Part shown: piece after piece, positions 1-64,000 of the stretch
How the letters are laid out: each line of letters begins with the position of its first letter
Numbering within the stretch: the first letter of the stretch is position 1
NCBI GenBank assembly: GCA_963663765.2
Contig: CAXXUA010000005.1
Span: forward strand, 64,001-128,000
Direction of reading: 5' to 3'
Length of the DNA stretch: 64,000 nucleotides
DNA from: Candidatus Poribacteria bacterium
GTDB lineage: Bacteria; Poribacteria; WGA-4E; WGA-3G
Notes under the pieces: generated by a model
Told to the model about the DNA's origin: nothing
Database searches by the model: none
Seen by the model: only the letters and a program-made list of their open reading frames with translations
Program-made: the position numbers and the translations under genes

Positions 1-175
1 CGTGACCTAAGCAGTCATCGATCATCGTTTCCGCTACCAAGCGGGAATCTGTATCATTCCATCTACCAGATAGGTCAACAGTGGTGTCACTATCAATTCG
101 GGTGACCTGTTTACCGCTACACCCCGCAAATGCAACGATCGCAATAAGTAGCATACTTGTCAATACTTTGTACAT
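1..175 (-). CDS. lpoB: Lipoprotein of the LpoB (PBP activator)/CsgG-like family; 5' part only, runs off the window
   Basis: Not in the ORF track. Manual translation gives MYKVLTSMLLIAIVAFAGCSGKQVTRIDSDTTVDLSGRWNDTDSRLVAETMIDDCLGH, with lipobox FAGC, an AAAGGAG RBS upstream and a DLSGRWNDTDS motif typical of LpoB-like proteins. Confidence 0.7.
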   Translation of the reverse strand, partial: MYKVLTSMLLIAIVAFAGCSGKQVTRIDSDTTVDLSGRWNDTDSRLVAETMIDDCLGH

Positions 176-235
176 TTGATTTACTCCTTTGTAGAGTTAT
201 ATATGGTAGATTATGGAATTAATTACACACACGTT

Positions 236-279
236 GGTAGGAGCGACCTCCCGGTCGCGACCAGGAGGTCGCTCCTACC
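236..279. repeat. GTAG-type REP-like palindrome
   Basis: GGTAGGAGCGACCTCC-cggtcgcgacca-GGAGGTCGCTCCTACC has perfect 16-bp arms. A related half-element lies at 29059-29141. Confidence 0.8.
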
Positions 280-337
280 TGTTAGTGTATAAATATTTTC
301 ATATTTCACCAATAATAGAAAATAAGTGGTATATCTT

Positions 338-2125
338 TTAGAAATCTAAATCTGCTTCAAGCAAAATTCTATCAACAAAACTATCAAGTGCCATCGCACC
401 AATATCTCCTTCATCTCGGCTACGGACACTGACGGTTCGGCTATTTTGTTCTCTCTCACCAATAATTAGCATATACGGCACCCGTCGTAAACGGGCTTGT
501 CGTATTTTCGCTCCTATTTTGTCGTCACTATTATCTAACACAACACGACAATTTTTCTGCAATAGAAGCTGCTGAACTTCTGTAGCGTAATCAACAAACT
601 TTTGACTAATTGTCATCACCACACATTGCACAGGTGAAAGCCATGTTGGAAAAGCACCCGCATAATGCTCAATCAGCATTGCGATGAACCTTTCAAAACT
701 TCCACAAATAGCACGGTGAATTACAACAGGTCTCTTTTCAGATCCATCAGATGCAACATAGATCAGTTTAAACCTTTCAGGCAGCTGAAAATCAAGTTGG
801 ACAGTCGCACATTGGATATCTCGGTTCAATGAATCACGCACCTGAAAATCAAGTTTGGGTCCATAAAACGCCGCTTCTCCAGGACCCACTGTATATTCAA
901 TCTGATTGTTCTTCAGCACAGACTCAAGAATATCTTCCGCACGATTCCAGACATCTACATCCCCCATGAACTTTTCCGGGTTCCGAGTGCTGAAATCACA
1001 TCGGAACGGCAGGTCAAAACTACCGTAGATGCGTTGGAATAGTCCGAGAATACGTTCATATTCGTCAGCAATCTGGTCTTCTGTAACGAAGTTGTGTGCA
1101 TCGTCTTGACACAATTGCCGGACGCGCGACAATCCGCTTAGGGTACCAGTTGCTTCATTCCGATGTAGAACACCCTGGTCATGCAGACGATACGGTAAAT
1201 CACGATAACTATGTCGTGTGCTCTTGTATATTAGCATGTGCGCGGGGCAATTCATCGGTTTGAGCGCACTCGTAGGTTCACCATCTTCATTTTCAATCAG
1301 AAACATATCATCTTTGAAATGTTCCCAATGTCCAGAAGTTTCCCACAAACTACTGTCATAGATAAGTGGGGTACGTACCTCTTGATAACCTTCACTAAGA
1401 TAAAGCTTTCTCACTTTCTCGGATAAATGGTTGTAAATGAACGCTCCTTTTGGAAGCCAAAAAACACTCCCTGGGGATTCGGGATGCATTTGAAATAACT
1501 CCAATTCTCGTCCCAATTTCCGATGGTCGCGCTTCGCAGCCTCTTCGCGTTGCTTCAGATATGCATATAGGTCATTTTTTGTTTCCCACGCAGTACCATA
1601 TATCCGTTGTAATTGCTCACGATTGCTATCCCCACGCCAATACGCACCAGAAACACGGAGCAGCTTAAAATATCTACATTCCCCTGTTTTCTCTACGTGC
1701 GGTCCCTTACAAAGGTCTGTGAAATCACCGTTATGATAGATTGAAACGCCTTCATCAGCAACACCTTCATCGGTTGCGCTAACCTCACGATCAGAAATTC
1801 CCTCAATCAATTCAAGTTTAAATTTCTGATTACGTTCAGCAAACCATTCACGAGCCTTTTCATAGTCCCATGTCTCCTGCATAAAAGGCACATTGGTCTT
1901 AATCATTGCCTTCATGTGTTTCTCTATTTCAGGAAAATCATCGGGTGTAATCGGACGGGGGACCTCCATGTCATAATAGAATTCGTTTTCTATTGGAGGT
2001 CCAATTGCAAGTTTGACAGTATGTTCACCGTCAGGAAATAATTGTTGAACTGCATACGCCAAAATGTGTGCAGTAGAATGACGCAACCGTTCTAAATAGT
2101 CTTCTGGTTGATTAGTTTCTTGCAT
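338..2125 (-). CDS. thrS: Threonyl-tRNA synthetase (short form, no N-terminal TGS domain)
   Basis: Motifs RHSTAH, DLCKGPH, RDHRKLG, KPMNCP, FYGPK, HRAICGSFERF and an anticodon-binding domain. Confidence 0.97.
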   Translation of the reverse strand: MQETNQPEDYLERLRHSTAHILAYAVQQLFPDGEHTVKLAIGPPIENEFYYDMEVPRPITPDDFPEIEKHMKAMIKTNVPFMQETWDYEKAREWFAERNQKFKLELIEGISDREVSATDEGVADEGVSIYHNGDFTDLCKGPHVEKTGECRYFKLLRVSGAYWRGDSNREQLQRIYGTAWETKNDLYAYLKQREEAAKRDHRKLGRELELFQMHPESPGSVFWLPKGAFIYNHLSEKVRKLYLSEGYQEVRTPLIYDSSLWETSGHWEHFKDDMFLIENEDGEPTSALKPMNCPAHMLIYKSTRHSYRDLPYRLHDQGVLHRNEATGTLSGLSRVRQLCQDDAHNFVTEDQIADEYERILGLFQRIYGSFDLPFRCDFSTRNPEKFMGDVDVWNRAEDILESVLKNNQIEYTVGPGEAAFYGPKLDFQVRDSLNRDIQCATVQLDFQLPERFKLIYVASDGSEKRPVVIHRAICGSFERFIAMLIEHYAGAFPTWLSPVQCVVMTISQKFVDYATEVQQLLLQKNCRVVLDNSDDKIGAKIRQARLRRVPYMLIIGEREQNSRTVSVRSRDEGDIGAMALDSFVDRILLEADLDF

Positions 2126-2297
2126 TAGAAAGTACTCTCAAATTCAATATAGTTAGATCAATATATTATTGACCGAGTCATTCACATGTAACGTTTTTTC
2201 ATTACGATAGATTACATTTAATAATTTAAAATCTCAATGCAGTTTATGCTACATTGTTGACAACTAAGGTTCCAACAATGAAAACAGCACAACCGAC

Positions 2298-5200
2298 TCA
2301 CTGCAAGGATGCCTGCAATGAATTATCCAATTTCCTTCGGAGAATGATACCCCACTGACCAACAACCCAAAGTGTGTTGCCATTTTTCGCGCGTCTAATC
2401 ACATACAGATTGTTGTCAATATCGGTGTGTTCCTGTACCCACGTTTCACCACCATCCGTTGAACGGACTATTGTTCCTTCGTCACCAACAGCGTAAATCT
2501 TCTGCTCGGAAATTGCTACGACACCATTTAGATTCTTCGTGACACCAGTCATGATGGGTTTCCAAGTGAAACCGCCATCAGTAGTTTTTATCACAAGTCC
2601 ACCTTCTCCAACAGCCCATCCCTTCCGCTTAGTGGCAAATGAGACTGAATGGAGATTGCGGTACGTATTTGATTCGTGCATGCGCCAGTAATCACCACCG
2701 TTGATAGTTCTTTGAATTGTTCCAGTATGTCCAACTGCCCAACCAAGTGGTGCGAATTTCATATCTACACTCATCAGTGGGTCGTTTGCAGTGGTACGTT
2801 GGAGAGTCCATGTGGGACCTCCATCTTTGTTGTGGATAATGTCACCATACCTACCAACTCCCCAACCCTCAGAGAACTTACCAAAAGCAACATCATTCAT
2901 AGAAAATCTGGTCGGTGGGTCACCTTCAATAAATGGAGGACGTTCAGGTGTGTCACCAGCAGTCCATATTTTGCCATCCGTTGTATAAAGGACTGTCCCG
3001 TCACGCCGCATTGTCCAACCCCATTTTGGTTCAAGACTCGCGAAGTGTATCCCGATAAGCCCTTGGCGTGGTTGAACACCAAGTTTTTCCCATGTTCTGC
3101 CGCTATCTTGTGTTTCAAACAAACTTCCATCACTATCTGCTATCCACCCGATTTTATCGTTGTAAAACAGTACTTCTCGTAAATCATTTCGCTGCTGTTC
3201 ACCGAGTTGCCGTTCCCATGTTTTTCCACCGTCAGTTGTGTGATAGATGCTCCCCGAACCCCCGACTGCCCATGCATGTTGGGCATCAAGGAAGTATACA
3301 CCGGCAATACCACCACCGCGTCCGAACCGTCTTCTCTGTTGCGGTGCAGGTGGCGGTGGTTGCTCTGCAGATTCGTTTGGATTCGCCTGTTCATTGGTTG
3401 GTGGCAGCAGGCCTTCAGGTGTCAAGCGACCCGGGCGTTGCCGTTCCTGACGGAGTTGTCTTTGGAATAACTCAACAAGTGATTCCTCTGTAGCTGATTC
3501 ACCTTCATCCTCATTCGCATCAGTCTCAGTATTTTCAGTAATTTCAGGTAAAGGTTGTGCAATTTCGATCCTGCGTTCTCCAGTTACGACTGTCACCGGT
3601 TCCCAAGTCCCACCTTGGTCTTCAGTAATGTAGGCGCCACCACCCCCATTTCCCCAAGCAGCCGTATGTGAACTAAATGTAATACGTCGTAATCCACGCG
3701 GACTTTGGGAGGCAGAACGTAATTTCCATGTTTCTCCACCATCCTTTGTCAACAAAGAATCACCATTTCCCATAATTACCCATCCCTGTTTGCTATCTGC
3801 AAAATGAACAGCAATCCCTGGTTGATTAGTCTTTGCAAGTATCTTCCAATAATTTCCACCATCCACAGTGTGAAGAACAAATCCACCATCCCTACGTTGC
3901 GGTGCAACAGCCCAGCCTTCCTGACTATTTATAAAGTGTAAGTCTGTGATGTTCTGGTTTGTTGTCCCCGTCTTCTGAACTTTCCAAGTCCTTCCACCGT
4001 CGGTTGTGTGTAAAACTTGCCCAATCGCAGCACCTAACCAACCTTCCTTCTCGTTGATGAACTGCATCATACTAATTCGTGGTAGATTTTTTTGTGTTGT
4101 TCGGAGAATGGGTTTCCAAGTTTCGCCCCCATCTATTGTCTTAAGTAGAACACCAGCACCAAGAATAAACCCATGTTTTTCATCAATAAATTCCACATCG
4201 CGCAGACTATCACTCACACCACTGTGTTGTGGCAACCAAGTTTTTCCACCATCCGTTGTCCGCGCAATAGCACCTGCTGAACCGACTGTCCATCCTTTTG
4301 TTGTGTCTACAAAATATGTATCTGTAAAATCTGTTCGCCAAGTTGCTTGCTGAATAATATCCCAATGATAGACGACAGGTACATTCGGTGTTTCATCTTC
4401 AACGACAACGACTTCAGGATCCGCTGCGACTGGTGGTAATTTCGCTGGTAATTCGGTGTTGTCAACGGAATAACGCATCGCTATTCCACCTTTTCCAACT
4501 GCAACAACACCATTAGGTGAAAGTGCTAATCCGTATAGATCATTTTCAGTTCCGCTTTCTTGCTTTTCCCATTTTTTACCAGCGTTCACGGTCGTCAGCA
4601 TCACCCCATTATCCCCTACTATTAAACCGTGTTTTGCATCTGCAAAATAGAGTTTATTCAAATTCTCTTGTGTGCCACTATATTGGGTATTCCATGTCTT
4701 GCCACCGTCTATTGTATGTAAAATTTCACCAAATTGTCCAGCAATCCATCCCACATTTTCATCAACAAAGTATACCGCGTAGAGTTCATTAAATGTATCA
4801 GTATGCTGCTGAACCCAGGTTAAACCGCCATCCTGTGTTGCGAGACATACACCAGGCCATCCAATCGTCCAACCCTTTTTGTCGTCAAGGAAAAATACAC
4901 CTTTCAGCATAAGCGAATGAAAATCCCCGACCGGCGTCTGCGGCAGCCATGTTTGCCCTCCGTCAATAGTATGGATAATTGTACCTAAGTCACCGACAAT
5001 CCAACCGACTTGTGCATTGATAAAATGTGCGGCTCGGAATGTAAACTGTACAGGTGCACGTTGAGGTTCCCAATTGGCACCACCGTCATTCGTGTGAACA
5101 ATAAGTCCGCGTTCACCGACTGCCCACCCATGTTTATCTGTCGCAAAATAGATGTTCCATATCCCATCCCAGATATCGTTATCCAACTCATTCCAAGTTT

Positions 5201-6335
5201 TTCCACCATCGTTGCTCATCACCATACTACCTCGGCGACCAACTGCAATTGCACGGTCCGCATCCGCAAACTGTACATTCTGCAGATCGTTGGCAGTCGT
5301 TCCGCTGACCATCTCCCAAGTTGCACCCGCATCTGTCGTTCGCAAAATAGTTCCTGACCATCCAACTGCCCAAGCTTCTTTAGGTGTCGTAAACTGAACA
5401 CCTATTAGATTGTTTTCTGTACTACTTTCCATCAACTGCCAATTTTTACCACCATCCTGTGTGCGTGTGATGAAACCGACATCTGCAACGGCAATTCCGT
5501 TGTTCTTATCTGTGAAATGAATGCTATTTATCGTATCTCTGACATGTCCATTAATTAAAGGTATGCGACTATCTTGACGTTCCCAATTGACTCCGCCTGT
5601 AGTCGTATGAAAGATTGACCCGTCACTCCCGGCAATCCAACCTTCATTTTCACTGATGAAAAAGACATGTTTGTTATCATTGATCATTCGGTCGCGTTCA
5701 CCCTCAAACCGATTACTCTGTTCTTGCCAAGATTCTCCTCCAGATACGGTATTGAAAATTCTATCATACGTGCCTACAACCCACCCATTATCATCGTCTA
5801 CGAACCAAACGCCGTTAAGCGGGAATTCACTCACGTTCTCATAACTTTGCCAAGTCTTTCCACCGTTTTTTGTGTAGAGGACATCAGCACCTTCACCCAC
5901 AATCCAACCCTCTTTCGTATTTGCAAAGAAAACATCGCGCAACATTGCAATTGAACCACTATCTTGCAAGTTCCAATGTCTTCCGCTATCATCGGTTGTA
6001 GCAATCAAGCCTTCATCGCCTACTGCCCATCCGTAGCGCTCATTCACAAAGTAGACAGCTTTAAAGTCACCCGATGTATCCACTTCCTGCTTTTTCCACG
6101 TTTTGCCACCATCGTCAGTGTGGACAATTGTGCCTTCAAGTCCAACAAGCCATCCCTGTTTAACGTTGACAAAATGCAGATCAGTAAAATTCGTCTCCCA
6201 ATCGGCTTTTCGGGTAGCTTCCATCTTAACACAACCGTTGATAAAAACCATTGAACACAAAATTACAACTATCAAAAATGATGCGAAATTACCCCCAAAG
6301 CTACTCCCCAAAAAAGCATTATACTTAGATTGCAT
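2298..6335 (-). CDS. Very large YCF48/BNR (Asp-box) multi-beta-propeller, probable lipoprotein
   Basis: Many GWxVG..G.I..TxDGGxTW repeats; hydrophobic N-terminus ending FINGC; two low-complexity linkers. Confidence 0.85.
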   Translation of the reverse strand: MQSKYNAFLGSSFGGNFASFLIVVILCSMVFINGCVKMEATRKADWETNFTDLHFVNVKQGWLVGLEGTIVHTDDGGKTWKKQEVDTSGDFKAVYFVNERYGWAVGDEGLIATTDDSGRHWNLQDSGSIAMLRDVFFANTKEGWIVGEGADVLYTKNGGKTWQSYENVSEFPLNGVWFVDDDNGWVVGTYDRIFNTVSGGESWQEQSNRFEGERDRMINDNKHVFFISENEGWIAGSDGSIFHTTTGGVNWERQDSRIPLINGHVRDTINSIHFTDKNNGIAVADVGFITRTQDGGKNWQLMESSTENNLIGVQFTTPKEAWAVGWSGTILRTTDAGATWEMVSGTTANDLQNVQFADADRAIAVGRRGSMVMSNDGGKTWNELDNDIWDGIWNIYFATDKHGWAVGERGLIVHTNDGGANWEPQRAPVQFTFRAAHFINAQVGWIVGDLGTIIHTIDGGQTWLPQTPVGDFHSLMLKGVFFLDDKKGWTIGWPGVCLATQDGGLTWVQQHTDTFNELYAVYFVDENVGWIAGQFGEILHTIDGGKTWNTQYSGTQENLNKLYFADAKHGLIVGDNGVMLTTVNAGKKWEKQESGTENDLYGLALSPNGVVAVGKGGIAMRYSVDNTELPAKLPPVAADPEVVVVEDETPNVPVVYHWDIIQQATWRTDFTDTYFVDTTKGWTVGSAGAIARTTDGGKTWLPQHSGVSDSLRDVEFIDEKHGFILGAGVLLKTIDGGETWKPILRTTQKNLPRISMMQFINEKEGWLGAAIGQVLHTTDGGRTWKVQKTGTTNQNITDLHFINSQEGWAVAPQRRDGGFVLHTVDGGNYWKILAKTNQPGIAVHFADSKQGWVIMGNGDSLLTKDGGETWKLRSASQSPRGLRRITFSSHTAAWGNGGGGAYITEDQGGTWEPVTVVTGERRIEIAQPLPEITENTETDANEDEGESATEESLVELFQRQLRQERQRPGRLTPEGLLPPTNEQANPNESAEQPPPPAPQQRRRFGRGGGIAGVYFLDAQHAWAVGGSGSIYHTTDGGKTWERQLGEQQRNDLREVLFYNDKIGWIADSDGSLFETQDSGRTWEKLGVQPRQGLIGIHFASLEPKWGWTMRRDGTVLYTTDGKIWTAGDTPERPPFIEGDPPTRFSMNDVAFGKFSEGWGVGRYGDIIHNKDGGPTWTLQRTTANDPLMSVDMKFAPLGWAVGHTGTIQRTINGGDYWRMHESNTYRNLHSVSFATKRKGWAVGEGGLVIKTTDGGFTWKPIMTGVTKNLNGVVAISEQKIYAVGDEGTIVRSTDGGETWVQEHTDIDNNLYVIRRAKNGNTLWVVGQWGIILRRKLDNSLQASLQ

Positions 6336-6355
6336 TCTGATTTACCTCCGATTGT

Positions 6356-7261
6356 CTAATAATATGAGTCCTGACCGAAAAGACCTGAGCGCATCGCCGC
6401 AATTAATACCGCAACTCCTACACAAAGAATAATAAGTCCAATCTGAAAAAATAAAGATTTTCTTTCTCCTAACCTCTGTATGACCTGAATCCCTCCAACC
6501 TGTGCTAAAACTGGTGAAACTGCTAATAGCAGCACACAAACTGATGGCACTTCATTGAAAAAATATCCGTTCATCCAAATACCAACGAATAAAAAAACTA
6601 CCACTGGCGATAAACTAAGTGGAAGAACGTGCCAATTATTATCCGACTCAGTTTTCACAACGCGTTTTAAAACAAGAGTGACCAGCCACATCACCCCGAA
6701 AAGAGCAACAACTATACCAGCATGTAACGCTATTAGCAATGTACCTGAAAGTACAAAAACCAAAGCAGTAGCACCAGAAAGACCAAAGTACACAAACGTA
6801 ACCGAAGCACCAGATGGCAACGCAGAAAAACTCTGTTCTACTATATTCCAAACAATGAATATCCCTACTGCAAGACATATCCACCAGATCATTCCCTCAA
6901 CGGGTCCCCAAGTGTGACGATAGTATGAATTATCCAATAGGATACGCGGTAAAGCAACGGAATAAATGAACTGTGTAATTAAACGTTGTTTTCGTGAAGA
7001 ATCCCAAAATGTGCTACTAATTATCGCAAAAATTGCAAAATAGAATAACCATTCAAATCCTTCTTTTGGCGGAAATGCTGGATTCTTTTCCAAGATAAGA
7101 TATGCAATTATGTAACCAATTCCCATAGCATCTGCAATTAACCAATGCAGATGTTTCTTGTCCCCTTCGCGCATCCTAACATAAGCGACTGCAGCGTATA
7201 TTTTGCCACAGACGATAGCAGACAAAAGCATACTGACAATCAAAGCATTCAAAGTCGGCAT
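6356..7261 (-). CDS. Polytopic membrane protein, unknown function
   Basis: 301 aa with about 10 hydrophobic segments; co-oriented between yceI and the propeller gene. Confidence 0.7.
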   Translation of the reverse strand: MPTLNALIVSMLLSAIVCGKIYAAVAYVRMREGDKKHLHWLIADAMGIGYIIAYLILEKNPAFPPKEGFEWLFYFAIFAIISSTFWDSSRKQRLITQFIYSVALPRILLDNSYYRHTWGPVEGMIWWICLAVGIFIVWNIVEQSFSALPSGASVTFVYFGLSGATALVFVLSGTLLIALHAGIVVALFGVMWLVTLVLKRVVKTESDNNWHVLPLSLSPVVVFLFVGIWMNGYFFNEVPSVCVLLLAVSPVLAQVGGIQVIQRLGERKSLFFQIGLIILCVGVAVLIAAMRSGLFGQDSYY

Positions 7262-7304
7262 TGCTTATGTCTCCACAATATAGTCGAACTCATTATCTAA
7301 ATGC

Positions 7305-7940
7305 TTATTTTTTTCCTGCTTCAATACTCACAATAATTTGGATATCGTCCTTTACCCCATCCATGCCGAAGTCAATACCGTATTCGCTTCGTTTTATGTC
7401 AAAGACAGAATGGAATCCCATGACTTCTCCGGCCTGTGGTAACTTCGTTTTTCCAGTAATTTCAACATCCACCGTGATAGATTTCTTCACTCCATGTAGT
7501 TCAAAATCGCCCGTGACTTCGAACATATTTTCCTGTCCTGCTTTTGCATTCACCTTCGTACTCTTGAATGTAATCACAGGAAACTGTTTTGCACTGAAGA
7601 AATCCTGACTTCTGAGATGTTGGTCGCGCTTTTCGTTGGCAGTATCAACGCTTGCAGTTTTTACTTCAAATTCAACCTTGTTCTTGGACATAACTTCTTC
7701 ATCAATAGAAATATTACCGGAAAAGTCGTTGAAACGACCATAGAAGTAAGCAACACCTAAATGTTTAGCACGGAATAAAACCGATGAATGCACAGCATCA
7801 ATTTGATATGTCTCGGTAGCATTCTGAGATTCAGAATGATCGGAAAAAGTTATAATAAGTAATCCTAAAACCAAGAGACCGCTTAACGGTAAAAGCAGAC
7901 TACGTTTAAACTCTGTTTTCATTGCAAACAATTCCTTCAA
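7305..7940 (-). CDS. yceI: YceI-family lipid/polyisoprenoid-binding protein (probable start ATG 7922)
   Basis: Motifs YQIDAVHSSVLF, GRF, SVDTANEKRDQHLRSQDFF, LHGVKK, KRSEYGI; signal peptide. Confidence 0.9.
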   Translation of the reverse strand: MKELFAMKTEFKRSLLLPLSGLLVLGLLIITFSDHSESQNATETYQIDAVHSSVLFRAKHLGVAYFYGRFNDFSGNISIDEEVMSKNKVEFEVKTASVDTANEKRDQHLRSQDFFSAKQFPVITFKSTKVNAKAGQENMFEVTGDFELHGVKKSITVDVEITGKTKLPQAGEVMGFHSVFDIKRSEYGIDFGMDGVKDDIQIIVSIEAGKK

Positions 7941-7954
7941 ATTTGTTATAGTAA

Positions 7955-8076
7955 CAGGACTTACGCAGTTTTCTTGATTTAATCAATAATTATGATGAAA
8001 ATGATGTAATTATCAGCATTTTTATAGGGTTCCAGCGCGCTTACAAAGCACGCCTACCGTTTTTACGTAAGTCCTG
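7955..8076 (+). mobile_element. MITE family A copy (122 bp, TIR CAGGACTTACGCA)
   Basis: Ends CAGGACTTACGCA / TACGTAAGTCCTG; 5-bp direct repeat AGTAA on both flanks; five more copies in the window. Confidence 0.85.
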
Positions 8077-8160
8077 AGTAATTGATAATTAACTTCCTTA
8101 ATACACAATTGAAGTATACCTTACTTTTACCAATGGAGTCAACCGAAAACCGTTAGGTTA

Positions 8161-8820
8161 GGTGTGTAAACTTTTATGCCACCTTTTGTGTCAGAAACAC
8201 AAATTACTACCCATCACGCAGATTTTACGGATAATACCCCGCGACCTATTGTCTTGCTTATCTAAGGCTTATCAAAAGCCATAAAACCTCAGGCATGGAT
8301 CTTATCCGCGTCATCTGTGTCATCCGCGATTCCGTAAATTCCCCACGAATTGCTAACCTACCTATCTAAAGTCGGGTCTGACGTCTCTCCTACAACAGGA
8401 CAATCCCACAATAGAAACCCAATAGATTATACATGATATCTATTGTTCTCAAATCAAAAAACACAACAGATCCTCACCATCAAAAGGTATAAAATTACCC
8501 ATACTCTCAAATGAAATCCAAACTTTTCCTCTTATACAATCGAGTACCACCAAAATGAAAGACCGACAAATTAAAGAACTCAAAAGCAGCTGACAAATCC
8601 GAAACAAATACAAAAATACGCTTCAAAAAAACGATAAAAAATCCATTTAGTTGTTTTTTTCAAATTTTCGCAAATTCAATAAACCTTCATGAACCCATAC
8701 CACGACACGATCAATAACACTTATGAAAAAAACAACTAAAAAATTCCACAATTAGGACGTGTTTCACAAAAAACTGGGATTAAAAGCTCTAAATAACAAG
8801 AGTACATTACGACAATTGAA
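8161..8820 (+). repeat. Long ORF-less dispersed element, copy 1
   Basis: Collinear by eye with the reverse complement of 48560-49275. Shared blocks: TCTTATCCG..ATCTGTG..ATCCGCGATTCCGT, ATATCTATTG, CAAATCAAAAAAC, AAAAAAACGATAAA.AATCCATTTAGTTGTTTTTTTCAAA and AACAAGAGTACATT. Confidence 0.65.
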
Positions 8821-8846
8821 TACCTTTAGGTGTATAAGCATTTTAC

Positions 8847-8875
8847 TTGCATATTTAAAAAGTATATGTTAGAAT
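8847..8875 (+). promoter_or_regulatory. sigma70-type promoter for smpB-ssrA
   Basis: TTGCAT-17bp-TAGAAT with an extended TG; the smpB GTG starts 10 nt after the -10 box. Confidence 0.6.
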
Positions 8876-8885
8876 TAACGATATT

Positions 8886-9347
8886 GTGAAAAATAAGAAA
8901 AAAACCCAGCAGAACCCTACTATTACTGTCAATAGAAAAGCTCGGTACGACTATCATTTGAGTGACCGCTATGAGGCAGGTATCGTTCTGCGGGGAACTG
9001 AAGTAAAAGCAATAAGAAATGGACAGTTCAACCTATCAGATAGTTATGCACAAATAACTGATGGAGAAGTGTTCCTTGTTGACGCGTTTATCGGTTTATA
9101 CAATCAAGGTAATCGCATGAATCACGAACCGAAACGTCCGAGAAAACTCTTGTTGCATCGTACCGAAATACACAAACTTGAACGATCTGTCAGAAATAAG
9201 GGTATGACACTAATTCCAACCCGTGCTTACTTCAACAGTGGTAAGGTCAAGGTGGAAATAGCAGTCGCACAAGGTAAACGTGAATACGATAAACGCGATA
9301 AAATTGATCGCGAACACGCAAACCGAGAAATCCGTTCCTATACATAA
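8886..9347 (+). CDS. smpB: SsrA-binding protein
   Basis: Motifs NRKARYDY, EAGIVLRGTEVKAIR, RKLLLH, GKREYDKR. Confidence 0.98.
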   Translation: MKNKKKTQQNPTITVNRKARYDYHLSDRYEAGIVLRGTEVKAIRNGQFNLSDSYAQITDGEVFLVDAFIGLYNQGNRMNHEPKRPRKLLLHRTEIHKLERSVRNKGMTLIPTRAYFNSGKVKVEIAVAQGKREYDKRDKIDREHANREIRSYT

Positions 9348-9366
9348 TGACTTACAATAATAATGT

Positions 9367-9718
9367 GGGGGTGAATTTTGGTTTCGACGGAGGTAATTGC
9401 GATACAGGTTGCATGTCGAGGTCTCCGCAGGCCTCGTAAAATAGGCGGAACCATTTTAATTGCTGATCAAGAATTAGCACTAGCTGCTTAATACAGCTAC
9501 ACTTGGCTGACCTGTTTCCCGTCAGGGATGCTAAAGTGCCGCAATACGGGATAGCGGTTCGTTCCCTCTCAAGGAACACTCCGTGAAACTCTACTTGAGA
9601 TAGCCATTTACGGCTCCCGCACAGGGGTGCCTGAAGGGTGATACTCAAACCTGTGATAAGCATGTAGTAGCCTTTATCAATATGCTTTCGGACGCGGGTT
9701 CGATTCCCGCCACCTCCA
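9367..9718 (+). ncRNA. ssrA: tmRNA; tag peptide (A)ADQELALAA* at 9462-9491
   Basis: 5' end GGGGGTGAA..TTCGAC; 3' T-arm GCGGGTTCGATTCCCGC followed by CACCTCCA; tag ends ALAA; lies directly after smpB. Confidence 0.95.
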
Positions 9719-10059
9719 TCACTACATAGAATAATATGTCAATTTGAACGTGTAAGTTATTGGCATATATTCTGTGTATAGTTATTTTCACTTGTCTAAA
9801 CCAAGATATACAAAATTATTACATTAACAACACACCGGTATGTATAAGGTGAATACCATACGCGCATTCATCCAATAGAATTCACCGAGATAAGAGATAA
9901 AAGCAGTTGTGTGTGAAATTGCCAAGAAACACCTCATAGGACAATCTTGGTAATCTGATAAACCTGAAAATCCTGGTTCAGACAAAATACTTCACAGACC
10001 CATTGTCGTCATAATTCTTGATAAGACCATGAAGTTTGTGCAGGTCATGTTATATATAA

Positions 10060-10181
10060 CTGGACCTACGCAGTTTTCTTGATTTAATCAAGAAATATGA
10101 TGTAAATGATGTAATTATCAGCATTTCTATAAGTTTCCAGCGCGCTTACAAAGCACGCCTACCGTTTTTGCGTAAGTCCTG
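10060..10181 (+). mobile_element. MITE family A copy (degenerate left TIR)
   Basis: Near-identical to 7955-8076; no clear TSD. Confidence 0.8.
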
Positions 10182-10277
10182 ATAGAAAAAACTATCCTTA
10201 ATATAACATGGGACTCTACATCAGAAAGACAAAATGCACAAGTTTTCAGATATTCGGTTATCAGGGGTGTTCCGACA

Positions 10278-10658
10278 ATGGCAAATTTTGAAAATCTACC
10301 AACGCAAATCAAAAAAATTGCAGCACCAATACTTCAGCAACATGAGAATATACACCAATGCTTCCTCGCGGGTTCTTCGTTAATAAGTCTTGATTATGTA
10401 TGGATCACGTCAAAACGCGTCATCGTATTTGATGAAAAGTTTATGGGACATCTTGCTATCACATCCGCAAATATCAGTTGTAATGTCTTATTTGAAGATA
10501 TCCGTACTGTCACACTTGTTCGATGCTTAAAACACCGTCTTTTGGGACAGGCTCGAATAGAAATACATGCCAAACGCTACATATACGGTATTGATAACAT
10601 GAACTATAACGAGGCAAAACTAGCACATCAACTAATTACAGAACATATACGGAGTTAA
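10278..10658 (+). CDS. Small bacterial PH-domain-like protein
   Basis: Pattern E.I..., ITSKRVIVFD, .I.TV and a C-terminal helix fits bPH families; first gene of the NfeD-flotillin unit. Confidence 0.6.
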   Translation: MANFENLPTQIKKIAAPILQQHENIHQCFLAGSSLISLDYVWITSKRVIVFDEKFMGHLAITSANISCNVLFEDIRTVTLVRCLKHRLLGQARIEIHAKRYIYGIDNMNYNEAKLAHQLITEHIRS

Positions 10659-10662
10659 TATT

Positions 10663-11409
10663 ATGCGCGAGTTTTGGGAATATCTTTCTGTTGCATACAA
10701 CGCATGGTTTACGGCGCCACTTGCAGTCGTCTTTCTATTCGCAATTTTTAGACTCATCCTCGGAGGTCTGGATTTTGGTGATGCCGATGTCGACGCTGAC
10801 GTAGATGCCGATGTCGATTTTGACGTAGATGCTGATGTTGACATTGACGTTGATGTTGATGTTGACGCCGACTTGGATGTTGATACAGATATCGATGCAG
10901 ACTCTGAATTAACTACGACTTCTGGGGCAAGTGGGAATGTCCTTGCAGACACTTTAGGTTTTCTGAACATCGGAAGAGTACCCTTTATGATTGTCGTGAT
11001 GACACTCTTCACAATTTGGGGGTTCACAGGTTTAGTCGTTAATGAAATCCTGAATGTCAAGGCCGCACCAAGTCCATTTTTTTGGATATCCTGTTCAGCT
11101 GCACTCGTATGTAGTATTTTAGGTACACGCTATCTATCCCTTGCACTCTCAAAGATTTTTCCTGAAAGTGACCCCGCTACAAGAGACCTTCACCTGCTTG
11201 GATTAAGAGGAAGAGTTATTAGCGGGCAAATAACTGAAACATTTGGTACAGCACGTGTACAAGTACCAGATGGCGATACATTAACTGTGACATGCCGTAA
11301 AATAAATGATGAACCGAACCCTGTAAAGGGTGATATTGTAATTCTTGTAAACTATGACCCCGAAAAACGCATTTTTGATGTAATACCTGTGGATGCGGAC
11401 TTGGAATAG
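10663..11409 (+). CDS. YqiJ/NfeD-like membrane OB-fold protein with an acidic (D-x)n repeat
   Basis: N-terminal TM segment, DADVDADV tract, LGFLNIGRVPFMI, further TM segments and a C-terminal OB-like domain; upstream of flotillin. Confidence 0.8.
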   Translation: MREFWEYLSVAYNAWFTAPLAVVFLFAIFRLILGGLDFGDADVDADVDADVDFDVDADVDIDVDVDVDADLDVDTDIDADSELTTTSGASGNVLADTLGFLNIGRVPFMIVVMTLFTIWGFTGLVVNEILNVKAAPSPFFWISCSAALVCSILGTRYLSLALSKIFPESDPATRDLHLLGLRGRVISGQITETFGTARVQVPDGDTLTVTCRKINDEPNPVKGDIVILVNYDPEKRIFDVIPVDADLE

Positions 11410-11457
11410 ACCGTAAAATCCATCACAAATCGACACTACTATCAAGGAGATAAAAAC

Positions 11458-13317
11458 ATGGGAAACCCTTTTGTGCTTATTGTCGGCAGTCTTATTGCCT
11501 TATTCGTTATTTTCGTACTTATATACAAATCGTTCTACAAAAAAGCCCCAGCTGATGCTGCATTAGTGATCGCAGGCGGAAGTAAGAAACGTGTCGTATT
11601 TGGTGGAACCCTCGTTAACCCAATTACAAACACCACACAGATCATTTCCTTAAATACATTGCAACTCCCTGTTGAACGTGAAGGACAAGCAGCTCTGATT
11701 ACTAAGGACAGTCTGCGTGTTGATATACAGGCAGAGTTCTATGTCAAAATTGAACCGAATGAACAAGACGTACTAAAAGCTGTAGCCAGTCTTGGAGAAA
11801 AAACCTTAACGCCACAAGCGGTAAATACGCTACTGGAAGGTAAACTAGTCGGTGTTCTAAGAAGCGTCGCTGCGACTATGGACTTGCAGGAACTGCACGA
11901 AAAACGCCAGGAATTTTCTGACCAAGTTCAGGAGGCTTGCCTTGAAGACCTTGAACAGAACGGCTTTAAACTCGAAACCGTGGCTATTACAAACCTTGAC
12001 CAAACACCTCTTGAGGCTCTTGATGAAAACAACCGATTTGATGTCGTTGCAATTCAGACCATCAAGAAGGAAGTAGAAGAAAGGCAAACTGAAACCGCAA
12101 AGATCGAGCATGAAAACAAGGTCAGACGTGAAGAAGATCGTCTCATTGCGGAACTCGAAATTAAGCAAAAGGAGGAGGAAACAGAAACAAAGGCTTTAGA
12201 AGTTGAACAACGCCTTGAATTCGCACAAGAAGAGCAGCGCAAGGAAATCGCTACGAACAAGGCTGAACAGGAACGCGCTGTTGAAGCACATAAGTTTGAG
12301 CAACTACAAGCAGTTGAGGAAGCACGCATAAAACAAGAACAAGCTGTAAAATCCGCCGAAATCTCACAAACTCAAAAAATTGAGATGGAACGTATTGAAC
12401 AAGAAAAACTGGTTGAAGAAAGCGAAATCTCACAAAAACAGGCAGTCGAAGTTGCCCGCGTGCAACAAGAACAAATGGTTGAAGAGGCAGAAATTCAGCG
12501 AAACCTCAGTATCGAAAAAGCAAAAATTGACCAAGAAGCATCTGTCAAAGAGACTGACATTGAACGCAAAATTATTCTGTTAGACAAAGAACGTGAAGAA
12601 AAAGAAGCAGAAGCTCAAAACGCAATTCTTATTTCATTGAAAGAAAAAGAACGCGAACAAGCACTCATTGAACTCTTGGAAATTTCAGCTGAAAAAGCAC
12701 GATCTGAAGCTGCCGTTGAAACCGCTGAAGCAATTGAAAAGGCTGAACGCGAAAGTAAAGTAGAACTAATTCGTGCTGAACAAGAAGCAGACGAGGAAAG
12801 AATCGCTAAAGAGAAAAATGCCGACGCTGAAGTATACACTATCGTCGAAACAGCAAAGGCAGAACTTGAAGCTGCCAAAGTCAAATCCGAAGCAACAATA
12901 GTTCTCGCTGAAGCACTCCTTGTTGAAGCTCAAGCAGAAGCCGAGGGTGAAGAAGCATTAATTTCAGCAAAAAATCAGGCTGAACCCAATGTGCTCGTGA
13001 GTGAGGCAGTACATGCACTCGTAGAAGCCTTACCCCAAGTTACCAATGAACTCATGAAACCTGCAGAACGCATAGAAAGCATTCGCGTACTTGATTTAGG
13101 TGGAAGTGGCAATGGTAATTCCGGTGGGATGAACCGCATACTCAGTTCTATCATCAACGCCGGCGCAGCAATGCCACTCCTTAAGGAACTGGTAAACTTC
13201 AGCGATATTGATACAGCAAAAATCGGTAGTACAATTTCCGACTATGCTAAAGGTCTTACACAGAACAATGTTTCCGATTCAAATACTGAACCTGAACCTG
13301 ATCCTGCTTCTGAATAG
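11458..13317 (+). CDS. Flotillin/SPFH (YqiK-like) protein
   Basis: N-terminal TM, SPFH domain (ALITKDSLRVDIQAEFYVK, LDENNRFD), long EA-rich coiled coil, LMKPAERIESIRV. Confidence 0.92.
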   Translation: MGNPFVLIVGSLIALFVIFVLIYKSFYKKAPADAALVIAGGSKKRVVFGGTLVNPITNTTQIISLNTLQLPVEREGQAALITKDSLRVDIQAEFYVKIEPNEQDVLKAVASLGEKTLTPQAVNTLLEGKLVGVLRSVAATMDLQELHEKRQEFSDQVQEACLEDLEQNGFKLETVAITNLDQTPLEALDENNRFDVVAIQTIKKEVEERQTETAKIEHENKVRREEDRLIAELEIKQKEEETETKALEVEQRLEFAQEEQRKEIATNKAEQERAVEAHKFEQLQAVEEARIKQEQAVKSAEISQTQKIEMERIEQEKLVEESEISQKQAVEVARVQQEQMVEEAEIQRNLSIEKAKIDQEASVKETDIERKIILLDKEREEKEAEAQNAILISLKEKEREQALIELLEISAEKARSEAAVETAEAIEKAERESKVELIRAEQEADEERIAKEKNADAEVYTIVETAKAELEAAKVKSEATIVLAEALLVEAQAEAEGEEALISAKNQAEPNVLVSEAVHALVEALPQVTNELMKPAERIESIRVLDLGGSGNGNSGGMNRILSSIINAGAAMPLLKELVNFSDIDTAKIGSTISDYAKGLTQNNVSDSNTEPEPDPASE

Positions 13318-13400
13318 ATTCGCAACACTCAAGCAATCTGGCTACTAACGTTACTGTATTTGTTGTAACACACTGTTATTCATTATACCTATTTGGTCGC

Positions 13401-13448
13401 ATAGGGTATCTTCGTCCCAGAACATACGCCATCACGAAGATACCCTAT
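13401..13448. terminator. Perfect 15-bp stem hairpin after flotillin (terminator or REP-like)
   Basis: ATAGGGTATCTTCGT-18nt-ACGAAGATACCCTAT. Confidence 0.55.
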
Positions 13449-13557
13449 TATACATTTATCAGGCTATAATATGGCAACCATCGCAATCCGATACAACACA
13501 CGAATTTATATCTCTTAAAAACATTATAAATTTGATTGAAAAGGAGAGTTATCTATC

Positions 13558-14052
13558 ATGGTCGAAGTAAATATTGAATTTCTAACTATTGACCGGAGCA
13601 CACGCACACCAGTCGTCGTCTTAAAAGAAAAAGAAGGTGAATCCAAAAGGATTCTGTTGATTTGGATCGACGAACCGGAAGCAAGCGCAATCGAGACAAA
13701 ACTCAGGGATATTACTCCACAACGTCCAATGACACATGACCTGCTCAGAAATGTCATTGAAACAATCTCTGCTACCGTCAAATCTGTCTGTATCACGGCA
13801 ATTGAAAAGACAACATTTTTCGCTGAAGTGGAACTTGAACTAAATGGACATAAACACAATATTGATTCGCGTCCGAGTGATGCCCTTGCACTCGCTTTGC
13901 GTTGTGAAGCACCTATTTATGTAGAAGAAAAAGTCATTGACGAAAACGGATTCCTTGAAGCAGATATAAAAAAAGAGGAACCAACACAACGCGACGCAAA
14001 AGACGTATTAGAAAACATGGATGATGATATCGTAAAGAATTACACCGTTTAA
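13558..14052 (+). CDS. Bifunctional nuclease (DUF151) family protein
   Basis: Motifs RPMTHDLL, IDSRPSDALALALR, PIYV. Confidence 0.93.
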   Translation: MVEVNIEFLTIDRSTRTPVVVLKEKEGESKRILLIWIDEPEASAIETKLRDITPQRPMTHDLLRNVIETISATVKSVCITAIEKTTFFAEVELELNGHKHNIDSRPSDALALALRCEAPIYVEEKVIDENGFLEADIKKEEPTQRDAKDVLENMDDDIVKNYTV

Positions 14053-14141
14053 CCAAAAACGCAACATCAATAGTTCAAAATATACAATTCTCACAGTTAG
14101 CTTTACTTAGAACAACTTTTCAGCAGAAACATAGATTTATC

Positions 14142-15047
14142 ATGTCAAACTCATTCAGCAAAAACTTCATAGTACTACATGAAGATTGTACAACAGCGTT
14201 GGATGCCAAGCATTTTATATCAAAAATAGACCTATCCTTTCTCGATCCGCCGTTCAATCAAGATAAAGTTTACAGTCAATGGAATGACAACTTACCACCA
14301 GAAAAATACTGGGAATGGATGCAGGAGATATGCTCAAATATTTACACTTTAACTTCCGACGGTGGTGCTATCTATTTCATGCAACGCGAAAAAAACACTG
14401 AATTCGTTTTGCAGTGCTTACGCGATAGTGGGTGGACTTTTCAAAATCTGATTGTCTGGAAAAAGAAAACATCAGCAGTTCCAGGAATGAAACGATTCGG
14501 CAAACACTATCAGATAATCGGTTATGCTACAAAGGGCAAAACACCACGCGTTTTCAATCGATTACGTATTGATCCACCGCTGCCAGCAAATTACAAATAT
14601 GTCCGTGAAAACGGAATGTTCGTCACTGACGTATGGGATGATATTCGGGAATTAACCTCCGGATACTTTGCTGGTGATGAAGCGTTACGCGATGCAGAAG
14701 GGAATCGCTTACACAAACAGCAAACCCCTATCCAACTCCTCCTTCGGATTATCCTTTCCTCCACAAATCCTGGTGATGTCGTACTCGACCCGTTTGCTGG
14801 CTCAGGTACAACATTAGTTGTGTCAAAACAGTTAGAACGAAAATCAATCGGTATTGAACTTGACAAGTTTAATGTAGAACTCATTCATAACAGATTTACC
14901 GAAAAGAGAGAATCAGATGATGTCCTCCGCTATTACAAGGATTACGCATGCACTCCAGATTTGGAAGCAATTTGGGAAAATAAACAATTAGTACCACATA
15001 ATCCAGACTTTTCTAAGCAGATGAAACTTTTTGAATCAAAGCAATAA
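14142..15047 (+). CDS. Amino (N4C/N6A) DNA methyltransferase, beta-type motif order
   Basis: Catalytic DPPF is N-terminal; SAM motif VLDPFAGSGTT is C-terminal. Confidence 0.9.
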   Translation: MSNSFSKNFIVLHEDCTTALDAKHFISKIDLSFLDPPFNQDKVYSQWNDNLPPEKYWEWMQEICSNIYTLTSDGGAIYFMQREKNTEFVLQCLRDSGWTFQNLIVWKKKTSAVPGMKRFGKHYQIIGYATKGKTPRVFNRLRIDPPLPANYKYVRENGMFVTDVWDDIRELTSGYFAGDEALRDAEGNRLHKQQTPIQLLLRIILSSTNPGDVVLDPFAGSGTTLVVSKQLERKSIGIELDKFNVELIHNRFTEKRESDDVLRYYKDYACTPDLEAIWENKQLVPHNPDFSKQMKLFESKQ

Positions 15048-15892
15048 TGGCTCACTCAATCTACCACTTCTTTGCGGACTTGTGCCAGAAAAAAGAGGAA
15101 TTCCTCTCAGACAAAAAACTTGAGAGTTTCCCATTCGATAAGAAGATGCTTTCTTGTGTGAACAGTGGGAGATTTCCCGATTTAGCCATCAAACTTAGTC
15201 ACAGAAATTTCCAATTTACTGGTGGAGAATTAATTGAACTCAAAGATAGCAAAACCTATTCGGTTGCTTCTTTTAATTCGACGATTCCAACAGGTGAAAA
15301 GAATATTGAAAAGTTAATTCAAGGTAACAAGAATACTATCCGTACACAGATGCAAGAAGCAGGTAATGATATACTTTCTTTACCGACTCGCCAAGTTTTC
15401 TATCTGATTCGTGGGAGAAAACAAGCAAATATAAAAGTGTGCTTGACACACGGAAAATTTTTTGAGACAATCTCTGTTTCAAAACTTATTTCACAGTCTT
15501 TTTCTCAAGCCATGGAAGAACGTTTAAACGAACGAGGTGAATCCTTGTCAGCAGAAATGCGAGAAAAATTATTAGATCTATTCAGTGAACAACAAACCTT
15601 CAGTAAAGTGAGAAATGTAGATAACGCATCAGTAAAACTCCGTTTTCGTATTATGACTGAAGTTAAAGCTGGAGCAAACATTATAAATCCGCATCACTAT
15701 TCTCAAATTCTTGACAACACACTGAACTTTGCAGTACCGTGTCATGGTGAAACCGAGCAGAATCAACAACACAATAAAATGAAAATTGCCTTTGAAGAAA
15801 TGGGTTGTGTCAATTTATTTTCACTAATGGATGTTTTTAACCTCCAACACCATTTTAATGGAAATTTTCTCATTTTTCAGGTTAATCTATAA
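15047..15892 (+). CDS. Putative PD-(D/E)XK restriction endonuclease
   Basis: FPDLAI...ELIELKD motif; overlaps the MTase stop (TAATG); flanked by two MTases. Confidence 0.65.
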   Translation: MAHSIYHFFADLCQKKEEFLSDKKLESFPFDKKMLSCVNSGRFPDLAIKLSHRNFQFTGGELIELKDSKTYSVASFNSTIPTGEKNIEKLIQGNKNTIRTQMQEAGNDILSLPTRQVFYLIRGRKQANIKVCLTHGKFFETISVSKLISQSFSQAMEERLNERGESLSAEMREKLLDLFSEQQTFSKVRNVDNASVKLRFRIMTEVKAGANIINPHHYSQILDNTLNFAVPCHGETEQNQQHNKMKIAFEEMGCVNLFSLMDVFNLQHHFNGNFLIFQVNL

Positions 15893-15936
15893 TCCAGATT
15901 ATCAATCTAATAACTGCCACAAATGTTACATAATTT

Positions 15937-17094
15937 ATGACTTCAATGCAATTAACCTTTGATTTTTACCAACCCAAACGTTATTCTGCTGATATTCCAA
16001 TTGAAGTAGACGAGTATTGGACTGCAAAACAGCGCGCCGGACATTCCATCCACGAAATATCATATCGTGCCTGTTACAAACCGCAATTACCAGCTTACTT
16101 TATCAACAAGTATTGCAAAAAGGAATCTGTCGTTTATGACCCGTTTATGGGGCGCGGTACTACCTTAATAGAAGCACAACTACATGGACATCGTGCTATT
16201 GGAAACGACATAAACCCGCTGTCAATAATCCTTACATCTCCCCGTCTCAAACCGCCTACATTAGCAGAAATTGATAAGAGACTGTCTGAAGTTGACCTAT
16301 CGTTTGATGATAATATCGATCCAGACCTATTAGTGTTCTTCCATGAGGACACACTCAGAGAAATCTATGGATGGCGAACCTATTTCCAACAAGAAAAACT
16401 CGACAAGGTTGATGCTTGGTTACAGATGGTTGCATGCAGTCGACTCACCGGGCATTCTACTGGATTTTTCTCTGTTTTCACACTCCCACCGAATCTCGCA
16501 GCTTCAGTCAATTCACAACGCAAAATCAACGAAAAACGAAACCAAATTCCAGAATATCGCAACACAAAATCATTGATACTCAGAAAATCAAAACAGTTGT
16601 TGCGCCATGAGTTACCCACTCTTTTTTCGCGCGACGATGCTTTACTACTCACAGAGTCAGCAGACAACACAGAACAGATATCTGACGAATCGGTTGACTT
16701 GGTTGTCACTTCACCTCCGTTTCTTGATACTGTTGACTATGAACAAGACAACTGGCTGCGAATGTGGTTCTGCAATATAGAGATTGAAGCAGGTAAAATC
16801 TGGCAATTAAAATCTTTAGAGGATTGGGTTGAACGGATGACAGGCGTTTTTGTTGAACTGCATCGGGTATTAAAATCTACTGGAAAAATTGCTTTTGAGG
16901 TAGGAGAGGTTCGCAAAGGAACTGTTCTTTTAGAAAATGCTGTGGTTAAAGCATCTTTGGATGCAGGATTTCTCCCTGAGATGTTGATGATTAATGCACA
17001 AGGCTTCACAAAGACAGCGAATTGCTGGGGTGTTGCTAATAACAACAAAGGCACAAACAGCAATCGTATTGTTATCCTAAAGAAGGTTGCTTAG
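15937..17094 (+). CDS. DNA methyltransferase, probable N4C (SPPF), alpha-type motif order
   Basis: N-terminal YDPFMGRGTT and C-terminal VVTSPPF. Confidence 0.85.
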   Translation: MTSMQLTFDFYQPKRYSADIPIEVDEYWTAKQRAGHSIHEISYRACYKPQLPAYFINKYCKKESVVYDPFMGRGTTLIEAQLHGHRAIGNDINPLSIILTSPRLKPPTLAEIDKRLSEVDLSFDDNIDPDLLVFFHEDTLREIYGWRTYFQQEKLDKVDAWLQMVACSRLTGHSTGFFSVFTLPPNLAASVNSQRKINEKRNQIPEYRNTKSLILRKSKQLLRHELPTLFSRDDALLLTESADNTEQISDESVDLVVTSPPFLDTVDYEQDNWLRMWFCNIEIEAGKIWQLKSLEDWVERMTGVFVELHRVLKSTGKIAFEVGEVRKGTVLLENAVVKASLDAGFLPEMLMINAQGFTKTANCWGVANNNKGTNSNRIVILKKVA

Positions 17095-17108
17095 TATTGT
17101 AAGGAGGA

Positions 17109-18821
17109 ATGATTATGAAAAAACATCTATACAAAATATGGCTTCTAACGTTCTTTGTAATGGTATTCCAAATTTCTATTAGCATTAACGCATTTTCTAA
17201 AGACATAGAGTTCGACGAACTACCTAAAGCAATACAGAAAATCGCTTTGCGGGAAATTGGAGACGTGCCAATCGATGATATCGACAGAAACGAAGATGAT
17301 GGAGAGATTATTTATGATGTAGAAGCAGAAAACGATAGGATTAAAATTGAGTTAGAGATAGCATCTGATGGAACGCTTTTGCAGAGGGATATTACTGAGG
17401 AAATTTCTTTCTCTGAACTTCCCAAACCTGTCCAAGATACAGTTCGTCGTCACATAGGAACGTTGGAGATTGACGATATGGAACGGAAAACAGAACTCGG
17501 TGCAGTCGTATTTTACGATGTTGAAGCGGATGATATGGGAATAGAGATCGACCTTGAGATCGCACCTGATGGAACTTTGATAGATAAGGACCTGAGTGAT
17601 CCTATTGAGCTGAGGGTGGAGTTGGTAGCAAAATCTAAACTACCAACGCTTAAAGATATATCACCTTATCGGGAAGCACTCGTATTTTACGAGTACAGTC
17701 TACAGAAACGGATTGATGGAGAATTTAAAGGGAAAAAACTGCGGGTTGCACATTGGGCAATTTACGATAACCAGCCGCAAACAATTGGCAAAACTAAAAT
17801 TGGATCATCACAAACATTAGAACTATATCCTTACCAACAATTTGTTGAATTGGAAAGCATCTATACAAGTGATACACTTGCGTTAGACGCTGACGTCCCT
17901 CTCTATCACGATATTGGACAGAAGATTCATGAGAACCGTACTATTGATGACCGATTCGACTACGACTCCATTCTCTCCGAAAAAATGCCGGTATTCTGGA
18001 AACTCAAAAATCAACTGAAACTTATCGCATTGGGCGACTCGCGATGTGAATTGGGAATTCGAGCCGAAATGTTTTACCCAGAGGAAAATCGCAAAACCCC
18101 AGTAGCATACAACCTTTCAATTTCGGGCGGGTCATTGGAATTTCAAAAAGTTGTTGTTGATGAATATCTTGTGAAAATGCCTAACTTGGAATGGGTAGTA
18201 TATCAAATGTCACCGCGCGTCCTTAATAGATACTTTGGAAAGTCAGATGAAGTAGAATTGATGAAAAGCGATGGTTATAAATTCGATTTGCAGCATGCTG
18301 AAGGACTCTGGCGTAGTGCCGACACGGACAACAATAAAAAGACGGTAGCCGATATCGCTTCAATACCTTATGCTGGCGTATATTGGTGTGAACGCCCATG
18401 GGGATGGAAGTACAGAAATGATGTCTGGCAAAATCCTAAAACGGATGATGATTTTAAGGAACGGTGGGAAATCTCCGAAAAACGGTGGAACCGGTTGAAA
18501 GCAATGATCGCTTCATTAAAAGAACGTGATGTCCAAATGCTACTATATCTGCCTCCTTTTCACCCAATTATGCGTGGTGAACTTGTTGTGGATGATGACG
18601 GTACAACGCAGGAAGGATATCGGGAACTTGTTGATCGATTGAAAAAGTTAGAAAAACAGTATCCGAACTTCGTCTTCGTTGACTTCATGCAGAATGGAGA
18701 TCACGATTTTACTGCAGAGATGTTCAAAGACCTTGACCACATGAATGCGCTTGGGGCTACAAAGTTGACACAAAAACTTGAAAATATTAGACAACGTCAC
18801 ACAAAAAAACAGCGGAGATAA
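17109..18821 (+). CDS. Secreted protein: two PepSY-like repeats, a beta domain and an SGNH-like (DltD/DUF1574-like) domain
   Basis: Signal peptide; two ELPK..Q...YDVEA..LEIA.DGTL repeats; LGDSR and DLDHMN..GA SGNH-type motifs. Confidence 0.6.
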   Translation: MIMKKHLYKIWLLTFFVMVFQISISINAFSKDIEFDELPKAIQKIALREIGDVPIDDIDRNEDDGEIIYDVEAENDRIKIELEIASDGTLLQRDITEEISFSELPKPVQDTVRRHIGTLEIDDMERKTELGAVVFYDVEADDMGIEIDLEIAPDGTLIDKDLSDPIELRVELVAKSKLPTLKDISPYREALVFYEYSLQKRIDGEFKGKKLRVAHWAIYDNQPQTIGKTKIGSSQTLELYPYQQFVELESIYTSDTLALDADVPLYHDIGQKIHENRTIDDRFDYDSILSEKMPVFWKLKNQLKLIALGDSRCELGIRAEMFYPEENRKTPVAYNLSISGGSLEFQKVVVDEYLVKMPNLEWVVYQMSPRVLNRYFGKSDEVELMKSDGYKFDLQHAEGLWRSADTDNNKKTVADIASIPYAGVYWCERPWGWKYRNDVWQNPKTDDDFKERWEISEKRWNRLKAMIASLKERDVQMLLYLPPFHPIMRGELVVDDDGTTQEGYRELVDRLKKLEKQYPNFVFVDFMQNGDHDFTAEMFKDLDHMNALGATKLTQKLENIRQRHTKKQRR

Positions 18822-18949
18822 TGGAGGATGGATACTTTAGTAGATTTAAAATTATCTATACACTTCGACCAGTGAGGTTAGGAATCCTTGTCTACCGTGT
18901 GAGGTCGCTATCCGCTGAACGGAAAAGAAGACAATCAGGTTAATTTCGT

Positions 18950-20353
18950 ATGGTTTTCAGTTCACATATTTTCGTCTATTACTTCCTCCCATTTGCGCTG
19001 CTAACCTACTACTTACTCCCTCGTCAAGCAAAGCATTTTGGACTCACGCTCCTAAGTTATCTGTTTTACGGGTGGGCAAACCCACCGTTTGCGTTGTTGA
19101 TGTTTGCGTCAACCGTAATTGATTACACGTGTGGTCATGTTATCGCTGGGAGTGAACATCACCGTAGACGCAGACTGGCGTTGACGATTTCTATATGCTC
19201 AAATTTATCTCTTTTAGGATTTTTCAAATACTTTAACTTTGGAATATCTAACTTCAATACTATTCTCGGATGGTTAGGAAACCCGATATGGGAGGGTGTT
19301 CTTCAGGTAACACTTCCGCTCGGAATCAGTTTCTATACCTTCCAATCGATGAGTTATACAATAGATGTCTATAGAGGTGATGCCAAAGCAATTCAGAATT
19401 TTATTAATTTTGCCTGTTATGTATCAATGTTCCCGCAACTCGTCGCAGGACCAATAATTCGGTTTTCAGAGATTGCAGACCAACTCCGACATCGCATGCA
19501 TACGTTGCAAAAGTTTGCGCGAGGAATCGCTTTTTTCGCATTGGGTATGGCAAAGAAGGTTTTGTTAGCGAACCCATGTGGTAAGTGTGCTGACACAGTA
19601 TTTGATGCGGGTATAGTCAGTACACTTGATGCATGGTATGGTACGATTGCTTATGCGTTTCAAATCTATTTTGATTTTAGCGGTTATTCTGACATGGCAA
19701 TCGGTTTAGGGTTAATGTTAGGCTTTACCTTTCCCAAAAATTTTGATTCCCCTTATCGGTCGGAATCTTTTACTGATTTTTGGCGCAAATGGCATATTTC
19801 GCTATCCAGTTGGTTGCGTGACTATCTCTATATTCCACTTGGTGGTAATCGTCAAGGGCAAACACGAACATACCTCAATTTAGCTCTTGTGATGTTGCTT
19901 GGGGGACTATGGCACGGCGCATCATGGAATTTTGTCATCTGGGGTGGCATTCATGGTGGTATGTTGGCACTTGAGCGAAATAGAGGCAAGACAAGTTATT
20001 ACGAAACTTTACCGAAGATATTAAGAATTTCAATGACTTTTTTTCTAGTGTTAATCACATGGGTTTTCTTCCGTGCTACCGATTTGACGCATGCACTTAC
20101 ATACTTACGGTGTATGTTCAGCAGTGCTGAAGTCCAACCATCTACCAATATAATCGCAGGTATTTTATATCAACCCTACTATCTGTTGACAATATGTGTG
20201 GCTGTGATTGTCGTCTGGTGTCTGCCACAGACGTGGCAGTGGACACAACGATTGACACCAATTAGAATGGCAATCAGTCTTATATTGTTACTAATCTCTC
20301 TTGCGGTTATGTCAACACAAGCGTATAATCCATTCATCTATTTCATTTTTTAG
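18950..20353 (+). CDS. algI: MBOAT O-acyltransferase (AlgI/DltB/PatA family)
   Basis: Motifs LPLGISFYTFQ, FPQLVAGPI, QIYFDFSGYSDMAIG, FWRKWHISLS, GLWHGA. Confidence 0.9.
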   Translation: MVFSSHIFVYYFLPFALLTYYLLPRQAKHFGLTLLSYLFYGWANPPFALLMFASTVIDYTCGHVIAGSEHHRRRRLALTISICSNLSLLGFFKYFNFGISNFNTILGWLGNPIWEGVLQVTLPLGISFYTFQSMSYTIDVYRGDAKAIQNFINFACYVSMFPQLVAGPIIRFSEIADQLRHRMHTLQKFARGIAFFALGMAKKVLLANPCGKCADTVFDAGIVSTLDAWYGTIAYAFQIYFDFSGYSDMAIGLGLMLGFTFPKNFDSPYRSESFTDFWRKWHISLSSWLRDYLYIPLGGNRQGQTRTYLNLALVMLLGGLWHGASWNFVIWGGIHGGMLALERNRGKTSYYETLPKILRISMTFFLVLITWVFFRATDLTHALTYLRCMFSSAEVQPSTNIIAGILYQPYYLLTICVAVIVVWCLPQTWQWTQRLTPIRMAISLILLLISLAVMSTQAYNPFIYFIF

Positions 20354-20449
20354 ATTCTTGTAAGCGAAGCGTTAAACCCGTTGACTTGAAGATTGGGTTT
20401 AAAAACACTCATCATATAGGACATCGGACTTAAAACAAAAAAATTAGAA

Positions 20450-22024
20450 ATGCAAAGTTTAGCAGATCTCCGTAGAGAAACAGCAGAAAAAGAAATTGGA
20501 AGCACACTTGTCAATAGAAAAGTGTGTGTCGCCAGTATTTTCATTCTTAGTGTTGTTCTCGTATCAGTACCCATCTGTCAATTTACATCGAAAATTATTC
20601 GTGGTGAATCTTTCCAGATTTTTCGTGTTGTTGAACTATTATCTGAACCCAAACGCGAAGTCATTGAAAAGTTTGAAGATAGATTAGAAGAAGAATCAGT
20701 ACTTACAAACTGGCTAATGCCCCATGTGCAGACAATTCTGACTGGGCTGCTCCATATAGGCAATGAACAAGCCTATCTTGGACAAGATGGTTGGTTGTTC
20801 TACCGCGCTGACATTGACTCGCTTTATATGTATAACAACACTCTCTCACAAGTACAACTCGAAACATCTTATCCCCAAGCAGCGCTGAAAGCAATCACTG
20901 ATTTCAAGAAACAATTAAAAGATCGTAACATTACGCTTATTGTTATGCCAATCCCTGTGAAACCATCGATTCATCCAGAAAAGTTTTCTGTACGCCATCA
21001 GAACCCCATGGCTCCGATACACAATCATGCATACACAGAATTCATAGAGGAACTTGTGTCAAATGGTGTTCTGGTGTATGATCCATCATCTATCATATTT
21101 GAAGCTTCTCAACAAAAGGCACAGTATCTCAAAACAGACACACATTGGAAACCAGAAGCAATGGAACGTATCGCGAAACATCTTGCAGAATTCATAACCG
21201 ACCGAGTCAAATTTGTCAATACCCCTACACCAATCTATACTGAAACCGCAACCGATGTTGTAAACGTAGGGGATATTACAAATATGCTCAACTTGTCTGC
21301 ACATCAAACACTGTTTCCACCAGAAAATGTTACAACACACATAGTCCACACCCAAGATAGTCAACGGTGGAAGCCTAATCAAAATTCAGAAATTCTGTTT
21401 CTTGGAGATAGTTTCAGCAATATATATTCACTTGATGGGATGGGATGGGGAGAATCTGCTGGACTTGTTGAACACCTTAGTGCAAAATTGGAACGACCAA
21501 TTGATAAGATTACCATCAACGCTGGAGGTGCCCTTGCAACACGACAGGCACTTGCTCAACAACCTGACCGTCTCATCGGTAAACGTGTTCTGCTTTATCA
21601 ATTCGCGTCACGTGAACTGTATTCCAGCAATTGGACACCAATACAAATCCAACATAGTCAATCTAAACCAGAAAATGAGATGATACCGACAACTCAATTA
21701 AACAAGGTGGTTACAATTTCCGCTTCTATCAAAGACAAGACAGATCCGCCTACTCCCGACAGTGTTCCATATTCCGATTGCATCATTGCACCACACCTCG
21801 AAAATATCAATGTCCCTGATTTACCAGAAGAACTTGTTGTGTTTATATGGGGTATGCGGAAAAACAGATGGACAGCAGCCGCCACATACAAAATCGGACA
21901 GAATGTGACGTTACGTATACATAATTGGGATTCTGTTCAAGCAGACTACGGCAGCTACAATCGTAAAGAACTGGACAATGAGGGAACATGGCTATTAGAT
22001 GTTTATTGGGGTGAAAAACCATGA
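20450..22024 (+). CDS. AlgJ/AlgX-like SGNH O-acetyltransferase with an extra C-terminal domain
   Basis: Motifs GQDGWLFY, P.KPSIHPE, KTDTHW, LGDSF. Confidence 0.85.
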   Translation: MQSLADLRRETAEKEIGSTLVNRKVCVASIFILSVVLVSVPICQFTSKIIRGESFQIFRVVELLSEPKREVIEKFEDRLEEESVLTNWLMPHVQTILTGLLHIGNEQAYLGQDGWLFYRADIDSLYMYNNTLSQVQLETSYPQAALKAITDFKKQLKDRNITLIVMPIPVKPSIHPEKFSVRHQNPMAPIHNHAYTEFIEELVSNGVLVYDPSSIIFEASQQKAQYLKTDTHWKPEAMERIAKHLAEFITDRVKFVNTPTPIYTETATDVVNVGDITNMLNLSAHQTLFPPENVTTHIVHTQDSQRWKPNQNSEILFLGDSFSNIYSLDGMGWGESAGLVEHLSAKLERPIDKITINAGGALATRQALAQQPDRLIGKRVLLYQFASRELYSSNWTPIQIQHSQSKPENEMIPTTQLNKVVTISASIKDKTDPPTPDSVPYSDCIIAPHLENINVPDLPEELVVFIWGMRKNRWTAAATYKIGQNVTLRIHNWDSVQADYGSYNRKELDNEGTWLLDVYWGEKP

Positions 22025-23076
22025 AAATGATAAAATTGCTTCTGTTAATGTTATGGATTTCACTACTCGTTAGTGGGATTGGAAACCGAAATTTTGCTTA
22101 TGCTGCACCAGACCTTTTCTCACAGTCATTGACTGAAATAGTCGATGAAGCTGCCAGAAAAGAAACAACTGTGGTCGAAGGAAAAGATGGATGGTTATTT
22201 TTTGCACCTGAACTCCGTCATCTGAGTGTTCAAGAATTTTGGGGTGGTGCATCAAAGAAAGTCAGTCGTGCATCAAATCCCGAATTTACTGACCCGTTAC
22301 CCGCGATTCTCGACTTTAAAGAACAATTAGACAGCGCGGGGATACTTCTAATATTCGTTCCAATTCCAGCAAAAGCGACCATTTATCCAGAGATGATCTT
22401 AGAACACGAAACAAAATCACGGACCGATATACATCAACAGAAATTCTACGACATCTTACGAAAACATGGCGTGAATGTATTAGATTTAACAGATCTTTTT
22501 CTTAATAATCGATTCACAGATGCTGTACCGTTATATTGCAAACAGGATACGCATTGGTCAGGGTATGCATGTGTTCTGACGGCAAAGGCTATTGCAAAAA
22601 CTATAGGGACGCCACCGTGGATGGATAAGATACCCAAACGAAAAACGAAAATTGAAACACGTTCAGTTGAAATTACTGGAGACCTATGGAAAGAACTTGG
22701 CAATAACGATTTAAAGAAGGAAAAAATTCAACTCAATTTTGTCACAGAAATAAAAGGTTCAAAAGTAAATACTCAACCATTTGAAGCAACGTTGCGATCA
22801 AGTCCTGTTGTTTTGTTAGGAGATAGTCATAATCTTGTTTTTCATGCAGGTGGGGACATGCACGCTCAAGGTGCGGGTCTACCAGAGCATCTGTCGCATC
22901 AGCTTAGGTTTCCTGTTGATGTCGTAGCAGTACGGGGCTCTGGTGCGACCCCATCAAGATTAAGCCTTTTTCGTAGACGAGATAATATGGCAGGCAAACA
23001 AGTTGTCGTATGGTGTCTCAGTGTTCGAGAATTCACAGAAGGACAAGGTTGGCGTAAAGTTCCAGTGATAAAATAA
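22021..23076 (+). CDS. Second AlgJ/AlgX-like SGNH O-acetyltransferase
   Basis: Motifs GKDGWLF, PAKATIYPE, QDTHWS, LGDSH; signal peptide; ATGA overlap with the previous gene. Confidence 0.85.
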   Translation: MKMIKLLLLMLWISLLVSGIGNRNFAYAAPDLFSQSLTEIVDEAARKETTVVEGKDGWLFFAPELRHLSVQEFWGGASKKVSRASNPEFTDPLPAILDFKEQLDSAGILLIFVPIPAKATIYPEMILEHETKSRTDIHQQKFYDILRKHGVNVLDLTDLFLNNRFTDAVPLYCKQDTHWSGYACVLTAKAIAKTIGTPPWMDKIPKRKTKIETRSVEITGDLWKELGNNDLKKEKIQLNFVTEIKGSKVNTQPFEATLRSSPVVLLGDSHNLVFHAGGDMHAQGAGLPEHLSHQLRFPVDVVAVRGSGATPSRLSLFRRRDNMAGKQVVVWCLSVREFTEGQGWRKVPVIK

Positions 23077-23095
23077 AATAGTTTTCTGTTTTAAT

Positions 23096-23217
23096 CAGGA
23101 CTAACGCACCCAACGGTAGGCGAGCTTTGTAAGCGCACTGGAAACCGGAAAAATGCTGAAAATTACACCATTTCTGTCATAATTCTTCATCAAATCATAA
23201 AAACTACGTAAGTCCTG
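23096..23217 (-). mobile_element. MITE family A copy
   Basis: Reverse-orientation copy; TTAAT on both flanks. Confidence 0.85.
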
Positions 23218-23470
23218 TTAATATATGGTGCTTTGCTATTCCAAACTATATTGAGCAAAGTGAGATCCATAAGCGTCAATTTAGTGAGTCTTTTTCCTAT
23301 CAGAATCACAGATTATACCAAACAAACATGAGTTGTATTGTTTTAGTGCCGATAACATGGACGGGCACAGAGACCCATCCCTACAATTTAGGTTAATTTG
23401 GTATTACTCTGATTACGCGAAATTTTGCCAAATCAACTGTATATAACAAGTATACAATAATTATTGAATC

Positions 23471-24214
23471 TTACTCTATCTCATATACGATAGAGACATT
23501 AACAACTACAGTCAACTCGCCTGGAACAATTGGAGTGGGTGTCCGACCACCACCATCATCCGCAATTGATTCTGCTTGATCATAATCAATTGGCGGACTT
23601 TGGTAATACGTGCTTTCTGTGATCGTAATCGGTTTTCCAAGTGTTACACCGCTTGACTCAGCAAGGGTCTTTGCCTTCGCTTCAGCATTTTTTACCGCTA
23701 AACTCCGCGCTTGAGCTTGTAAAGGTGTTGTATCTTCAATCATAAATTGGATAGAGTTTAGAACGACGCTATCTCCTCCTGCTTCGGCAGCGTCATCAAT
23801 CACATCACTTAACGTATCCAATTCACGTACTTTTGCACGGACAGTGTTGTTAACTCTGTAACCACGTAGTATGCGTCCCCCTTCTGTCCAATCATACTGC
23901 GGATAGATACTGAAATTTTCAGTACTAATGTCATCTTCAGCAATGTCGTTTGCTTTTAATGAATCAATTACACCTGTCATCGCACTTGCTGCATCCTCCC
24001 GTGCTTCACTAACTGACTTTCTTTCAACAGAGACACCTATATTTAGCGATGCAATATCTGGGTCCCCAACGACTGAACCGCTTCCATTAACATGGATGGT
24101 TCTCCCGCTTAATGGTGGGGTTAATATGTGTGAGGTAACATTTGAATCGCAAGCTGTTATCATTGCCACGTAAAATAAAGTGAGTCCTAATAGACAATAC
24201 CTAAATCGTTTCAT
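23471..24214 (-). CDS. SIMPL (DUF541) domain lipoprotein
   Basis: Lipobox ITAC; I.V.GSG.V...PDIA, I.TENFSIYPQY, AKTLAESSGVTLG, PGELTV. Confidence 0.9.
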   Translation of the reverse strand: MKRFRYCLLGLTLFYVAMITACDSNVTSHILTPPLSGRTIHVNGSGSVVGDPDIASLNIGVSVERKSVSEAREDAASAMTGVIDSLKANDIAEDDISTENFSIYPQYDWTEGGRILRGYRVNNTVRAKVRELDTLSDVIDDAAEAGGDSVVLNSIQFMIEDTTPLQAQARSLAVKNAEAKAKTLAESSGVTLGKPITITESTYYQSPPIDYDQAESIADDGGGRTPTPIVPGELTVVVNVSIVYEIE

Positions 24215-24263
24215 TTTTTCTCCTTATCGTTTCGGTGTTATTCCAGAACTCACGTTGAAATAT

Positions 24264-25262
24264 CTATTCTGATGGTGTAACTTCCATTTCTTCTGATGGA
24301 GTGGAATCCTCTAATTCTGGTGGTGCCACATTTTCCATCAAGACATCAGATTTCTTAATTAAACTATCAACATTTGTTTTAAATAACATGAATACTTGTT
24401 TTTTATCTATGCTTTTGACATAATGTTTGCCCTCTTCCTCTTTGCCAACATGCAAAGTTGGGGTTGTACCATCGTTGAGAACTGCAGAGATTGTTGAAAT
24501 TGGAGCAGTTAATCCATATTCAGAAAGTTCTTTTGGTTCTGCAAAATCATCTGTCGTCAATTCACTGAAAGTCGTGAGCAGATTGTCAACTTCGGTCTGG
24601 TTCACTTCTGCAGAAATAGGTTGATGCATCTGCCACTTATTTTCAGCATCTAACCGCAACTCTACCTTTTCGTCTGCAGAAGTGATGTGTATCTGTGTTA
24701 CGAGACCTTTTTTAAAGTTGAAAATGTGCCGATCCTTCCAAGTTCTTGTGCTCTTATCAAAAGTCCCTTGAAGATATCCTTGAGCGATATACACATCGTT
24801 GGAATCTGCAACGCGCACAAAACTACTTAGATAACCAGGTGTGTTCTTCCCAACAAACACATGTGCCAACACTTTGTCATTGGCTCCCAGTAGTTTTGTT
24901 TCAACACCAGTGCTATCCACTTGGAAATCAACTTGATTTTTTGGATTATTAGACACGTGGTCAGCATTATCAAATTCTTCAACTTTTTCTAACAGTGCTT
25001 TCACGCTTTCCATGTCGGCAAGATAGTCATCCATTGTCGTGACAACCCATTGTTCATCCTGTTTTGTAAGAACTGTCGTTGCACCTTTAGCAATTATTTC
25101 AATTTTTGAAACTTCATCCTTGTTGAAATCTGGAAAAAGCTTCGTTGCAGTTTCAATCTTCTTTTGATAATCGCTTTTCTTAAAAGGATTTTCAAAAATT
25201 AGGACAACGAGTAACAGAAAAACAAAGATACCGCTTAAAATCAAGAGTTGTTTCTTTTTCAT
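24264..25262 (-). CDS. DUF4340 domain protein
   Basis: N-terminal TM anchor; duplicated domain with WKDR.IF and YGL..P motifs; last gene of the Gld-like ABC operon. Confidence 0.8.
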   Translation of the reverse strand: MKKKQLLILSGIFVFLLLVVLIFENPFKKSDYQKKIETATKLFPDFNKDEVSKIEIIAKGATTVLTKQDEQWVVTTMDDYLADMESVKALLEKVEEFDNADHVSNNPKNQVDFQVDSTGVETKLLGANDKVLAHVFVGKNTPGYLSSFVRVADSNDVYIAQGYLQGTFDKSTRTWKDRHIFNFKKGLVTQIHITSADEKVELRLDAENKWQMHQPISAEVNQTEVDNLLTTFSELTTDDFAEPKELSEYGLTAPISTISAVLNDGTTPTLHVGKEEEGKHYVKSIDKKQVFMLFKTNVDSLIKKSDVLMENVAPPELEDSTPSEEMEVTPSE

Positions 25263-25303
25263 TCTTCTATACGGTTGCTGCGTTCAAGAAATGTCATGCA
25301 AGT

Positions 25304-26944
25304 TTAGAACTGTGAACTGTAGGTTCCAACCAACCGTTTCACCCTCCTTTTTAAGAGATACCGAATCAAGCCAACAATAATAACTAACAACGGAATCCCA
25401 ATAGTACAGAAGTATTTAATGAAATTTTTCTCAAAACCTGAAGCTTCCTTTATAGGTCTATCGGTTATGGTATGTGAGCGGATACCGATAAGTGTTTCTC
25501 CAAGCGTTAACCAATCTATACTGTTTAACAAAAAGTTCACACTGTTTATGCTTACCTGCGTTAAGAATGCTGCTGTTCCTACAACTATAATCTGTGTTTC
25601 TGTGCTCTCAGTAATAGTTGTGCGTTCCGTTGCCTCATCTGTTGTTGTAGTATCATTTGCATCCTCCCCATTGGTTTCCGTATCAGATTCTACCGAAGGT
25701 ATTTCTTTATTTGCATAGAAACTTTTGAATTTACCTTCTAAAGCTGCTGCAACCGTATATGCCTGTAAATCAATCTGTGGAATTTGCGTACCCGGCATTA
25801 AGTTGTAATATCCTTCAAAACTCCTTGCAAACTCACTCGTTTTTGCTAATTCCGTTGACTTAATATCTTCCTTCTCCAAAACTTCTAACGAACTCGTCCA
25901 AGGTAAAGTTAGTGCTTCCAATTGGTTCGTGACGGCGTTCTCTTTTGAGAAATTGTCTCCGATTACTTTGACAAAGTAGGGATAACTTTGACTCACTCTA
26001 AAAGGACCTTGCATATATGCTACGGAGTCATTATATCTAAGATCCGCCACCAAATTGTTACCAAGTTTAACACCGTAATGTTCAAGCATATCATTCAAAC
26101 CAGTGGCAAGTGGAGTCGCTTGAAGCGTTCTATCTTGCATAGTAATTGGGTCAACTAAGAATATCGTTCTACCTCCGCGCATGATGAACTGGTCTATCTC
26201 ATATTTCTCACGTTCTGAAAGTGGACGTTTTGGTCCAGCAACAACTAACGTTGTCACCAATGGATCAACTGGGTCTCCTGCTTGTACGTCAACAGTTGTA
26301 AGGTTATATTGTCCTTGTAAACTCTTATCTAATAATTGGCGAAGTTGTTGGTTTAATTGCGTTTGTGCGTTAATATCATATTCATCATGTCCAGTCAAAA
26401 ATCCAACCGTTTTTGTTTCTTTAGAGGTTACCTTTAAGATTGCAGATGTGAGATCGTATTCCAAATTTGCTGTTGATTGTACAACCGGCAATACCTCTTC
26501 TTTACCACTATACCCCACTGTCATAGCCATGAAGACTTTCGCAGTTGCTGCTTTGTCCTCCTCATAAACATTGAACTGTACTTCAGGGATACCCTTAAAA
26601 CGGAGTTCCTGTTTCTTTGCCTCATCAAATTCAGCTGGATCAATATATTCAATGCTAAGTGCTTGTGAAAATGCAGTATATTCGTCTAAGACATCTCTTA
26701 CATTACGAAGAATCTTTGCAACTTCTGCGGGCTCCTTGGAAAAGTAAACGGTGATCGTAACTATATCATCAAGGTTCTTGATAAGATTCTTGGTTGCCTT
26801 TGAGACAGTATAACGTTTATCTTCTGTGAAATCACCACGCAAAAAACGACGCGAGGATAGGTAATTAAACAACACCAGAATACCGAAAATCAATGCTATA
26901 AAAGCAAGTGTATTACTACCGTATCTGATTCTTTTGTCAACCAA
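25304..26944 (-). CDS. GldG-like ABC transporter auxiliary component
   Basis: Motifs DFTEDKRYTVS..T, LEYDLTSAI, VGFLTGHDE, IDQFIMRGG, NFLLNSIDWL. Confidence 0.85.
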   Translation of the reverse strand: MVDKRIRYGSNTLAFIALIFGILVLFNYLSSRRFLRGDFTEDKRYTVSKATKNLIKNLDDIVTITVYFSKEPAEVAKILRNVRDVLDEYTAFSQALSIEYIDPAEFDEAKKQELRFKGIPEVQFNVYEEDKAATAKVFMAMTVGYSGKEEVLPVVQSTANLEYDLTSAILKVTSKETKTVGFLTGHDEYDINAQTQLNQQLRQLLDKSLQGQYNLTTVDVQAGDPVDPLVTTLVVAGPKRPLSEREKYEIDQFIMRGGRTIFLVDPITMQDRTLQATPLATGLNDMLEHYGVKLGNNLVADLRYNDSVAYMQGPFRVSQSYPYFVKVIGDNFSKENAVTNQLEALTLPWTSSLEVLEKEDIKSTELAKTSEFARSFEGYYNLMPGTQIPQIDLQAYTVAAALEGKFKSFYANKEIPSVESDTETNGEDANDTTTTDEATERTTITESTETQIIVVGTAAFLTQVSINSVNFLLNSIDWLTLGETLIGIRSHTITDRPIKEASGFEKNFIKYFCTIGIPLLVIIVGLIRYLLKRRVKRLVGTYSSQF

Positions 26945-26962
26945 AACAGTTTGCCTCCATAC

Positions 26963-27679
26963 TTAACGCCACTTGCGACTCTCAACCGACAGTGTACTTA
27001 AATAGAGAAAAAATCCGATGATAGTGAGATAATAGATAATATCGCGAGAATCAATCACACCGCGTAAAATACTACTATAATGAGCACCAAGACCTAAATA
27101 ACTAAAGATGGGATATAACCAATCGGGGGAACTGAAAAGTACGATGTCTTCTCCAATAATCAACAATACAAAGCAAGTTGTAATTCCCAAAATGAACGCG
27201 ACAATCTGGTTTTCAGTCAATGTTGAAGCAAACAACCCTATTGCCAGATAAGCACCACCCATTAAAAGCAGTCCGACATAACCACATACAATTGTGCCAC
27301 CATCCGGATCACCAAGATACATTACCGATATAGGTATACCAAGGGAAAATAACGCTGTTACTGCAAGCAGCCCGAAACTGGCAAGAAATTTACCAAGAAT
27401 CACCTCATAATCACGAATCGGTAAGGTCATCAAGATTTCAGCAGTGCCAATTTTCTTCTCTTCAGCCCAAAGTTTCATCGTAACCGCGGGGATGAAAAAA
27501 AGAAAAATCCACGGCATTATCCCAAAGAACCCCCGCATTTCTGCTTGACCACTGATGAAAAATGTTCGGAAGAAAAGCCATGATGTAATCCCAAGGAAAA
27601 ACGTAATAAAGATATAAGCAATAGCTGAGTTGAAATAACTTCTGAATTCTTTTTTAAATATAGCGTTAATGTTTTGCAT
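26963..27679 (-). CDS. GldF-like ABC-2 permease
   Basis: Motifs KKEFRSYF.S, PAVTMKLWAEEKK.GT.E.L.T.P, GKFLA, TENQIVA. Confidence 0.9.
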   Translation of the reverse strand: MQNINAIFKKEFRSYFNSAIAYIFITFFLGITSWLFFRTFFISGQAEMRGFFGIMPWIFLFFIPAVTMKLWAEEKKIGTAEILMTLPIRDYEVILGKFLASFGLLAVTALFSLGIPISVMYLGDPDGGTIVCGYVGLLLMGGAYLAIGLFASTLTENQIVAFILGITTCFVLLIIGEDIVLFSSPDWLYPIFSYLGLGAHYSSILRGVIDSRDIIYYLTIIGFFLYLSTLSVESRKWR

Positions 27680-27727
27680 GCGTCTCTATTTTCGTAGTAA
27701 TATTTGTGATTTTTTTAGGTCCGGTAA

Positions 27728-28723
27728 TTATTCCTCTTCTGTTGAGTCTTCTGCTCTCATGATTTCCCTTGCTGGTATAATGCTACTCGTTTCTCCAGTT
27801 GTAAAATGGAGGAATACCTGCTCTAAATCAACTGATTCTTGGCGGAGTTCAACTAAAACCCATTCATTTTTGACGACAACGTTGTAGACATCCCCCGCAG
27901 CATAATAACCTTCTTGTGATGTCGTTATCTCATATTTGACAACCCCATTGTCCGAACTCACACAATGAATCCCAGTGATACCATCCAATTCTTGTAGTTT
28001 TGGTGTAATTGCTTCTTCTGATCCTTGGATAGTCACATGCAATTTGTCTTCACTGCGAATTTGACCAATAAGTTCATCATGCGTGCCATTAGCGACTATC
28101 TCACCTTGACTGATAATAAGGATTCGGTCACACGTTGCAGCAACTTCAGGTAAAATGTGTGTACTGAAAAGGACAAGTTTCTCTTTGCCAATATCCTTAA
28201 TCAAATTCCGTATTTCAATTGTTTGGCTAGGATCAAGTCCAGAGGTAGGTTCATCCAGAATCAGGATTGGTGGGTCATGTATAAGACTTTGTGCTAAACC
28301 GACACGTTGTCGGTAGCCTTTGGATAGTTCACCGATGTCTTTTTGAATAACACCTTCAAGACCACATATATCAACAACCGCTCGTAACCTTTCTTTTCGT
28401 TGACTTTTGGGAATCTCCCGGATTTCTGTCATGAACTTAAGGTAATCAACGACTCCCATATCCGCATAGAGGGGCGCGCTTTCTGGTAGATACCCTACGT
28501 TCTTCCTGACATCAATGGGATTTTCAACGACATCATATCCAGCTACGGTTGCACTCCCCGCATCAGCAGTGAGATAGCAGGTTAGAATACGCATCGTCGT
28601 AGTCTTGCCTGCACCATTGGGACCAATAAATCCGACAACTTCTCCAGCATGTGCGTCGAATGAAACCTGATTAACGGCAAGTGTTGGGCCGTAAGACTTT
28701 GTAAGTTCTCTAACTTCAATCAT
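27728..28723 (-). CDS. GldA-like ABC transporter ATP-binding protein
   Basis: Walker A GPNGAGKTT, LSKGYRQRVG, ILDEPTSGLDP, STHIL. Confidence 0.93.
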   Translation of the reverse strand: MIEVRELTKSYGPTLAVNQVSFDAHAGEVVGFIGPNGAGKTTTMRILTCYLTADAGSATVAGYDVVENPIDVRKNVGYLPESAPLYADMGVVDYLKFMTEIREIPKSQRKERLRAVVDICGLEGVIQKDIGELSKGYRQRVGLAQSLIHDPPILILDEPTSGLDPSQTIEIRNLIKDIGKEKLVLFSTHILPEVAATCDRILIISQGEIVANGTHDELIGQIRSEDKLHVTIQGSEEAITPKLQELDGITGIHCVSSDNGVVKYEITTSQEGYYAAGDVYNVVVKNEWVLVELRQESVDLEQVFLHFTTGETSSIIPAREIMRAEDSTEEE

Positions 28724-28813
28724 TACGTATATTTATCTTATAATATTGTATAGGGATGTGGTTGGTGAAAAGGAATCTAACCAATTACCTATTCAGGATT
28801 AAACTCGTTAAAA

Positions 28814-28842
28814 ATGATAACATGAAAATATGGTAATGTCAA
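28814..28842 (-). promoter_or_regulatory. sigma70 promoter for the Gld-like ABC operon
   Basis: TTGACA-17bp-TATCAT with an extended TG on the minus strand. Confidence 0.65.
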
Positions 28843-29007
28843 GAAAAAATAGATTGAATATTTTTCAGGATTTATGTCATTACACAAAAAGGATAGTTGT
28901 GATTGTACCTCATAGGTGTCAATTTAGCTTACCCCTCTTGTCAACTCCTACCGAAACGGTATAATTCATGAACATAAAATTGCCAAAAACTTTACACATC
29001 CCATCCT

Positions 29008-29186
29008 CAGGGTTATTTAGTTTTCCTAATGAGCGAATTTTTCAAAATGAAAACCCTCGGTAGGAGCGACCCGTGGAATGCTATTGGGCGAATGCGCGCA
29101 TGGCATTCGCCATGATTCATACCGTTGATTTACCGGTCGCGATTATCTCAGAAAACAGGTAAAATGGGTAAAACTGAATAACCCTG
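29008..29186 (+). mobile_element. MITE family B copy (TIR CAGGGTTATTYAGTTTT) with nested inserts
   Basis: Ends CAGGGTTATTTAGTTTT / AAAACTGAATAACCCTG; homologous to 57944-58105. Confidence 0.8.
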
Positions 29187-29389
29187 TTGCACGCGATTTA
29201 GATGTGCAACAACGTGCTGCATGGCGTATAATGATGAAGATACGTGTAGAGATGGCGAAAAACTCATCGTTATTAGAAGGTATCGTTGAAGATGATGAAA
29301 CTTACATCGGGTGGAAACGCAAGACTGATTACGACCAAAACGAAGATGAACCCCGTAAACGCTGTCGTGGCACCATTGAAAGAGGGTAA
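29187..29389 (+). pseudogene. IS1595-family transposase internal fragment
   Basis: QQRAAWRIMMKIR..EGIVEDDETYIG is near-identical to the copy at 34104-34589. Confidence 0.85.
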
Positions 29390-29404
29390 CGTGCATATCA
29401 CCAC

Positions 29405-30196
29405 CTATGCAGCATCCTTGGCACACCGAAACCCATAAGTTGCAAAGCGGAGAAAAGGTTTATCATAGTATAGGTAATCCGATTCAAAGTGTCTCCGCAG
29501 AGACATCCATCCGCCGCCACGTAGAATCTTTTGCGGTCCCGGTTTGGTGCCGGTCGGTTCTGCTTCTAACCGAAAATCCTTACCTTCATAAGCGTCCGCG
29601 CACCACTGCCACACATTCCCAACAAGATCATAAACGCCTGTAGGACTGACGTTCTTCTCGCGGGTTCCAACAGCGTAAGGTGCTAAGCGCGAACGATAAT
29701 CAATTACCTCAAAATCAAATTCATCTCCCCAAGGATAGCGTTGCTTCGTATCACCTTGGCAGGCGAGGGTCCACTCCGCTGCAGTCGGCAGTCGTGCCCC
29801 CCGCCAATTCGCATAAGCCTCCGCCTCATACCAACTCACACCCGTCACAGGTAGTGCTTCACGATTTAAATACTTTTCACTATATGTTGACGTACACCAG
29901 AACTCATATTTTTCCAGGAATTTGCGTCCTTCTTCTGACCAATACTTTTTCTTCTTGTAGCCACCATCTTCAATAAACTCATTATACTGTTGATATGTGA
30001 CGAGGTGTTTATCAAGGTGGAATGGGGCGACAGTCACTGTTTCCCCAGTGCCAAAGGGGTCTACCGTGCCGCCTTCTATCTTTATCATTTCAGGTTGTTC
30101 CTTTTGTTGTGTCTGTTCATCTTGCTGCGGTCCAGGGAGTTCACAGGAAATAAAAATACTAAGTATTACAAGTTGTATCCATAAGATATTCTTCAT
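29405..30196 (-). CDS. FGE-sulfatase (SUMF1/EgtB-type) domain lipoprotein
   Basis: Motifs PVTGVSWYEAEAYA.W.G.RLPTAAEW, YPWG, DLVGNVWQW, RGGGW, YGFRC; lipobox FISC. Confidence 0.9.
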   Translation of the reverse strand: MKNILWIQLVILSIFISCELPGPQQDEQTQQKEQPEMIKIEGGTVDPFGTGETVTVAPFHLDKHLVTYQQYNEFIEDGGYKKKKYWSEEGRKFLEKYEFWCTSTYSEKYLNREALPVTGVSWYEAEAYANWRGARLPTAAEWTLACQGDTKQRYPWGDEFDFEVIDYRSRLAPYAVGTREKNVSPTGVYDLVGNVWQWCADAYEGKDFRLEAEPTGTKPGPQKILRGGGWMSLRRHFESDYLYYDKPFLRFATYGFRCAKDAA

Positions 30197-31242
30197 GGGA
30201 TTACTACCTTAACGGGGATCGTTATCTCTGGTACATCCGGATGGGTTGTGAATATCTGGATCGTTCCCTCAATAAGTCCAGATGATGGACCGTCGGTCTT
30301 CGGTGTGATAGCAAGTGCCACCTCATGTGCCGTTTGCGGTTCCTTCGAAAGGGACGCAGTTACCGAAAAATTATCTGCAGTTATCTTTTTCAAAGCGAAG
30401 GGGCGGTTGCTATCTGTCCTGATTTGAACCTTCTTCTGCACGCTTTTACCTGAGCCATCCAAAACACCCAGAAACAGGTTCTGTGGTAACACCACAATCC
30501 CACCTAACACGCGACCGCGGAATTCAATTGACATTTCCAAATCATTTGAATCGGTTCCAGGGAGTACTTCTTGTGCTTGTGCGGTAATCGTTAGCGACTC
30601 ACTATATAAGCCTACATTGTTCAAGTTTAAAACTGCTTCACATTCCAAACTCTTGCCTGCAGGTATGATCTTTTTCGATAACGTGACAGCGATGTTTTTG
30701 TTGCTCACCGTGTGCTTGGCTATCTCAACGGCGTTCTTCAAGTTATTTGTAAACTTTATCTTTTTAGAAACAAGTGTTCCTTTTTCAAGTTGCCCTAATT
30801 CAATTTTATTGGGATATGCCACAGGAGGTAGAATAACTCCTGAAACTTGTAATTGCACCATTGGAATAGAAGGATCATTGGTGTAGACGAAGACGTACTG
30901 ACGAAAACCTCCGACATCTCTTTCAACCGCTACCCGAATTTCACCTTTATCCCCTGGTGTTATCTTATCTGAAGAGGTGTTCGTCGCAACGCATCCACAA
31001 TCTGAGTCTATCTTTTGAATGTGTAGTGGGGCATTGCCTTCGTTGGTAAAAGAGAAGGTCGTAGTTATCTTCGAACCGACAATGAAAGGTTCTGCGAATT
31101 TATGCGTTTCTTTTGAAAACACAATTTTAGAGGCGCGATTAGAAGTGCAACCCTGCAACAATTGAAAACTACCAAACATCGTTAAAAACATTAGAAATAT
31201 AGAAAAGTAATACATATATGAATCCCTTATTCCAGCAGTCAA
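30193..31242 (-). CDS. DUF1573 Ig-like domain protein with two further Ig-like domains
   Basis: Motifs F.FTNEGNAPLHI..IDSDCGCV, ITPG..GEI.V, VYTNDP. Confidence 0.85.
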   Translation of the reverse strand: MTAGIRDSYMYYFSIFLMFLTMFGSFQLLQGCTSNRASKIVFSKETHKFAEPFIVGSKITTTFSFTNEGNAPLHIQKIDSDCGCVATNTSSDKITPGDKGEIRVAVERDVGGFRQYVFVYTNDPSIPMVQLQVSGVILPPVAYPNKIELGQLEKGTLVSKKIKFTNNLKNAVEIAKHTVSNKNIAVTLSKKIIPAGKSLECEAVLNLNNVGLYSESLTITAQAQEVLPGTDSNDLEMSIEFRGRVLGGIVVLPQNLFLGVLDGSGKSVQKKVQIRTDSNRPFALKKITADNFSVTASLSKEPQTAHEVALAITPKTDGPSSGLIEGTIQIFTTHPDVPEITIPVKVVIP

Positions 31243-31358
31243 ACTTGTTCTGCTAAATACTTAAAAGAAAACTTGGTGCCTACTGCAGCAAAACATATCA
31301 TAACTCACCGATCAAGCATTGCAGATTAGAAAACTAAAAATTAGAATAGAAAAACGTT

Positions 31359-32444
31359 TCATTTTGTTGTTTCGTTATCTATCTCCTTCTTCGGAATTTC
31401 ATCACGAATCCACTTCTGTCCGCCTCCATCATCGTTAAGTTCTGACTTATCCCAATCGAAGAAATCGATAGGAAGTCCAAGATTGAAGTCCATTTCTTTG
31501 ATCACCATTATGGTACGCCTTCGCTTAAAACCATCTCTACCGCGAAACTCGTGCATCTCACGGACTTTGGGGACGGTGATATTTAAACTGTCAACACGCT
31601 CAAAATCGCTATATATACTTACTAAACGTAACCAATATCCCTCCGCATCCGCATGAGGTGAGTCACTCTTATAATATAACTCTTCACGAGTTACCTCTGG
31701 TAAACCAGACTCAATCTTGACATATAATTTTATTTTTATCTTTTCACCATACAGATAAGTTATGAGATAGATAGGTTCATCAATATTTTCTTCTAATAGA
31801 TGGACTTTGGATTCTGTTACATTAATAAGGTAAGTAGGCAGTATCTTTATCGCCGTAATCACCTCGGGCAAAGTAGGAATGTCACGTATTATAAAGGTAC
31901 CAATTGGAGCATTATTTTTAACTTGTGCTGGTAGGATTTCCTTAAGGGTTACAGTGCCATTTGATGTGAAAAAGGATTGACCACCGCCATTAAAGAAACG
32001 TAATGACTCAAAGGATGGATAGTTTTCAAAACGAGAAATAGCCTCCATACGAAAAGCGTATGGAGATGCCTTTTGAAACACAAGATTAAATTCTACAAAG
32101 GTGAACTTCTTATTAGAATCTCTAAATTTGCCGAACTTTTTTTCTTCTTCAATATGTCTCAAAATATCCTTCCGGAGTCCCTCCGGATTATCGCTTTTCG
32201 GCGGATTCTCACGCAGCTGCCTTTCATAATCTTTTATTAAAAATTGATTTGAATTCCTGATTTCAGGAAAATGTTCATAGTAGAGAAATTTCATTTCTCC
32301 ATCTTGTATCAGAGTTTTCGAATAATTTAACAATTGTATTAGATCTTTCGCATCCACTTGATTCTCCTGTTCTGAAAAAGATTCTTCTATACTTAGACCA
32401 CAGAACATAAGCACTATTGAAAAAAGAAAGATATAAATTCTCAT
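31359..32444 (-). CDS. Secreted hypothetical protein
   Basis: 361-aa ORF with a signal peptide and a C-terminal DFNLGLP.DFF motif. Confidence 0.7.
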   Translation of the reverse strand: MRIYIFLFSIVLMFCGLSIEESFSEQENQVDAKDLIQLLNYSKTLIQDGEMKFLYYEHFPEIRNSNQFLIKDYERQLRENPPKSDNPEGLRKDILRHIEEEKKFGKFRDSNKKFTFVEFNLVFQKASPYAFRMEAISRFENYPSFESLRFFNGGGQSFFTSNGTVTLKEILPAQVKNNAPIGTFIIRDIPTLPEVITAIKILPTYLINVTESKVHLLEENIDEPIYLITYLYGEKIKIKLYVKIESGLPEVTREELYYKSDSPHADAEGYWLRLVSIYSDFERVDSLNITVPKVREMHEFRGRDGFKRRRTIMVIKEMDFNLGLPIDFFDWDKSELNDDGGGQKWIRDEIPKKEIDNETTK

Positions 32445-32690
32445 TAAACTTCCTTCTATAAACTAAAACTGGGTTTAAGAATAAAGATGATTGGAGAACT
32501 CCTATGGTATAATGAAGTACAACCATTTTCCAAACGGAGTTCTCCATGGATAGTATAAAACTATTAGTATAAAACTATTTTACGGTACTGATAACTTCCT
32601 AATCCATTTTGAATTCCGAATGAAAGTCAAAATATTTCCACTTGTGAAGGATAATTTATTCGCATACGCAAACTGCGGACACATTACTGT

Positions 32691-32729
32691 AAAAAAAGTT
32701 TTGCAGAAGTACGACACAGCACTTCTACA
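32691..32729 (-). terminator. Intrinsic terminator after the Cys-rich ORF
   Basis: Minus strand GTAGAAGT-loop-ACTTCTGC followed by AAAACTTTTTTT. Confidence 0.55.
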
Positions 32730-32737
32730 TAAAGTTT

Positions 32738-33013
32738 TTACGTAAAATCTTCCTGATGATAACAATCTTTGAAATTCTCTGTAGATCCACCTGTAGATAG
32801 CTCACTGCATTTCCCCTTTTTGGGATAACCTCCATCTGGATTAGCGGGAACCCAATAACAGTCTATCGTGCCAATCACCTCGTCCGTGCCAGGAGTCATA
32901 AAACACAAATACCCTATACCCTCTTTATCACAATTGCCAGACTTTACAGATTTATATAAGCTTTTGCTGTCACACTCATCCTCGTCATAATTACTACATC
33001 CTCCTATGACCAC
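32738..33013 (-). CDS. Small Cys-rich peptide, probably 5'-truncated
   Basis: 91 aa with 7 Cys; begins VIGG-C; in-frame stop just upstream at a T10 run; terminator downstream. Confidence 0.55.
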   Translation of the reverse strand: MVIGGCSNYDEDECDSKSLYKSVKSGNCDKEGIGYLCFMTPGTDEVIGTIDCYWVPANPDGGYPKKGKCSELSTGGSTENFKDCYHQEDFT

Positions 33014-33049
33014 ATTTTCCCCATCCTTGTAATTTTTTTTTTAATTTGG

Positions 33050-33171
33050 CAGGACTTACGCACCCAACGGTAGGCGTGCTTTGTAAGCGCGCTGGAAGCA
33101 CAAATAATGTTGAAAATTACATCATTTTCATCACAATTCTTGATTAAATCATGAAAACTGCGTAAGTCCTA
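33050..33171 (-). mobile_element. MITE family A copy
   Basis: Ends CAGGACTTACGCA / TGCGTAAGTCCTA; TTTGG on both flanks. Confidence 0.85.
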
Positions 33172-33754
33172 TTTGGTACACAATTTGTCAGTATGTGGCG
33201 CACTGAATATAGTAAGGGAATTAGTCGTTTTGGGATTAAGAATCTCGCCAGAAATTTATTAAGATGAATTCTATAACAGATCAACAAGGGACTATATCCC
33301 GACAGAAGTTATTCAGAAATATTCAGATCGTATAAAAACTCTAAACGAGTTTATAGAAATGCTAACGTTTACTCTTGAATAGTATAAAACTCATGGCATA
33401 GCATAAGGATTCGCCACATTAAAGCATCAAATCTTATATCAAAATTACTTTCTCTTGAAACTTACACTTTCATTGACAAACTTATCAAAGATGTCAATGC
33501 TCCTATAGTTATACTTATAGCACGCCTCTGCCAGATACCTTACTATTACCCATAAGTGGAATTGGAGGGACAAAGGCTCGACATGCTGCTGTAGGAGGAG
33601 TTTCTAACCCCGATAGAGGACAGAAAACTGGTCATAAGAACTAAAAAACCTTGTGAAATTAGTCTAAAAGGCCTATAAAGGTATCCTACATCTAAAATAT
33701 TGGTCAGTTTTCAGGCGTTTTTGAGCAACAGGCACCTACAAAAGACTTAACGGA

Positions 33755-34589
33755 CTATACCCAAAAACTTATGGGTAATAGTAAGGCCAGATACATGGGC
33801 GTATATCCAGTTGAATAGTGATGGTGACTACCATACCAAGCGCGTTTGACAAATGACCAAAATCCTTCAATCTTGTTCGTATGAAGTTCACCTGCTTCCC
33901 ATTGTTCACTTCGGTTCAGAGTTTCGTGTTCCATCTCTTTCCCAATGATATTATATCCTGTAAATTGATCCGTATAGAGTGTTGCATTTTCCGTATCCAC
34001 ATTTTCGCGTATAAAGTTCGCAATCGTTTCACCAGAGATGTCAGGTATCATTTCAGCAACAACGTGTCCATTGCGTGCTACCGCACACCGATAACAGCGT
34101 CTTTCATTGTGCCACGACCGCGTTTACGGGGTTCATCTGCGTCTCGGTCGTAATCCTTCTTGCGCTTTCCCCGATGTAAGTTTCATCAGCTTCAACGATA
34201 CCTTCTAATAACGATGAATTTTTTGCCATCTCTACACGTATCTTCATCATTATACGCCATGCAGCACGTTGCTGCAAACCTAAATCGCGTGCAAGTTGGC
34301 AACTTGATAAACTTTTCTTTGCATTTGCCATCAGCACAATCGCTAAAAACCACAACTGCAGCGGTATCTTTGTGCCTTGAAAGATTGTACCACTGGTCAC
34401 TTTGAACGATGCTCCACAATCCCCGCAGTGCCAGCGTCCAATGCGTCCTGTGCCGCTCTCATTTTTGCGTTTTAGGTGTTTACCTTCACACTTCGGACAT
34501 CTGGACTTATTTCCCCACCGTATCCCCTCAAGATGTTCAGTACACGCCCCTTGATTAGGGAATCGTTCCATTACTTTGATCAAATCCAT
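33755..34589 (-). pseudogene. IS1595-family transposase, frameshifted and 3'-truncated
   Basis: Zn ribbon CPKC..CGDC and HTH, then EADETYIG with a frameshift near 34170; the second frame carries YTD..GY and HTNKIEGFWS.VKR. Confidence 0.88.
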
Positions 34590-34606
34590 CAGATACTCCT
34601 ATTGAT

Positions 34607-35116
34607 GGGTGTCTAAAGTTTTTGCACAGAGGTACAAACTTTTGTTCTCTTTAGTCCCGTAGGGACGCAATGTTTATAGATAGGTGTAATCACCCTCTCT
34701 TGAGTTCCGTAGGAACGACATAGAAGAATAAACATATCGTCCCTACGGGACTAAAGAACTGGGAAGGGTACTTGTTTTCTATAAACATATCGTCCCTACG
34801 GGACTGAAGAGTATGGTTGATATTAACAATATTTCCTTATATTGACACCTATGGGTCTCTGTGCCCGCAATCTCTCATTTAATCAGTTGCGGCGGGGTAC
34901 AGAGACCCCATAGGTGTCAACTTAAGGATTTTACCTCTTGTGGGAGGGGTTTGCAACCCCGAATTTATGCGCTTTTCCGCTCAAATCGGGGTTAAAAACC
35001 CCTCCCACAAGAGAAATGCAAACAATATTTTCTTAAGTTGACACCTATGCGGCGGGGTACAGAGACCCCGCTCTACAATGGAGAATGTGCAGTTTGTGCA
35101 AAAACTTTACACACCC
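34607..35116. mobile_element. Composite non-autonomous element with 22-bp TIRs enclosing REP clusters and MITE C
   Basis: Ends GGGTGTCTAAAGTTTTTGCACA / TGTGCAAAAACTTTACACACCC; internal GTCCCGTAGGGACG-type repeats at about 34654-34805. Confidence 0.7.
34909..35049. mobile_element. MITE family C (TIR CATAGGTGTCAACTTAAG) carrying a REP pair
   Basis: Perfect 18-bp TIR; flanked by the 19-bp direct repeat CGGCGGGGTACAGAGACCC; internal GTGGGAGGGGTTT..AACCCCGA inverted pair. Confidence 0.8.
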
Positions 35117-35133
35117 ACACACCCCTATAGATG

Positions 35134-35162
35134 TTGACACCCTACCTAATCTTTGGTATACT
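35134..35162 (+). promoter_or_regulatory. sigma70 promoter for the WD40 cluster
   Basis: TTGACA-17bp-TATACT. Confidence 0.7.
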
Positions 35163-35230
35163 TTTAAAATACGACAAAGCTTAAAGCATTACAAAAAATG
35201 TGCAGAAAGAATTGAAGGAGAGACTGGACT

Positions 35231-37303
35231 ATGAAGACGAAATCATTTTTGCTTTTCATCCTTTCAATTGCGATACTTGCATTCACCCCATATATTCTTG
35301 CGCAAGAGTCCCCCCAATGGCATCTACCGGAAGGTGCAAAAATGCGCATCGGAAAAGGTAAGATAAATGATATAGCATATTCTGCGGACGGTATGCGTTT
35401 GGCAGTAGCGAGTTCCATCGGAATTTGGTTCTACGATGTGCTGACTGGTAAAGAAGTTGACCTACTCATAGGACATACAGATGAAGTCAGAAGTGTATCT
35501 ATCAGTCCAGATGGGGAAAAAATTGCAAGTGGTAGTGCTGACGGTACTATCCGTCTGTGGGATGCAGACACTGGAGACCATATACACACGATAAAAGCAC
35601 ATACGAGTTCTGTATATAAGGTTGAGTTTAGTCCAGATAGTAAGACAATCGGAAGTGGTGGCGTGGGCAGTTATACCTATCTTTGGGATGCAGACACAGG
35701 AAAACTGCTTCACAGGTTCACTCTGCGTACAAATCAACTTAGATACACATTTGCCCATCCTTGGGTCGGAAGTATGGCTTTCAGTTCGGATGGAAAGATT
35801 ATCGCAAGTGGTGGTTCCCACTCAACTGTTCGTCTGTGGAATGTAGAAACAGGACAATCGGTCCACACGCTTACAGGACACTTCTATTGGATAGAAAGTG
35901 TCACATTTAGTCCAGATGGTAAGACACTTGCAAGTTGTGATGGTTTCGGTACCATTCTACTGTGGGATGTTGACACAGGAAAGCACTTTCGTACTCTTGC
36001 TCTTAAAACAAATCAACACGGGTCAGAGGCACGAAAGGTGGTGTTCAGTCCAGATGGAAATACCCTAATAAGTGGTGGTTCAAACGGTATCATCCGACTA
36101 TGGGACATTAAAACGGGAGAATCACTTCGAACGCTTACAGAACATACGTCAGCGGTTATTAGCGTGGTTTTTAGCCCAGATGGAAAAACAATCGCAACTG
36201 GGAGTGTTGACGGGATCATTCGCATGTGGAATGTAGATACTGAACAGTACTTCCGCATACTTACAGGACACACACCATGGGTCTTTAGTGTAGTTTTTAG
36301 CCCAGATGGAAAAACAATCGCAACTGGAAATAGTGTTGGTATTATCCCTTTGTGGAATGTGGGTACAGGAGAACACTTACACACATTCACAGGACATACA
36401 AGAGAAGTCAGAAGTGTAGTGTTCAGCCAGGATGGAAAAACAATCGTAAGCGGAAGCATAGATGAGACCATTCGTCTTTGGGATGTGGATATAGGACAGT
36501 CCTTCCGCATTCTCAAAGTGCCTACGCGGTGGGCTTTTAGCGTTGCGCTCAGTCCAGATTCAAAAGTAATCGCAAGTAGCAGCGGTTTAGGTACTATTCA
36601 TTTTTGGGACGTTGTCAAAGGACACCATATCCGCACACTCACAGGGCACAAGTCAAATGTCAATAGTGTTGTGTTTAGTCCAGATGGAAAAACAATCGCA
36701 AGTGGAGGTGATGATACAACCGTTCGTCTGTGGGATGTGAACACAGGACAATATATCCACATTTTCAATGGACATACGAGTTATGTCACCAGCGTAGCGT
36801 TTAGTCCGGACGGAAAAACAATCGCAAGTGGGAGTTGGGATAAGACTATCCGTCTATCGGACACAGAAACAAGACAACACTTACGGACACTTACAGGAGA
36901 TACGGATTGGGTTGAAAGCGTAGCGTTTAGTCCGGATGGGAAGAATATCGCAAGTGGTAGCAGGGATAAGACCTTCCATCTTTGGGATATGGAAACAGGA
37001 CTACATCTCCGCACATTCAAAGGACATAAGGGGCGGGTTGGAAGCGTAGTATTTAGTCCAGATGGTAATACACTTGCAAGTGGCAGCGGTGACGGTACGG
37101 TGCTACTGTGGGATATTACACCATCACAATTACCCGAAGATGTTAATAAAGACGGTATTGTGAACATTCAGGATTTGGTTATGGTTGCGAATGCTTTTGG
37201 CGAAGCGGCACCTGATCTTAACGGGGATGGTGTTGTTAATATACAGGACTTGGTAATTGTAGCAACGGCATTTGGTAATACAGCTTCCATCACAGATGAA
37301 TAG
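35231..37303 (+). CDS. Secreted WD40-repeat protein with a C-terminal dockerin-like domain (paralogue 1)
   Basis: Signal peptide; about 13-14 GH..V.SV.FSPDG..IASGS.D.T.RLWD repeats; two D.N.DG.VNIQDLV EF-hand-like motifs. Confidence 0.92.
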   Translation: MKTKSFLLFILSIAILAFTPYILAQESPQWHLPEGAKMRIGKGKINDIAYSADGMRLAVASSIGIWFYDVLTGKEVDLLIGHTDEVRSVSISPDGEKIASGSADGTIRLWDADTGDHIHTIKAHTSSVYKVEFSPDSKTIGSGGVGSYTYLWDADTGKLLHRFTLRTNQLRYTFAHPWVGSMAFSSDGKIIASGGSHSTVRLWNVETGQSVHTLTGHFYWIESVTFSPDGKTLASCDGFGTILLWDVDTGKHFRTLALKTNQHGSEARKVVFSPDGNTLISGGSNGIIRLWDIKTGESLRTLTEHTSAVISVVFSPDGKTIATGSVDGIIRMWNVDTEQYFRILTGHTPWVFSVVFSPDGKTIATGNSVGIIPLWNVGTGEHLHTFTGHTREVRSVVFSQDGKTIVSGSIDETIRLWDVDIGQSFRILKVPTRWAFSVALSPDSKVIASSSGLGTIHFWDVVKGHHIRTLTGHKSNVNSVVFSPDGKTIASGGDDTTVRLWDVNTGQYIHIFNGHTSYVTSVAFSPDGKTIASGSWDKTIRLSDTETRQHLRTLTGDTDWVESVAFSPDGKNIASGSRDKTFHLWDMETGLHLRTFKGHKGRVGSVVFSPDGNTLASGSGDGTVLLWDITPSQLPEDVNKDGIVNIQDLVMVANAFGEAAPDLNGDGVVNIQDLVIVATAFGNTASITDE

Positions 37304-37347
37304 CTACCTAATCTATAGCTTATGACTATAAGAGAAAGGAAAAAACA

Positions 37348-39390
37348 ATGAAGATTAAGTCATCTTTGATTATTTCCCTTTTGTTTGCAATACTTGCTTT
37401 CGTTACAACCACTATTGCACAAGATTCGACACAGTGGCAACTACCAATAGGTGCGAAAATGCGCCTCGGTAAAGGTATATTAAAGGATGTAGAATATTCT
37501 CCAGATGGCACACGTTTAGCAGTGACAAGTTCATTAGGTATTTGGTTCTATGACGCTCACACTGGAAGAGAACTATATCTGATTACTGAACATATAGGTG
37601 CGGTCAATAGTGTCGCGTTTAGTCCGATTGATAAAATATTCGCAAGTGGCGGCAGCGATGGTACTATCCGTCTGTGGGGAATAGAAACAGGAAAACATAT
37701 TCGTACTATCAGAGCACATTGGTATGGAATTAGTAACGTTGCGTTTAGTCCAGATGGAAAAACTATCGCAAGTGTTAGTTCGAATGACTCCATCCGTCTG
37801 TGGGATGCAGACACAGGACAACACATACGAGCTTTTACAGGTTCTACGTCTGGCAGCTTCAAAGTTGTTTTTAGTCCAGATGGAAAAACTATCGCAAGTC
37901 GGGAAGCACACGGTGTGATCTGTCTATGGAATGTGGACTTAGGTGAAAAAATACACACTCTCAAAGCACATCCGTATTGGGTCAGTAATGTTGTGTTTAG
38001 TCCAGACGGTAATGCTGTCGTAAGTAGTGGTTCAGATGATGCCATCCGTTTTTGGGATGTTGATACAGGAGAAAATATCCGTACGATAAATGTCTCAAGT
38101 AATGGTGGCGTTATTGTTAAATTAAGTCCGGATGGAAAGACAATCGCATACGGTATGGGTTATAATATTAACCTATTGGATGTGGAAACAGGACAACACA
38201 TCCGTAAACTGATTGGACATACGTATTATGTCAGAAAGATCGTGTTCAGTCCAGATGGAAAAAAAATCGCAAGTAGCAGTTTGGACAACACTGTCCGTCT
38301 GTGGGTTGCAAACACTGGACAAAACCCTTTGACAATAACGGGGTACACCTCAGACATGCTTACCATAGCCTTCAGTCCAGATGGAAGAATCTTGGCAAGT
38401 GGCAGTATTTCTGGGAACATCCATCTGTGGGATGCGGATACAGGAAAAGAAATTCGCTCATTCAGGTCGCATGTGGACCAAGTCAATAGCGTGGCGTTTA
38501 GTCCAGACGGGAAGATTCTTGCAAGTGGCAGTGCGGACAATTCGATCCACCAATGGGATGTGGACTCAGGACAATACCTCCGCACACTATTAGGACACAT
38601 TTCATGGAACAATGGCAGTAGGCGCAAGTATCAGGCAAATAGCATCGTTTTTAGTCCGGATGGAAAAATGATCGCATGCGGTATTGGAGATAACACCGTC
38701 CATCTGTGGGTTGCAGACACTGGTCAACACATCCGCACTTTCACTGGGCATACCGCTGCAGTCAATAGTGTAGCATTCAGTCCTGATAGCATGATAATCG
38801 CAAGCGGGAGTGATGATAAGACCGTCTGTTTGTGGAATGTGCAAACAGGAGAACAAATCCTTAAATTTTCAGAGCACACGTCAGATGTCCTCAGCGTTGT
38901 ATTCAGTCCGAATGGTAAGCTAATCGCAAGCGGGAGTGATGACAAAACCTTCCGCTTGTTGAATGTGGGCTCTGGAAAACCCCATCTACATACGCCCATA
39001 GGACATGCGTACCGAGTCAATAGCGTCGCATTTAGTCCGGATGGGTACAAAATCGCAAGTGGCACTTCAGATGGGAACATTCGTCTCTGGGTTGTGAACA
39101 CAGGTCAATACATCCGAATCCTCACAGGACACACGTCTGATGTCCAAAGTGTAGCATTCAGCACAGATGGCAAGACACTTGCAAGCGGAAGCAAAGATGG
39201 TACAGTGCTACTTTGGGATATTGTACCTTCTCATCTGCCCGAAGATGTCAATCAAGACGGTGTTGTCAATATATTAGATCTAACTCATGTTGCCTCACAC
39301 TTCGGTGAGTATGGTCAAATCCATTTAGATGTCAATGGAGATGGAATAGTCAATATTTTAGATTTGGTACAAGTCGCAGCGGCTTTTTGA
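37348..39390 (+). CDS. Secreted WD40 + dockerin-like protein (paralogue 2)
   Basis: Same architecture; QWQLPIGAKMRLGKG N-cap and EDVNQDGVVNILDL. Confidence 0.92.
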   Translation: MKIKSSLIISLLFAILAFVTTTIAQDSTQWQLPIGAKMRLGKGILKDVEYSPDGTRLAVTSSLGIWFYDAHTGRELYLITEHIGAVNSVAFSPIDKIFASGGSDGTIRLWGIETGKHIRTIRAHWYGISNVAFSPDGKTIASVSSNDSIRLWDADTGQHIRAFTGSTSGSFKVVFSPDGKTIASREAHGVICLWNVDLGEKIHTLKAHPYWVSNVVFSPDGNAVVSSGSDDAIRFWDVDTGENIRTINVSSNGGVIVKLSPDGKTIAYGMGYNINLLDVETGQHIRKLIGHTYYVRKIVFSPDGKKIASSSLDNTVRLWVANTGQNPLTITGYTSDMLTIAFSPDGRILASGSISGNIHLWDADTGKEIRSFRSHVDQVNSVAFSPDGKILASGSADNSIHQWDVDSGQYLRTLLGHISWNNGSRRKYQANSIVFSPDGKMIACGIGDNTVHLWVADTGQHIRTFTGHTAAVNSVAFSPDSMIIASGSDDKTVCLWNVQTGEQILKFSEHTSDVLSVVFSPNGKLIASGSDDKTFRLLNVGSGKPHLHTPIGHAYRVNSVAFSPDGYKIASGTSDGNIRLWVVNTGQYIRILTGHTSDVQSVAFSTDGKTLASGSKDGTVLLWDIVPSHLPEDVNQDGVVNILDLTHVASHFGEYGQIHLDVNGDGIVNILDLVQVAAAF

Positions 39391-39490
39391 AATCATACAT
39401 CCCATAATAATGTTGATATCCGTAACAATGTCGCTTATCTGACATACCCTTACGTATGAAGAAATACTACATGTATGAAGAAATACTACA

Positions 39491-41503
39491 ATGAAAACTA
39501 AATTATTAATGATTATAACCATTTTATTCTCGATGTTTGCATCTTCGTTTAACATCTCTGCCCAAGATTCTCCGCAATGGAATCTACCAGAAGGTGTAAA
39601 AATGCGCATTGGTAAGGGGCAAACGAATGATATAGATTATTCTCCGGATGGTACATTTTTAGCAGTAGCAAGTTCTATCGGAATTTGGTTCTACGATACA
39701 CAGACTGGTGAGGAACTGGACCTGCTCACAAGTCATAGATCTAAAGTTTTGAGTATTATGTTTAGTCCGGATGGAAAAACTATCGTAGGTGGTTACGAAG
39801 ACAGCACTATCCATCTATGGGATGTGAAAACAAGGCAACATTTACGCACAATCACAGGACATAGGTATCGGGTCAAAAGTATCGTATTCCATCCAGATGG
39901 GAAGATACTTGCAAGTGCCAGTGATGATGGCACAATACGCTTCTGGGATGTGGAAACTGGAATACACCTACGCACAATTACAGGACATAGTAGAGTTATT
40001 AGCATAGTTTTTAGTCCCGATGGAAAAACTATCGCAAGTAGCAGTGAAGGAAACACCATCTATCTGTGGGATGTAAAAACAGGAAAACACCTACAGACAA
40101 TTACAGAATATCGAAATTGGATTACTTCCGTTATGTTCAGTCCAAATGGAAAGACTATAGTCAGTTGTGCTGGCAACATTCACTTGTGGGATGTGGAAAC
40201 TGGGGAAAACATTCTAACTATCACAGAACATCCAAGTTTGAGTGTTGCATTTAGTCCGGATGGAAAGACTATCGCAAGTGGTGGCGGTAATACCATCAAA
40301 CTGTGGGATGCGGAAACTGGTCAAAAGACTCAAATAATCACAGGACATACAGAGTCAATCAATAGTGTAGTATTCAGTCCGGATGGAAAGACCATTGCAA
40401 GCGGAAGTCTTAGGGAGGGTACTATCCGTCTGTGGGATGCTATCACAGGAGATAACATCCACACAATCACAGGACACATGATTGTAACATCTACTGTAGT
40501 ATTCAGTCCGGATGGAAAGACTATAGCAAGTATTAATTCACCCGGTGCCATTCGTCTGTGGGATGCGGATACTGGAAGATTCCTCCAGACACTTGCACAA
40601 CATTCAAGTTCTGCCAATAGCGTCCTGTTTAGTTCAGATGGAAAAACTGTCCTTAGTGGAAGTGGTCGGGATGGCACCGTCCGTTTATGGGATGTGGAAA
40701 CAGGAAAACTACTACGCACAACCACTACGAATACTCAACAAGTACAAAATGTGGTACTAAGTCCAGATGGAAAAGTATTTGCAAATGGGAATAGTAGAGA
40801 TGGCATCATTCATCTATTGGATATGGAAACTGGAAAACTACTGCGTACAATCACAACCAACACAATATGGGTCAATAACATAGTGTTTAGTCCGAATGGA
40901 AAAACCATCGCAAGTGAAGGTTCTGGCAGCCCTATACATCTATGGGATGTGGAAACTGGAAATTTAGTAGGTACATTTACAGGAAGTAGTCATTTGTTGG
41001 TCAGATCTATAGTGTTCAGTCCAAATGGAAAAATTATGGCAAGTGGTAATTCCGATAGTACCACCCGTCTGTGGGATGTAGAAACAGGAAAAAATCTCCT
41101 TATCCTCACATGGCATAGGTCAGGTGTAAAAAGTGTTGGGTTCAGTCCGGATGGGAAAATCATAGCAAGCGGCGGTCATTTTGATGGTTCTATCCGTATG
41201 TGGAATGCGGAAACTGGGCACCACCTACGCGTACTTGAAGGACACACGTCAAGTGTTGAAAGTATCGTATTCAGTCCGGATGGAAACACACTGGCAAGCG
41301 GCAGCAGCGATGGAACGATACTCCTATGGGATAATTCAACCACCCACTTATCCGAAGATGTCAATCAGGATGGTGTTGTTAATATATTAGATCTGACTCA
41401 TGTTGCTTCAAACTTCGGTAAGGATGGACAAAACGGCGCGGATGTCAACGGTGATGGGACGGTAGATATATTAGACTTGGTGCAGGTCGCTGCGGCATTT
41501 TGA
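39491..41503 (+). CDS. Secreted WD40 + dockerin-like protein (paralogue 3)
   Basis: Same architecture; QWNLPEGVKMRIGKG and EDVNQDGVVNILDL. Confidence 0.92.
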   Translation: MKTKLLMIITILFSMFASSFNISAQDSPQWNLPEGVKMRIGKGQTNDIDYSPDGTFLAVASSIGIWFYDTQTGEELDLLTSHRSKVLSIMFSPDGKTIVGGYEDSTIHLWDVKTRQHLRTITGHRYRVKSIVFHPDGKILASASDDGTIRFWDVETGIHLRTITGHSRVISIVFSPDGKTIASSSEGNTIYLWDVKTGKHLQTITEYRNWITSVMFSPNGKTIVSCAGNIHLWDVETGENILTITEHPSLSVAFSPDGKTIASGGGNTIKLWDAETGQKTQIITGHTESINSVVFSPDGKTIASGSLREGTIRLWDAITGDNIHTITGHMIVTSTVVFSPDGKTIASINSPGAIRLWDADTGRFLQTLAQHSSSANSVLFSSDGKTVLSGSGRDGTVRLWDVETGKLLRTTTTNTQQVQNVVLSPDGKVFANGNSRDGIIHLLDMETGKLLRTITTNTIWVNNIVFSPNGKTIASEGSGSPIHLWDVETGNLVGTFTGSSHLLVRSIVFSPNGKIMASGNSDSTTRLWDVETGKNLLILTWHRSGVKSVGFSPDGKIIASGGHFDGSIRMWNAETGHHLRVLEGHTSSVESIVFSPDGNTLASGSSDGTILLWDNSTTHLSEDVNQDGVVNILDLTHVASNFGKDGQNGADVNGDGTVDILDLVQVAAAF

Positions 41504-41546
41504 TTCACAAACTCTTGAGTCATAAGGAACCCATACAAAACAGAAA

Positions 41547-41568
41547 GGACAGGTATATACACCTGTCC
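41547..41568. terminator. Hairpin between the convergent WD40 and glnB genes
   Basis: GGACAGGT-atatac-ACCTGTCC; TTTCTGTTTT follows on the minus strand. Confidence 0.55.
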
Positions 41569-41603
41569 CAACCATTTATTCAAACGCATGACAAAGATAC
41601 AGA

Positions 41604-42014
<411 letters not shown>

Positions 42015-42202
42015 TTATATTGTTTTATGGACGGATCTGAAATTCGCCCTTATATAAGAACTGAGGCATCAACTAAACCACAATGATCATCAATACTAAG
42101 ATCGTGTGAAGCAGAACCCCGCGCTGGAAATAGTATTTCAAAAACACACGTTTATGCAATGCTTCAGTACGGGGTTCATAAACCAAAATAATTGGGTCCT
42201 AA

Positions 42203-42319
42203 CAGGACTTATGCAATTTACAGCACTTATTAAGTTCTCAGCGCGCTTACAAAGCGCCAAATCAACGGTATGAATACCATTTAGGTATTCCCCGCCTACC
42301 GTTTAGTGCGTAAGTCATG
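42203..42319 (+). mobile_element. MITE family A variant (internal deletion plus nested hairpin insert)
   Basis: Ends CAGGACTTATGCA / TGCGTAAGTCATG; GTCCTAA on both flanks. Confidence 0.75.
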
Positions 42320-42322
42320 GTC

Positions 42323-43738
42323 CTAAATATCGTGATAGAGGAAGAATTCATACGGATGTGGACGCATATTAATTGCATCTATCTCATTTTCACGTTTGTA
42401 ATCAATCCAGACATCAAGGACATCTTCCGTGAACACATCACCTTTGAGAAGATACTCGTGGTCATCCTCAAGCGCGTCAATGGCATCGCCAAGAGATGCA
42501 GGCGTGGATTCAATATCGTCAAGCTCCTCTGGTTCAAGGTCATAAAGGTCTTTATCTAACGGATCCCCTGGATGAATCCTGTTCTGAATGCCGTCAAGAC
42601 CTGCCATGAGTAATGCACTGAATGCAAGATACGGATTACAAGATGGATCGGGTGTTCGGAATTCCACACGTTTTGCTTTTTCGCTCTTAGAATAGACAGG
42701 GATTCGGACACAAGCACTACGGTTACGCTGTGAATACGCAATGTTGACTGGTGCTTCATAGCCTGGTACCAATCTCTTATAAGAGTTTGTTGTCGGAGCA
42801 ATGATCGCACACAACGACCGCGCATGCTTAAGCAGACCACCGATATAATAGAGTGCAGTCTCACTCAGAAGCGAATAGCCTTGCGGATCAAAAAATACGT
42901 TTTTCCCATCTTTCCACAAGCTCGTGTGAACGTGCATACCTGAACCGTTGTCTTGGAAAAGCGGTTTTGGCATAAAGGTCGCAACCAAATTATGTGATCG
43001 CGCAACATTTTTGATAATATACTTATACAACGCAATCTTATCGCCAACAGTCGTTAACGTATCAAAGCGGATGTCAATTTCACCTTGTCCTGCAGTACCT
43101 ACCTCGTGGTGATGAACTTCAACATCAACACCCGACTCTATCAACTTAAGGCAGATTTCAGAACGAATGTCTTGAAGTGTATCTGATGGCGGAACGGGGA
43201 AATAACCCTCTTTATAACGCGGTTTGTAACCGAGATTCGGGTTTTCTTCCCGACCAGAATTCCAACTACCTTCCACCGAATCAACATAATAGAAACCAGA
43301 GTGTTGGTTCTGTCCATAACGTATGTCGTTCAATAGATAGAATTCTGCTTCAGGTCCCCAATAACTGATGTCAGCAATGCCAGTGGATTGCAGGTATGCC
43401 TCAGCCTTCTGTGCAATATGCCGCACATCACGCGTGTAATTCTCCAAAGTAATCGGGTCTTTGATATTACATGTGATGCTCAAAGTCGGCACTTGGCAGA
43501 CAGGATCAACCAACGCAGTAGCGGGATCTGGGAACAGCAGCATATCACTCTCGTTAATGGCTTGGAATCCACGGATACTTGACCCATCAAAACCGATGCC
43601 ACCTTCAAACAGGTCTTCGTTCAACTCACCAGCCATAATGGAGAAGTGTTGCCACATCCCTGGCAAATCCATGAACTTCAGATCAACTATCTTAATATTA
43701 TTCTCTTTTGCAAGAGCAATTACCTCACTTGGTGTCAT
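42323..43738 (-). CDS. glnA: Glutamine synthetase type I
   Basis: Motifs FDGSSIRGF, GPEAEF, HHHEV, TFMPKP..DNGSGMH, NSYKRLVPGYEAP, DKDLY. Confidence 0.98.
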   Translation of the reverse strand: MTPSEVIALAKENNIKIVDLKFMDLPGMWQHFSIMAGELNEDLFEGGIGFDGSSIRGFQAINESDMLLFPDPATALVDPVCQVPTLSITCNIKDPITLENYTRDVRHIAQKAEAYLQSTGIADISYWGPEAEFYLLNDIRYGQNQHSGFYYVDSVEGSWNSGREENPNLGYKPRYKEGYFPVPPSDTLQDIRSEICLKLIESGVDVEVHHHEVGTAGQGEIDIRFDTLTTVGDKIALYKYIIKNVARSHNLVATFMPKPLFQDNGSGMHVHTSLWKDGKNVFFDPQGYSLLSETALYYIGGLLKHARSLCAIIAPTTNSYKRLVPGYEAPVNIAYSQRNRSACVRIPVYSKSEKAKRVEFRTPDPSCNPYLAFSALLMAGLDGIQNRIHPGDPLDKDLYDLEPEELDDIESTPASLGDAIDALEDDHEYLLKGDVFTEDVLDVWIDYKRENEIDAINMRPHPYEFFLYHDI

Positions 43739-43834
43739 TCACATTTCCTCCTAAAAATATAGATAAATTTAACTCGTAACAGGTCATCAATTAAAGCATA
43801 ATATAAAATTAAAATAAGATTCCAACATTGATTG

Positions 43835-43851
43835 TGCAAAGTTTATGCCAA
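43835..43851 (-). promoter_or_regulatory. sigma54 (-24/-12) promoter of glnA
   Basis: Minus strand TTGGCATAAACTTTGCA fits GG-N10-GC. Confidence 0.8.
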
Positions 43852-43994
43852 TTTTGTAACCTTCCTCACGATTCAGATAAATCAACTCAACTCAATAAAG
43901 ACAAGGTTGGGTAAAACGCAGATAGGATAATCAATCTATACCACTGTCAATAGCAAGGAATTTTAAATGATAACTACAGATTTACTCATGATTT

Positions 43995-44034
43995 TGCTAA
44001 ATTATTAGGCATAGAATTGCCCAAAATTTCAGCA
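43995..44034. promoter_or_regulatory. Two tandem NtrC-like enhancer boxes
   Basis: TGCTAAATTATTAGGCA (43995-44011) and TGCCCAAAATTTCAGCA (44018-44034), both TGC-N11-GCA, about 145-185 bp upstream of the sigma54 site. Confidence 0.65.
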
Positions 44035-44037
44035 GAA

Positions 44038-44631
44038 TTATTCCTTATTCTCCTTCTTTAACTCAACGTCTTCATCAAAACGACTTGTTTCTGGTCCATC
44101 TTGTCCAGCATACTTATTGTCTGGTTTCAATCGGTACGGTTTACTTGATGGTGATGAAAGTTTTTCAAAGGTAAAAGCACAAATTCGCATCCCCGGATAG
44201 AGTCCGACAGGCATGCGTCCAAGATTACCTAATTCCAAAGTAGCATTTCCAACCCAACCTGGATCAAACAGTCCTGCGGTACTGTGAACGATAATGCCAA
44301 GTCTACCTAAGCTGCTTCTGCCTTCAAGCCGTGCCATCACGTCATCAGCTAATTCCAATTTTTCTTGTGTTGCGGCAAGAACAAACTCTCCGGGTTGCAT
44401 CATAAATGATTCACCGTCAGCAACTCTAACTTCCCGCATCAGATCATCAGCATCAACCTTTTTCTTCAAATCAATATATGGATATTTGCTATGTTCAAAA
44501 ACACGAAAGGTGTTACCCAATCTGAAATCAATGGAACAACTTCCAAACTGTGTTTCTATATCTGGTTCAGGGGTAATCTTTATCTTTCCTGCGCGTATAT
44601 AGTTTTCTATGTCAACATTTGATAATACCAT
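44038..44631 (-). CDS. dcd: dCTP deaminase
   Basis: Motifs SIDFRLG, PGEFVLA, EGRSSLGRLG, AGLFDPG, TLELGN, KYAGQ. Confidence 0.95.
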   Translation of the reverse strand: MVLSNVDIENYIRAGKIKITPEPDIETQFGSCSIDFRLGNTFRVFEHSKYPYIDLKKKVDADDLMREVRVADGESFMMQPGEFVLAATQEKLELADDVMARLEGRSSLGRLGIIVHSTAGLFDPGWVGNATLELGNLGRMPVGLYPGMRICAFTFEKLSSPSSKPYRLKPDNKYAGQDGPETSRFDEDVELKKENKE

Positions 44632-44735
44632 ATTATAATGTTACCATAGTTCTGTTAAAATGTCACGTTTTTTAAAAATCTTATGTGTGGAAGGATATCA
44701 GCAATGCCATAGGTAGTAACTTAGTGGTTTCTTAA

Positions 44736-44894
44736 CTGTCTGAATCACGGATTACACGGATTGCGCGGAATTCTGAATTTGGTTCTCAAAGCAACTATCA
44801 TAAATATGCTTTCAATGTTTGAAACGGGATTTGGAATATGAAGACTCAAAATCCGCAAAATCTGCGTAATCCTTGTAATCCGCGATTCAGACAG
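44736..44894. repeat. Inverted element built from 9-bp ACGGATT-type units
   Basis: Ends CTGTCTGAATCACGGATTACA / TGTAATCCGCGATTCAGACAG; related pieces near 8300, 9950, 23300, 49110 and 52860. Confidence 0.75.
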
Positions 44895-44947
44895 GATAGG
44901 TAATGCTAAATTGGTACCAATAGGATTCGCAAATGTGCAACCCAAAC

Positions 44948-46279
44948 CTACATGACCTCCCAATCATCTGGTGCGACTCCACGATAAGCATAATCTAATA
45001 GGGTCACAGGATGCATCGCTATCATATCTAACCCATGTTTTTGGATGCCGAGTTGAATCTGGAGTAAACACCCAGGGTTCCCTGTTGCGACAATATCAGC
45101 CTCAGTTTCTACGATGTGTGCCATTTTCCGTTCAAGTATCTCCTGTGAAAGTTCAGGTTGTGTGATATTATAGATACCCGCACTGCCACAACACCACTCA
45201 GATTCTGCCAACTCAATGAGTTCAAGTCCGGGTATCGCTTGCAAGACTTTTCGGGGTTGCGTTTTGACTCGCTGCCCGTGTAGGAGATGGCACGGTTCAT
45301 CATAAGTAACGCGCATCGGGATTTCACCTTTAGGTGGGACCATCTCTATTTCCGCTAAGAACTCGCTGATGTCGCGCATTTTATGGCTGAAGTTTTCCGC
45401 TTTTTCAGCGTAACCTCCATCGTTTTCAAGGAGTGCTTCATACTCCTTAAGTGTCGCACCACATCCCGCAGAGTTAATAACGATCGCATCCAAGTTCTCG
45501 TTCTCAAACGCATCAATATTCTGTTTTGCAAGGTCAGCAGCAACATCGCGTGATCCGTTATGCAAGTGTAGCGCGCCGCAACAGGTCTGTTGACGCGGTG
45601 TAACAACTTCACATCCATTCGCCGCTAACACGCGTATCGTCGCCAAATTCGTCTCAGTGAACACCTGATTCATGATGCACCCAGGAATAAAACCGACACG
45701 GTATCGCGTTTCGCTTTCAGCGGGAGTGACATCACGTATCTTATATTTGAGATGTGGAGATGGAATTGTCGGTAGTAATGACTCCATCTGTCCGAGTTGC
45801 CCCATCAATTTCAGGATTCCCGTTTTCTGCACTAACCACCGTAAACCGAGTTTTTGGTAAATCCACATCAATTCAAATATCAGGTCTAACCTATCTTTGT
45901 TTGGCAGAATTTGCTTGAAAACGAGATTGCTCCAAAATCGGTGACTTTTCGATCGGTGTGCGTTTTGCTCATAGATGGCGCGTGCTTGTTCAAGCAATTC
46001 CCCAAAGTGAACACCAGAAGGACATGCTGTCTCACAAGCACGGCAATCTAAACACCGATAGATATATTCTGCCCAGTCTTCGGATAGTGGTGTAGCATCT
46101 TGCTTCTTGAACGCACTCCCCATCAGATATAACCTGCCTCTTGGGGAATCCGTTTCTAAACCTAATTCTCTATAGGTTGGACAGGTAGGCAGGCAGAGAC
46201 CGCAGTGTGTGCAGGCATCCCATTTCTTCCAACTGAAGGTCTCTATACCAATAAGCGGTTGGGTTTGTTGGTTGGACAT
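44948..46279 (-). CDS. glcF: GlcF-like Fe-S oxidoreductase subunit (two 4Fe-4S plus two CCG domains)
   Basis: Motifs CTHCGLCLPTCP, SPRGR, CLDCRACETACPSGV, CCGA, CCGSAG.YN. Confidence 0.8.
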   Translation of the reverse strand: MSNQQTQPLIGIETFSWKKWDACTHCGLCLPTCPTYRELGLETDSPRGRLYLMGSAFKKQDATPLSEDWAEYIYRCLDCRACETACPSGVHFGELLEQARAIYEQNAHRSKSHRFWSNLVFKQILPNKDRLDLIFELMWIYQKLGLRWLVQKTGILKLMGQLGQMESLLPTIPSPHLKYKIRDVTPAESETRYRVGFIPGCIMNQVFTETNLATIRVLAANGCEVVTPRQQTCCGALHLHNGSRDVAADLAKQNIDAFENENLDAIVINSAGCGATLKEYEALLENDGGYAEKAENFSHKMRDISEFLAEIEMVPPKGEIPMRVTYDEPCHLLHGQRVKTQPRKVLQAIPGLELIELAESEWCCGSAGIYNITQPELSQEILERKMAHIVETEADIVATGNPGCLLQIQLGIQKHGLDMIAMHPVTLLDYAYRGVAPDDWEVM

Positions 46280-46290
46280 GTCAAATTATC

Positions 46291-46749
46291 TTAAGGTGCT
46301 AATGTCTTTTTTCTATGCCAAAGATTTATGATGTATTTGCGGAGTTTCATCAGGATAACACCAATTATAAACAGGAAGAGGAGTATAAGAAAGTGTTTTC
46401 GAACATCTGCTACTAATATCCCGACGAAAAATAGAATCGAGAGTGCAATCAATATGATTGTAGCATATATCATGTAGTTGGAGTTCTCATCAATCGCAGA
46501 AGTTTTCTTTAGATTATTCATTCTGTTTTCGTTAATTTTTTCTACAATTAGATGCTTTTCCTGCTGCGTGAATTCTCTTTTTTCAGCAGTAGTCTTGGGT
46601 GAAATAGACAAATGCTTATACCGTCTTTTTCGTTTCGGTAAGACCAGTCCAAGCAGCAATAAACAACCTACAAAAGTCATGATGTGAACAGGATATGTTG
46701 AAATCAGTTCTAATACACCATATAAATCAGCCATCTCAGTTTCCTTCAA
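46291..46749 (-). CDS. Small membrane protein, unknown function
   Basis: Three hydrophobic segments; tightly packed in the operon. Confidence 0.6.
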   Translation of the reverse strand: MKETEMADLYGVLELISTYPVHIMTFVGCLLLLGLVLPKRKRRYKHLSISPKTTAEKREFTQQEKHLIVEKINENRMNNLKKTSAIDENSNYMIYATIILIALSILFFVGILVADVRKHFLILLFLFIIGVILMKLRKYIINLWHRKKTLAP

Positions 46750-46754
46750 CTTTC

Positions 46755-47588
46755 TTATGTGCCGGTGATGATTTTCTTAATCCCTTCATTCAGACTACCA
46801 GACCTATATCCTTGTAAGTCAATTGTAACGTGTGCATAGCCAAGGGTTTTAAAGTGAGTGTTGATTTTGTTTCGTGCATCTTTCTGTTGAAGTCGATAAA
46901 TCTCCTCAGCTTCAAGTTCAATCCGAGCAAGGTCTTCATGGTGACGCACACGAAATTGACGAATGCCTAAATCGTAAAGAAATTGTTCCGCAGCATCAAC
47001 TTGACGTAGTAATTCACGGGTGATACGCATACCGTAAGGGAAACGAGAGGATAGGCAGGCAAAAGCAGGTTTATCCCAAGTTGGTAATTCCCATGCTTTT
47101 GAAATCTCACGTATCTCTGTTTTTGTCAAGTCAACATCAATCAGTGGTGCTTTGATCCCCATCTGTTTCGCCGCGTCCATTCCGGGACGATGGTCACCAA
47201 CATCATCAGGAATTGCTCCATAGACAATTGTTCCAACGTTATACTTTTCTGCGATTGGATTTAATTTATCAAACAACTCTGTCTTACAAAAGAAACACCG
47301 ATTAGTTGGATTGCTTGCGTAACCCTCCAATTCCAACTCCTCTGTGTGAACCGTTTCAAAGCGGATACCGATCTGTTTGGCAATATCCTGTGCAGCCTTC
47401 ATCTCACGGATTGGATAGGAATCAGAAATCGCTGTAACCGCAAGGGCATTTTCCCCTAATGCGTTCTGGGCTGCCTCTGCAAGGAATGTGCTATCAACAC
47501 CACCAGAAAACGCTACAATAACCTTTTCGTAACCACGCAGACATTCATAAAGTCTATTTACTTTTGTTTGTAATAATTGAGGGAACAT
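46755..47588 (-). CDS. larE: ATP-dependent sacrificial sulfur transferase, LarE/TIGR00268 family
   Basis: PP-loop AFSGGVDS, NRCFFCK, D..DHRPG, WDKPAFACLSSRFPYG, GYRSGS. Start reassigned to ATG 47588. Confidence 0.88.
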   Translation of the reverse strand: MFPQLLQTKVNRLYECLRGYEKVIVAFSGGVDSTFLAEAAQNALGENALAVTAISDSYPIREMKAAQDIAKQIGIRFETVHTEELELEGYASNPTNRCFFCKTELFDKLNPIAEKYNVGTIVYGAIPDDVGDHRPGMDAAKQMGIKAPLIDVDLTKTEIREISKAWELPTWDKPAFACLSSRFPYGMRITRELLRQVDAAEQFLYDLGIRQFRVRHHEDLARIELEAEEIYRLQQKDARNKINTHFKTLGYAHVTIDLQGYRSGSLNEGIKKIITGT

Positions 47589-47628
47589 CAGTTCACATCC
47601 TATCTTTCTGTCCGATACCTTGCACATT

Positions 47629-47845
47629 CAGGACTTATGCACCCAACGGTTGGCGGGGAATGCCTAAAGAAGCATGCGCGTATGGCATGCTCCATGATTC
47701 ATACCCGGGGAATACCATAAGGTATTCATACCGTTGATTACTTGATTTGGTGCTTTGTAAGCGCGCTGGAAGCACAAATAATGTTGAAAATTACATCCTT
47801 TTCAGCACAATTCTTAATTAAATCATGAAAACTGCGTAAGTCCTG
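47629..47845 (-). mobile_element. MITE family A copy with a ~95-bp nested insert
   Basis: Ends CAGGACTTATGCA / TGCGTAAGTCCTG; flanks ACATT and ACAAT. Confidence 0.85.
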
Positions 47846-47865
47846 ACAATACAATATGATAGTAA

Positions 47866-48501
47866 TTAGTATGGACGATCTGCTTTCTGGATTTGCTCCA
47901 GTTCACTCCTTAGGAGTTGTCTTTTTATTCCACTAATCCTGTCAATAAAAAGCGTTCCGTTGAGATGGTCAATTTCGTGTTGTAACACGCGTGAAAGTAA
48001 TCCTGAGGCTTCAAACTCAATATACTCTCCGTTCAATATCATTGCTTTCACAGCAATCTTCTCCGGACGTTTCACATCTGCATGAAGGTCAGGTATACTC
48101 AAACATCCTTCCTGGGCAACTGATTCTCCTTCAGAAGTTAGTATTTCAGGATTAAACAACATCAACGGATCAAATTCTTCGTCTTCATCATCACCTAAAT
48201 CAACAATCAAAAACCGCTTTAGAATCCCAACCTGTGTTGCTGCGAGTCCGATACCATTACCAGTCCCATAGAGTGTCATAAGCATATCTTCAGCAAGTTT
48301 TATTTCTGCTTCGGTTATTTCCTCAACAGGTTCAGCTCTTTTGCGTAATACTGGATCGCCATAATATCGGAGTTGTAAAGGGGATGTTTTTGATAGGTGT
48401 GGTCCTTCATCTACACCTTGGTCAGCACTTTGTATGTTTTTGCGTTTTCTTTTTACTTTAGACATAACGTTGGGTATTTCTCCAGATTCTTTTCTCAACA
48501 A
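47866..48501 (-). CDS. def: Peptide deformylase (start possibly ATG 48465)
   Basis: Motifs GIGLAATQVG, EGCLS, QHEIDHLNG. Confidence 0.97.
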   Translation of the reverse strand: MLRKESGEIPNVMSKVKRKRKNIQSADQGVDEGPHLSKTSPLQLRYYGDPVLRKRAEPVEEITEAEIKLAEDMLMTLYGTGNGIGLAATQVGILKRFLIVDLGDDEDEEFDPLMLFNPEILTSEGESVAQEGCLSIPDLHADVKRPEKIAVKAMILNGEYIEFEASGLLSRVLQHEIDHLNGTLFIDRISGIKRQLLRSELEQIQKADRPY

Positions 48502-48510
48502 GGTCTTATT

Positions 48511-48539
48511 ATCATAACACCATTAACATAAAATGTCAA
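48511..48539 (-). promoter_or_regulatory. sigma70 promoter for def
   Basis: TTGACA-17bp-TATGAT with an extended TG. Confidence 0.7.
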
Positions 48540-48559
48540 GAATAATAAATGTCTGAACC

Positions 48560-49275
48560 AATTGATTTCAATTATCAAAATGTACTCTTGTTGTAAGAAT
48601 TTTTATCTCTGATTTTCCCTTTTTCTGTATGCAGGAAATGCTTCTGTTTATCACACCTGTACCAAACGTAAAATTTTTTAGTTGTTTTTTTCGTGATTTT
48701 CGTGTTTTTTTCAAAAGCCTTCTCAATCCTGTTGTGATATAGGTTTATGAAGGTTTTACGATTTTACGAAATTTTGAAAAAAACAACTAAATGGATTATT
48801 TATCGTTTTTTTGTTACAACCTATCTCATAAATGGTAGGAGGGGTTTCTAACCCCGATTTACTCAACACGTGAGCCAGTGAATTTGAAAATAAATCGTAT
48901 TTATGAGATACGCTGTAGTGTTTTTTGAGTATGTTTTATGTTGTCTTTTAGCATTGTATAGTGTTTTTGACTTCTATATATTATATGGGATTTTTGATGG
49001 GGTTGTAAGTTTTTTGATTTGATTTCTTATTGGGATTTCCAATAGATATGGGGTGTAGTTGAGGATATTGTTAAGTTTTCAGTTTTTAGTTGTCGGATTA
49101 CGTGCCGTGTGACGGAATCGCGGATTTCACAGATTTCACGGATAAGACCCCTGCATTTGGTTGTTATCGCTATGTTGATGTTTTCTTGTGGTTACTTGTA
49201 GAAAGATCACGCTTATCTTGTAAATCTAATCATCCTGCAAATACAGGTTCAGACAAATTGCCGAAAACTTTAGTT
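48560..49275 (-). repeat. Long ORF-less dispersed element, copy 2 (inverted; REP inserted near 48835)
   Basis: Reverse complement is collinear with 8161-8820. Confidence 0.65.
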
Positions 49276-49298
49276 ATGCATTATTTTACACCAAATTT

Positions 49299-50633
49299 CT
49301 AAATCTCCTTACAATAGACAATCGCAAGTCTCATCTGTTTTAATGCATCATATATCTGCGGTAGTTCCTCAAACCCGTAAGAGACTCGAAACTGTCGTTT
49401 CCCAATATCAACCATTTCACCATGCGGATGTACACAGTATTCTCCGGGAATATAAATCACCTTCGGTAACCGATTGTGCATAGGTCCGTCAATATCTTCC
49501 TGTCCGGTAGTTCGCGTCAAGTACTTAAAAAAATCAGAACTTGAATGTGTATCAATGTTTGAGAATGTCAAATAGTAATAAAATCCCGCACTACCACCAC
49601 TACACGTTTGAACGTTTGCAGCAAGTAAATCGTCTATCCATGTTCTGACCTGTTTCGCCTTTTCACTATATCCAATATTGACCTTTTCAACCTGTTTCTC
49701 AATACCGTTATCAAGCAAATAACTGGCAATTTCCTGATTGATAAGCGGTGCGCTAAAACCGATGTCACTTGTTCGTTGGATGATGGAATCAACAAATGCC
49801 CCCTTAGGTCCCATCAGGTAACCGATACGCAATCCAGGGGCAAGTATCTTTGATAATGTACCTATCTCATACACAATCCCAAGTTCATCGTAGCATAATG
49901 CAGACTCCATCGGTTCAACTGTTTTGTCATGCACGAGTTCACGGTAGGCGTTATCAAAAATAAGCGGAATCTTTCTACCAATGTCATAAGAATGTTCTGT
50001 TACAATCTCAACAAGTTCCCTATTTCTGTGATTAGAAAGGATAGCACAACTCGGATTGTTCACCGACACGACATAGAAAAACTGGATATTCTCTTTACCA
50101 CGTCCTATACGGTCTAATTTTGCTCTCAATAGATCAGTTTGTATACCATCATTGTCCTCAGGAATCGCAATGACTGAAAAACCTTTCCTTTCAAGATCGT
50201 TGCAGTAGATATAATACATCGGATCAGCAGTAACGACAATTCCAGTAGGTAGCACGTGCGTGATACTCTCTAACAAGCTTGTCGCACCATTTGCACCAAT
50301 GACGATTTCATTTGTCTCAAAGGTTTTTTCTGTGATACCACCAATACGATTGTCTACATGGTATCTTCTGATAGACTCAATAAGGTTAGGGGAACCTTGT
50401 GCTCCGCCATAGTTGAGGGAGGCGCGGTACTTCTGTGGGTTAGAAAGCACCGCAGCACAAGCAGCTTGAATCTGTTCCCGTGGGATTGTATCCTCATTGA
50501 CATACCCAACACCAAGATTAATATCTACACCATCACGAAATTCGACAGCAAAATCTGTCATCATTCGGTTCACTGGAGATGGAATACTTGATGCTTTTCC
50601 GTATTCAGAAAGCATTATGTCACGAATCTTCAT
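49299..50633 (-). CDS. PLP-dependent aminotransferase class I/II
   Basis: Motifs NNPS, DNAY, GTLSKILAPGLRIGY, RVSYG. Confidence 0.88.
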   Translation of the reverse strand: MKIRDIMLSEYGKASSIPSPVNRMMTDFAVEFRDGVDINLGVGYVNEDTIPREQIQAACAAVLSNPQKYRASLNYGGAQGSPNLIESIRRYHVDNRIGGITEKTFETNEIVIGANGATSLLESITHVLPTGIVVTADPMYYIYCNDLERKGFSVIAIPEDNDGIQTDLLRAKLDRIGRGKENIQFFYVVSVNNPSCAILSNHRNRELVEIVTEHSYDIGRKIPLIFDNAYRELVHDKTVEPMESALCYDELGIVYEIGTLSKILAPGLRIGYLMGPKGAFVDSIIQRTSDIGFSAPLINQEIASYLLDNGIEKQVEKVNIGYSEKAKQVRTWIDDLLAANVQTCSGGSAGFYYYLTFSNIDTHSSSDFFKYLTRTTGQEDIDGPMHNRLPKVIYIPGEYCVHPHGEMVDIGKRQFRVSYGFEELPQIYDALKQMRLAIVYCKEI

Positions 50634-50656
50634 AACTTGTAGTAGGATTTACCAAT

Positions 50657-51562
50657 TTACAATAGATCCCTAAGGGCAGCTTCAAGCGTGGAAAACTGAA
50701 ACTCATACCCGTTTGCCTCTGTCCTTTCTGGTAATACATTTTGGCTCAACACCACAAAGTTGGCAAACTCACCCATCATTATTTTCAATCCGAACAGAGG
50801 TACAGGAAAAATCGTAGGTTTTCGCAAAACGGAACCAAGGGTCTTTGTAAACTCAATGTTCCTGACAGGTGTAGGTGCGGTAGCATTCAACGCTCCATGA
50901 ATCTCATCATTTTCCAACGCATGCATCACAATACCGACTACATCGTCAATGTGAATCCACGACATCCACTGCTTACCACTGCCAAGTCTACCACCAAAAC
51001 CCATCTTGAATGGAGGAAGCACCTGATCTAACAGACCACCACCTAAACCGAGAACAAGTCCAATTCTAACAGATACTACTCGTATGCCAAGCTCACTTGC
51101 TTTCTGTGCTTCCGATTCCCATTCCTCACAAACCTTCGCAAGATAATCAGTACCTGCAGGAAATTCCTCCGTAAAACTGTCATCCCCACTGTCCCCATAC
51201 AGACCAATCGCTGAAGCACAAATCAGCACATCAGGTTTTGTATCAGTATCAAAAGATGCAACAAGGTTACGTGTAGAGAGGATACGACTATCCCGTATTC
51301 TCCGTTTTTTCTCTGCATTCCAACGTCCAGCAATCGTTTCACCAGCAAGATGAATCACCGCATGCAAGTCCGATGTCGCTTCGGATGGAAGATGTTCTGT
51401 TTCAGGATTCCAAGCATATATTTCTTTAGCAGCCTGTAACTTCGTTTTAGCACGTGCGGGGTCACGCGACACCACATGCACTGCATACTCTTTATCGTGG
51501 AGGGAATCACAGACACGACTACCGATAAATCCAGTGCCACCTGTGACCAATACTTTCTTCAT
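50657..51562 (-). CDS. TIGR01777 (YfcH/YfhF-like) NAD-dependent epimerase
   Basis: Motifs TGGTGFIG, HLAGE, SR..ST, GSGKQWMSWIHIDD. Confidence 0.92.
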   Translation of the reverse strand: MKKVLVTGGTGFIGSRVCDSLHDKEYAVHVVSRDPARAKTKLQAAKEIYAWNPETEHLPSEATSDLHAVIHLAGETIAGRWNAEKKRRIRDSRILSTRNLVASFDTDTKPDVLICASAIGLYGDSGDDSFTEEFPAGTDYLAKVCEEWESEAQKASELGIRVVSVRIGLVLGLGGGLLDQVLPPFKMGFGGRLGSGKQWMSWIHIDDVVGIVMHALENDEIHGALNATAPTPVRNIEFTKTLGSVLRKPTIFPVPLFGLKIMMGEFANFVVLSQNVLPERTEANGYEFQFSTLEAALRDLL

Positions 51563-51590
51563 CCTTTACCTCCATTCTTGTAACATTCTG

Positions 51591-52331
51591 TTATTTTGAT
51601 AATTCCAAGATTGTGTCTTCTAACTGCCGATAGTCATCAATCACAGCATCACTGAGTGTGTCATCTGTTTCTGCTTTATTAAATCCAGCATAACGAATTG
51701 CTTTCATACCAGCATTCTTCGCACCAACAATATCCGTTCTAACAATATCACCAATATGTAATGATTCCTTCGGATCAGCGTCTAATTCTTTCAACGTAGA
51801 ATAGAATTGCACAACTTCAGGTTTTGTTCGTTCCGTCTCATCAGAAAATGTGAATGCAGAAAAGTATTGCAAAATACCGTCCCGTTCCATCAGCTGCATT
51901 GCATATCTACCGGGAGTAAGCGCAGAATCTGAGATAATCCCAAGTGAATACTTATCACTTAACCTCGCCAATTCAGGTTTCACATGTGAAATAAGAACCG
52001 GAGGAGTCGCCAAAAACGCCTTACCAAGACATTCAATCAGAGAAACAATTTCATCCTCCTCCAACGTAATCTCAAGCGTTTCAGCAAACCATTCCAAACA
52101 CTTTTCCACAGATACACCCTTGTGTTGATACCAACTATTCATAGATAGCTCATACGCAGCATCCAAACCATCTGACACAGCCGAAGGTTCACACGCATAC
52201 CCATTTTCAATCAAATACTTATGACAATTTTCTATACGAACCACTTGTCGTCGTTTCCAGTTTTCAAGCGTATCCGCATATAACGTCTGCCAATAATCAA
52301 ATGTAATTGCTTTAAACATCAATTCTCCCAT
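51591..52331 (-). CDS. HAD-superfamily hydrolase
   Basis: Motifs FDYWQTL, KP, HIGD...DIVGA..AG. Confidence 0.9.
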   Translation of the reverse strand: MGELMFKAITFDYWQTLYADTLENWKRRQVVRIENCHKYLIENGYACEPSAVSDGLDAAYELSMNSWYQHKGVSVEKCLEWFAETLEITLEEDEIVSLIECLGKAFLATPPVLISHVKPELARLSDKYSLGIISDSALTPGRYAMQLMERDGILQYFSAFTFSDETERTKPEVVQFYSTLKELDADPKESLHIGDIVRTDIVGAKNAGMKAIRYAGFNKAETDDTLSDAVIDDYRQLEDTILELSK

Positions 52332-52367
52332 ATTACCCTAATTTTTTATTTTTCAAAACTCTGACTT

Positions 52368-52396
52368 ATTTTAACCATTGCGGTGTAAGATGTCAA
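52368..52396 (-). promoter_or_regulatory. sigma70 promoter for the HAD operon
   Basis: TTGACA-17bp-TAAAAT. Confidence 0.65.
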
Positions 52397-52972
52397 GAGA
52401 CAATTGTTTAATGCACTTTTTAGGTATTACCATCATAACTGTTGAACTAAACGAAATAATTCATAAATAAGTTGACTAGTTGACTATTAAATGAATAAAA
52501 AATGAAAAACAGTACATTTTTACTTGACAAACGTTAATTTTAAATGTTATTATATACTTAACACTATTATTAATTGTCAGCACTTATTCCAATAGACATA
52601 CATGAACTCACAAAAATGCATCCAAAATAAAAGTTTTTCAATAATACATTTCTTCAAAAATAGACAAATTATCAGAGAAAGCAAAAAGTTACACATGATG
52701 AAAATTAATTTTATTAAAAATCTACAAAATTAGCTATAATCCCTTACAGTAACTGGGTTTATATCCAATTTCAAAAGTTACTAAAAAAACGAAAAAAGTG
52801 TCCATTTGAAAACTTTTTGGAATGTGCAATGTTCCCGCCTAATTTAAGTTAGCTTGACAGAATCGCGGATTACGCAGTGGTGGGGAGACGGAATCCGTGT
52901 AATCCGCGATTACATACCCAACTCCACCAAATCCGCTATTTTATACACACCACACCATCAAATAAAACAAAC

Positions 52973-53001
52973 TTGAAAAAATGTCCTTTTTAAGGTATAA
53001 T
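52973..53001 (+). promoter_or_regulatory. sigma70 promoter for porY-porX
   Basis: TTGAAA-17bp-TATAAT. Confidence 0.65.
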
Positions 53002-53050
53002 ATTAAGATACCGATATGTTGTAGAGCAATAATTTTGCTCAGGGAGTTTT

Positions 53051-54535
53051 GTGTTGAGGTGGAAACGGAGTATTACTTCTATATATCCAACTGGTCGGTT
53101 GATGCTCAGTTATTTCGCTGTAGGCGTAGGTATATTAATTCTTATATTTACCTATTATACACGTCAAATCACGAATCTGAATGCAGACATTGAAGCACAA
53201 ATTGAGATCTTTGTGAATCTTGCCGCAGAAATACCAAGTATTGAAGACCGCACCCTGCAACAACGCCTCCTAACAGTCATGAGGAAAGAACTATATGCTG
53301 AAAATAGATCAAGGCGGTTTTCATTTATTATCACCGATGCAGTTGGAAAAGTGGAAATTTCGCAAGGAATTGAGAAGAAATTAGACGCTAAAGTCAACGA
53401 AAGCAATACAGTAACGTTTACAAAAAATGAGAAAGAACTCCTAACAGCAACATTAGAACGGATGAAAAACAAGAATCAGCAACGAAAAATACCGTTCCTA
53501 AAAGAAGATAGACAAATTACTGGATACTTTTACTACGGAGACGCTGCACCCAGTGAAATGGCACAACTCCCATTTGCAATCACTGATACTGAAAAGACAC
53601 CACAAAAATGGCAAATGTGGAACGATGTCATCACTAACGAAAACGCTACACCTGAACAGAGAGAACGCGCAAACACCTTTGTCCAAAATTCGCCAGCATT
53701 CGCAGCTCTACAAACAACGCCAGATTGGCAAGATGGATATTTCTATTACGAAATAAAATCATTTTATGGACTGCTAATAACACCCGTTGTATTATCTATT
53801 GTATTGTCTATTTTCGCTTTCGCGTCTATACTCATCTACCGACAGATAAAATCTTATGAACATGCAGCGATTTGGGGTGGACTGGCAAAAGAAACCGCAC
53901 ACCAACTCGGAACACCCATCTCAGCATTATTAGCATGGACCGAGCTCTTAAACGAACGAAGTAAAGAAACTGAAGACGATGTACTCGCTGAACTCGCTGA
54001 AAACATGCACAGCGACTTACAACGTCTACAAAATACCACAACACGATTCGGATTGATCGGCACAGAACCCACAAAAAGTGAGACCAACCTAAAGGAAGTA
54101 CTTGATGAAGTTCTCACTTATTTTGAACGCAGACTACCACAAATCAGCCGAAACATTGAAATCAAAGTTATGCCAAATGAGATTCCCACAATTAATGCAA
54201 ATGCACATTTACTTCAGTGGGTTTTTGAGAACTTAATCCGAAATTCTTTGGATGCATTCAAAAAAGAACAAGGATATATCAGAATTGAACCGAATTATGA
54301 TAAAAGACAAAAACAGGTCATTATCAGATATTCGGACAACGGTTGCGGGATACCCACTGAAAAACAACGCGTTATCTTTAATCCCGGCATGACTACAAAA
54401 ACACACGGATGGGGACTCGGTTTGACAATCGTACGTCGAATCGTTAACGACTATCATCACGGAAATATCAGGTTAATCAATAGCACCCCTGATGGAACAA
54501 CATTTGAAATTCGCTTACCGTCCAAAGCCTCTTAG
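53051..54535 (+). CDS. porY: PorY-like sensor histidine kinase
   Basis: Two TM segments; H-box WGGLAKETAHQLGTPIS; WVFENLIRNSLDA, DNGCG, TTK..GWGLGL. Confidence 0.75.
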   Translation: MLRWKRSITSIYPTGRLMLSYFAVGVGILILIFTYYTRQITNLNADIEAQIEIFVNLAAEIPSIEDRTLQQRLLTVMRKELYAENRSRRFSFIITDAVGKVEISQGIEKKLDAKVNESNTVTFTKNEKELLTATLERMKNKNQQRKIPFLKEDRQITGYFYYGDAAPSEMAQLPFAITDTEKTPQKWQMWNDVITNENATPEQRERANTFVQNSPAFAALQTTPDWQDGYFYYEIKSFYGLLITPVVLSIVLSIFAFASILIYRQIKSYEHAAIWGGLAKETAHQLGTPISALLAWTELLNERSKETEDDVLAELAENMHSDLQRLQNTTTRFGLIGTEPTKSETNLKEVLDEVLTYFERRLPQISRNIEIKVMPNEIPTINANAHLLQWVFENLIRNSLDAFKKEQGYIRIEPNYDKRQKQVIIRYSDNGCGIPTEKQRVIFNPGMTTKTHGWGLGLTIVRRIVNDYHHGNIRLINSTPDGTTFEIRLPSKAS

Positions 54536-54553
54536 CCTATAATAGGAACAGTT

Positions 54554-56128
54554 ATGCACAACAAAACTCACAATGTCCTCTGGATAGATGATGAAATTGA
54601 AGCATTACTGCCACACAGACGTTTTCTTGAAAACAAAGGATATGATGTCACTCCCGCTACAAATGGTGAAGACGGTATTGAATTGCTTAAACAGAAAAAC
54701 AACTCTTATGATGCCATCCTCCTTGACCAAGTAATGCCCGGTAAAGATGGCATGGCTACACTAGACATCATTCGGACTATAAATACACAAGTTCCTGTTA
54801 TACTTGTGACACAGTCAAGTGATGACAAATTTATTGATGTCGCCCTCGGTAAACAGGTCACTGATTTTTTGGTCAAACCAATTGGAGTCGCACAGATCGC
54901 TTCCACACTCAAACGTGTACTTGAACAAAAACATATTGTAGAAAACCAAATACCAGGACGATACACTAACGACTTTAATACAATTACTAATCTCAAAGCA
55001 TCTCAACCAAGTTGGCAAGATTGGATTGATATATACGTCAAATTACTTCAATGGGAACTACTTTCTGATAAATTAACTGAACAGGGTTTAGAAGAAACGC
55101 ACTTAGAGCAAAAAAAAGAATGCAATTCCGAATTCTCTGATTTCGTAGATACAAATTACCCTGAATGGGTCAACGGCACGAAAGATAGACCCCCATTGTC
55201 TGTTGATGTATTAGACCAACACGTGATGCCTCTACTTCAAGCAAATGTTCCAACCTATTTTATTGTCGTCGACTGCTTCAGACTAGATCATTGGATGGCA
55301 ATAGAACCCTTGCTCTACCCCTATTTCTCAATCGATCTAAACTATAGTTTTTCGATTCTACCAAGCGCTACGATGTATTCACGAAACGCACTATTTAGCG
55401 GGTTGTTCCCCGCTGAAATCGCAAAAGACTATCCACAATATTGGCAGGAGAAATCAGACGGAGGCACAAGCACAAACCAATTTGAACGACAACTGCTTGA
55501 AGAATACTTGAAAAGAAACGGAATCAGGATAAAACCTGGAGTACAATATTTCAAAATATTTGATATACGCGGAGGAATTGAATACAAAAAGCGGCTCGCT
55601 TCAGCAACACGCATCGGTTTATCAACTTTAGTTGTAAACTTCATTGACATTCTTACACATCAACGATCACAATCAGAAGTCTTACAACAACTCGCACCAG
55701 ATGAACCCGCATTTCGCGCATTAGCACGATCATGGTTCGCACACTCAGCACTGTATGATATACTACGTCAAATTGCTGACCAAGGTGCTCACGTAGTACT
55801 CACCGCAGACCACGGCTCAGAATTCTGCAATAGAGCTACACGTGCATACGGTAATCGAGACACAAGCACAAGCCTTCGCTTCAAAATTGGGAATAACCTA
55901 GCATGCGACCAAAATCAAGCTGTATACATTCCTAATCCAAAGGAATATAAACTACCAGCTGAAAACGCAAGCAAAGATTATATTCTCGCAAAAGACGATT
56001 ATTACTTCGTCTATCCAAACGACTTCTATAAATACAAGCGGCAGTTTCAAGGGGGATTCCAACACGGCGGAATATCATTAGGAGAAATGATAACACCCGT
56101 CGCAACACTAACACCAAGGAAAAATTAA
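54554..56128 (+). CDS. porX: PorX-like response regulator (REC plus PglZ alkaline-phosphatase domain)
   Basis: Motifs LWIDDE, LLDQVMPGKDG, SILPSATMYSRNALFSG, NFIDILTH, TADHG, FQHGGISLGEM. Confidence 0.85.
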   Translation: MHNKTHNVLWIDDEIEALLPHRRFLENKGYDVTPATNGEDGIELLKQKNNSYDAILLDQVMPGKDGMATLDIIRTINTQVPVILVTQSSDDKFIDVALGKQVTDFLVKPIGVAQIASTLKRVLEQKHIVENQIPGRYTNDFNTITNLKASQPSWQDWIDIYVKLLQWELLSDKLTEQGLEETHLEQKKECNSEFSDFVDTNYPEWVNGTKDRPPLSVDVLDQHVMPLLQANVPTYFIVVDCFRLDHWMAIEPLLYPYFSIDLNYSFSILPSATMYSRNALFSGLFPAEIAKDYPQYWQEKSDGGTSTNQFERQLLEEYLKRNGIRIKPGVQYFKIFDIRGGIEYKKRLASATRIGLSTLVVNFIDILTHQRSQSEVLQQLAPDEPAFRALARSWFAHSALYDILRQIADQGAHVVLTADHGSEFCNRATRAYGNRDTSTSLRFKIGNNLACDQNQAVYIPNPKEYKLPAENASKDYILAKDDYYFVYPNDFYKYKRQFQGGFQHGGISLGEMITPVATLTPRKN

Positions 56129-56372
56129 TCTGCTATCACCAATCCATATATGGATTGAATTGGCAATCTTAAGCATAGAAAAATTATGGTAGATAACCTT
56201 ATGTATATGTATTCCCTCAATATCAAGGAGTCAATAGGTTTAGATTTCAACTCTCAACTGAAATTGAACTCTCAAATACCTATCCTACTAAAACTTCCGC
56301 TTTTTCAATTGACAGACTTTTTTTACCGAGATGCTTTTCAAAGTAAAAGCATGATAGGAGGATATACTAATA

Positions 56373-57920
56373 ATGGAAAAGGAGATACTTATTTCTGACG
56401 ATGAGTATGAAACAAGATGTGCTGTTCTTGAAAAAGGAATACTCAATGAAATTCACATTGAACGAAAAGCGACAAAAACAGTATTAGGAAATCTATATAA
56501 AGGACGCGTTGAAAACGTCCTACCCGGCATGCAAGTCGCTTTCGTTGATATTGGTTTAGAACGACACGCTTTTCTACATATTTCTGACCTAAAATATAAT
56601 AATTCCGAAAATGGGAATTCGGACGACGGTTTGCCAACTTTAGATATGCAGGCAACACCAACAAAAAAATCAAGGGGAGGAAGAGGATTCCCATTCCTCA
56701 TTACCGATCTCATCTCAAAAAATCAGGAACTATTGGTACAAGTTGGAAAAGAACCTATCGGAAGCAAAGGAGCACGGGTTACAAGCAATATAACCTTACC
56801 CGGACGCTATGTTGTTTACCTGCCGAACTCAACTACTATCGGTGTGTCACGCCGAATTGAGTCTGAAACCGAACGTGACAGATTGCGCGACTTAGCACAA
56901 AAATTAAAAGCTGACGTTGAAGGCGGGTTTATTATACGAACCGCAGCTGAAGGCTTGAGCGAAGATGAATTCGCAACAGAAATCCAATCTCTGTTCAATC
57001 AATGGAAACAAGTCAGAGAACGCGCAAAACGAAAAGGCGCTCCTATACTAATTAACAGAGATGTGAGTTTCGCAAATCGAATCGTACGCGACATGCTAAC
57101 AAAGGATGTTAAGCAACTCCTCATAGATTCAAAATCCAGCTATAATGAAACAGTTGAATATGTCACATCAGTAATGCCAAACATGCTGGAGCGAATAAGT
57201 CTTTACACCGAAGACACCGCCCTTTTTAAAACCTATGGTGTAGACCAAGAATTACAACAAGCACTCGGTGAAAAAATTTGGCTCAAGTGCGGCGGCCACA
57301 TCATCATTCAGCAAACTGAGGCAATGGTCTCAATTGATGTCAACACAGGGAAATTCGTCGGAAAATCTGACCCTGACAACACAATCCTAAGCGCAAACCT
57401 TGAGGCAGTTGATGAAGTCGTCCGGCAAATTCAACTTCGCGATTTAGGCGGCATTATCGTTGTTGACTTTATTGACATGGATGAACCCGCACATCGCAAA
57501 CAGGTTTTCAAATTGCTGCAGGAAGCATTACGCAAAGACAAAGCACGCACCAATATCCTTCGATTTTCAGATTTAGGACTCGTGGAAATGACCCGACAAC
57601 GTACACGCCAAAGCTTATCCACATTGCTTACAGAACAGTGTCCATACTGTGAAGGACATGGCACTGTTTTATCAATAGAAACTGTAGTTATCGGATTGTT
57701 GCGAACTATAAAAAGGGCATACCAACATACTCGCCAATCCAAATTGCGAATTATAGCGAATGATCAAATCGTGTCACATCTAAACGCACAAATGTCCGAA
57801 AAATTACGAGAACTGAAAAGATCATTAAAACTGCAATTAACACTTGAACCCGACGCGGACCTACATCTTGAAGACTACAGAATCTTCGCCGCAAACGGTG
57901 AAGAACTGTACTTGGATTAA
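56373..57920 (+). CDS. rng: Ribonuclease E/G family (RNase G-like)
   Basis: Motifs GNLYKGRV..VLPGMQ.AFVDIG, KEPIGSKGAR, IDVNTG, GGIIVVDFIDM, GLVEMTRQR, CPYC.G.G. Confidence 0.93.
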   Translation: MEKEILISDDEYETRCAVLEKGILNEIHIERKATKTVLGNLYKGRVENVLPGMQVAFVDIGLERHAFLHISDLKYNNSENGNSDDGLPTLDMQATPTKKSRGGRGFPFLITDLISKNQELLVQVGKEPIGSKGARVTSNITLPGRYVVYLPNSTTIGVSRRIESETERDRLRDLAQKLKADVEGGFIIRTAAEGLSEDEFATEIQSLFNQWKQVRERAKRKGAPILINRDVSFANRIVRDMLTKDVKQLLIDSKSSYNETVEYVTSVMPNMLERISLYTEDTALFKTYGVDQELQQALGEKIWLKCGGHIIIQQTEAMVSIDVNTGKFVGKSDPDNTILSANLEAVDEVVRQIQLRDLGGIIVVDFIDMDEPAHRKQVFKLLQEALRKDKARTNILRFSDLGLVEMTRQRTRQSLSTLLTEQCPYCEGHGTVLSIETVVIGLLRTIKRAYQHTRQSKLRIIANDQIVSHLNAQMSEKLRELKRSLKLQLTLEPDADLHLEDYRIFAANGEELYLD

Positions 57921-57943
57921 CATCAACAACTCTGTCAAAAAGA

Positions 57944-58105
57944 CTGGGCTATTTAGTTTTCCTAATTTTTGGATTTATGAAAAAGAAACCCCGCGGCAGG
58001 AACGACTCGGGGAATGCCAAAAGGCATTCATACCGTTGATTTCTTGATTTACCAGTCACGATTTTCTCAGAAAACGGGTAAAATGGGTAAAACTGAATAA
58101 CCCTG
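57944..58105 (+). mobile_element. MITE family B copy with a nested hairpin insert
   Basis: Ends CTGGGCTATTTAGTTTT / AAAACTGAATAACCCTG; 9-bp TSD TCAAAAAGA. Confidence 0.85.
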
Positions 58106-58296
58106 TCAAAAAGACTTGACTTTTAACACAAAATGTGGCATTATATAATTATCCGAATAGCAAAAAATGGTCGAATAGGTGCGTCCAATGCTCTTTTGAC
58201 ATCTCTCTATTGCACAACACCATAGGGTATAAAATTAAAAATAGATAATCCCGCTAAATTCATAGGATTTCTACACCTAAAAGGAGTGAAAACAAA

Positions 58297-58659
58297 ATGT
58301 ATGCAGTATTTGCAAGCGGTGGGAAACAGCATCGCGTTGAGGTCGGCAGCCTCATAGATTTAGAAAAATTAGACAGTACTGTCGGTGAAACAGTCACATT
58401 TCCCTCCGTTTTAGCGATTGCCGGTGATGACGGTCAACTCCAAACAGGTACTCCCTATCTGGAAAACATGTCCGTCACAGGGGAAGTCGTTCAGCAAGGA
58501 CGTGCGAAAAAGATCATCGTCTTCAAGTCTAAACGCAGAAAAGGATATAAACGCAAATTAGGACACCGTCAATCATTTACACGAATTAAAATTACCGCAA
58601 TCGATGGTCAGAATAATACCACGGTTGAGGCAGAGGAGGTTGAAGCCAATGGCACATAA
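58297..58659 (+). CDS. rplU: 50S ribosomal protein L21
   Basis: Motifs [31 protein letters not shown]. Confidence 0.97.
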
Positions 58660-58915
58660 GAAAGGTGGCGGAAGTACACGTAACGGTCGTGACAGTATCG
58701 GTAAACGGTTGGGTGTCAAAAGGTTTTCTGGAAACTACGTTTCAGCAGGAAGCATTCTTGTCAGGCAACGCGGATCACATTTACACGCAGGTAACAACGT
58801 AGGCACCGGCAGAGACTATACGCTCTTCTCAAAAATTGATGGGTATGTCTGGTTTGAACGAAAAGACAAATACCGTCGCAAGGTGAGTGTCTACACTGAA
58901 CGTCCCGCGTTCTAA
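58649..58915 (+). CDS. rpmA: 50S ribosomal protein L27
   Basis: [22 protein letters not shown]; true ATG at 58649 after GGAGG. Confidence 0.97.
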
Positions 58916-58928
58916 TAGACCCCTTTGG

Positions 58929-58956
58929 AAAGCCTCACCTTGTGTGGGGCTTTTTT
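58929..58956 (+). terminator. Intrinsic terminator of rplU-rpmA
   Basis: AAAGCCTCAC-cttgt-GTGGGGCTTTTTT. Confidence 0.85.
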
Positions 58957-59036
58957 GCTTATGACACAAAACTAAATTACCTCGTGCTTTACGATTTTTT
59001 CAGGACAGCGCATACTTTAACAATAAGGAAAATAAC

Positions 59037-59441
59037 GTGAAATGGATAATCCCACTTCTAATATCAATTGTTCTATTGGGATGTAGCAATAAACGAGTCC
59101 AACAGTTGGCAATTGAAACGATGGAAAACGCTCAAGTTAGCATTAAATCTGCCGAAAACGTCGGTGCACACGACGTCGCTACCAATGAGTTAAACGCTGC
59201 TCTGGAAATGCTTACCAGAGCGGACTCTGCATTGCGATCCGGAGACGCAGAACGCACTTACAGATTAGCATTACGAGCATATCTTCATGCACGAATTGCT
59301 ACTGAAAAATCATTAGCTGTCCGACAAGAATCACAAGTTCAAGAAGCACAAGCGGCATTAGAACTACAACAACAAGCAACGACAGAAATTCAAAACAACT
59401 TACAAACTCTCAAAGCAGAACGCGACGCACAAATGAAATGA
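59037..59441 (+). CDS. DUF4398-like helical lipoprotein
   Basis: Lipobox LLGC; A...GA...A..EL..A...L..A pattern; upstream of an OmpA-domain gene. Confidence 0.7.
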   Translation: MKWIIPLLISIVLLGCSNKRVQQLAIETMENAQVSIKSAENVGAHDVATNELNAALEMLTRADSALRSGDAERTYRLALRAYLHARIATEKSLAVRQESQVQEAQAALELQQQATTEIQNNLQTLKAERDAQMK

Positions 59442-59453
59442 GGGATAGTATAT

Positions 59454-61121
59454 ATGCGATTTCTTGCATGGTTTCTTCTCTTATCGTGTCTCATCAGTTA
59501 CGGATGCTCACCTCTTGAAATTGATATCGTCATCTTAGAGACACAACTCCAACATGGACAAAAGGCAATTGACAACGCAACAGCTTTAGGTGCAGCACAA
59601 TTAGCAATTCAAGAATACAGTGATGCTAACAAACTCCTAAAATTTGCAAAACAAGCTAAAGAACGCGGAGACATGGCACAAAGCATGGAATTTGCAAATC
59701 AAGCTGAACTCTCCGCACAAATCGCTTTATACAAGACAAAACAACATCAAGCGCGAACTCAATTAAACAATATCCGTGAACAGATGTACCAAGAGCAGAT
59801 AACACAAAAAGACTATGAAATAGAAATGGTGAAAATCCGCAATGAGATGAAATCTTATGAAAATACCCAAGTTTCAAAAGAAATTGAATCTGAAAAACAG
59901 CGCGTAAACTCACTCACTGCGGATCTCACAGAAACAAATAACGCTTTACGACACGCTGAAATTAGTCTGCCAATCTTTGGGGCAAATATATACCTAACTA
60001 TTGCTAAAAATACCTATCCTGAAATTGAAGGGACTGCATACTATGAACGGATTCAATCAATAATCGACAAAGCAACAACACAACTTAACCAAAAAGAATT
60101 CAAAGAAGCGGAAAAAACATCAAAAGATGCCGAAACACAAGCAAAAAACCTTTACGAATTAGCAATTCAACTTCAGAAAACTCGTAACAATGCCGAAATA
60201 GCTGCGCTTATAACAATTGAACGTGCACAGCTTAAAGTCAAACGCGCAGAATCTCTCAATGCTGCCACACACGACCCAGAACAATACCAACAAGCACAAA
60301 ACCAATTGGAAAGCGCTAAAAAGGAATTGCAAGAAAACCTTTTTGAAAAAGCAAAGCAATCTGCAACAGCTGTTGAACAGATAGCAGATAAGGTCATTAC
60401 TACATCAGAAATAGCAGAATTTCGTAAACGCGCACAACAGGAACTTGCAGTAAAAATCAAAAGAGCAAATGAATCTGTCGCATCAGTCAAAGCAGCCATT
60501 ACAGAACAAACTGAAACCAAAGTTCCTCAGTTTGCACCGCAACTTTTTGAACTCGCAACTTCAGCACTCAAAACTGCCGAAGCAGCACTCGCAAAAAAGG
60601 ACTATACAGACGCAATTAATGCCGCACAACAAAGCAATGATTACCTAAAACGCGCTATCAAAAAGACTGAATTACATACTTCTGAACAAACCTCTCTGAT
60701 TGAAGTTACAAACCAAATCCCAAAGGCTGTCGTCATTGATCGTGAAGAAGGGGTACTCATTAGAATCAGCGGTAACTTATTCGCTACAACAAGCACCCGA
60801 CTAAAAGATGAGTATTTTCCAACCTTTACCAAACTCGCTGAAATTCTACTACAAGACGAGTATAAAGGCTACATCGTTAGAATTGAAGGACACAGCGATA
60901 CACTCGGTGAGGCAAGTGCAAATAAAGCACTGAGCGAAAGACGTGCAAATTCAGTCAAAACATACCTAATTGATAAAGGAAATGTCGCAGCAGAAAGACT
61001 AAACGCTGTCGGTTTAGGAGAATCACAAACTATTGACAACAATGCACAAGAAAAAAATCGTAGGATTGACATTCTTTTGGAAAAAGCTCCAAAACCTTCC
61101 AGCGAACAGACAACAGAATAA
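59454..61121 (+). CDS. Lipoprotein with repeated DUF4398-like helical units and a C-terminal OmpA_C peptidoglycan-binding domain
   Basis: Lipobox SYGC; IEGHSD, N..LSERRA.SV..YL, G.GE, NRRIDI. Confidence 0.85.
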   Translation: MRFLAWFLLLSCLISYGCSPLEIDIVILETQLQHGQKAIDNATALGAAQLAIQEYSDANKLLKFAKQAKERGDMAQSMEFANQAELSAQIALYKTKQHQARTQLNNIREQMYQEQITQKDYEIEMVKIRNEMKSYENTQVSKEIESEKQRVNSLTADLTETNNALRHAEISLPIFGANIYLTIAKNTYPEIEGTAYYERIQSIIDKATTQLNQKEFKEAEKTSKDAETQAKNLYELAIQLQKTRNNAEIAALITIERAQLKVKRAESLNAATHDPEQYQQAQNQLESAKKELQENLFEKAKQSATAVEQIADKVITTSEIAEFRKRAQQELAVKIKRANESVASVKAAITEQTETKVPQFAPQLFELATSALKTAEAALAKKDYTDAINAAQQSNDYLKRAIKKTELHTSEQTSLIEVTNQIPKAVVIDREEGVLIRISGNLFATTSTRLKDEYFPTFTKLAEILLQDEYKGYIVRIEGHSDTLGEASANKALSERRANSVKTYLIDKGNVAAERLNAVGLGESQTIDNNAQEKNRRIDILLEKAPKPSSEQTTE

Positions 61122-61255
61122 ACTACGACCTATCCCATAAACGGTAGGAGGGGTTTCTAACCCGGTATTACTAGACACGCAATCAGATGAATGTACACAT
61201 AATTACATTTATGTGATACGCATAATAAATACGAAAATTCGCACGAGTTACGCAA

Positions 61256-61540
61256 TTGAAAATAGACCCTTATATCGTCAACCAAATTGCACATAGCCTG
61301 TTTGGTGACCGATACATCATTATCTATGATGATACGATTCAATTCCATAATCACTGTTATCACGTCCGTACTATAGACGCAAAAGAACATGCTTACAAGG
61401 GATACTACTATCTACAGGACGCAAACAGTAATTTAGCAATGTGGGACGATGAAGTATGTGCACCGCCAGGTTACTACGGCACAATCTTTGATCCAAAAAC
61501 AGGGAACATTGTCAGACGCGAACCAATAAACGGAGAATAA
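61256..61540 (+). CDS. Small hypothetical protein
   Basis: 94 aa, TTG start, ends 2 nt before guaA and contains its GGAG RBS. Confidence 0.6.
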
Positions 61541-61542
61541 CT

Positions 61543-63084
61543 ATGAAGCGAGACGGGATTGTCGTATTAGACTTTGGCTCGCAATACACGCAGCTAATTG
61601 CACGACGTATTCGGGAACAACGAGTTTACTGTGAAATCCAACCCTATACTCTATCGCTTGCAGATATAGATAAAATCCCACCCAAAGGAATTATCCTCTC
61701 AGGTGGTCCCGCAAGCGTCTATGAAGAAGATGCACCAAAGGTGGATTCTAATCTTTTCAAACTCGGCATACCCATTTTAGGCATCTGCTACGGTATGCAA
61801 CTTATCACACACCTCTTAGAAGGCGGGAAAGTCCATCCGGCAACTGAACGAGAATACGGGAATGCGCAGCTCAAAGTGAATACCTCATCTGAACCACTGT
61901 TCAAAGGACTATCATCTGAAGTCGCCGCATGGATGAGTCACGGGGACAAGATTGATAAACTACCTTATGGGTTCCACACAATCGCACATACGTCAAACTC
62001 ACCCATCGCGGCAATGGTCAACGCAGATGGCACACTTTATGGACTGCAATTTCATCCCGAAGTTGAACATACACGGGATGCAGATAAAATCCTATACAAC
62101 TTCACACGACATATTTGTGGTTGTGAACCAACTTGGACAATGGACACGTTTATTGCTCAAGCAAATGCACAAATCCGAGAAACTGTGAAGAACGAAAAAG
62201 TGTTGTGTGCAGTCAGTGGTGGTATAGATTCTATGGTATTAGCTACACTGCTTCATGAAGCAATAGGTGACGCATTATTACCCGTTTTTGTTGATAATGG
62301 TCTACTGCGCAAGAATGAAGTAGAACAAGTCTTACATACCTGCAAAACCCTCAATATAAATATAGAATTCGTAGATGCGACAGATACCTTTCTCAAAGCT
62401 TTAACAGGAGTCGTCAACCCAGAACAAAAGAGAAAAGTTATCGGCGCACAGTTCATTGAGACTTTCAGAACGAAAGTGAAGCAACTCGGTCCTTGTCGTT
62501 TTCTTGCACAAGGCACGCTCTATCCCGATGTCATTGAAAGTGTATCTACTAAGGGACCCTCTGCGACAATTAAGACCCATCATAATGTCGGCGGACTCCC
62601 ACCTGATATGCCATTTGAACTGATTGAACCATTCCGAGAACTTTTCAAAGACGAGGTACGCGCAGTCGGTGCAGAACTAAACGTCCCACACCACGTACTC
62701 GGAAGGCATCCGTTCCCTGGACCAGGACTGGCTGTCCGAATTATTGGGGAGGTAACACCAGAACGGTTAGCAGTACTGCGCTTAGCAGATGCCATTTTCA
62801 TTGACGAGATAAAGTCAGCAGGTTTATACGATGAGATATGGCAAGCATTAGCAGTACTTCTACCTGTAAAAAGTGTCGGTGTGATGGGAGATGAACGCAC
62901 CTATGAAAATGTAGTAGCACTGCGCGCCGTAACAAGCAGCGACGCAATGACAGCAGATTGGGCAAGAATCCCCGACGACGTTTTGGCAAGAATTTCCACC
63001 CGAATTATCAACGAAGTACAAGGAATCAATCGCGTAGTCTATGATATTAGCTCAAAACCACCAAGTACAATTGAATGGGAGTAA
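61543..63084 (+). CDS. guaA: GMP synthase (glutamine-hydrolysing)
   Basis: Motifs [52 protein letters not shown]. Confidence 0.98.
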
Positions 63085-63947
63085 TTCGGGTGAGAGTCCG
63101 AAACTACACGGAAGTCGTAGATCGCATCCTTAATGCTGTTGAAAAATCTGATCAGCTGACAGTCTGGTACCAATCCTTCACTGCTCCATTCTCTAAAGAA
63201 CAAGGGGAATCATCTTACCCAGTATACTGCCTACGATACACTTCAACAGAACCAGATGCTCCGTTAATCTATATTTCTGCAGGTATCCATGGCGATGAAC
63301 TCGCAGGTGTTGAATGTGCAATTAGACTTATAGAACTTCTCTCTGATGGAACACATTGCAAATACTCTGTCTTCCCATTTGATAGATATAATTGGCTTAT
63401 CTCTCCTTGTGATAACCCTCATGGTTATGAACACAACATCCGTGAAAATCCTGATGGACAAGATCTCAATCGGATGTTTGGCGCACCGAATAGATATCCA
63501 GTAACAGCATTCATAGCAGAAACTCTCCTGCAAACACAATCTCAACACAGTAATAATAATGTGGGTAATAAGGCAACGATTGAACTTTCACTGGATTTGC
63601 ACGAAGACATAGATAGTTATGGATTCTATTTGTGGGAACGCCGAACATCTACATGTGTGCCAATTGGTGATATAGTCGTCCAAACCGTGGCGGGAATATG
63701 TCCTATCAACAAAGTAAAGATGGTTGAAGAACATCGTAACGAAAATGGTGTGATAACGCTTCTTGATAATGTTACGACCAAAGGATGGACACGTGGCAGG
63801 TATTTATCTGAGAAACTAAACGCGCGATGTCTTATTCTTGAAACACCAACACACTTGGATCTGCAAACCCGTATCAGCGTCCACATGATGGCGATCCAAA
63901 CAGCTGTAAAACACACATTCATTTCAGGAGATCACAAGAACTGTTAG
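63075..63947 (+). CDS. M14-family Zn carboxypeptidase/deacylase-like protein
   Basis: Motifs AGIHGDE, NP.G, DLNR, DLHED, ETP. Confidence 0.85.
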
Positions 63948-64000
63948 GCACGTTTTCATAACCTAACCGGATTTTCCATTGTACCCAGTGCGGTTAGGTT

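Follow-up and report, generated by a model that had tools for sequence, protein, structure and literature searches.

The 64,000-nt stretch of DNA analyzed here (the window), from a sponge-symbiotic member of Poribacteria, raises the question of how a hairpin module of some 35 nt came to lie at fixed points within otherwise unrelated repeats. The original prediction had placed this module, here termed M1, at four loci; it was found at each of them, together with a degenerate fifth copy. Both M1 and a third layer nested within it behave like separate inserted units, with fixed points, empty counterparts, compensated stems and many hosts and subtypes.

Structure and abundance of the M1 module

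M1, a micro-element 35-36 nt in length, is non-coding and non-autonomous. In the window and in the genome it has the form C-GGGGAATGCC-loop-GGCATTC-ATACC-GTTGATTT, comprising a 5' C-GGG, a 7-bp hairpin (GAATGCC/GGCATTC) with a free loop of 4-7 nt, the spacer ATACC, the tail GTTGATTT and 0-2 extra bases. On the minus strand, GGTAT stands immediately ahead of the stem, the foot motif being GTAT and not GTAG. The 16-mer ATTCATACCGTTGATT has four matches in the window against 0.09 expected, a count reached in 0 of 100 shuffles, and 493 exact copies in the genome, for which we tallied 724 hairpin units and 550 blocks. M1 sequence strings had no match in the literature text searched.

Fold prediction returns a single hairpin, with energies of -5.3 to -7.2 kcal/mol (z -2.4 to -3.0). 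Across the stems, 3533 of 3668 cells are paired (maximum among shuffles, 3457), and fully paired arms are of only three types (361, 25 and 20 copies), with single-change intermediates at no more than 9 copies each. A check for covariation thus revealed compensated stem changes, and it is through these that the M1 hairpin is maintained. Together with M0, M0b, M0c and layer 3, M1 forms the M superfamily, the members of which have an AATGC-type hairpin in common and most of which share the tail, its best-conserved stretch; the mutual differences of M0, M0b and M0c are paired changes. Neighboring M1 blocks within 400 nt have the same orientation in 89 of 99 pairs, forming direct arrays, the largest of which adjoin ordinary genes. 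Two-unit blocks display a U-C-U-t-t pattern in 77 of 109 cases, which does not fit plain self-insertion.

Copies of M1 in the window

The first M1 copy (29072..29131, plus strand) splits a REP-B half within a MITE B copy (29008..29186) whose TIR is CAGGGTTATTCAGTTTTA-like. It is preceded by a 5' C and consists of a broken 5' arm (GTGGAATGC), loop, layer 3, ATTCATACC and tail GTTGATTT. Its layer 3 (form a2; 29090..29114, plus strand) is a 25-nt insert, GAATGC-GCGCATG-GCATTC-GCCATG, that separates GGC from ATTC in the 3' arm of M1. This composite of MITE B, REP-B, M1 and layer 3 has a 180-nt twin, 100% identical, at G000:C5:24791-24970. A second MITE B copy (57946..58105), missing from the orthologous site in G016, carries M1 with loop AAAA and two tails (58008..58050, plus strand), again splitting a REP-B half, here degenerate. 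The intact form of this REP, expected near position 236, was confirmed as an empty REP-B doublet at 236..279 (GGTAGGAGCGACC-TC-CCGGTCGCGACC...GGTCGCTCCTACC), with the nuance that filled copies drop T or TC.

Six MITE A copies lie in the window, two filled and four empty, as had been claimed. The filled copy at 42203..42319 (TIR CAGGACTTAYGCA, flanking duplication GTCCTAA) holds M1 on the minus strand (42257..42294), with compensated arms GAATACC/GGTATTC, at site 1 (GGTAGGC^G); the orthologous site is without the MITE in both G045 and G016. The filled copy at 47629..47845 is likewise missing in G045, and a different MITE occupies the spot in G016. It holds a plus-strand U-C-U-t-t block (47655..47749) of two hairpin units and two tails (GTTGATTA and CTTGATTT), with layer 3 in unit 1 (47655-47705) and arms GAATACC/GGTATTC in unit 2 (47707-47732). 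That layer 3 (form a1; 47669..47696, plus strand, left boundary uncertain) reads GAAGCATGC-GCGTATG-GCATGCTCC-ATG. Site 1 is empty in the copies at 7955..8076, 10060..10181 (only one TIR matched), 23096..23217 and 33050..33171, where the uninterrupted site GGTAGGCGTGCTTTG is found at 8044-8058, 10149-10163, 23115-23129 and 33069-33083, respectively. The degenerate fifth M1 copy (9835..9890, minus strand), absent from the original list, contains layer 3, has no tail and lies 3' of the tmRNA gene.

Layer 3, a 25-nt hairpin, is inserted into the 3' arm of M1 at GGC^ATTC. It is an M superfamily member in flipped orientation, and its own hairpin replaces that of M1. The layer-3 core matches the window at 29092-29106 and 47674-47688 and, with one mismatch, at 9853-9867 (minus strand), against 0.09 matches expected. 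As predicted, its arms are unlike yet complementary, GGCGAATGC/GCATTCGCC and AGCATGC/GCATGCT both pairing. Genome-wide, layer 3 occurs 81 times in the M1 3' arm, two further copies being mirrored in the 5' arm, and REP-C-hosted M1 provides a clean filled/empty pair within one host and subtype. Form a2 is found in at least five loop backgrounds; form a1 (47 of the 81 copies) stands invariably behind loop TAAA and represents almost one lineage.

Host repeats and insertion points

Throughout the genome, M1 resides at fixed points of at least nine unrelated repeat classes, each of which also exists empty. Three families of GTAG-REPs that come with RAYT genes of their own are among these hosts, as are TIR-MITEs, the paralogue M0 and the tail of M1 itself. 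Alignment of filled and empty sites yielded empty forms for M0 (54 empty, CG-type, versus 64 filled), REP-B (366, TC-type), REP-C (92, AG-type) and the CTCTACC (18) and AGAGACC (6) host sites. The alignments reveal neither TIR nor TSD at the ends of M1, as the original prediction held; the host MITEs A and B do have both. The REP-B empty form is GCGACC-TC-CCGGTCGC, from which T or TC is missing in filled copies; filled copies of REP-B and REP-C are missing 1-2 nt that the empty form has, and the right junction of M1 differs from host to host, two observations that count against simple insertion.

Loop subtypes and hosts are extensively combined. In REP-A, 198 M1 blocks display 10 or more loop types; the corresponding figures are 66 blocks and at least five types for M0, and 30 blocks and at least 10 types for REP-B. 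The TAAAT subtype is present in at least seven host classes, and MITE A has two separate M1 sites. REP-C-hosted M1 has one loop type throughout, with 11 identical copies.

A GTAG-like motif 5' of every insertion had been proposed. It is present at the window copies, but genome-wide it precedes only 289 of 496 canonical blocks (58%), the upstream tetranucleotides including AGGC (241), ATAC (60), ACCC (57) and TCCC (19). The base to the left of M1 is C in 432 of the 496 blocks; counted by distinct flank class, the figure is 147 of 196. The feature common to M1 insertion sites is a C^G junction, not a GTAG-like motif: M1 enters as an entire unit, has neither TIR nor TSD, follows a C in nearly all cases and usually precedes a G. 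In support of a location at hairpin apices, the flanks pair mutually over at least 5 bp in 93 of 496 blocks, compared to 139 of 2480 after random re-pairing and 8 of 496 at a displaced junction. M1 occupies M0 62 times, whereas the identical loop in the M1 variant holds none (0 copies), a further point against simple insertion. Genome-unique 14-mers border 41 of 550 blocks on both sides, most of these being, by eye, degenerate repeats or false matches; a few insertions do lie in apparently unique DNA, such as G000:C5:500154 (a unique hairpin) and G001 L180.

Distribution across Poribacteria

Two genera were sampled, and 51 of their 53 genomes contain the exact module; it is absent from four sister genera. 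Orthologous genes in the two genera are approximately 77-84% identical, and the exact M1 19-mer is conserved across both. Among species of one genus, copy number ranges from 1 to 493. The hosts change with the species while the ends of M1 remain unchanged: G001 carries it in AATCC^GCG repeats and G024 in the loop of REP-C (GGGAACTCC^GATTCCC), each with its own species-specific loop subtypes. Descent from one or two ancestral events, the outcome that had been set against the original prediction, is contradicted at genome scale by the host classes, the empty forms, the subtypes and the hosts in other species.

Search for an enzyme

A look for a RAYT/TnpA(Y1), IS110 or reverse transcriptase gene flanked by the same motif had been suggested as a check, and its outcome was negative. 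M1 was the RAYT gene's own flanking repeat at 0 of 30 loci in 22 genomes, being there merely a guest inside other repeats. The RAYT genes of the genome under study (G000, 97.8% complete) are flanked by REP-A, REP-B and REP-C, its three true REP families, which bear GTAG or GCAG at the foot. This genome gave no match to DEDD_Tnp_IS110 (PF01548) or to reverse transcriptase (PF00078), the latter result counting against a route through RNA. It does have Y1 genes, and the ends of its IS200/IS605 copies are unrelated to M1; in G001, G010 and G024, which hold 97-143 exact M1 copies, Y1_Tnp had no match at E<=1e-5. No coding element bounded by M1 was found. Alongside the RAYT loci and the module-rich genomes lacking a Y1 match, the missing inverted doublets, the GTAT foot and the arrays beside ordinary genes also count against Y1/RAYT.

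Spread within host repeats

Once inside a MITE or REP, M1 multiplied further as a passenger, and the window copies reached their loci in this way. Much of its spread is attributable to hitch-hiking, because the host MITEs are missing at the orthologous sites of the two closest relatives, G045 and G016, and one composite has a twin matching it at 100% identity. Among the genomes compared, no orthologous site differing by M1 alone was found, all differences involving the whole MITE. In an analysis using 230 of 272 MITE A copies, filled and empty copies had the same backbone, with no diagnostic column except at the junction, and filled copies formed no backbone clade; the tree required 58 filled/empty state changes, versus 64-75 in the five shuffles shown.

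Origin of M1

On balance, we regard M1 as a mobile-type micro-element that was inserted at fixed points of unrelated repeats and then spread as a passenger. Primary insertion would have taken place in trans, on folded single-stranded DNA, through a nuclease or ligase recognizing hairpin and tail. Among known enzymes, the HUH Y1 type (RAYT or IS200/IS605-like) fits best, a tentative assignment that we consider less likely than not, and an enzyme of a type with no established link to such elements seems about as likely. A bolder and rather doubtful proposal is that the 25-36-nt M superfamily owes its movement to an enzyme of a type with no known role in transposition (neither Y1/RAYT, IS110, DDE nor reverse transcriptase), which would paste a folded single-stranded hairpin-plus-tail into structured DNA at C^G and leave no target duplication. 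Unlikely, in our judgment, is an origin with no dedicated enzyme, through rare illegitimate entry into a few repeats followed by spread from copy to copy of each host repeat by templated copying (gene conversion, or template switching during replication, between dispersed repeats), with quasi-palindrome correction generating the paired stem changes. Such an origin would agree with the location of more than 90% of M1 blocks in repeats, at fixed points, and with the negative enzyme searches, the junctions that vary by host family, the 1-2 nt lost in REP-B and REP-C, and the common backbone and 58 state changes (versus 64-75 in shuffles) of filled and empty MITE A. It accounts poorly, however, for at least nine host classes, and more in G001 and G024, that share just C^G yet display the same exact ends, for the few insertions in apparently unique DNA (G000:C5:500154 and G001 L180), for a 19-mer conserved exactly across two genera, and for M0 being filled 62 times when the identical loop of the M1 variant never is.

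That all M1 copies stem from one or two ancient events and were simply copied along with their host MITE or REP appears very improbable. The window copies do lie in MITEs missing from orthologous sites of G045 and G016, one composite has its identical twin, REP-C-hosted copies have a single loop type (11 being identical) and layer-3 form a1 (47 of 81, behind loop TAAA) is nearly one lineage; yet there are at least nine host classes with empty forms in each, several subtypes per host and one subtype in at least seven hosts, two separate sites in MITE A, different hosts in other species and no backbone clade of filled MITE A copies. It is also improbable, if less so, that host selection at the individual sites, and not ongoing mobility, is what mainly preserves M1, perhaps as a protein-binding site plus hairpin with a role in nucleoid structure, transcript ends or replication, a view compatible with an insertional origin. 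Its exact sequence recurs in 51 of 53 genomes of two genera, it is extragenic (20 of 504 blocks fall inside open frames of at least 200 codons, which make up 75.5% of the genome) and its tail is the most conserved part of the superfamily; on the minus strand, this tail is a candidate IHF-type site that would be one mismatch from the consensus. Set against this are the range of 1 to 493 copies among species of one genus, the copies within other selfish repeats and in tandem piles, and the result that no Rfam family reaches the gathering score for M1. The reading of M1 as an inserted, mobile-type element that later traveled with its hosts is hence the one we retain.

Significance

To our knowledge, fixed-point elements this small and without target duplication have been detailed only once, in cyanobacteria in 2008, and we know of no enzyme tied to them. 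The Poribacteria M1 would then be a second, independent case, and one of the smallest apparently mobile DNAs. More than 50 genomes with the exact module, four sister genera without it, species-specific hosts and subtypes, and several module-rich genomes without a Y1 match could allow phylogenetic profiling to find the enzyme. An activity able to paste roughly 36 nt into structured DNA at a defined dinucleotide would be of interest to mobile-DNA biology and genome engineering. If a new enzyme is indeed involved, the M superfamily would comprise the smallest autonomous-looking substrates of a new DNA-insertion mechanism, which might also account for the unsolved cyanobacterial repeats. For annotators, much of the "MITE diversity" in these genomes consists of nested micro-insertions, at which short-read assemblies break.

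Comparison with known systems

TIR-MITEs, which depend on a DDE transposase, differ from M1 in their TIR and TSD, seen here in the hosts MITE A and MITE B. REP/REPIN sequences, which are associated with RAYT (Y1 HUH) genes, are 20-40-nt extragenic palindromes with hundreds of copies (PMC3116915, PMC3733652). Like M1, they are short, extragenic, high-copy palindromes with neither TIR nor TSD, and GGTAT plus stem on the M1 minus strand parallels GGTAG plus stem in the three REP families of the genome. In contrast to REPs, M1 has the tag GTAT rather than GTAG or CGTC, flanks no RAYT gene (0 of 30 loci), has a long conserved tail and resides within other REPs; it also forms direct piles (89 of 99 pairs in the same orientation), whereas REPINs are inverted doublets.

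The IS200/IS605 family and its non-autonomous derivatives are the subject of PMC6006769. The family resembles M1 in having no TIR or TSD, in its dependence on DNA hairpins and perhaps in having a constant base immediately 5' of where it inserts, since the left base of M1 is mostly C but the tetranucleotides before it differ. It has distinct left-end and right-end structures, whereas M1 has one hairpin, the IS200/IS605 ends in this genome are unrelated to it and three M1-rich genomes have no Y1 match. IS1397 is an insertion sequence that targets REP hairpins. Targeting of REP hairpins is also reported for IS110 family elements (PMC12288879). Both IS1397 and the IS110 family share with M1 site-specific insertion into palindromic repeats, but they are kilobase elements encoding their own transposase, whereas M1 is non-coding and its genome has no DEDD_Tnp_IS110 match.

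The closest analogue of M1 is the small dispersed repeats (SDR families) that Elhai et al. reportedly described in 2008 (Genome Res 18:1484) in Nostoc punctiforme and its relatives. M1 differs from them in its conserved 3' tail, its C^G junction and its frequent GTAG-REP hosts, and in size, at 35-36 nt (25 nt for layer 3) versus a reported 21-27 nt. Since the host belongs to another phylum, Poribacteria, the cyanobacterial repeats are an analogue only, and the proposed parallel holds for fixed-point nesting without target duplication. Like M1, the cyanobacterial repeats are reported to be very small, hairpin-forming and extragenic, to have no enzyme assigned to them, and to lie inside MITEs and one another at fixed points, with no duplication of the target.

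M1 and its nested hairpin in the window

The module under study, M1, is a 35-36-nt hairpin element composed of a 5' C-GGG, a 7-bp stem, a loop, an ATACC spacer and a conserved 3' tail. It is present at all four places proposed for it (29073-29132; 42258-42292, minus strand; 47656-47749, in tandem; and 58009-58051), and the 16-mer ATTCATACCGTTGATT has 4 matches in the window against 0.09 expected. The intact REP that had been claimed was also found, at 236-279, and MITE A is present, as described, in six copies, two filled and four with the empty site GGTAGGCGTGCTTTG. The core of the hairpin nested in the M1 3' arm (layer 3) matches at both predicted places (29092 and 47674). A third core copy with one mismatch, overlooked by the original prediction, lies at 9853 on the minus strand as part of a degenerate, tail-less M1 ~115 nt downstream of the tmRNA gene (9367-9721, plus strand; Rfam RF00023, 163 bits). 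This gene was the sole match in an Rfam search of the window, in which M1 corresponded to no known RNA family.

Folded as single-stranded DNA, simple M1 units are predicted to form a hairpin of 7 bp with energies of -5.3 to -7.2 kcal/mol and z of -2.4 to -3.0; in layer-3-bearing copies this hairpin is broken and a layer-3 hairpin of 7-9 bp takes its place. The conserved M1 tail, read on the minus strand (e.g. 42259-42271), is a putative IHF-type binding site, one mismatch away from that consensus.

M1 belongs to a superfamily of extragenic hairpins

In the whole-genome assembly (G000; 6.35 Mb in 15 contigs, window included), ATTCATACC occurs 765 times, followed by GTTGATTT in 466 instances and by CGGGGAAT, that is, by the next unit, in 118. 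Counting with anchored 5' and 3' parts yields 724 units arranged in 550 blocks of one or more adjoining units (420 single, 109 double, 14 triple and 7 larger, with a maximum of 11 units). Denoting hairpin units as U and tails as t, the most frequent architectures are U-t (275), U-C-U-t-t (77), U-t-t (73) and U alone (42), and exactly two tails are present in 83 of the 109 two-unit blocks. In U-C-U-t-t, the form of 77 of these 109, the hairpins adjoin and the tails stack at the 3' end, an arrangement not predicted by plain self-insertion of the 36-nt unit. Only 20 of 504 blocks fall within open frames of at least 200 codons, which make up 75.5% of the genome. GC skew in the G000 assembly is too noisy for replichore orientation, and the listed M1 positions in the complete genome G022 are on mixed strands.

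Subtypes, defined by the inner part of the unit across 642 simple units, comprise GCC-TAAAT-GGC (156), GCC-AAAA-GGC (137), GCC-TTAAT-GGC (64), GC-CATACGC-GC (42), ACC-ATAA-GGT (25), GCT-TTAT-AGC (20) and others. The tail GTTGATTT occurs 1279 times in G000, compared to 413 for the reversed control, and is the mark of a superfamily: it follows M1 in 475 copies, M0 (CGACAAATGC-CATACGC-GCATTTGGC) in 131, M0b (CAGAAGC-CAAACGC-GCTTCTGAC) in 15 and M0c (CGAATGC-CATAGGC-GCATTCGGC) in 12. The differences among the stems of these four paralogues are paired changes.

M1 is inserted into multiple hosts

Alignment of filled and empty sites, as originally suggested, revealed that every main host occurs with identical flanks both carrying and lacking M1. 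The empty site GGTAGG-CG-TGCTTTG of the GTAG-type repeat REP-A and of MITE A site 1 becomes GGTAGG-CGGGG...GATTTGG-TGCTTTG when filled, and the M0 loop CCATA-CG-CGCATTT is empty in 54 copies and filled in 64. Filled copies were likewise found for CTCTACC-CG-ACCTACG (18 empty copies), AGAGACC-C-CGCCC (6 empty, 7 filled), and the further GTAG-type repeats REP-B (GCGACC-TC-CCGGTCGC, 366 empty) and REP-C (TGTAGG-AG-CGATCTCC, 92 empty). At CG targets the insert between C and G is exactly GGGG...GTTGATTTG, ambiguous by one base, and in filled REP-B and REP-C one or two bases of the empty site are missing. The right junction of M1 is host-dependent (nothing, G, GG, A or C), and the base immediately to its left is C in 432 of the 496 canonical blocks or, counting distinct flank classes, in 147 of 196.

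The proposal that every insertion lies shortly 3' of a GTAG-like motif did not hold genome-wide: GTAG or GCAG occurs within 15 nt upstream in just 289 of the 496 canonical blocks, so the motif belongs to the most frequent hosts rather than to M1. Flanks pairing over at least 5 bp next to the junction were found in 93 of 496 blocks, compared to 139 of 2480 when flanks were re-paired at random and 8 of 496 at a displaced point, which places M1 at a hairpin apex in those blocks; REP-A, the largest host class, is not an apex site. In 62 copies of M0, M1 sits in the loop CATAC^GC; the 42 copies of its own variant have an identical loop, which it never enters.

M1 copies do not descend from one or two events

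Several M1 subtypes are found in every host class. REP-A harbors 198 blocks, among which 10 or more loop types occur, and REP-B 30 blocks, also with 10 or more; the 66 blocks in M0 comprise TTAAT (37), TAAAT (12), AAAA (3) and arrays, and the TAAAT subtype is spread over at least seven host classes. MITE A, a 122-nt MITE with terminal inverted repeats (TIR-MITE), has 272 copies in G000, 120 of them with M1, at two separate sites (TAGGC^GTGCT and TAAGC^GCGCT). We inferred a poorly resolved tree from 230 of these 272 backbones with M1 blocks excised, 42 having been removed by length filters; the filled state changes 58 times on this tree, compared to 64-75 times in the five shuffles printed, and filled and empty copies among the 230 backbones are not distinguished by any alignment column beyond the junction. 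The tree shows no single filled clade, which is not proof of many gains. In two relatives, M1 has the same ends in other hosts: G001 carries it in AATCC^GCG repeats (subtype TCAAT, 12 times) and G024 in the REP-C loop GGGAACTCC^GATTCCC (subtype TTGAT, 10 times). Given the multiple subtypes per host, the MITE A results and these other hosts, descent from one or two ancestral events, the alternative that the original prediction had set against itself, is rejected at genome scale. In G024, a region of ~115 kb (C1:4.35-4.47 Mb) holds 15 of the 29 pattern matches of the genome, including all ten TTGAT-loop copies.

Nested composites are also spread by their host MITEs

Comparison with the nearest species, G045 and G016, revealed that the MITE A copy at 42203-42319 is missing at the orthologous positions in both, G000 having a duplicated GTCCTAA there. 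The MITE A copy at 47629-47845 is missing in G045 and replaced by a different MITE in G016, and the MITE B copy at ~57946-58105 is missing in G016. The MITE B composite at ~29008-29188, which contains REP-B, M1 and layer 3, is matched with 100% identity by a twin of 180 nt at C5:24791-24970 of G000, suggesting that MITE B transposed very recently. Transposition of the host MITEs, presumably DDE-type, thus multiplies entire nested composites as well.

Over matched stretches, the syntenic DNA of G045 and G016 is 84-95% identical to the window and differs from it by whole MITEs only; no orthologous site differing in M1 alone was found among the sites compared with relatives. An insertion in unique context (G000, C5:500154) had no homologous region in five relatives, and the region of C6:186618 is rich in repeats and lacks synteny. 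Intergenic hot spots were observed at 42097, 47628-47853 and 57946-58105 (compared with L155-L158), where G000 has one MITE and G016 or G045 has another MITE or a pile of repeats in the same or an adjoining position. Contigs of four population runs covering 28500-48499 are all short: the listed pieces end before the three repeat blocks and resume beyond them, with ends beside the blocks (e.g. 29129, 42257/42268, 47628/47658), and no listed contig spans a block.

A third TIR-MITE family, with ends ATGAAGATTAAT...ATTAATCTTCAT, is itself inserted in the A/T-rich loop of M1 (e.g. G000 C2:89668-89857, C4:1092170-1092740 and, on the minus strand, C11:2738-3485 and C5:782360-783199), which makes M1 a target in addition to a guest.

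Layer 3 is a flipped relative of M1

The layer-3 core occurs in three settings: the M1 3' arm, the reverse complement of the CATACGC-loop M1 variant and the reverse complement of M0. Layer 3 is thus a hairpin of the M1 superfamily in flipped orientation. Its extent as a 25-nt insert is defined by a clean pair among REP-C-hosted M1 copies with loop AATA, eleven of which are identical and empty and one of which carries GAATGCGCGTATGGCATTCGCTATG between GGC and ATTC. At this GGC^ATTC position there are 81 copies. Form a1 (arms GAAGC/GCTCC) accounts for 47 of them, always behind loop TAAA, and is largely one composite lineage, with at least four different left neighbors; form a2 (GGCGA/TCGCC) has 15 copies in at least five loop backgrounds. 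The claim that layer-3 arms differ yet stay complementary was confirmed for the window's copies; between a1 and a2, two stem pairs are changed on both sides and one pair on one side only. Two mirrored copies lie in the M1 5' arm after GAAT, as expected if the target were read on either strand of a palindromic stem, and one layer-3 unit is nested within another.

Stem changes and distribution among genomes

Pairing was scored in 524 simple units: 3533 of the 3668 stem cells are paired, compared to a mean of 3441 and a maximum of 3457 in shuffles. Full pairing is limited to three arm types (GAATGCC/GGCATTC, 361; GAATGCT/AGCATTC, 25; GAATACC/GGTATTC, 20), with one-sided intermediates at 4-9 copies. 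The suggested covariation check thus revealed paired stem changes, a pattern that fits a hairpin required for multiplication; however, template-directed correction of quasi-palindromes gives the same pattern, so these changes are not proof of selection.

A 20-mer of M1, scanned in species genomes, matched at least 91 stretches, and 79 of the 80 matches listed are titled Candidatus or uncultured Poribacteria. The 16-mer is present in all 24 other sampled genomes of the genus (1 to 405 copies each; 493 in G000); none of the 16 genomes sampled in three other families of the order carries it (reversed control, 0). At family level, a 19-mer occurs in 26 of 27 other genomes of the genus and 25 of 26 of a second genus, and none of 7 genomes belonging to four further genera has it. 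Orthologous genes of M1-bearing species share ~77-84% identity (90-93% for the two closest species).

Candidate enzymes and comparison with known elements

Y1_Tnp has six matches in G000, four of them IS200/IS605-type copies with ends unrelated to M1. The other two are an apparently intact RAYT gene flanked by REP-C arrays (C4:621598-622074) and a RAYT fragment with a frame change, cut by a contig end behind a REP-A array (C10:24955-25277). A truncated RAYT start beside REP-B (C5:1704530-1704673), cut short by a MITE, was detected only by tblastn with the RAYT-C protein. Three RAYT lineages are hence present in G000, and each lies next to a GTAG repeat family of its own. Homologues of RAYT were detected in 22 of 31 genomes of the genus, and the suggestion that such a gene might be flanked by the M1 motif found no example in 30 loci, every RAYT having its own GTAG-type repeat. 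Searches for the other proposed enzymes, IS110 and reverse transcriptase, returned 0 matches in G000. Y1_Tnp of any kind was found in 27 of the 31 genomes. The four without a match are G001, which is 97% complete and has 97 copies of the 16-mer, G010 with 109 copies, G024, a single contig with 143, and the incomplete genome G041. An enzyme gene beside the three largest arrays (11, 9 and 7 units) was also sought and rejected: the neighbors are ordinary genes (dehydrogenase, WD40 protein, amidohydrolase, ABC-2 protein), with a DDE transposase 2.5 kb from one array. So was an autonomous parent element bounded by M1, as split M1 halves 133-839 nt apart enclose the third-family MITE and REPs, and no gene. 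No inverted-doublet arrangement of M1 blocks was found.

That M1 is a distinct inserted micro-element, with structure-linked, C^G-directed placement and further multiplication by hitch-hiking, is well supported. Among known systems, the best fit for its insertion would be an HUH Y1 enzyme that operates in trans on folded single-stranded DNA, consistent with the lack of terminal inverted repeats and target-site duplications, the dependence on a hairpin, the REP-like GGTAT plus stem, the frequent adjacency to GTAG feet and the null result for reverse transcriptases. The negative association tests (RAYT flanks and M1-rich genomes with no Y1_Tnp match) nevertheless argue against such an enzyme, which we therefore regard as a tentative candidate only. 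Movement by an enzyme of a new kind is somewhat less probable, and copying by recombination or template switching is less probable still.

Assignment of M1 to the REP/RAYT, IS200/IS605-derived, TIR-MITE, IS110 or retro-element families was rejected, as M1 lacks at least one of the tested defining features of each. No published description of such repeats in Poribacteria was found in the literature searched; no text there, among the best 20 of 519 matches, links Poribacteria to REP, MITE or palindromic intergenic repeats, and M1 strings did not occur in the texts searched. The nearest known parallel is provided by the small dispersed repeats of heterocystous cyanobacteria, as reported by Elhai et al. 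in 2008.
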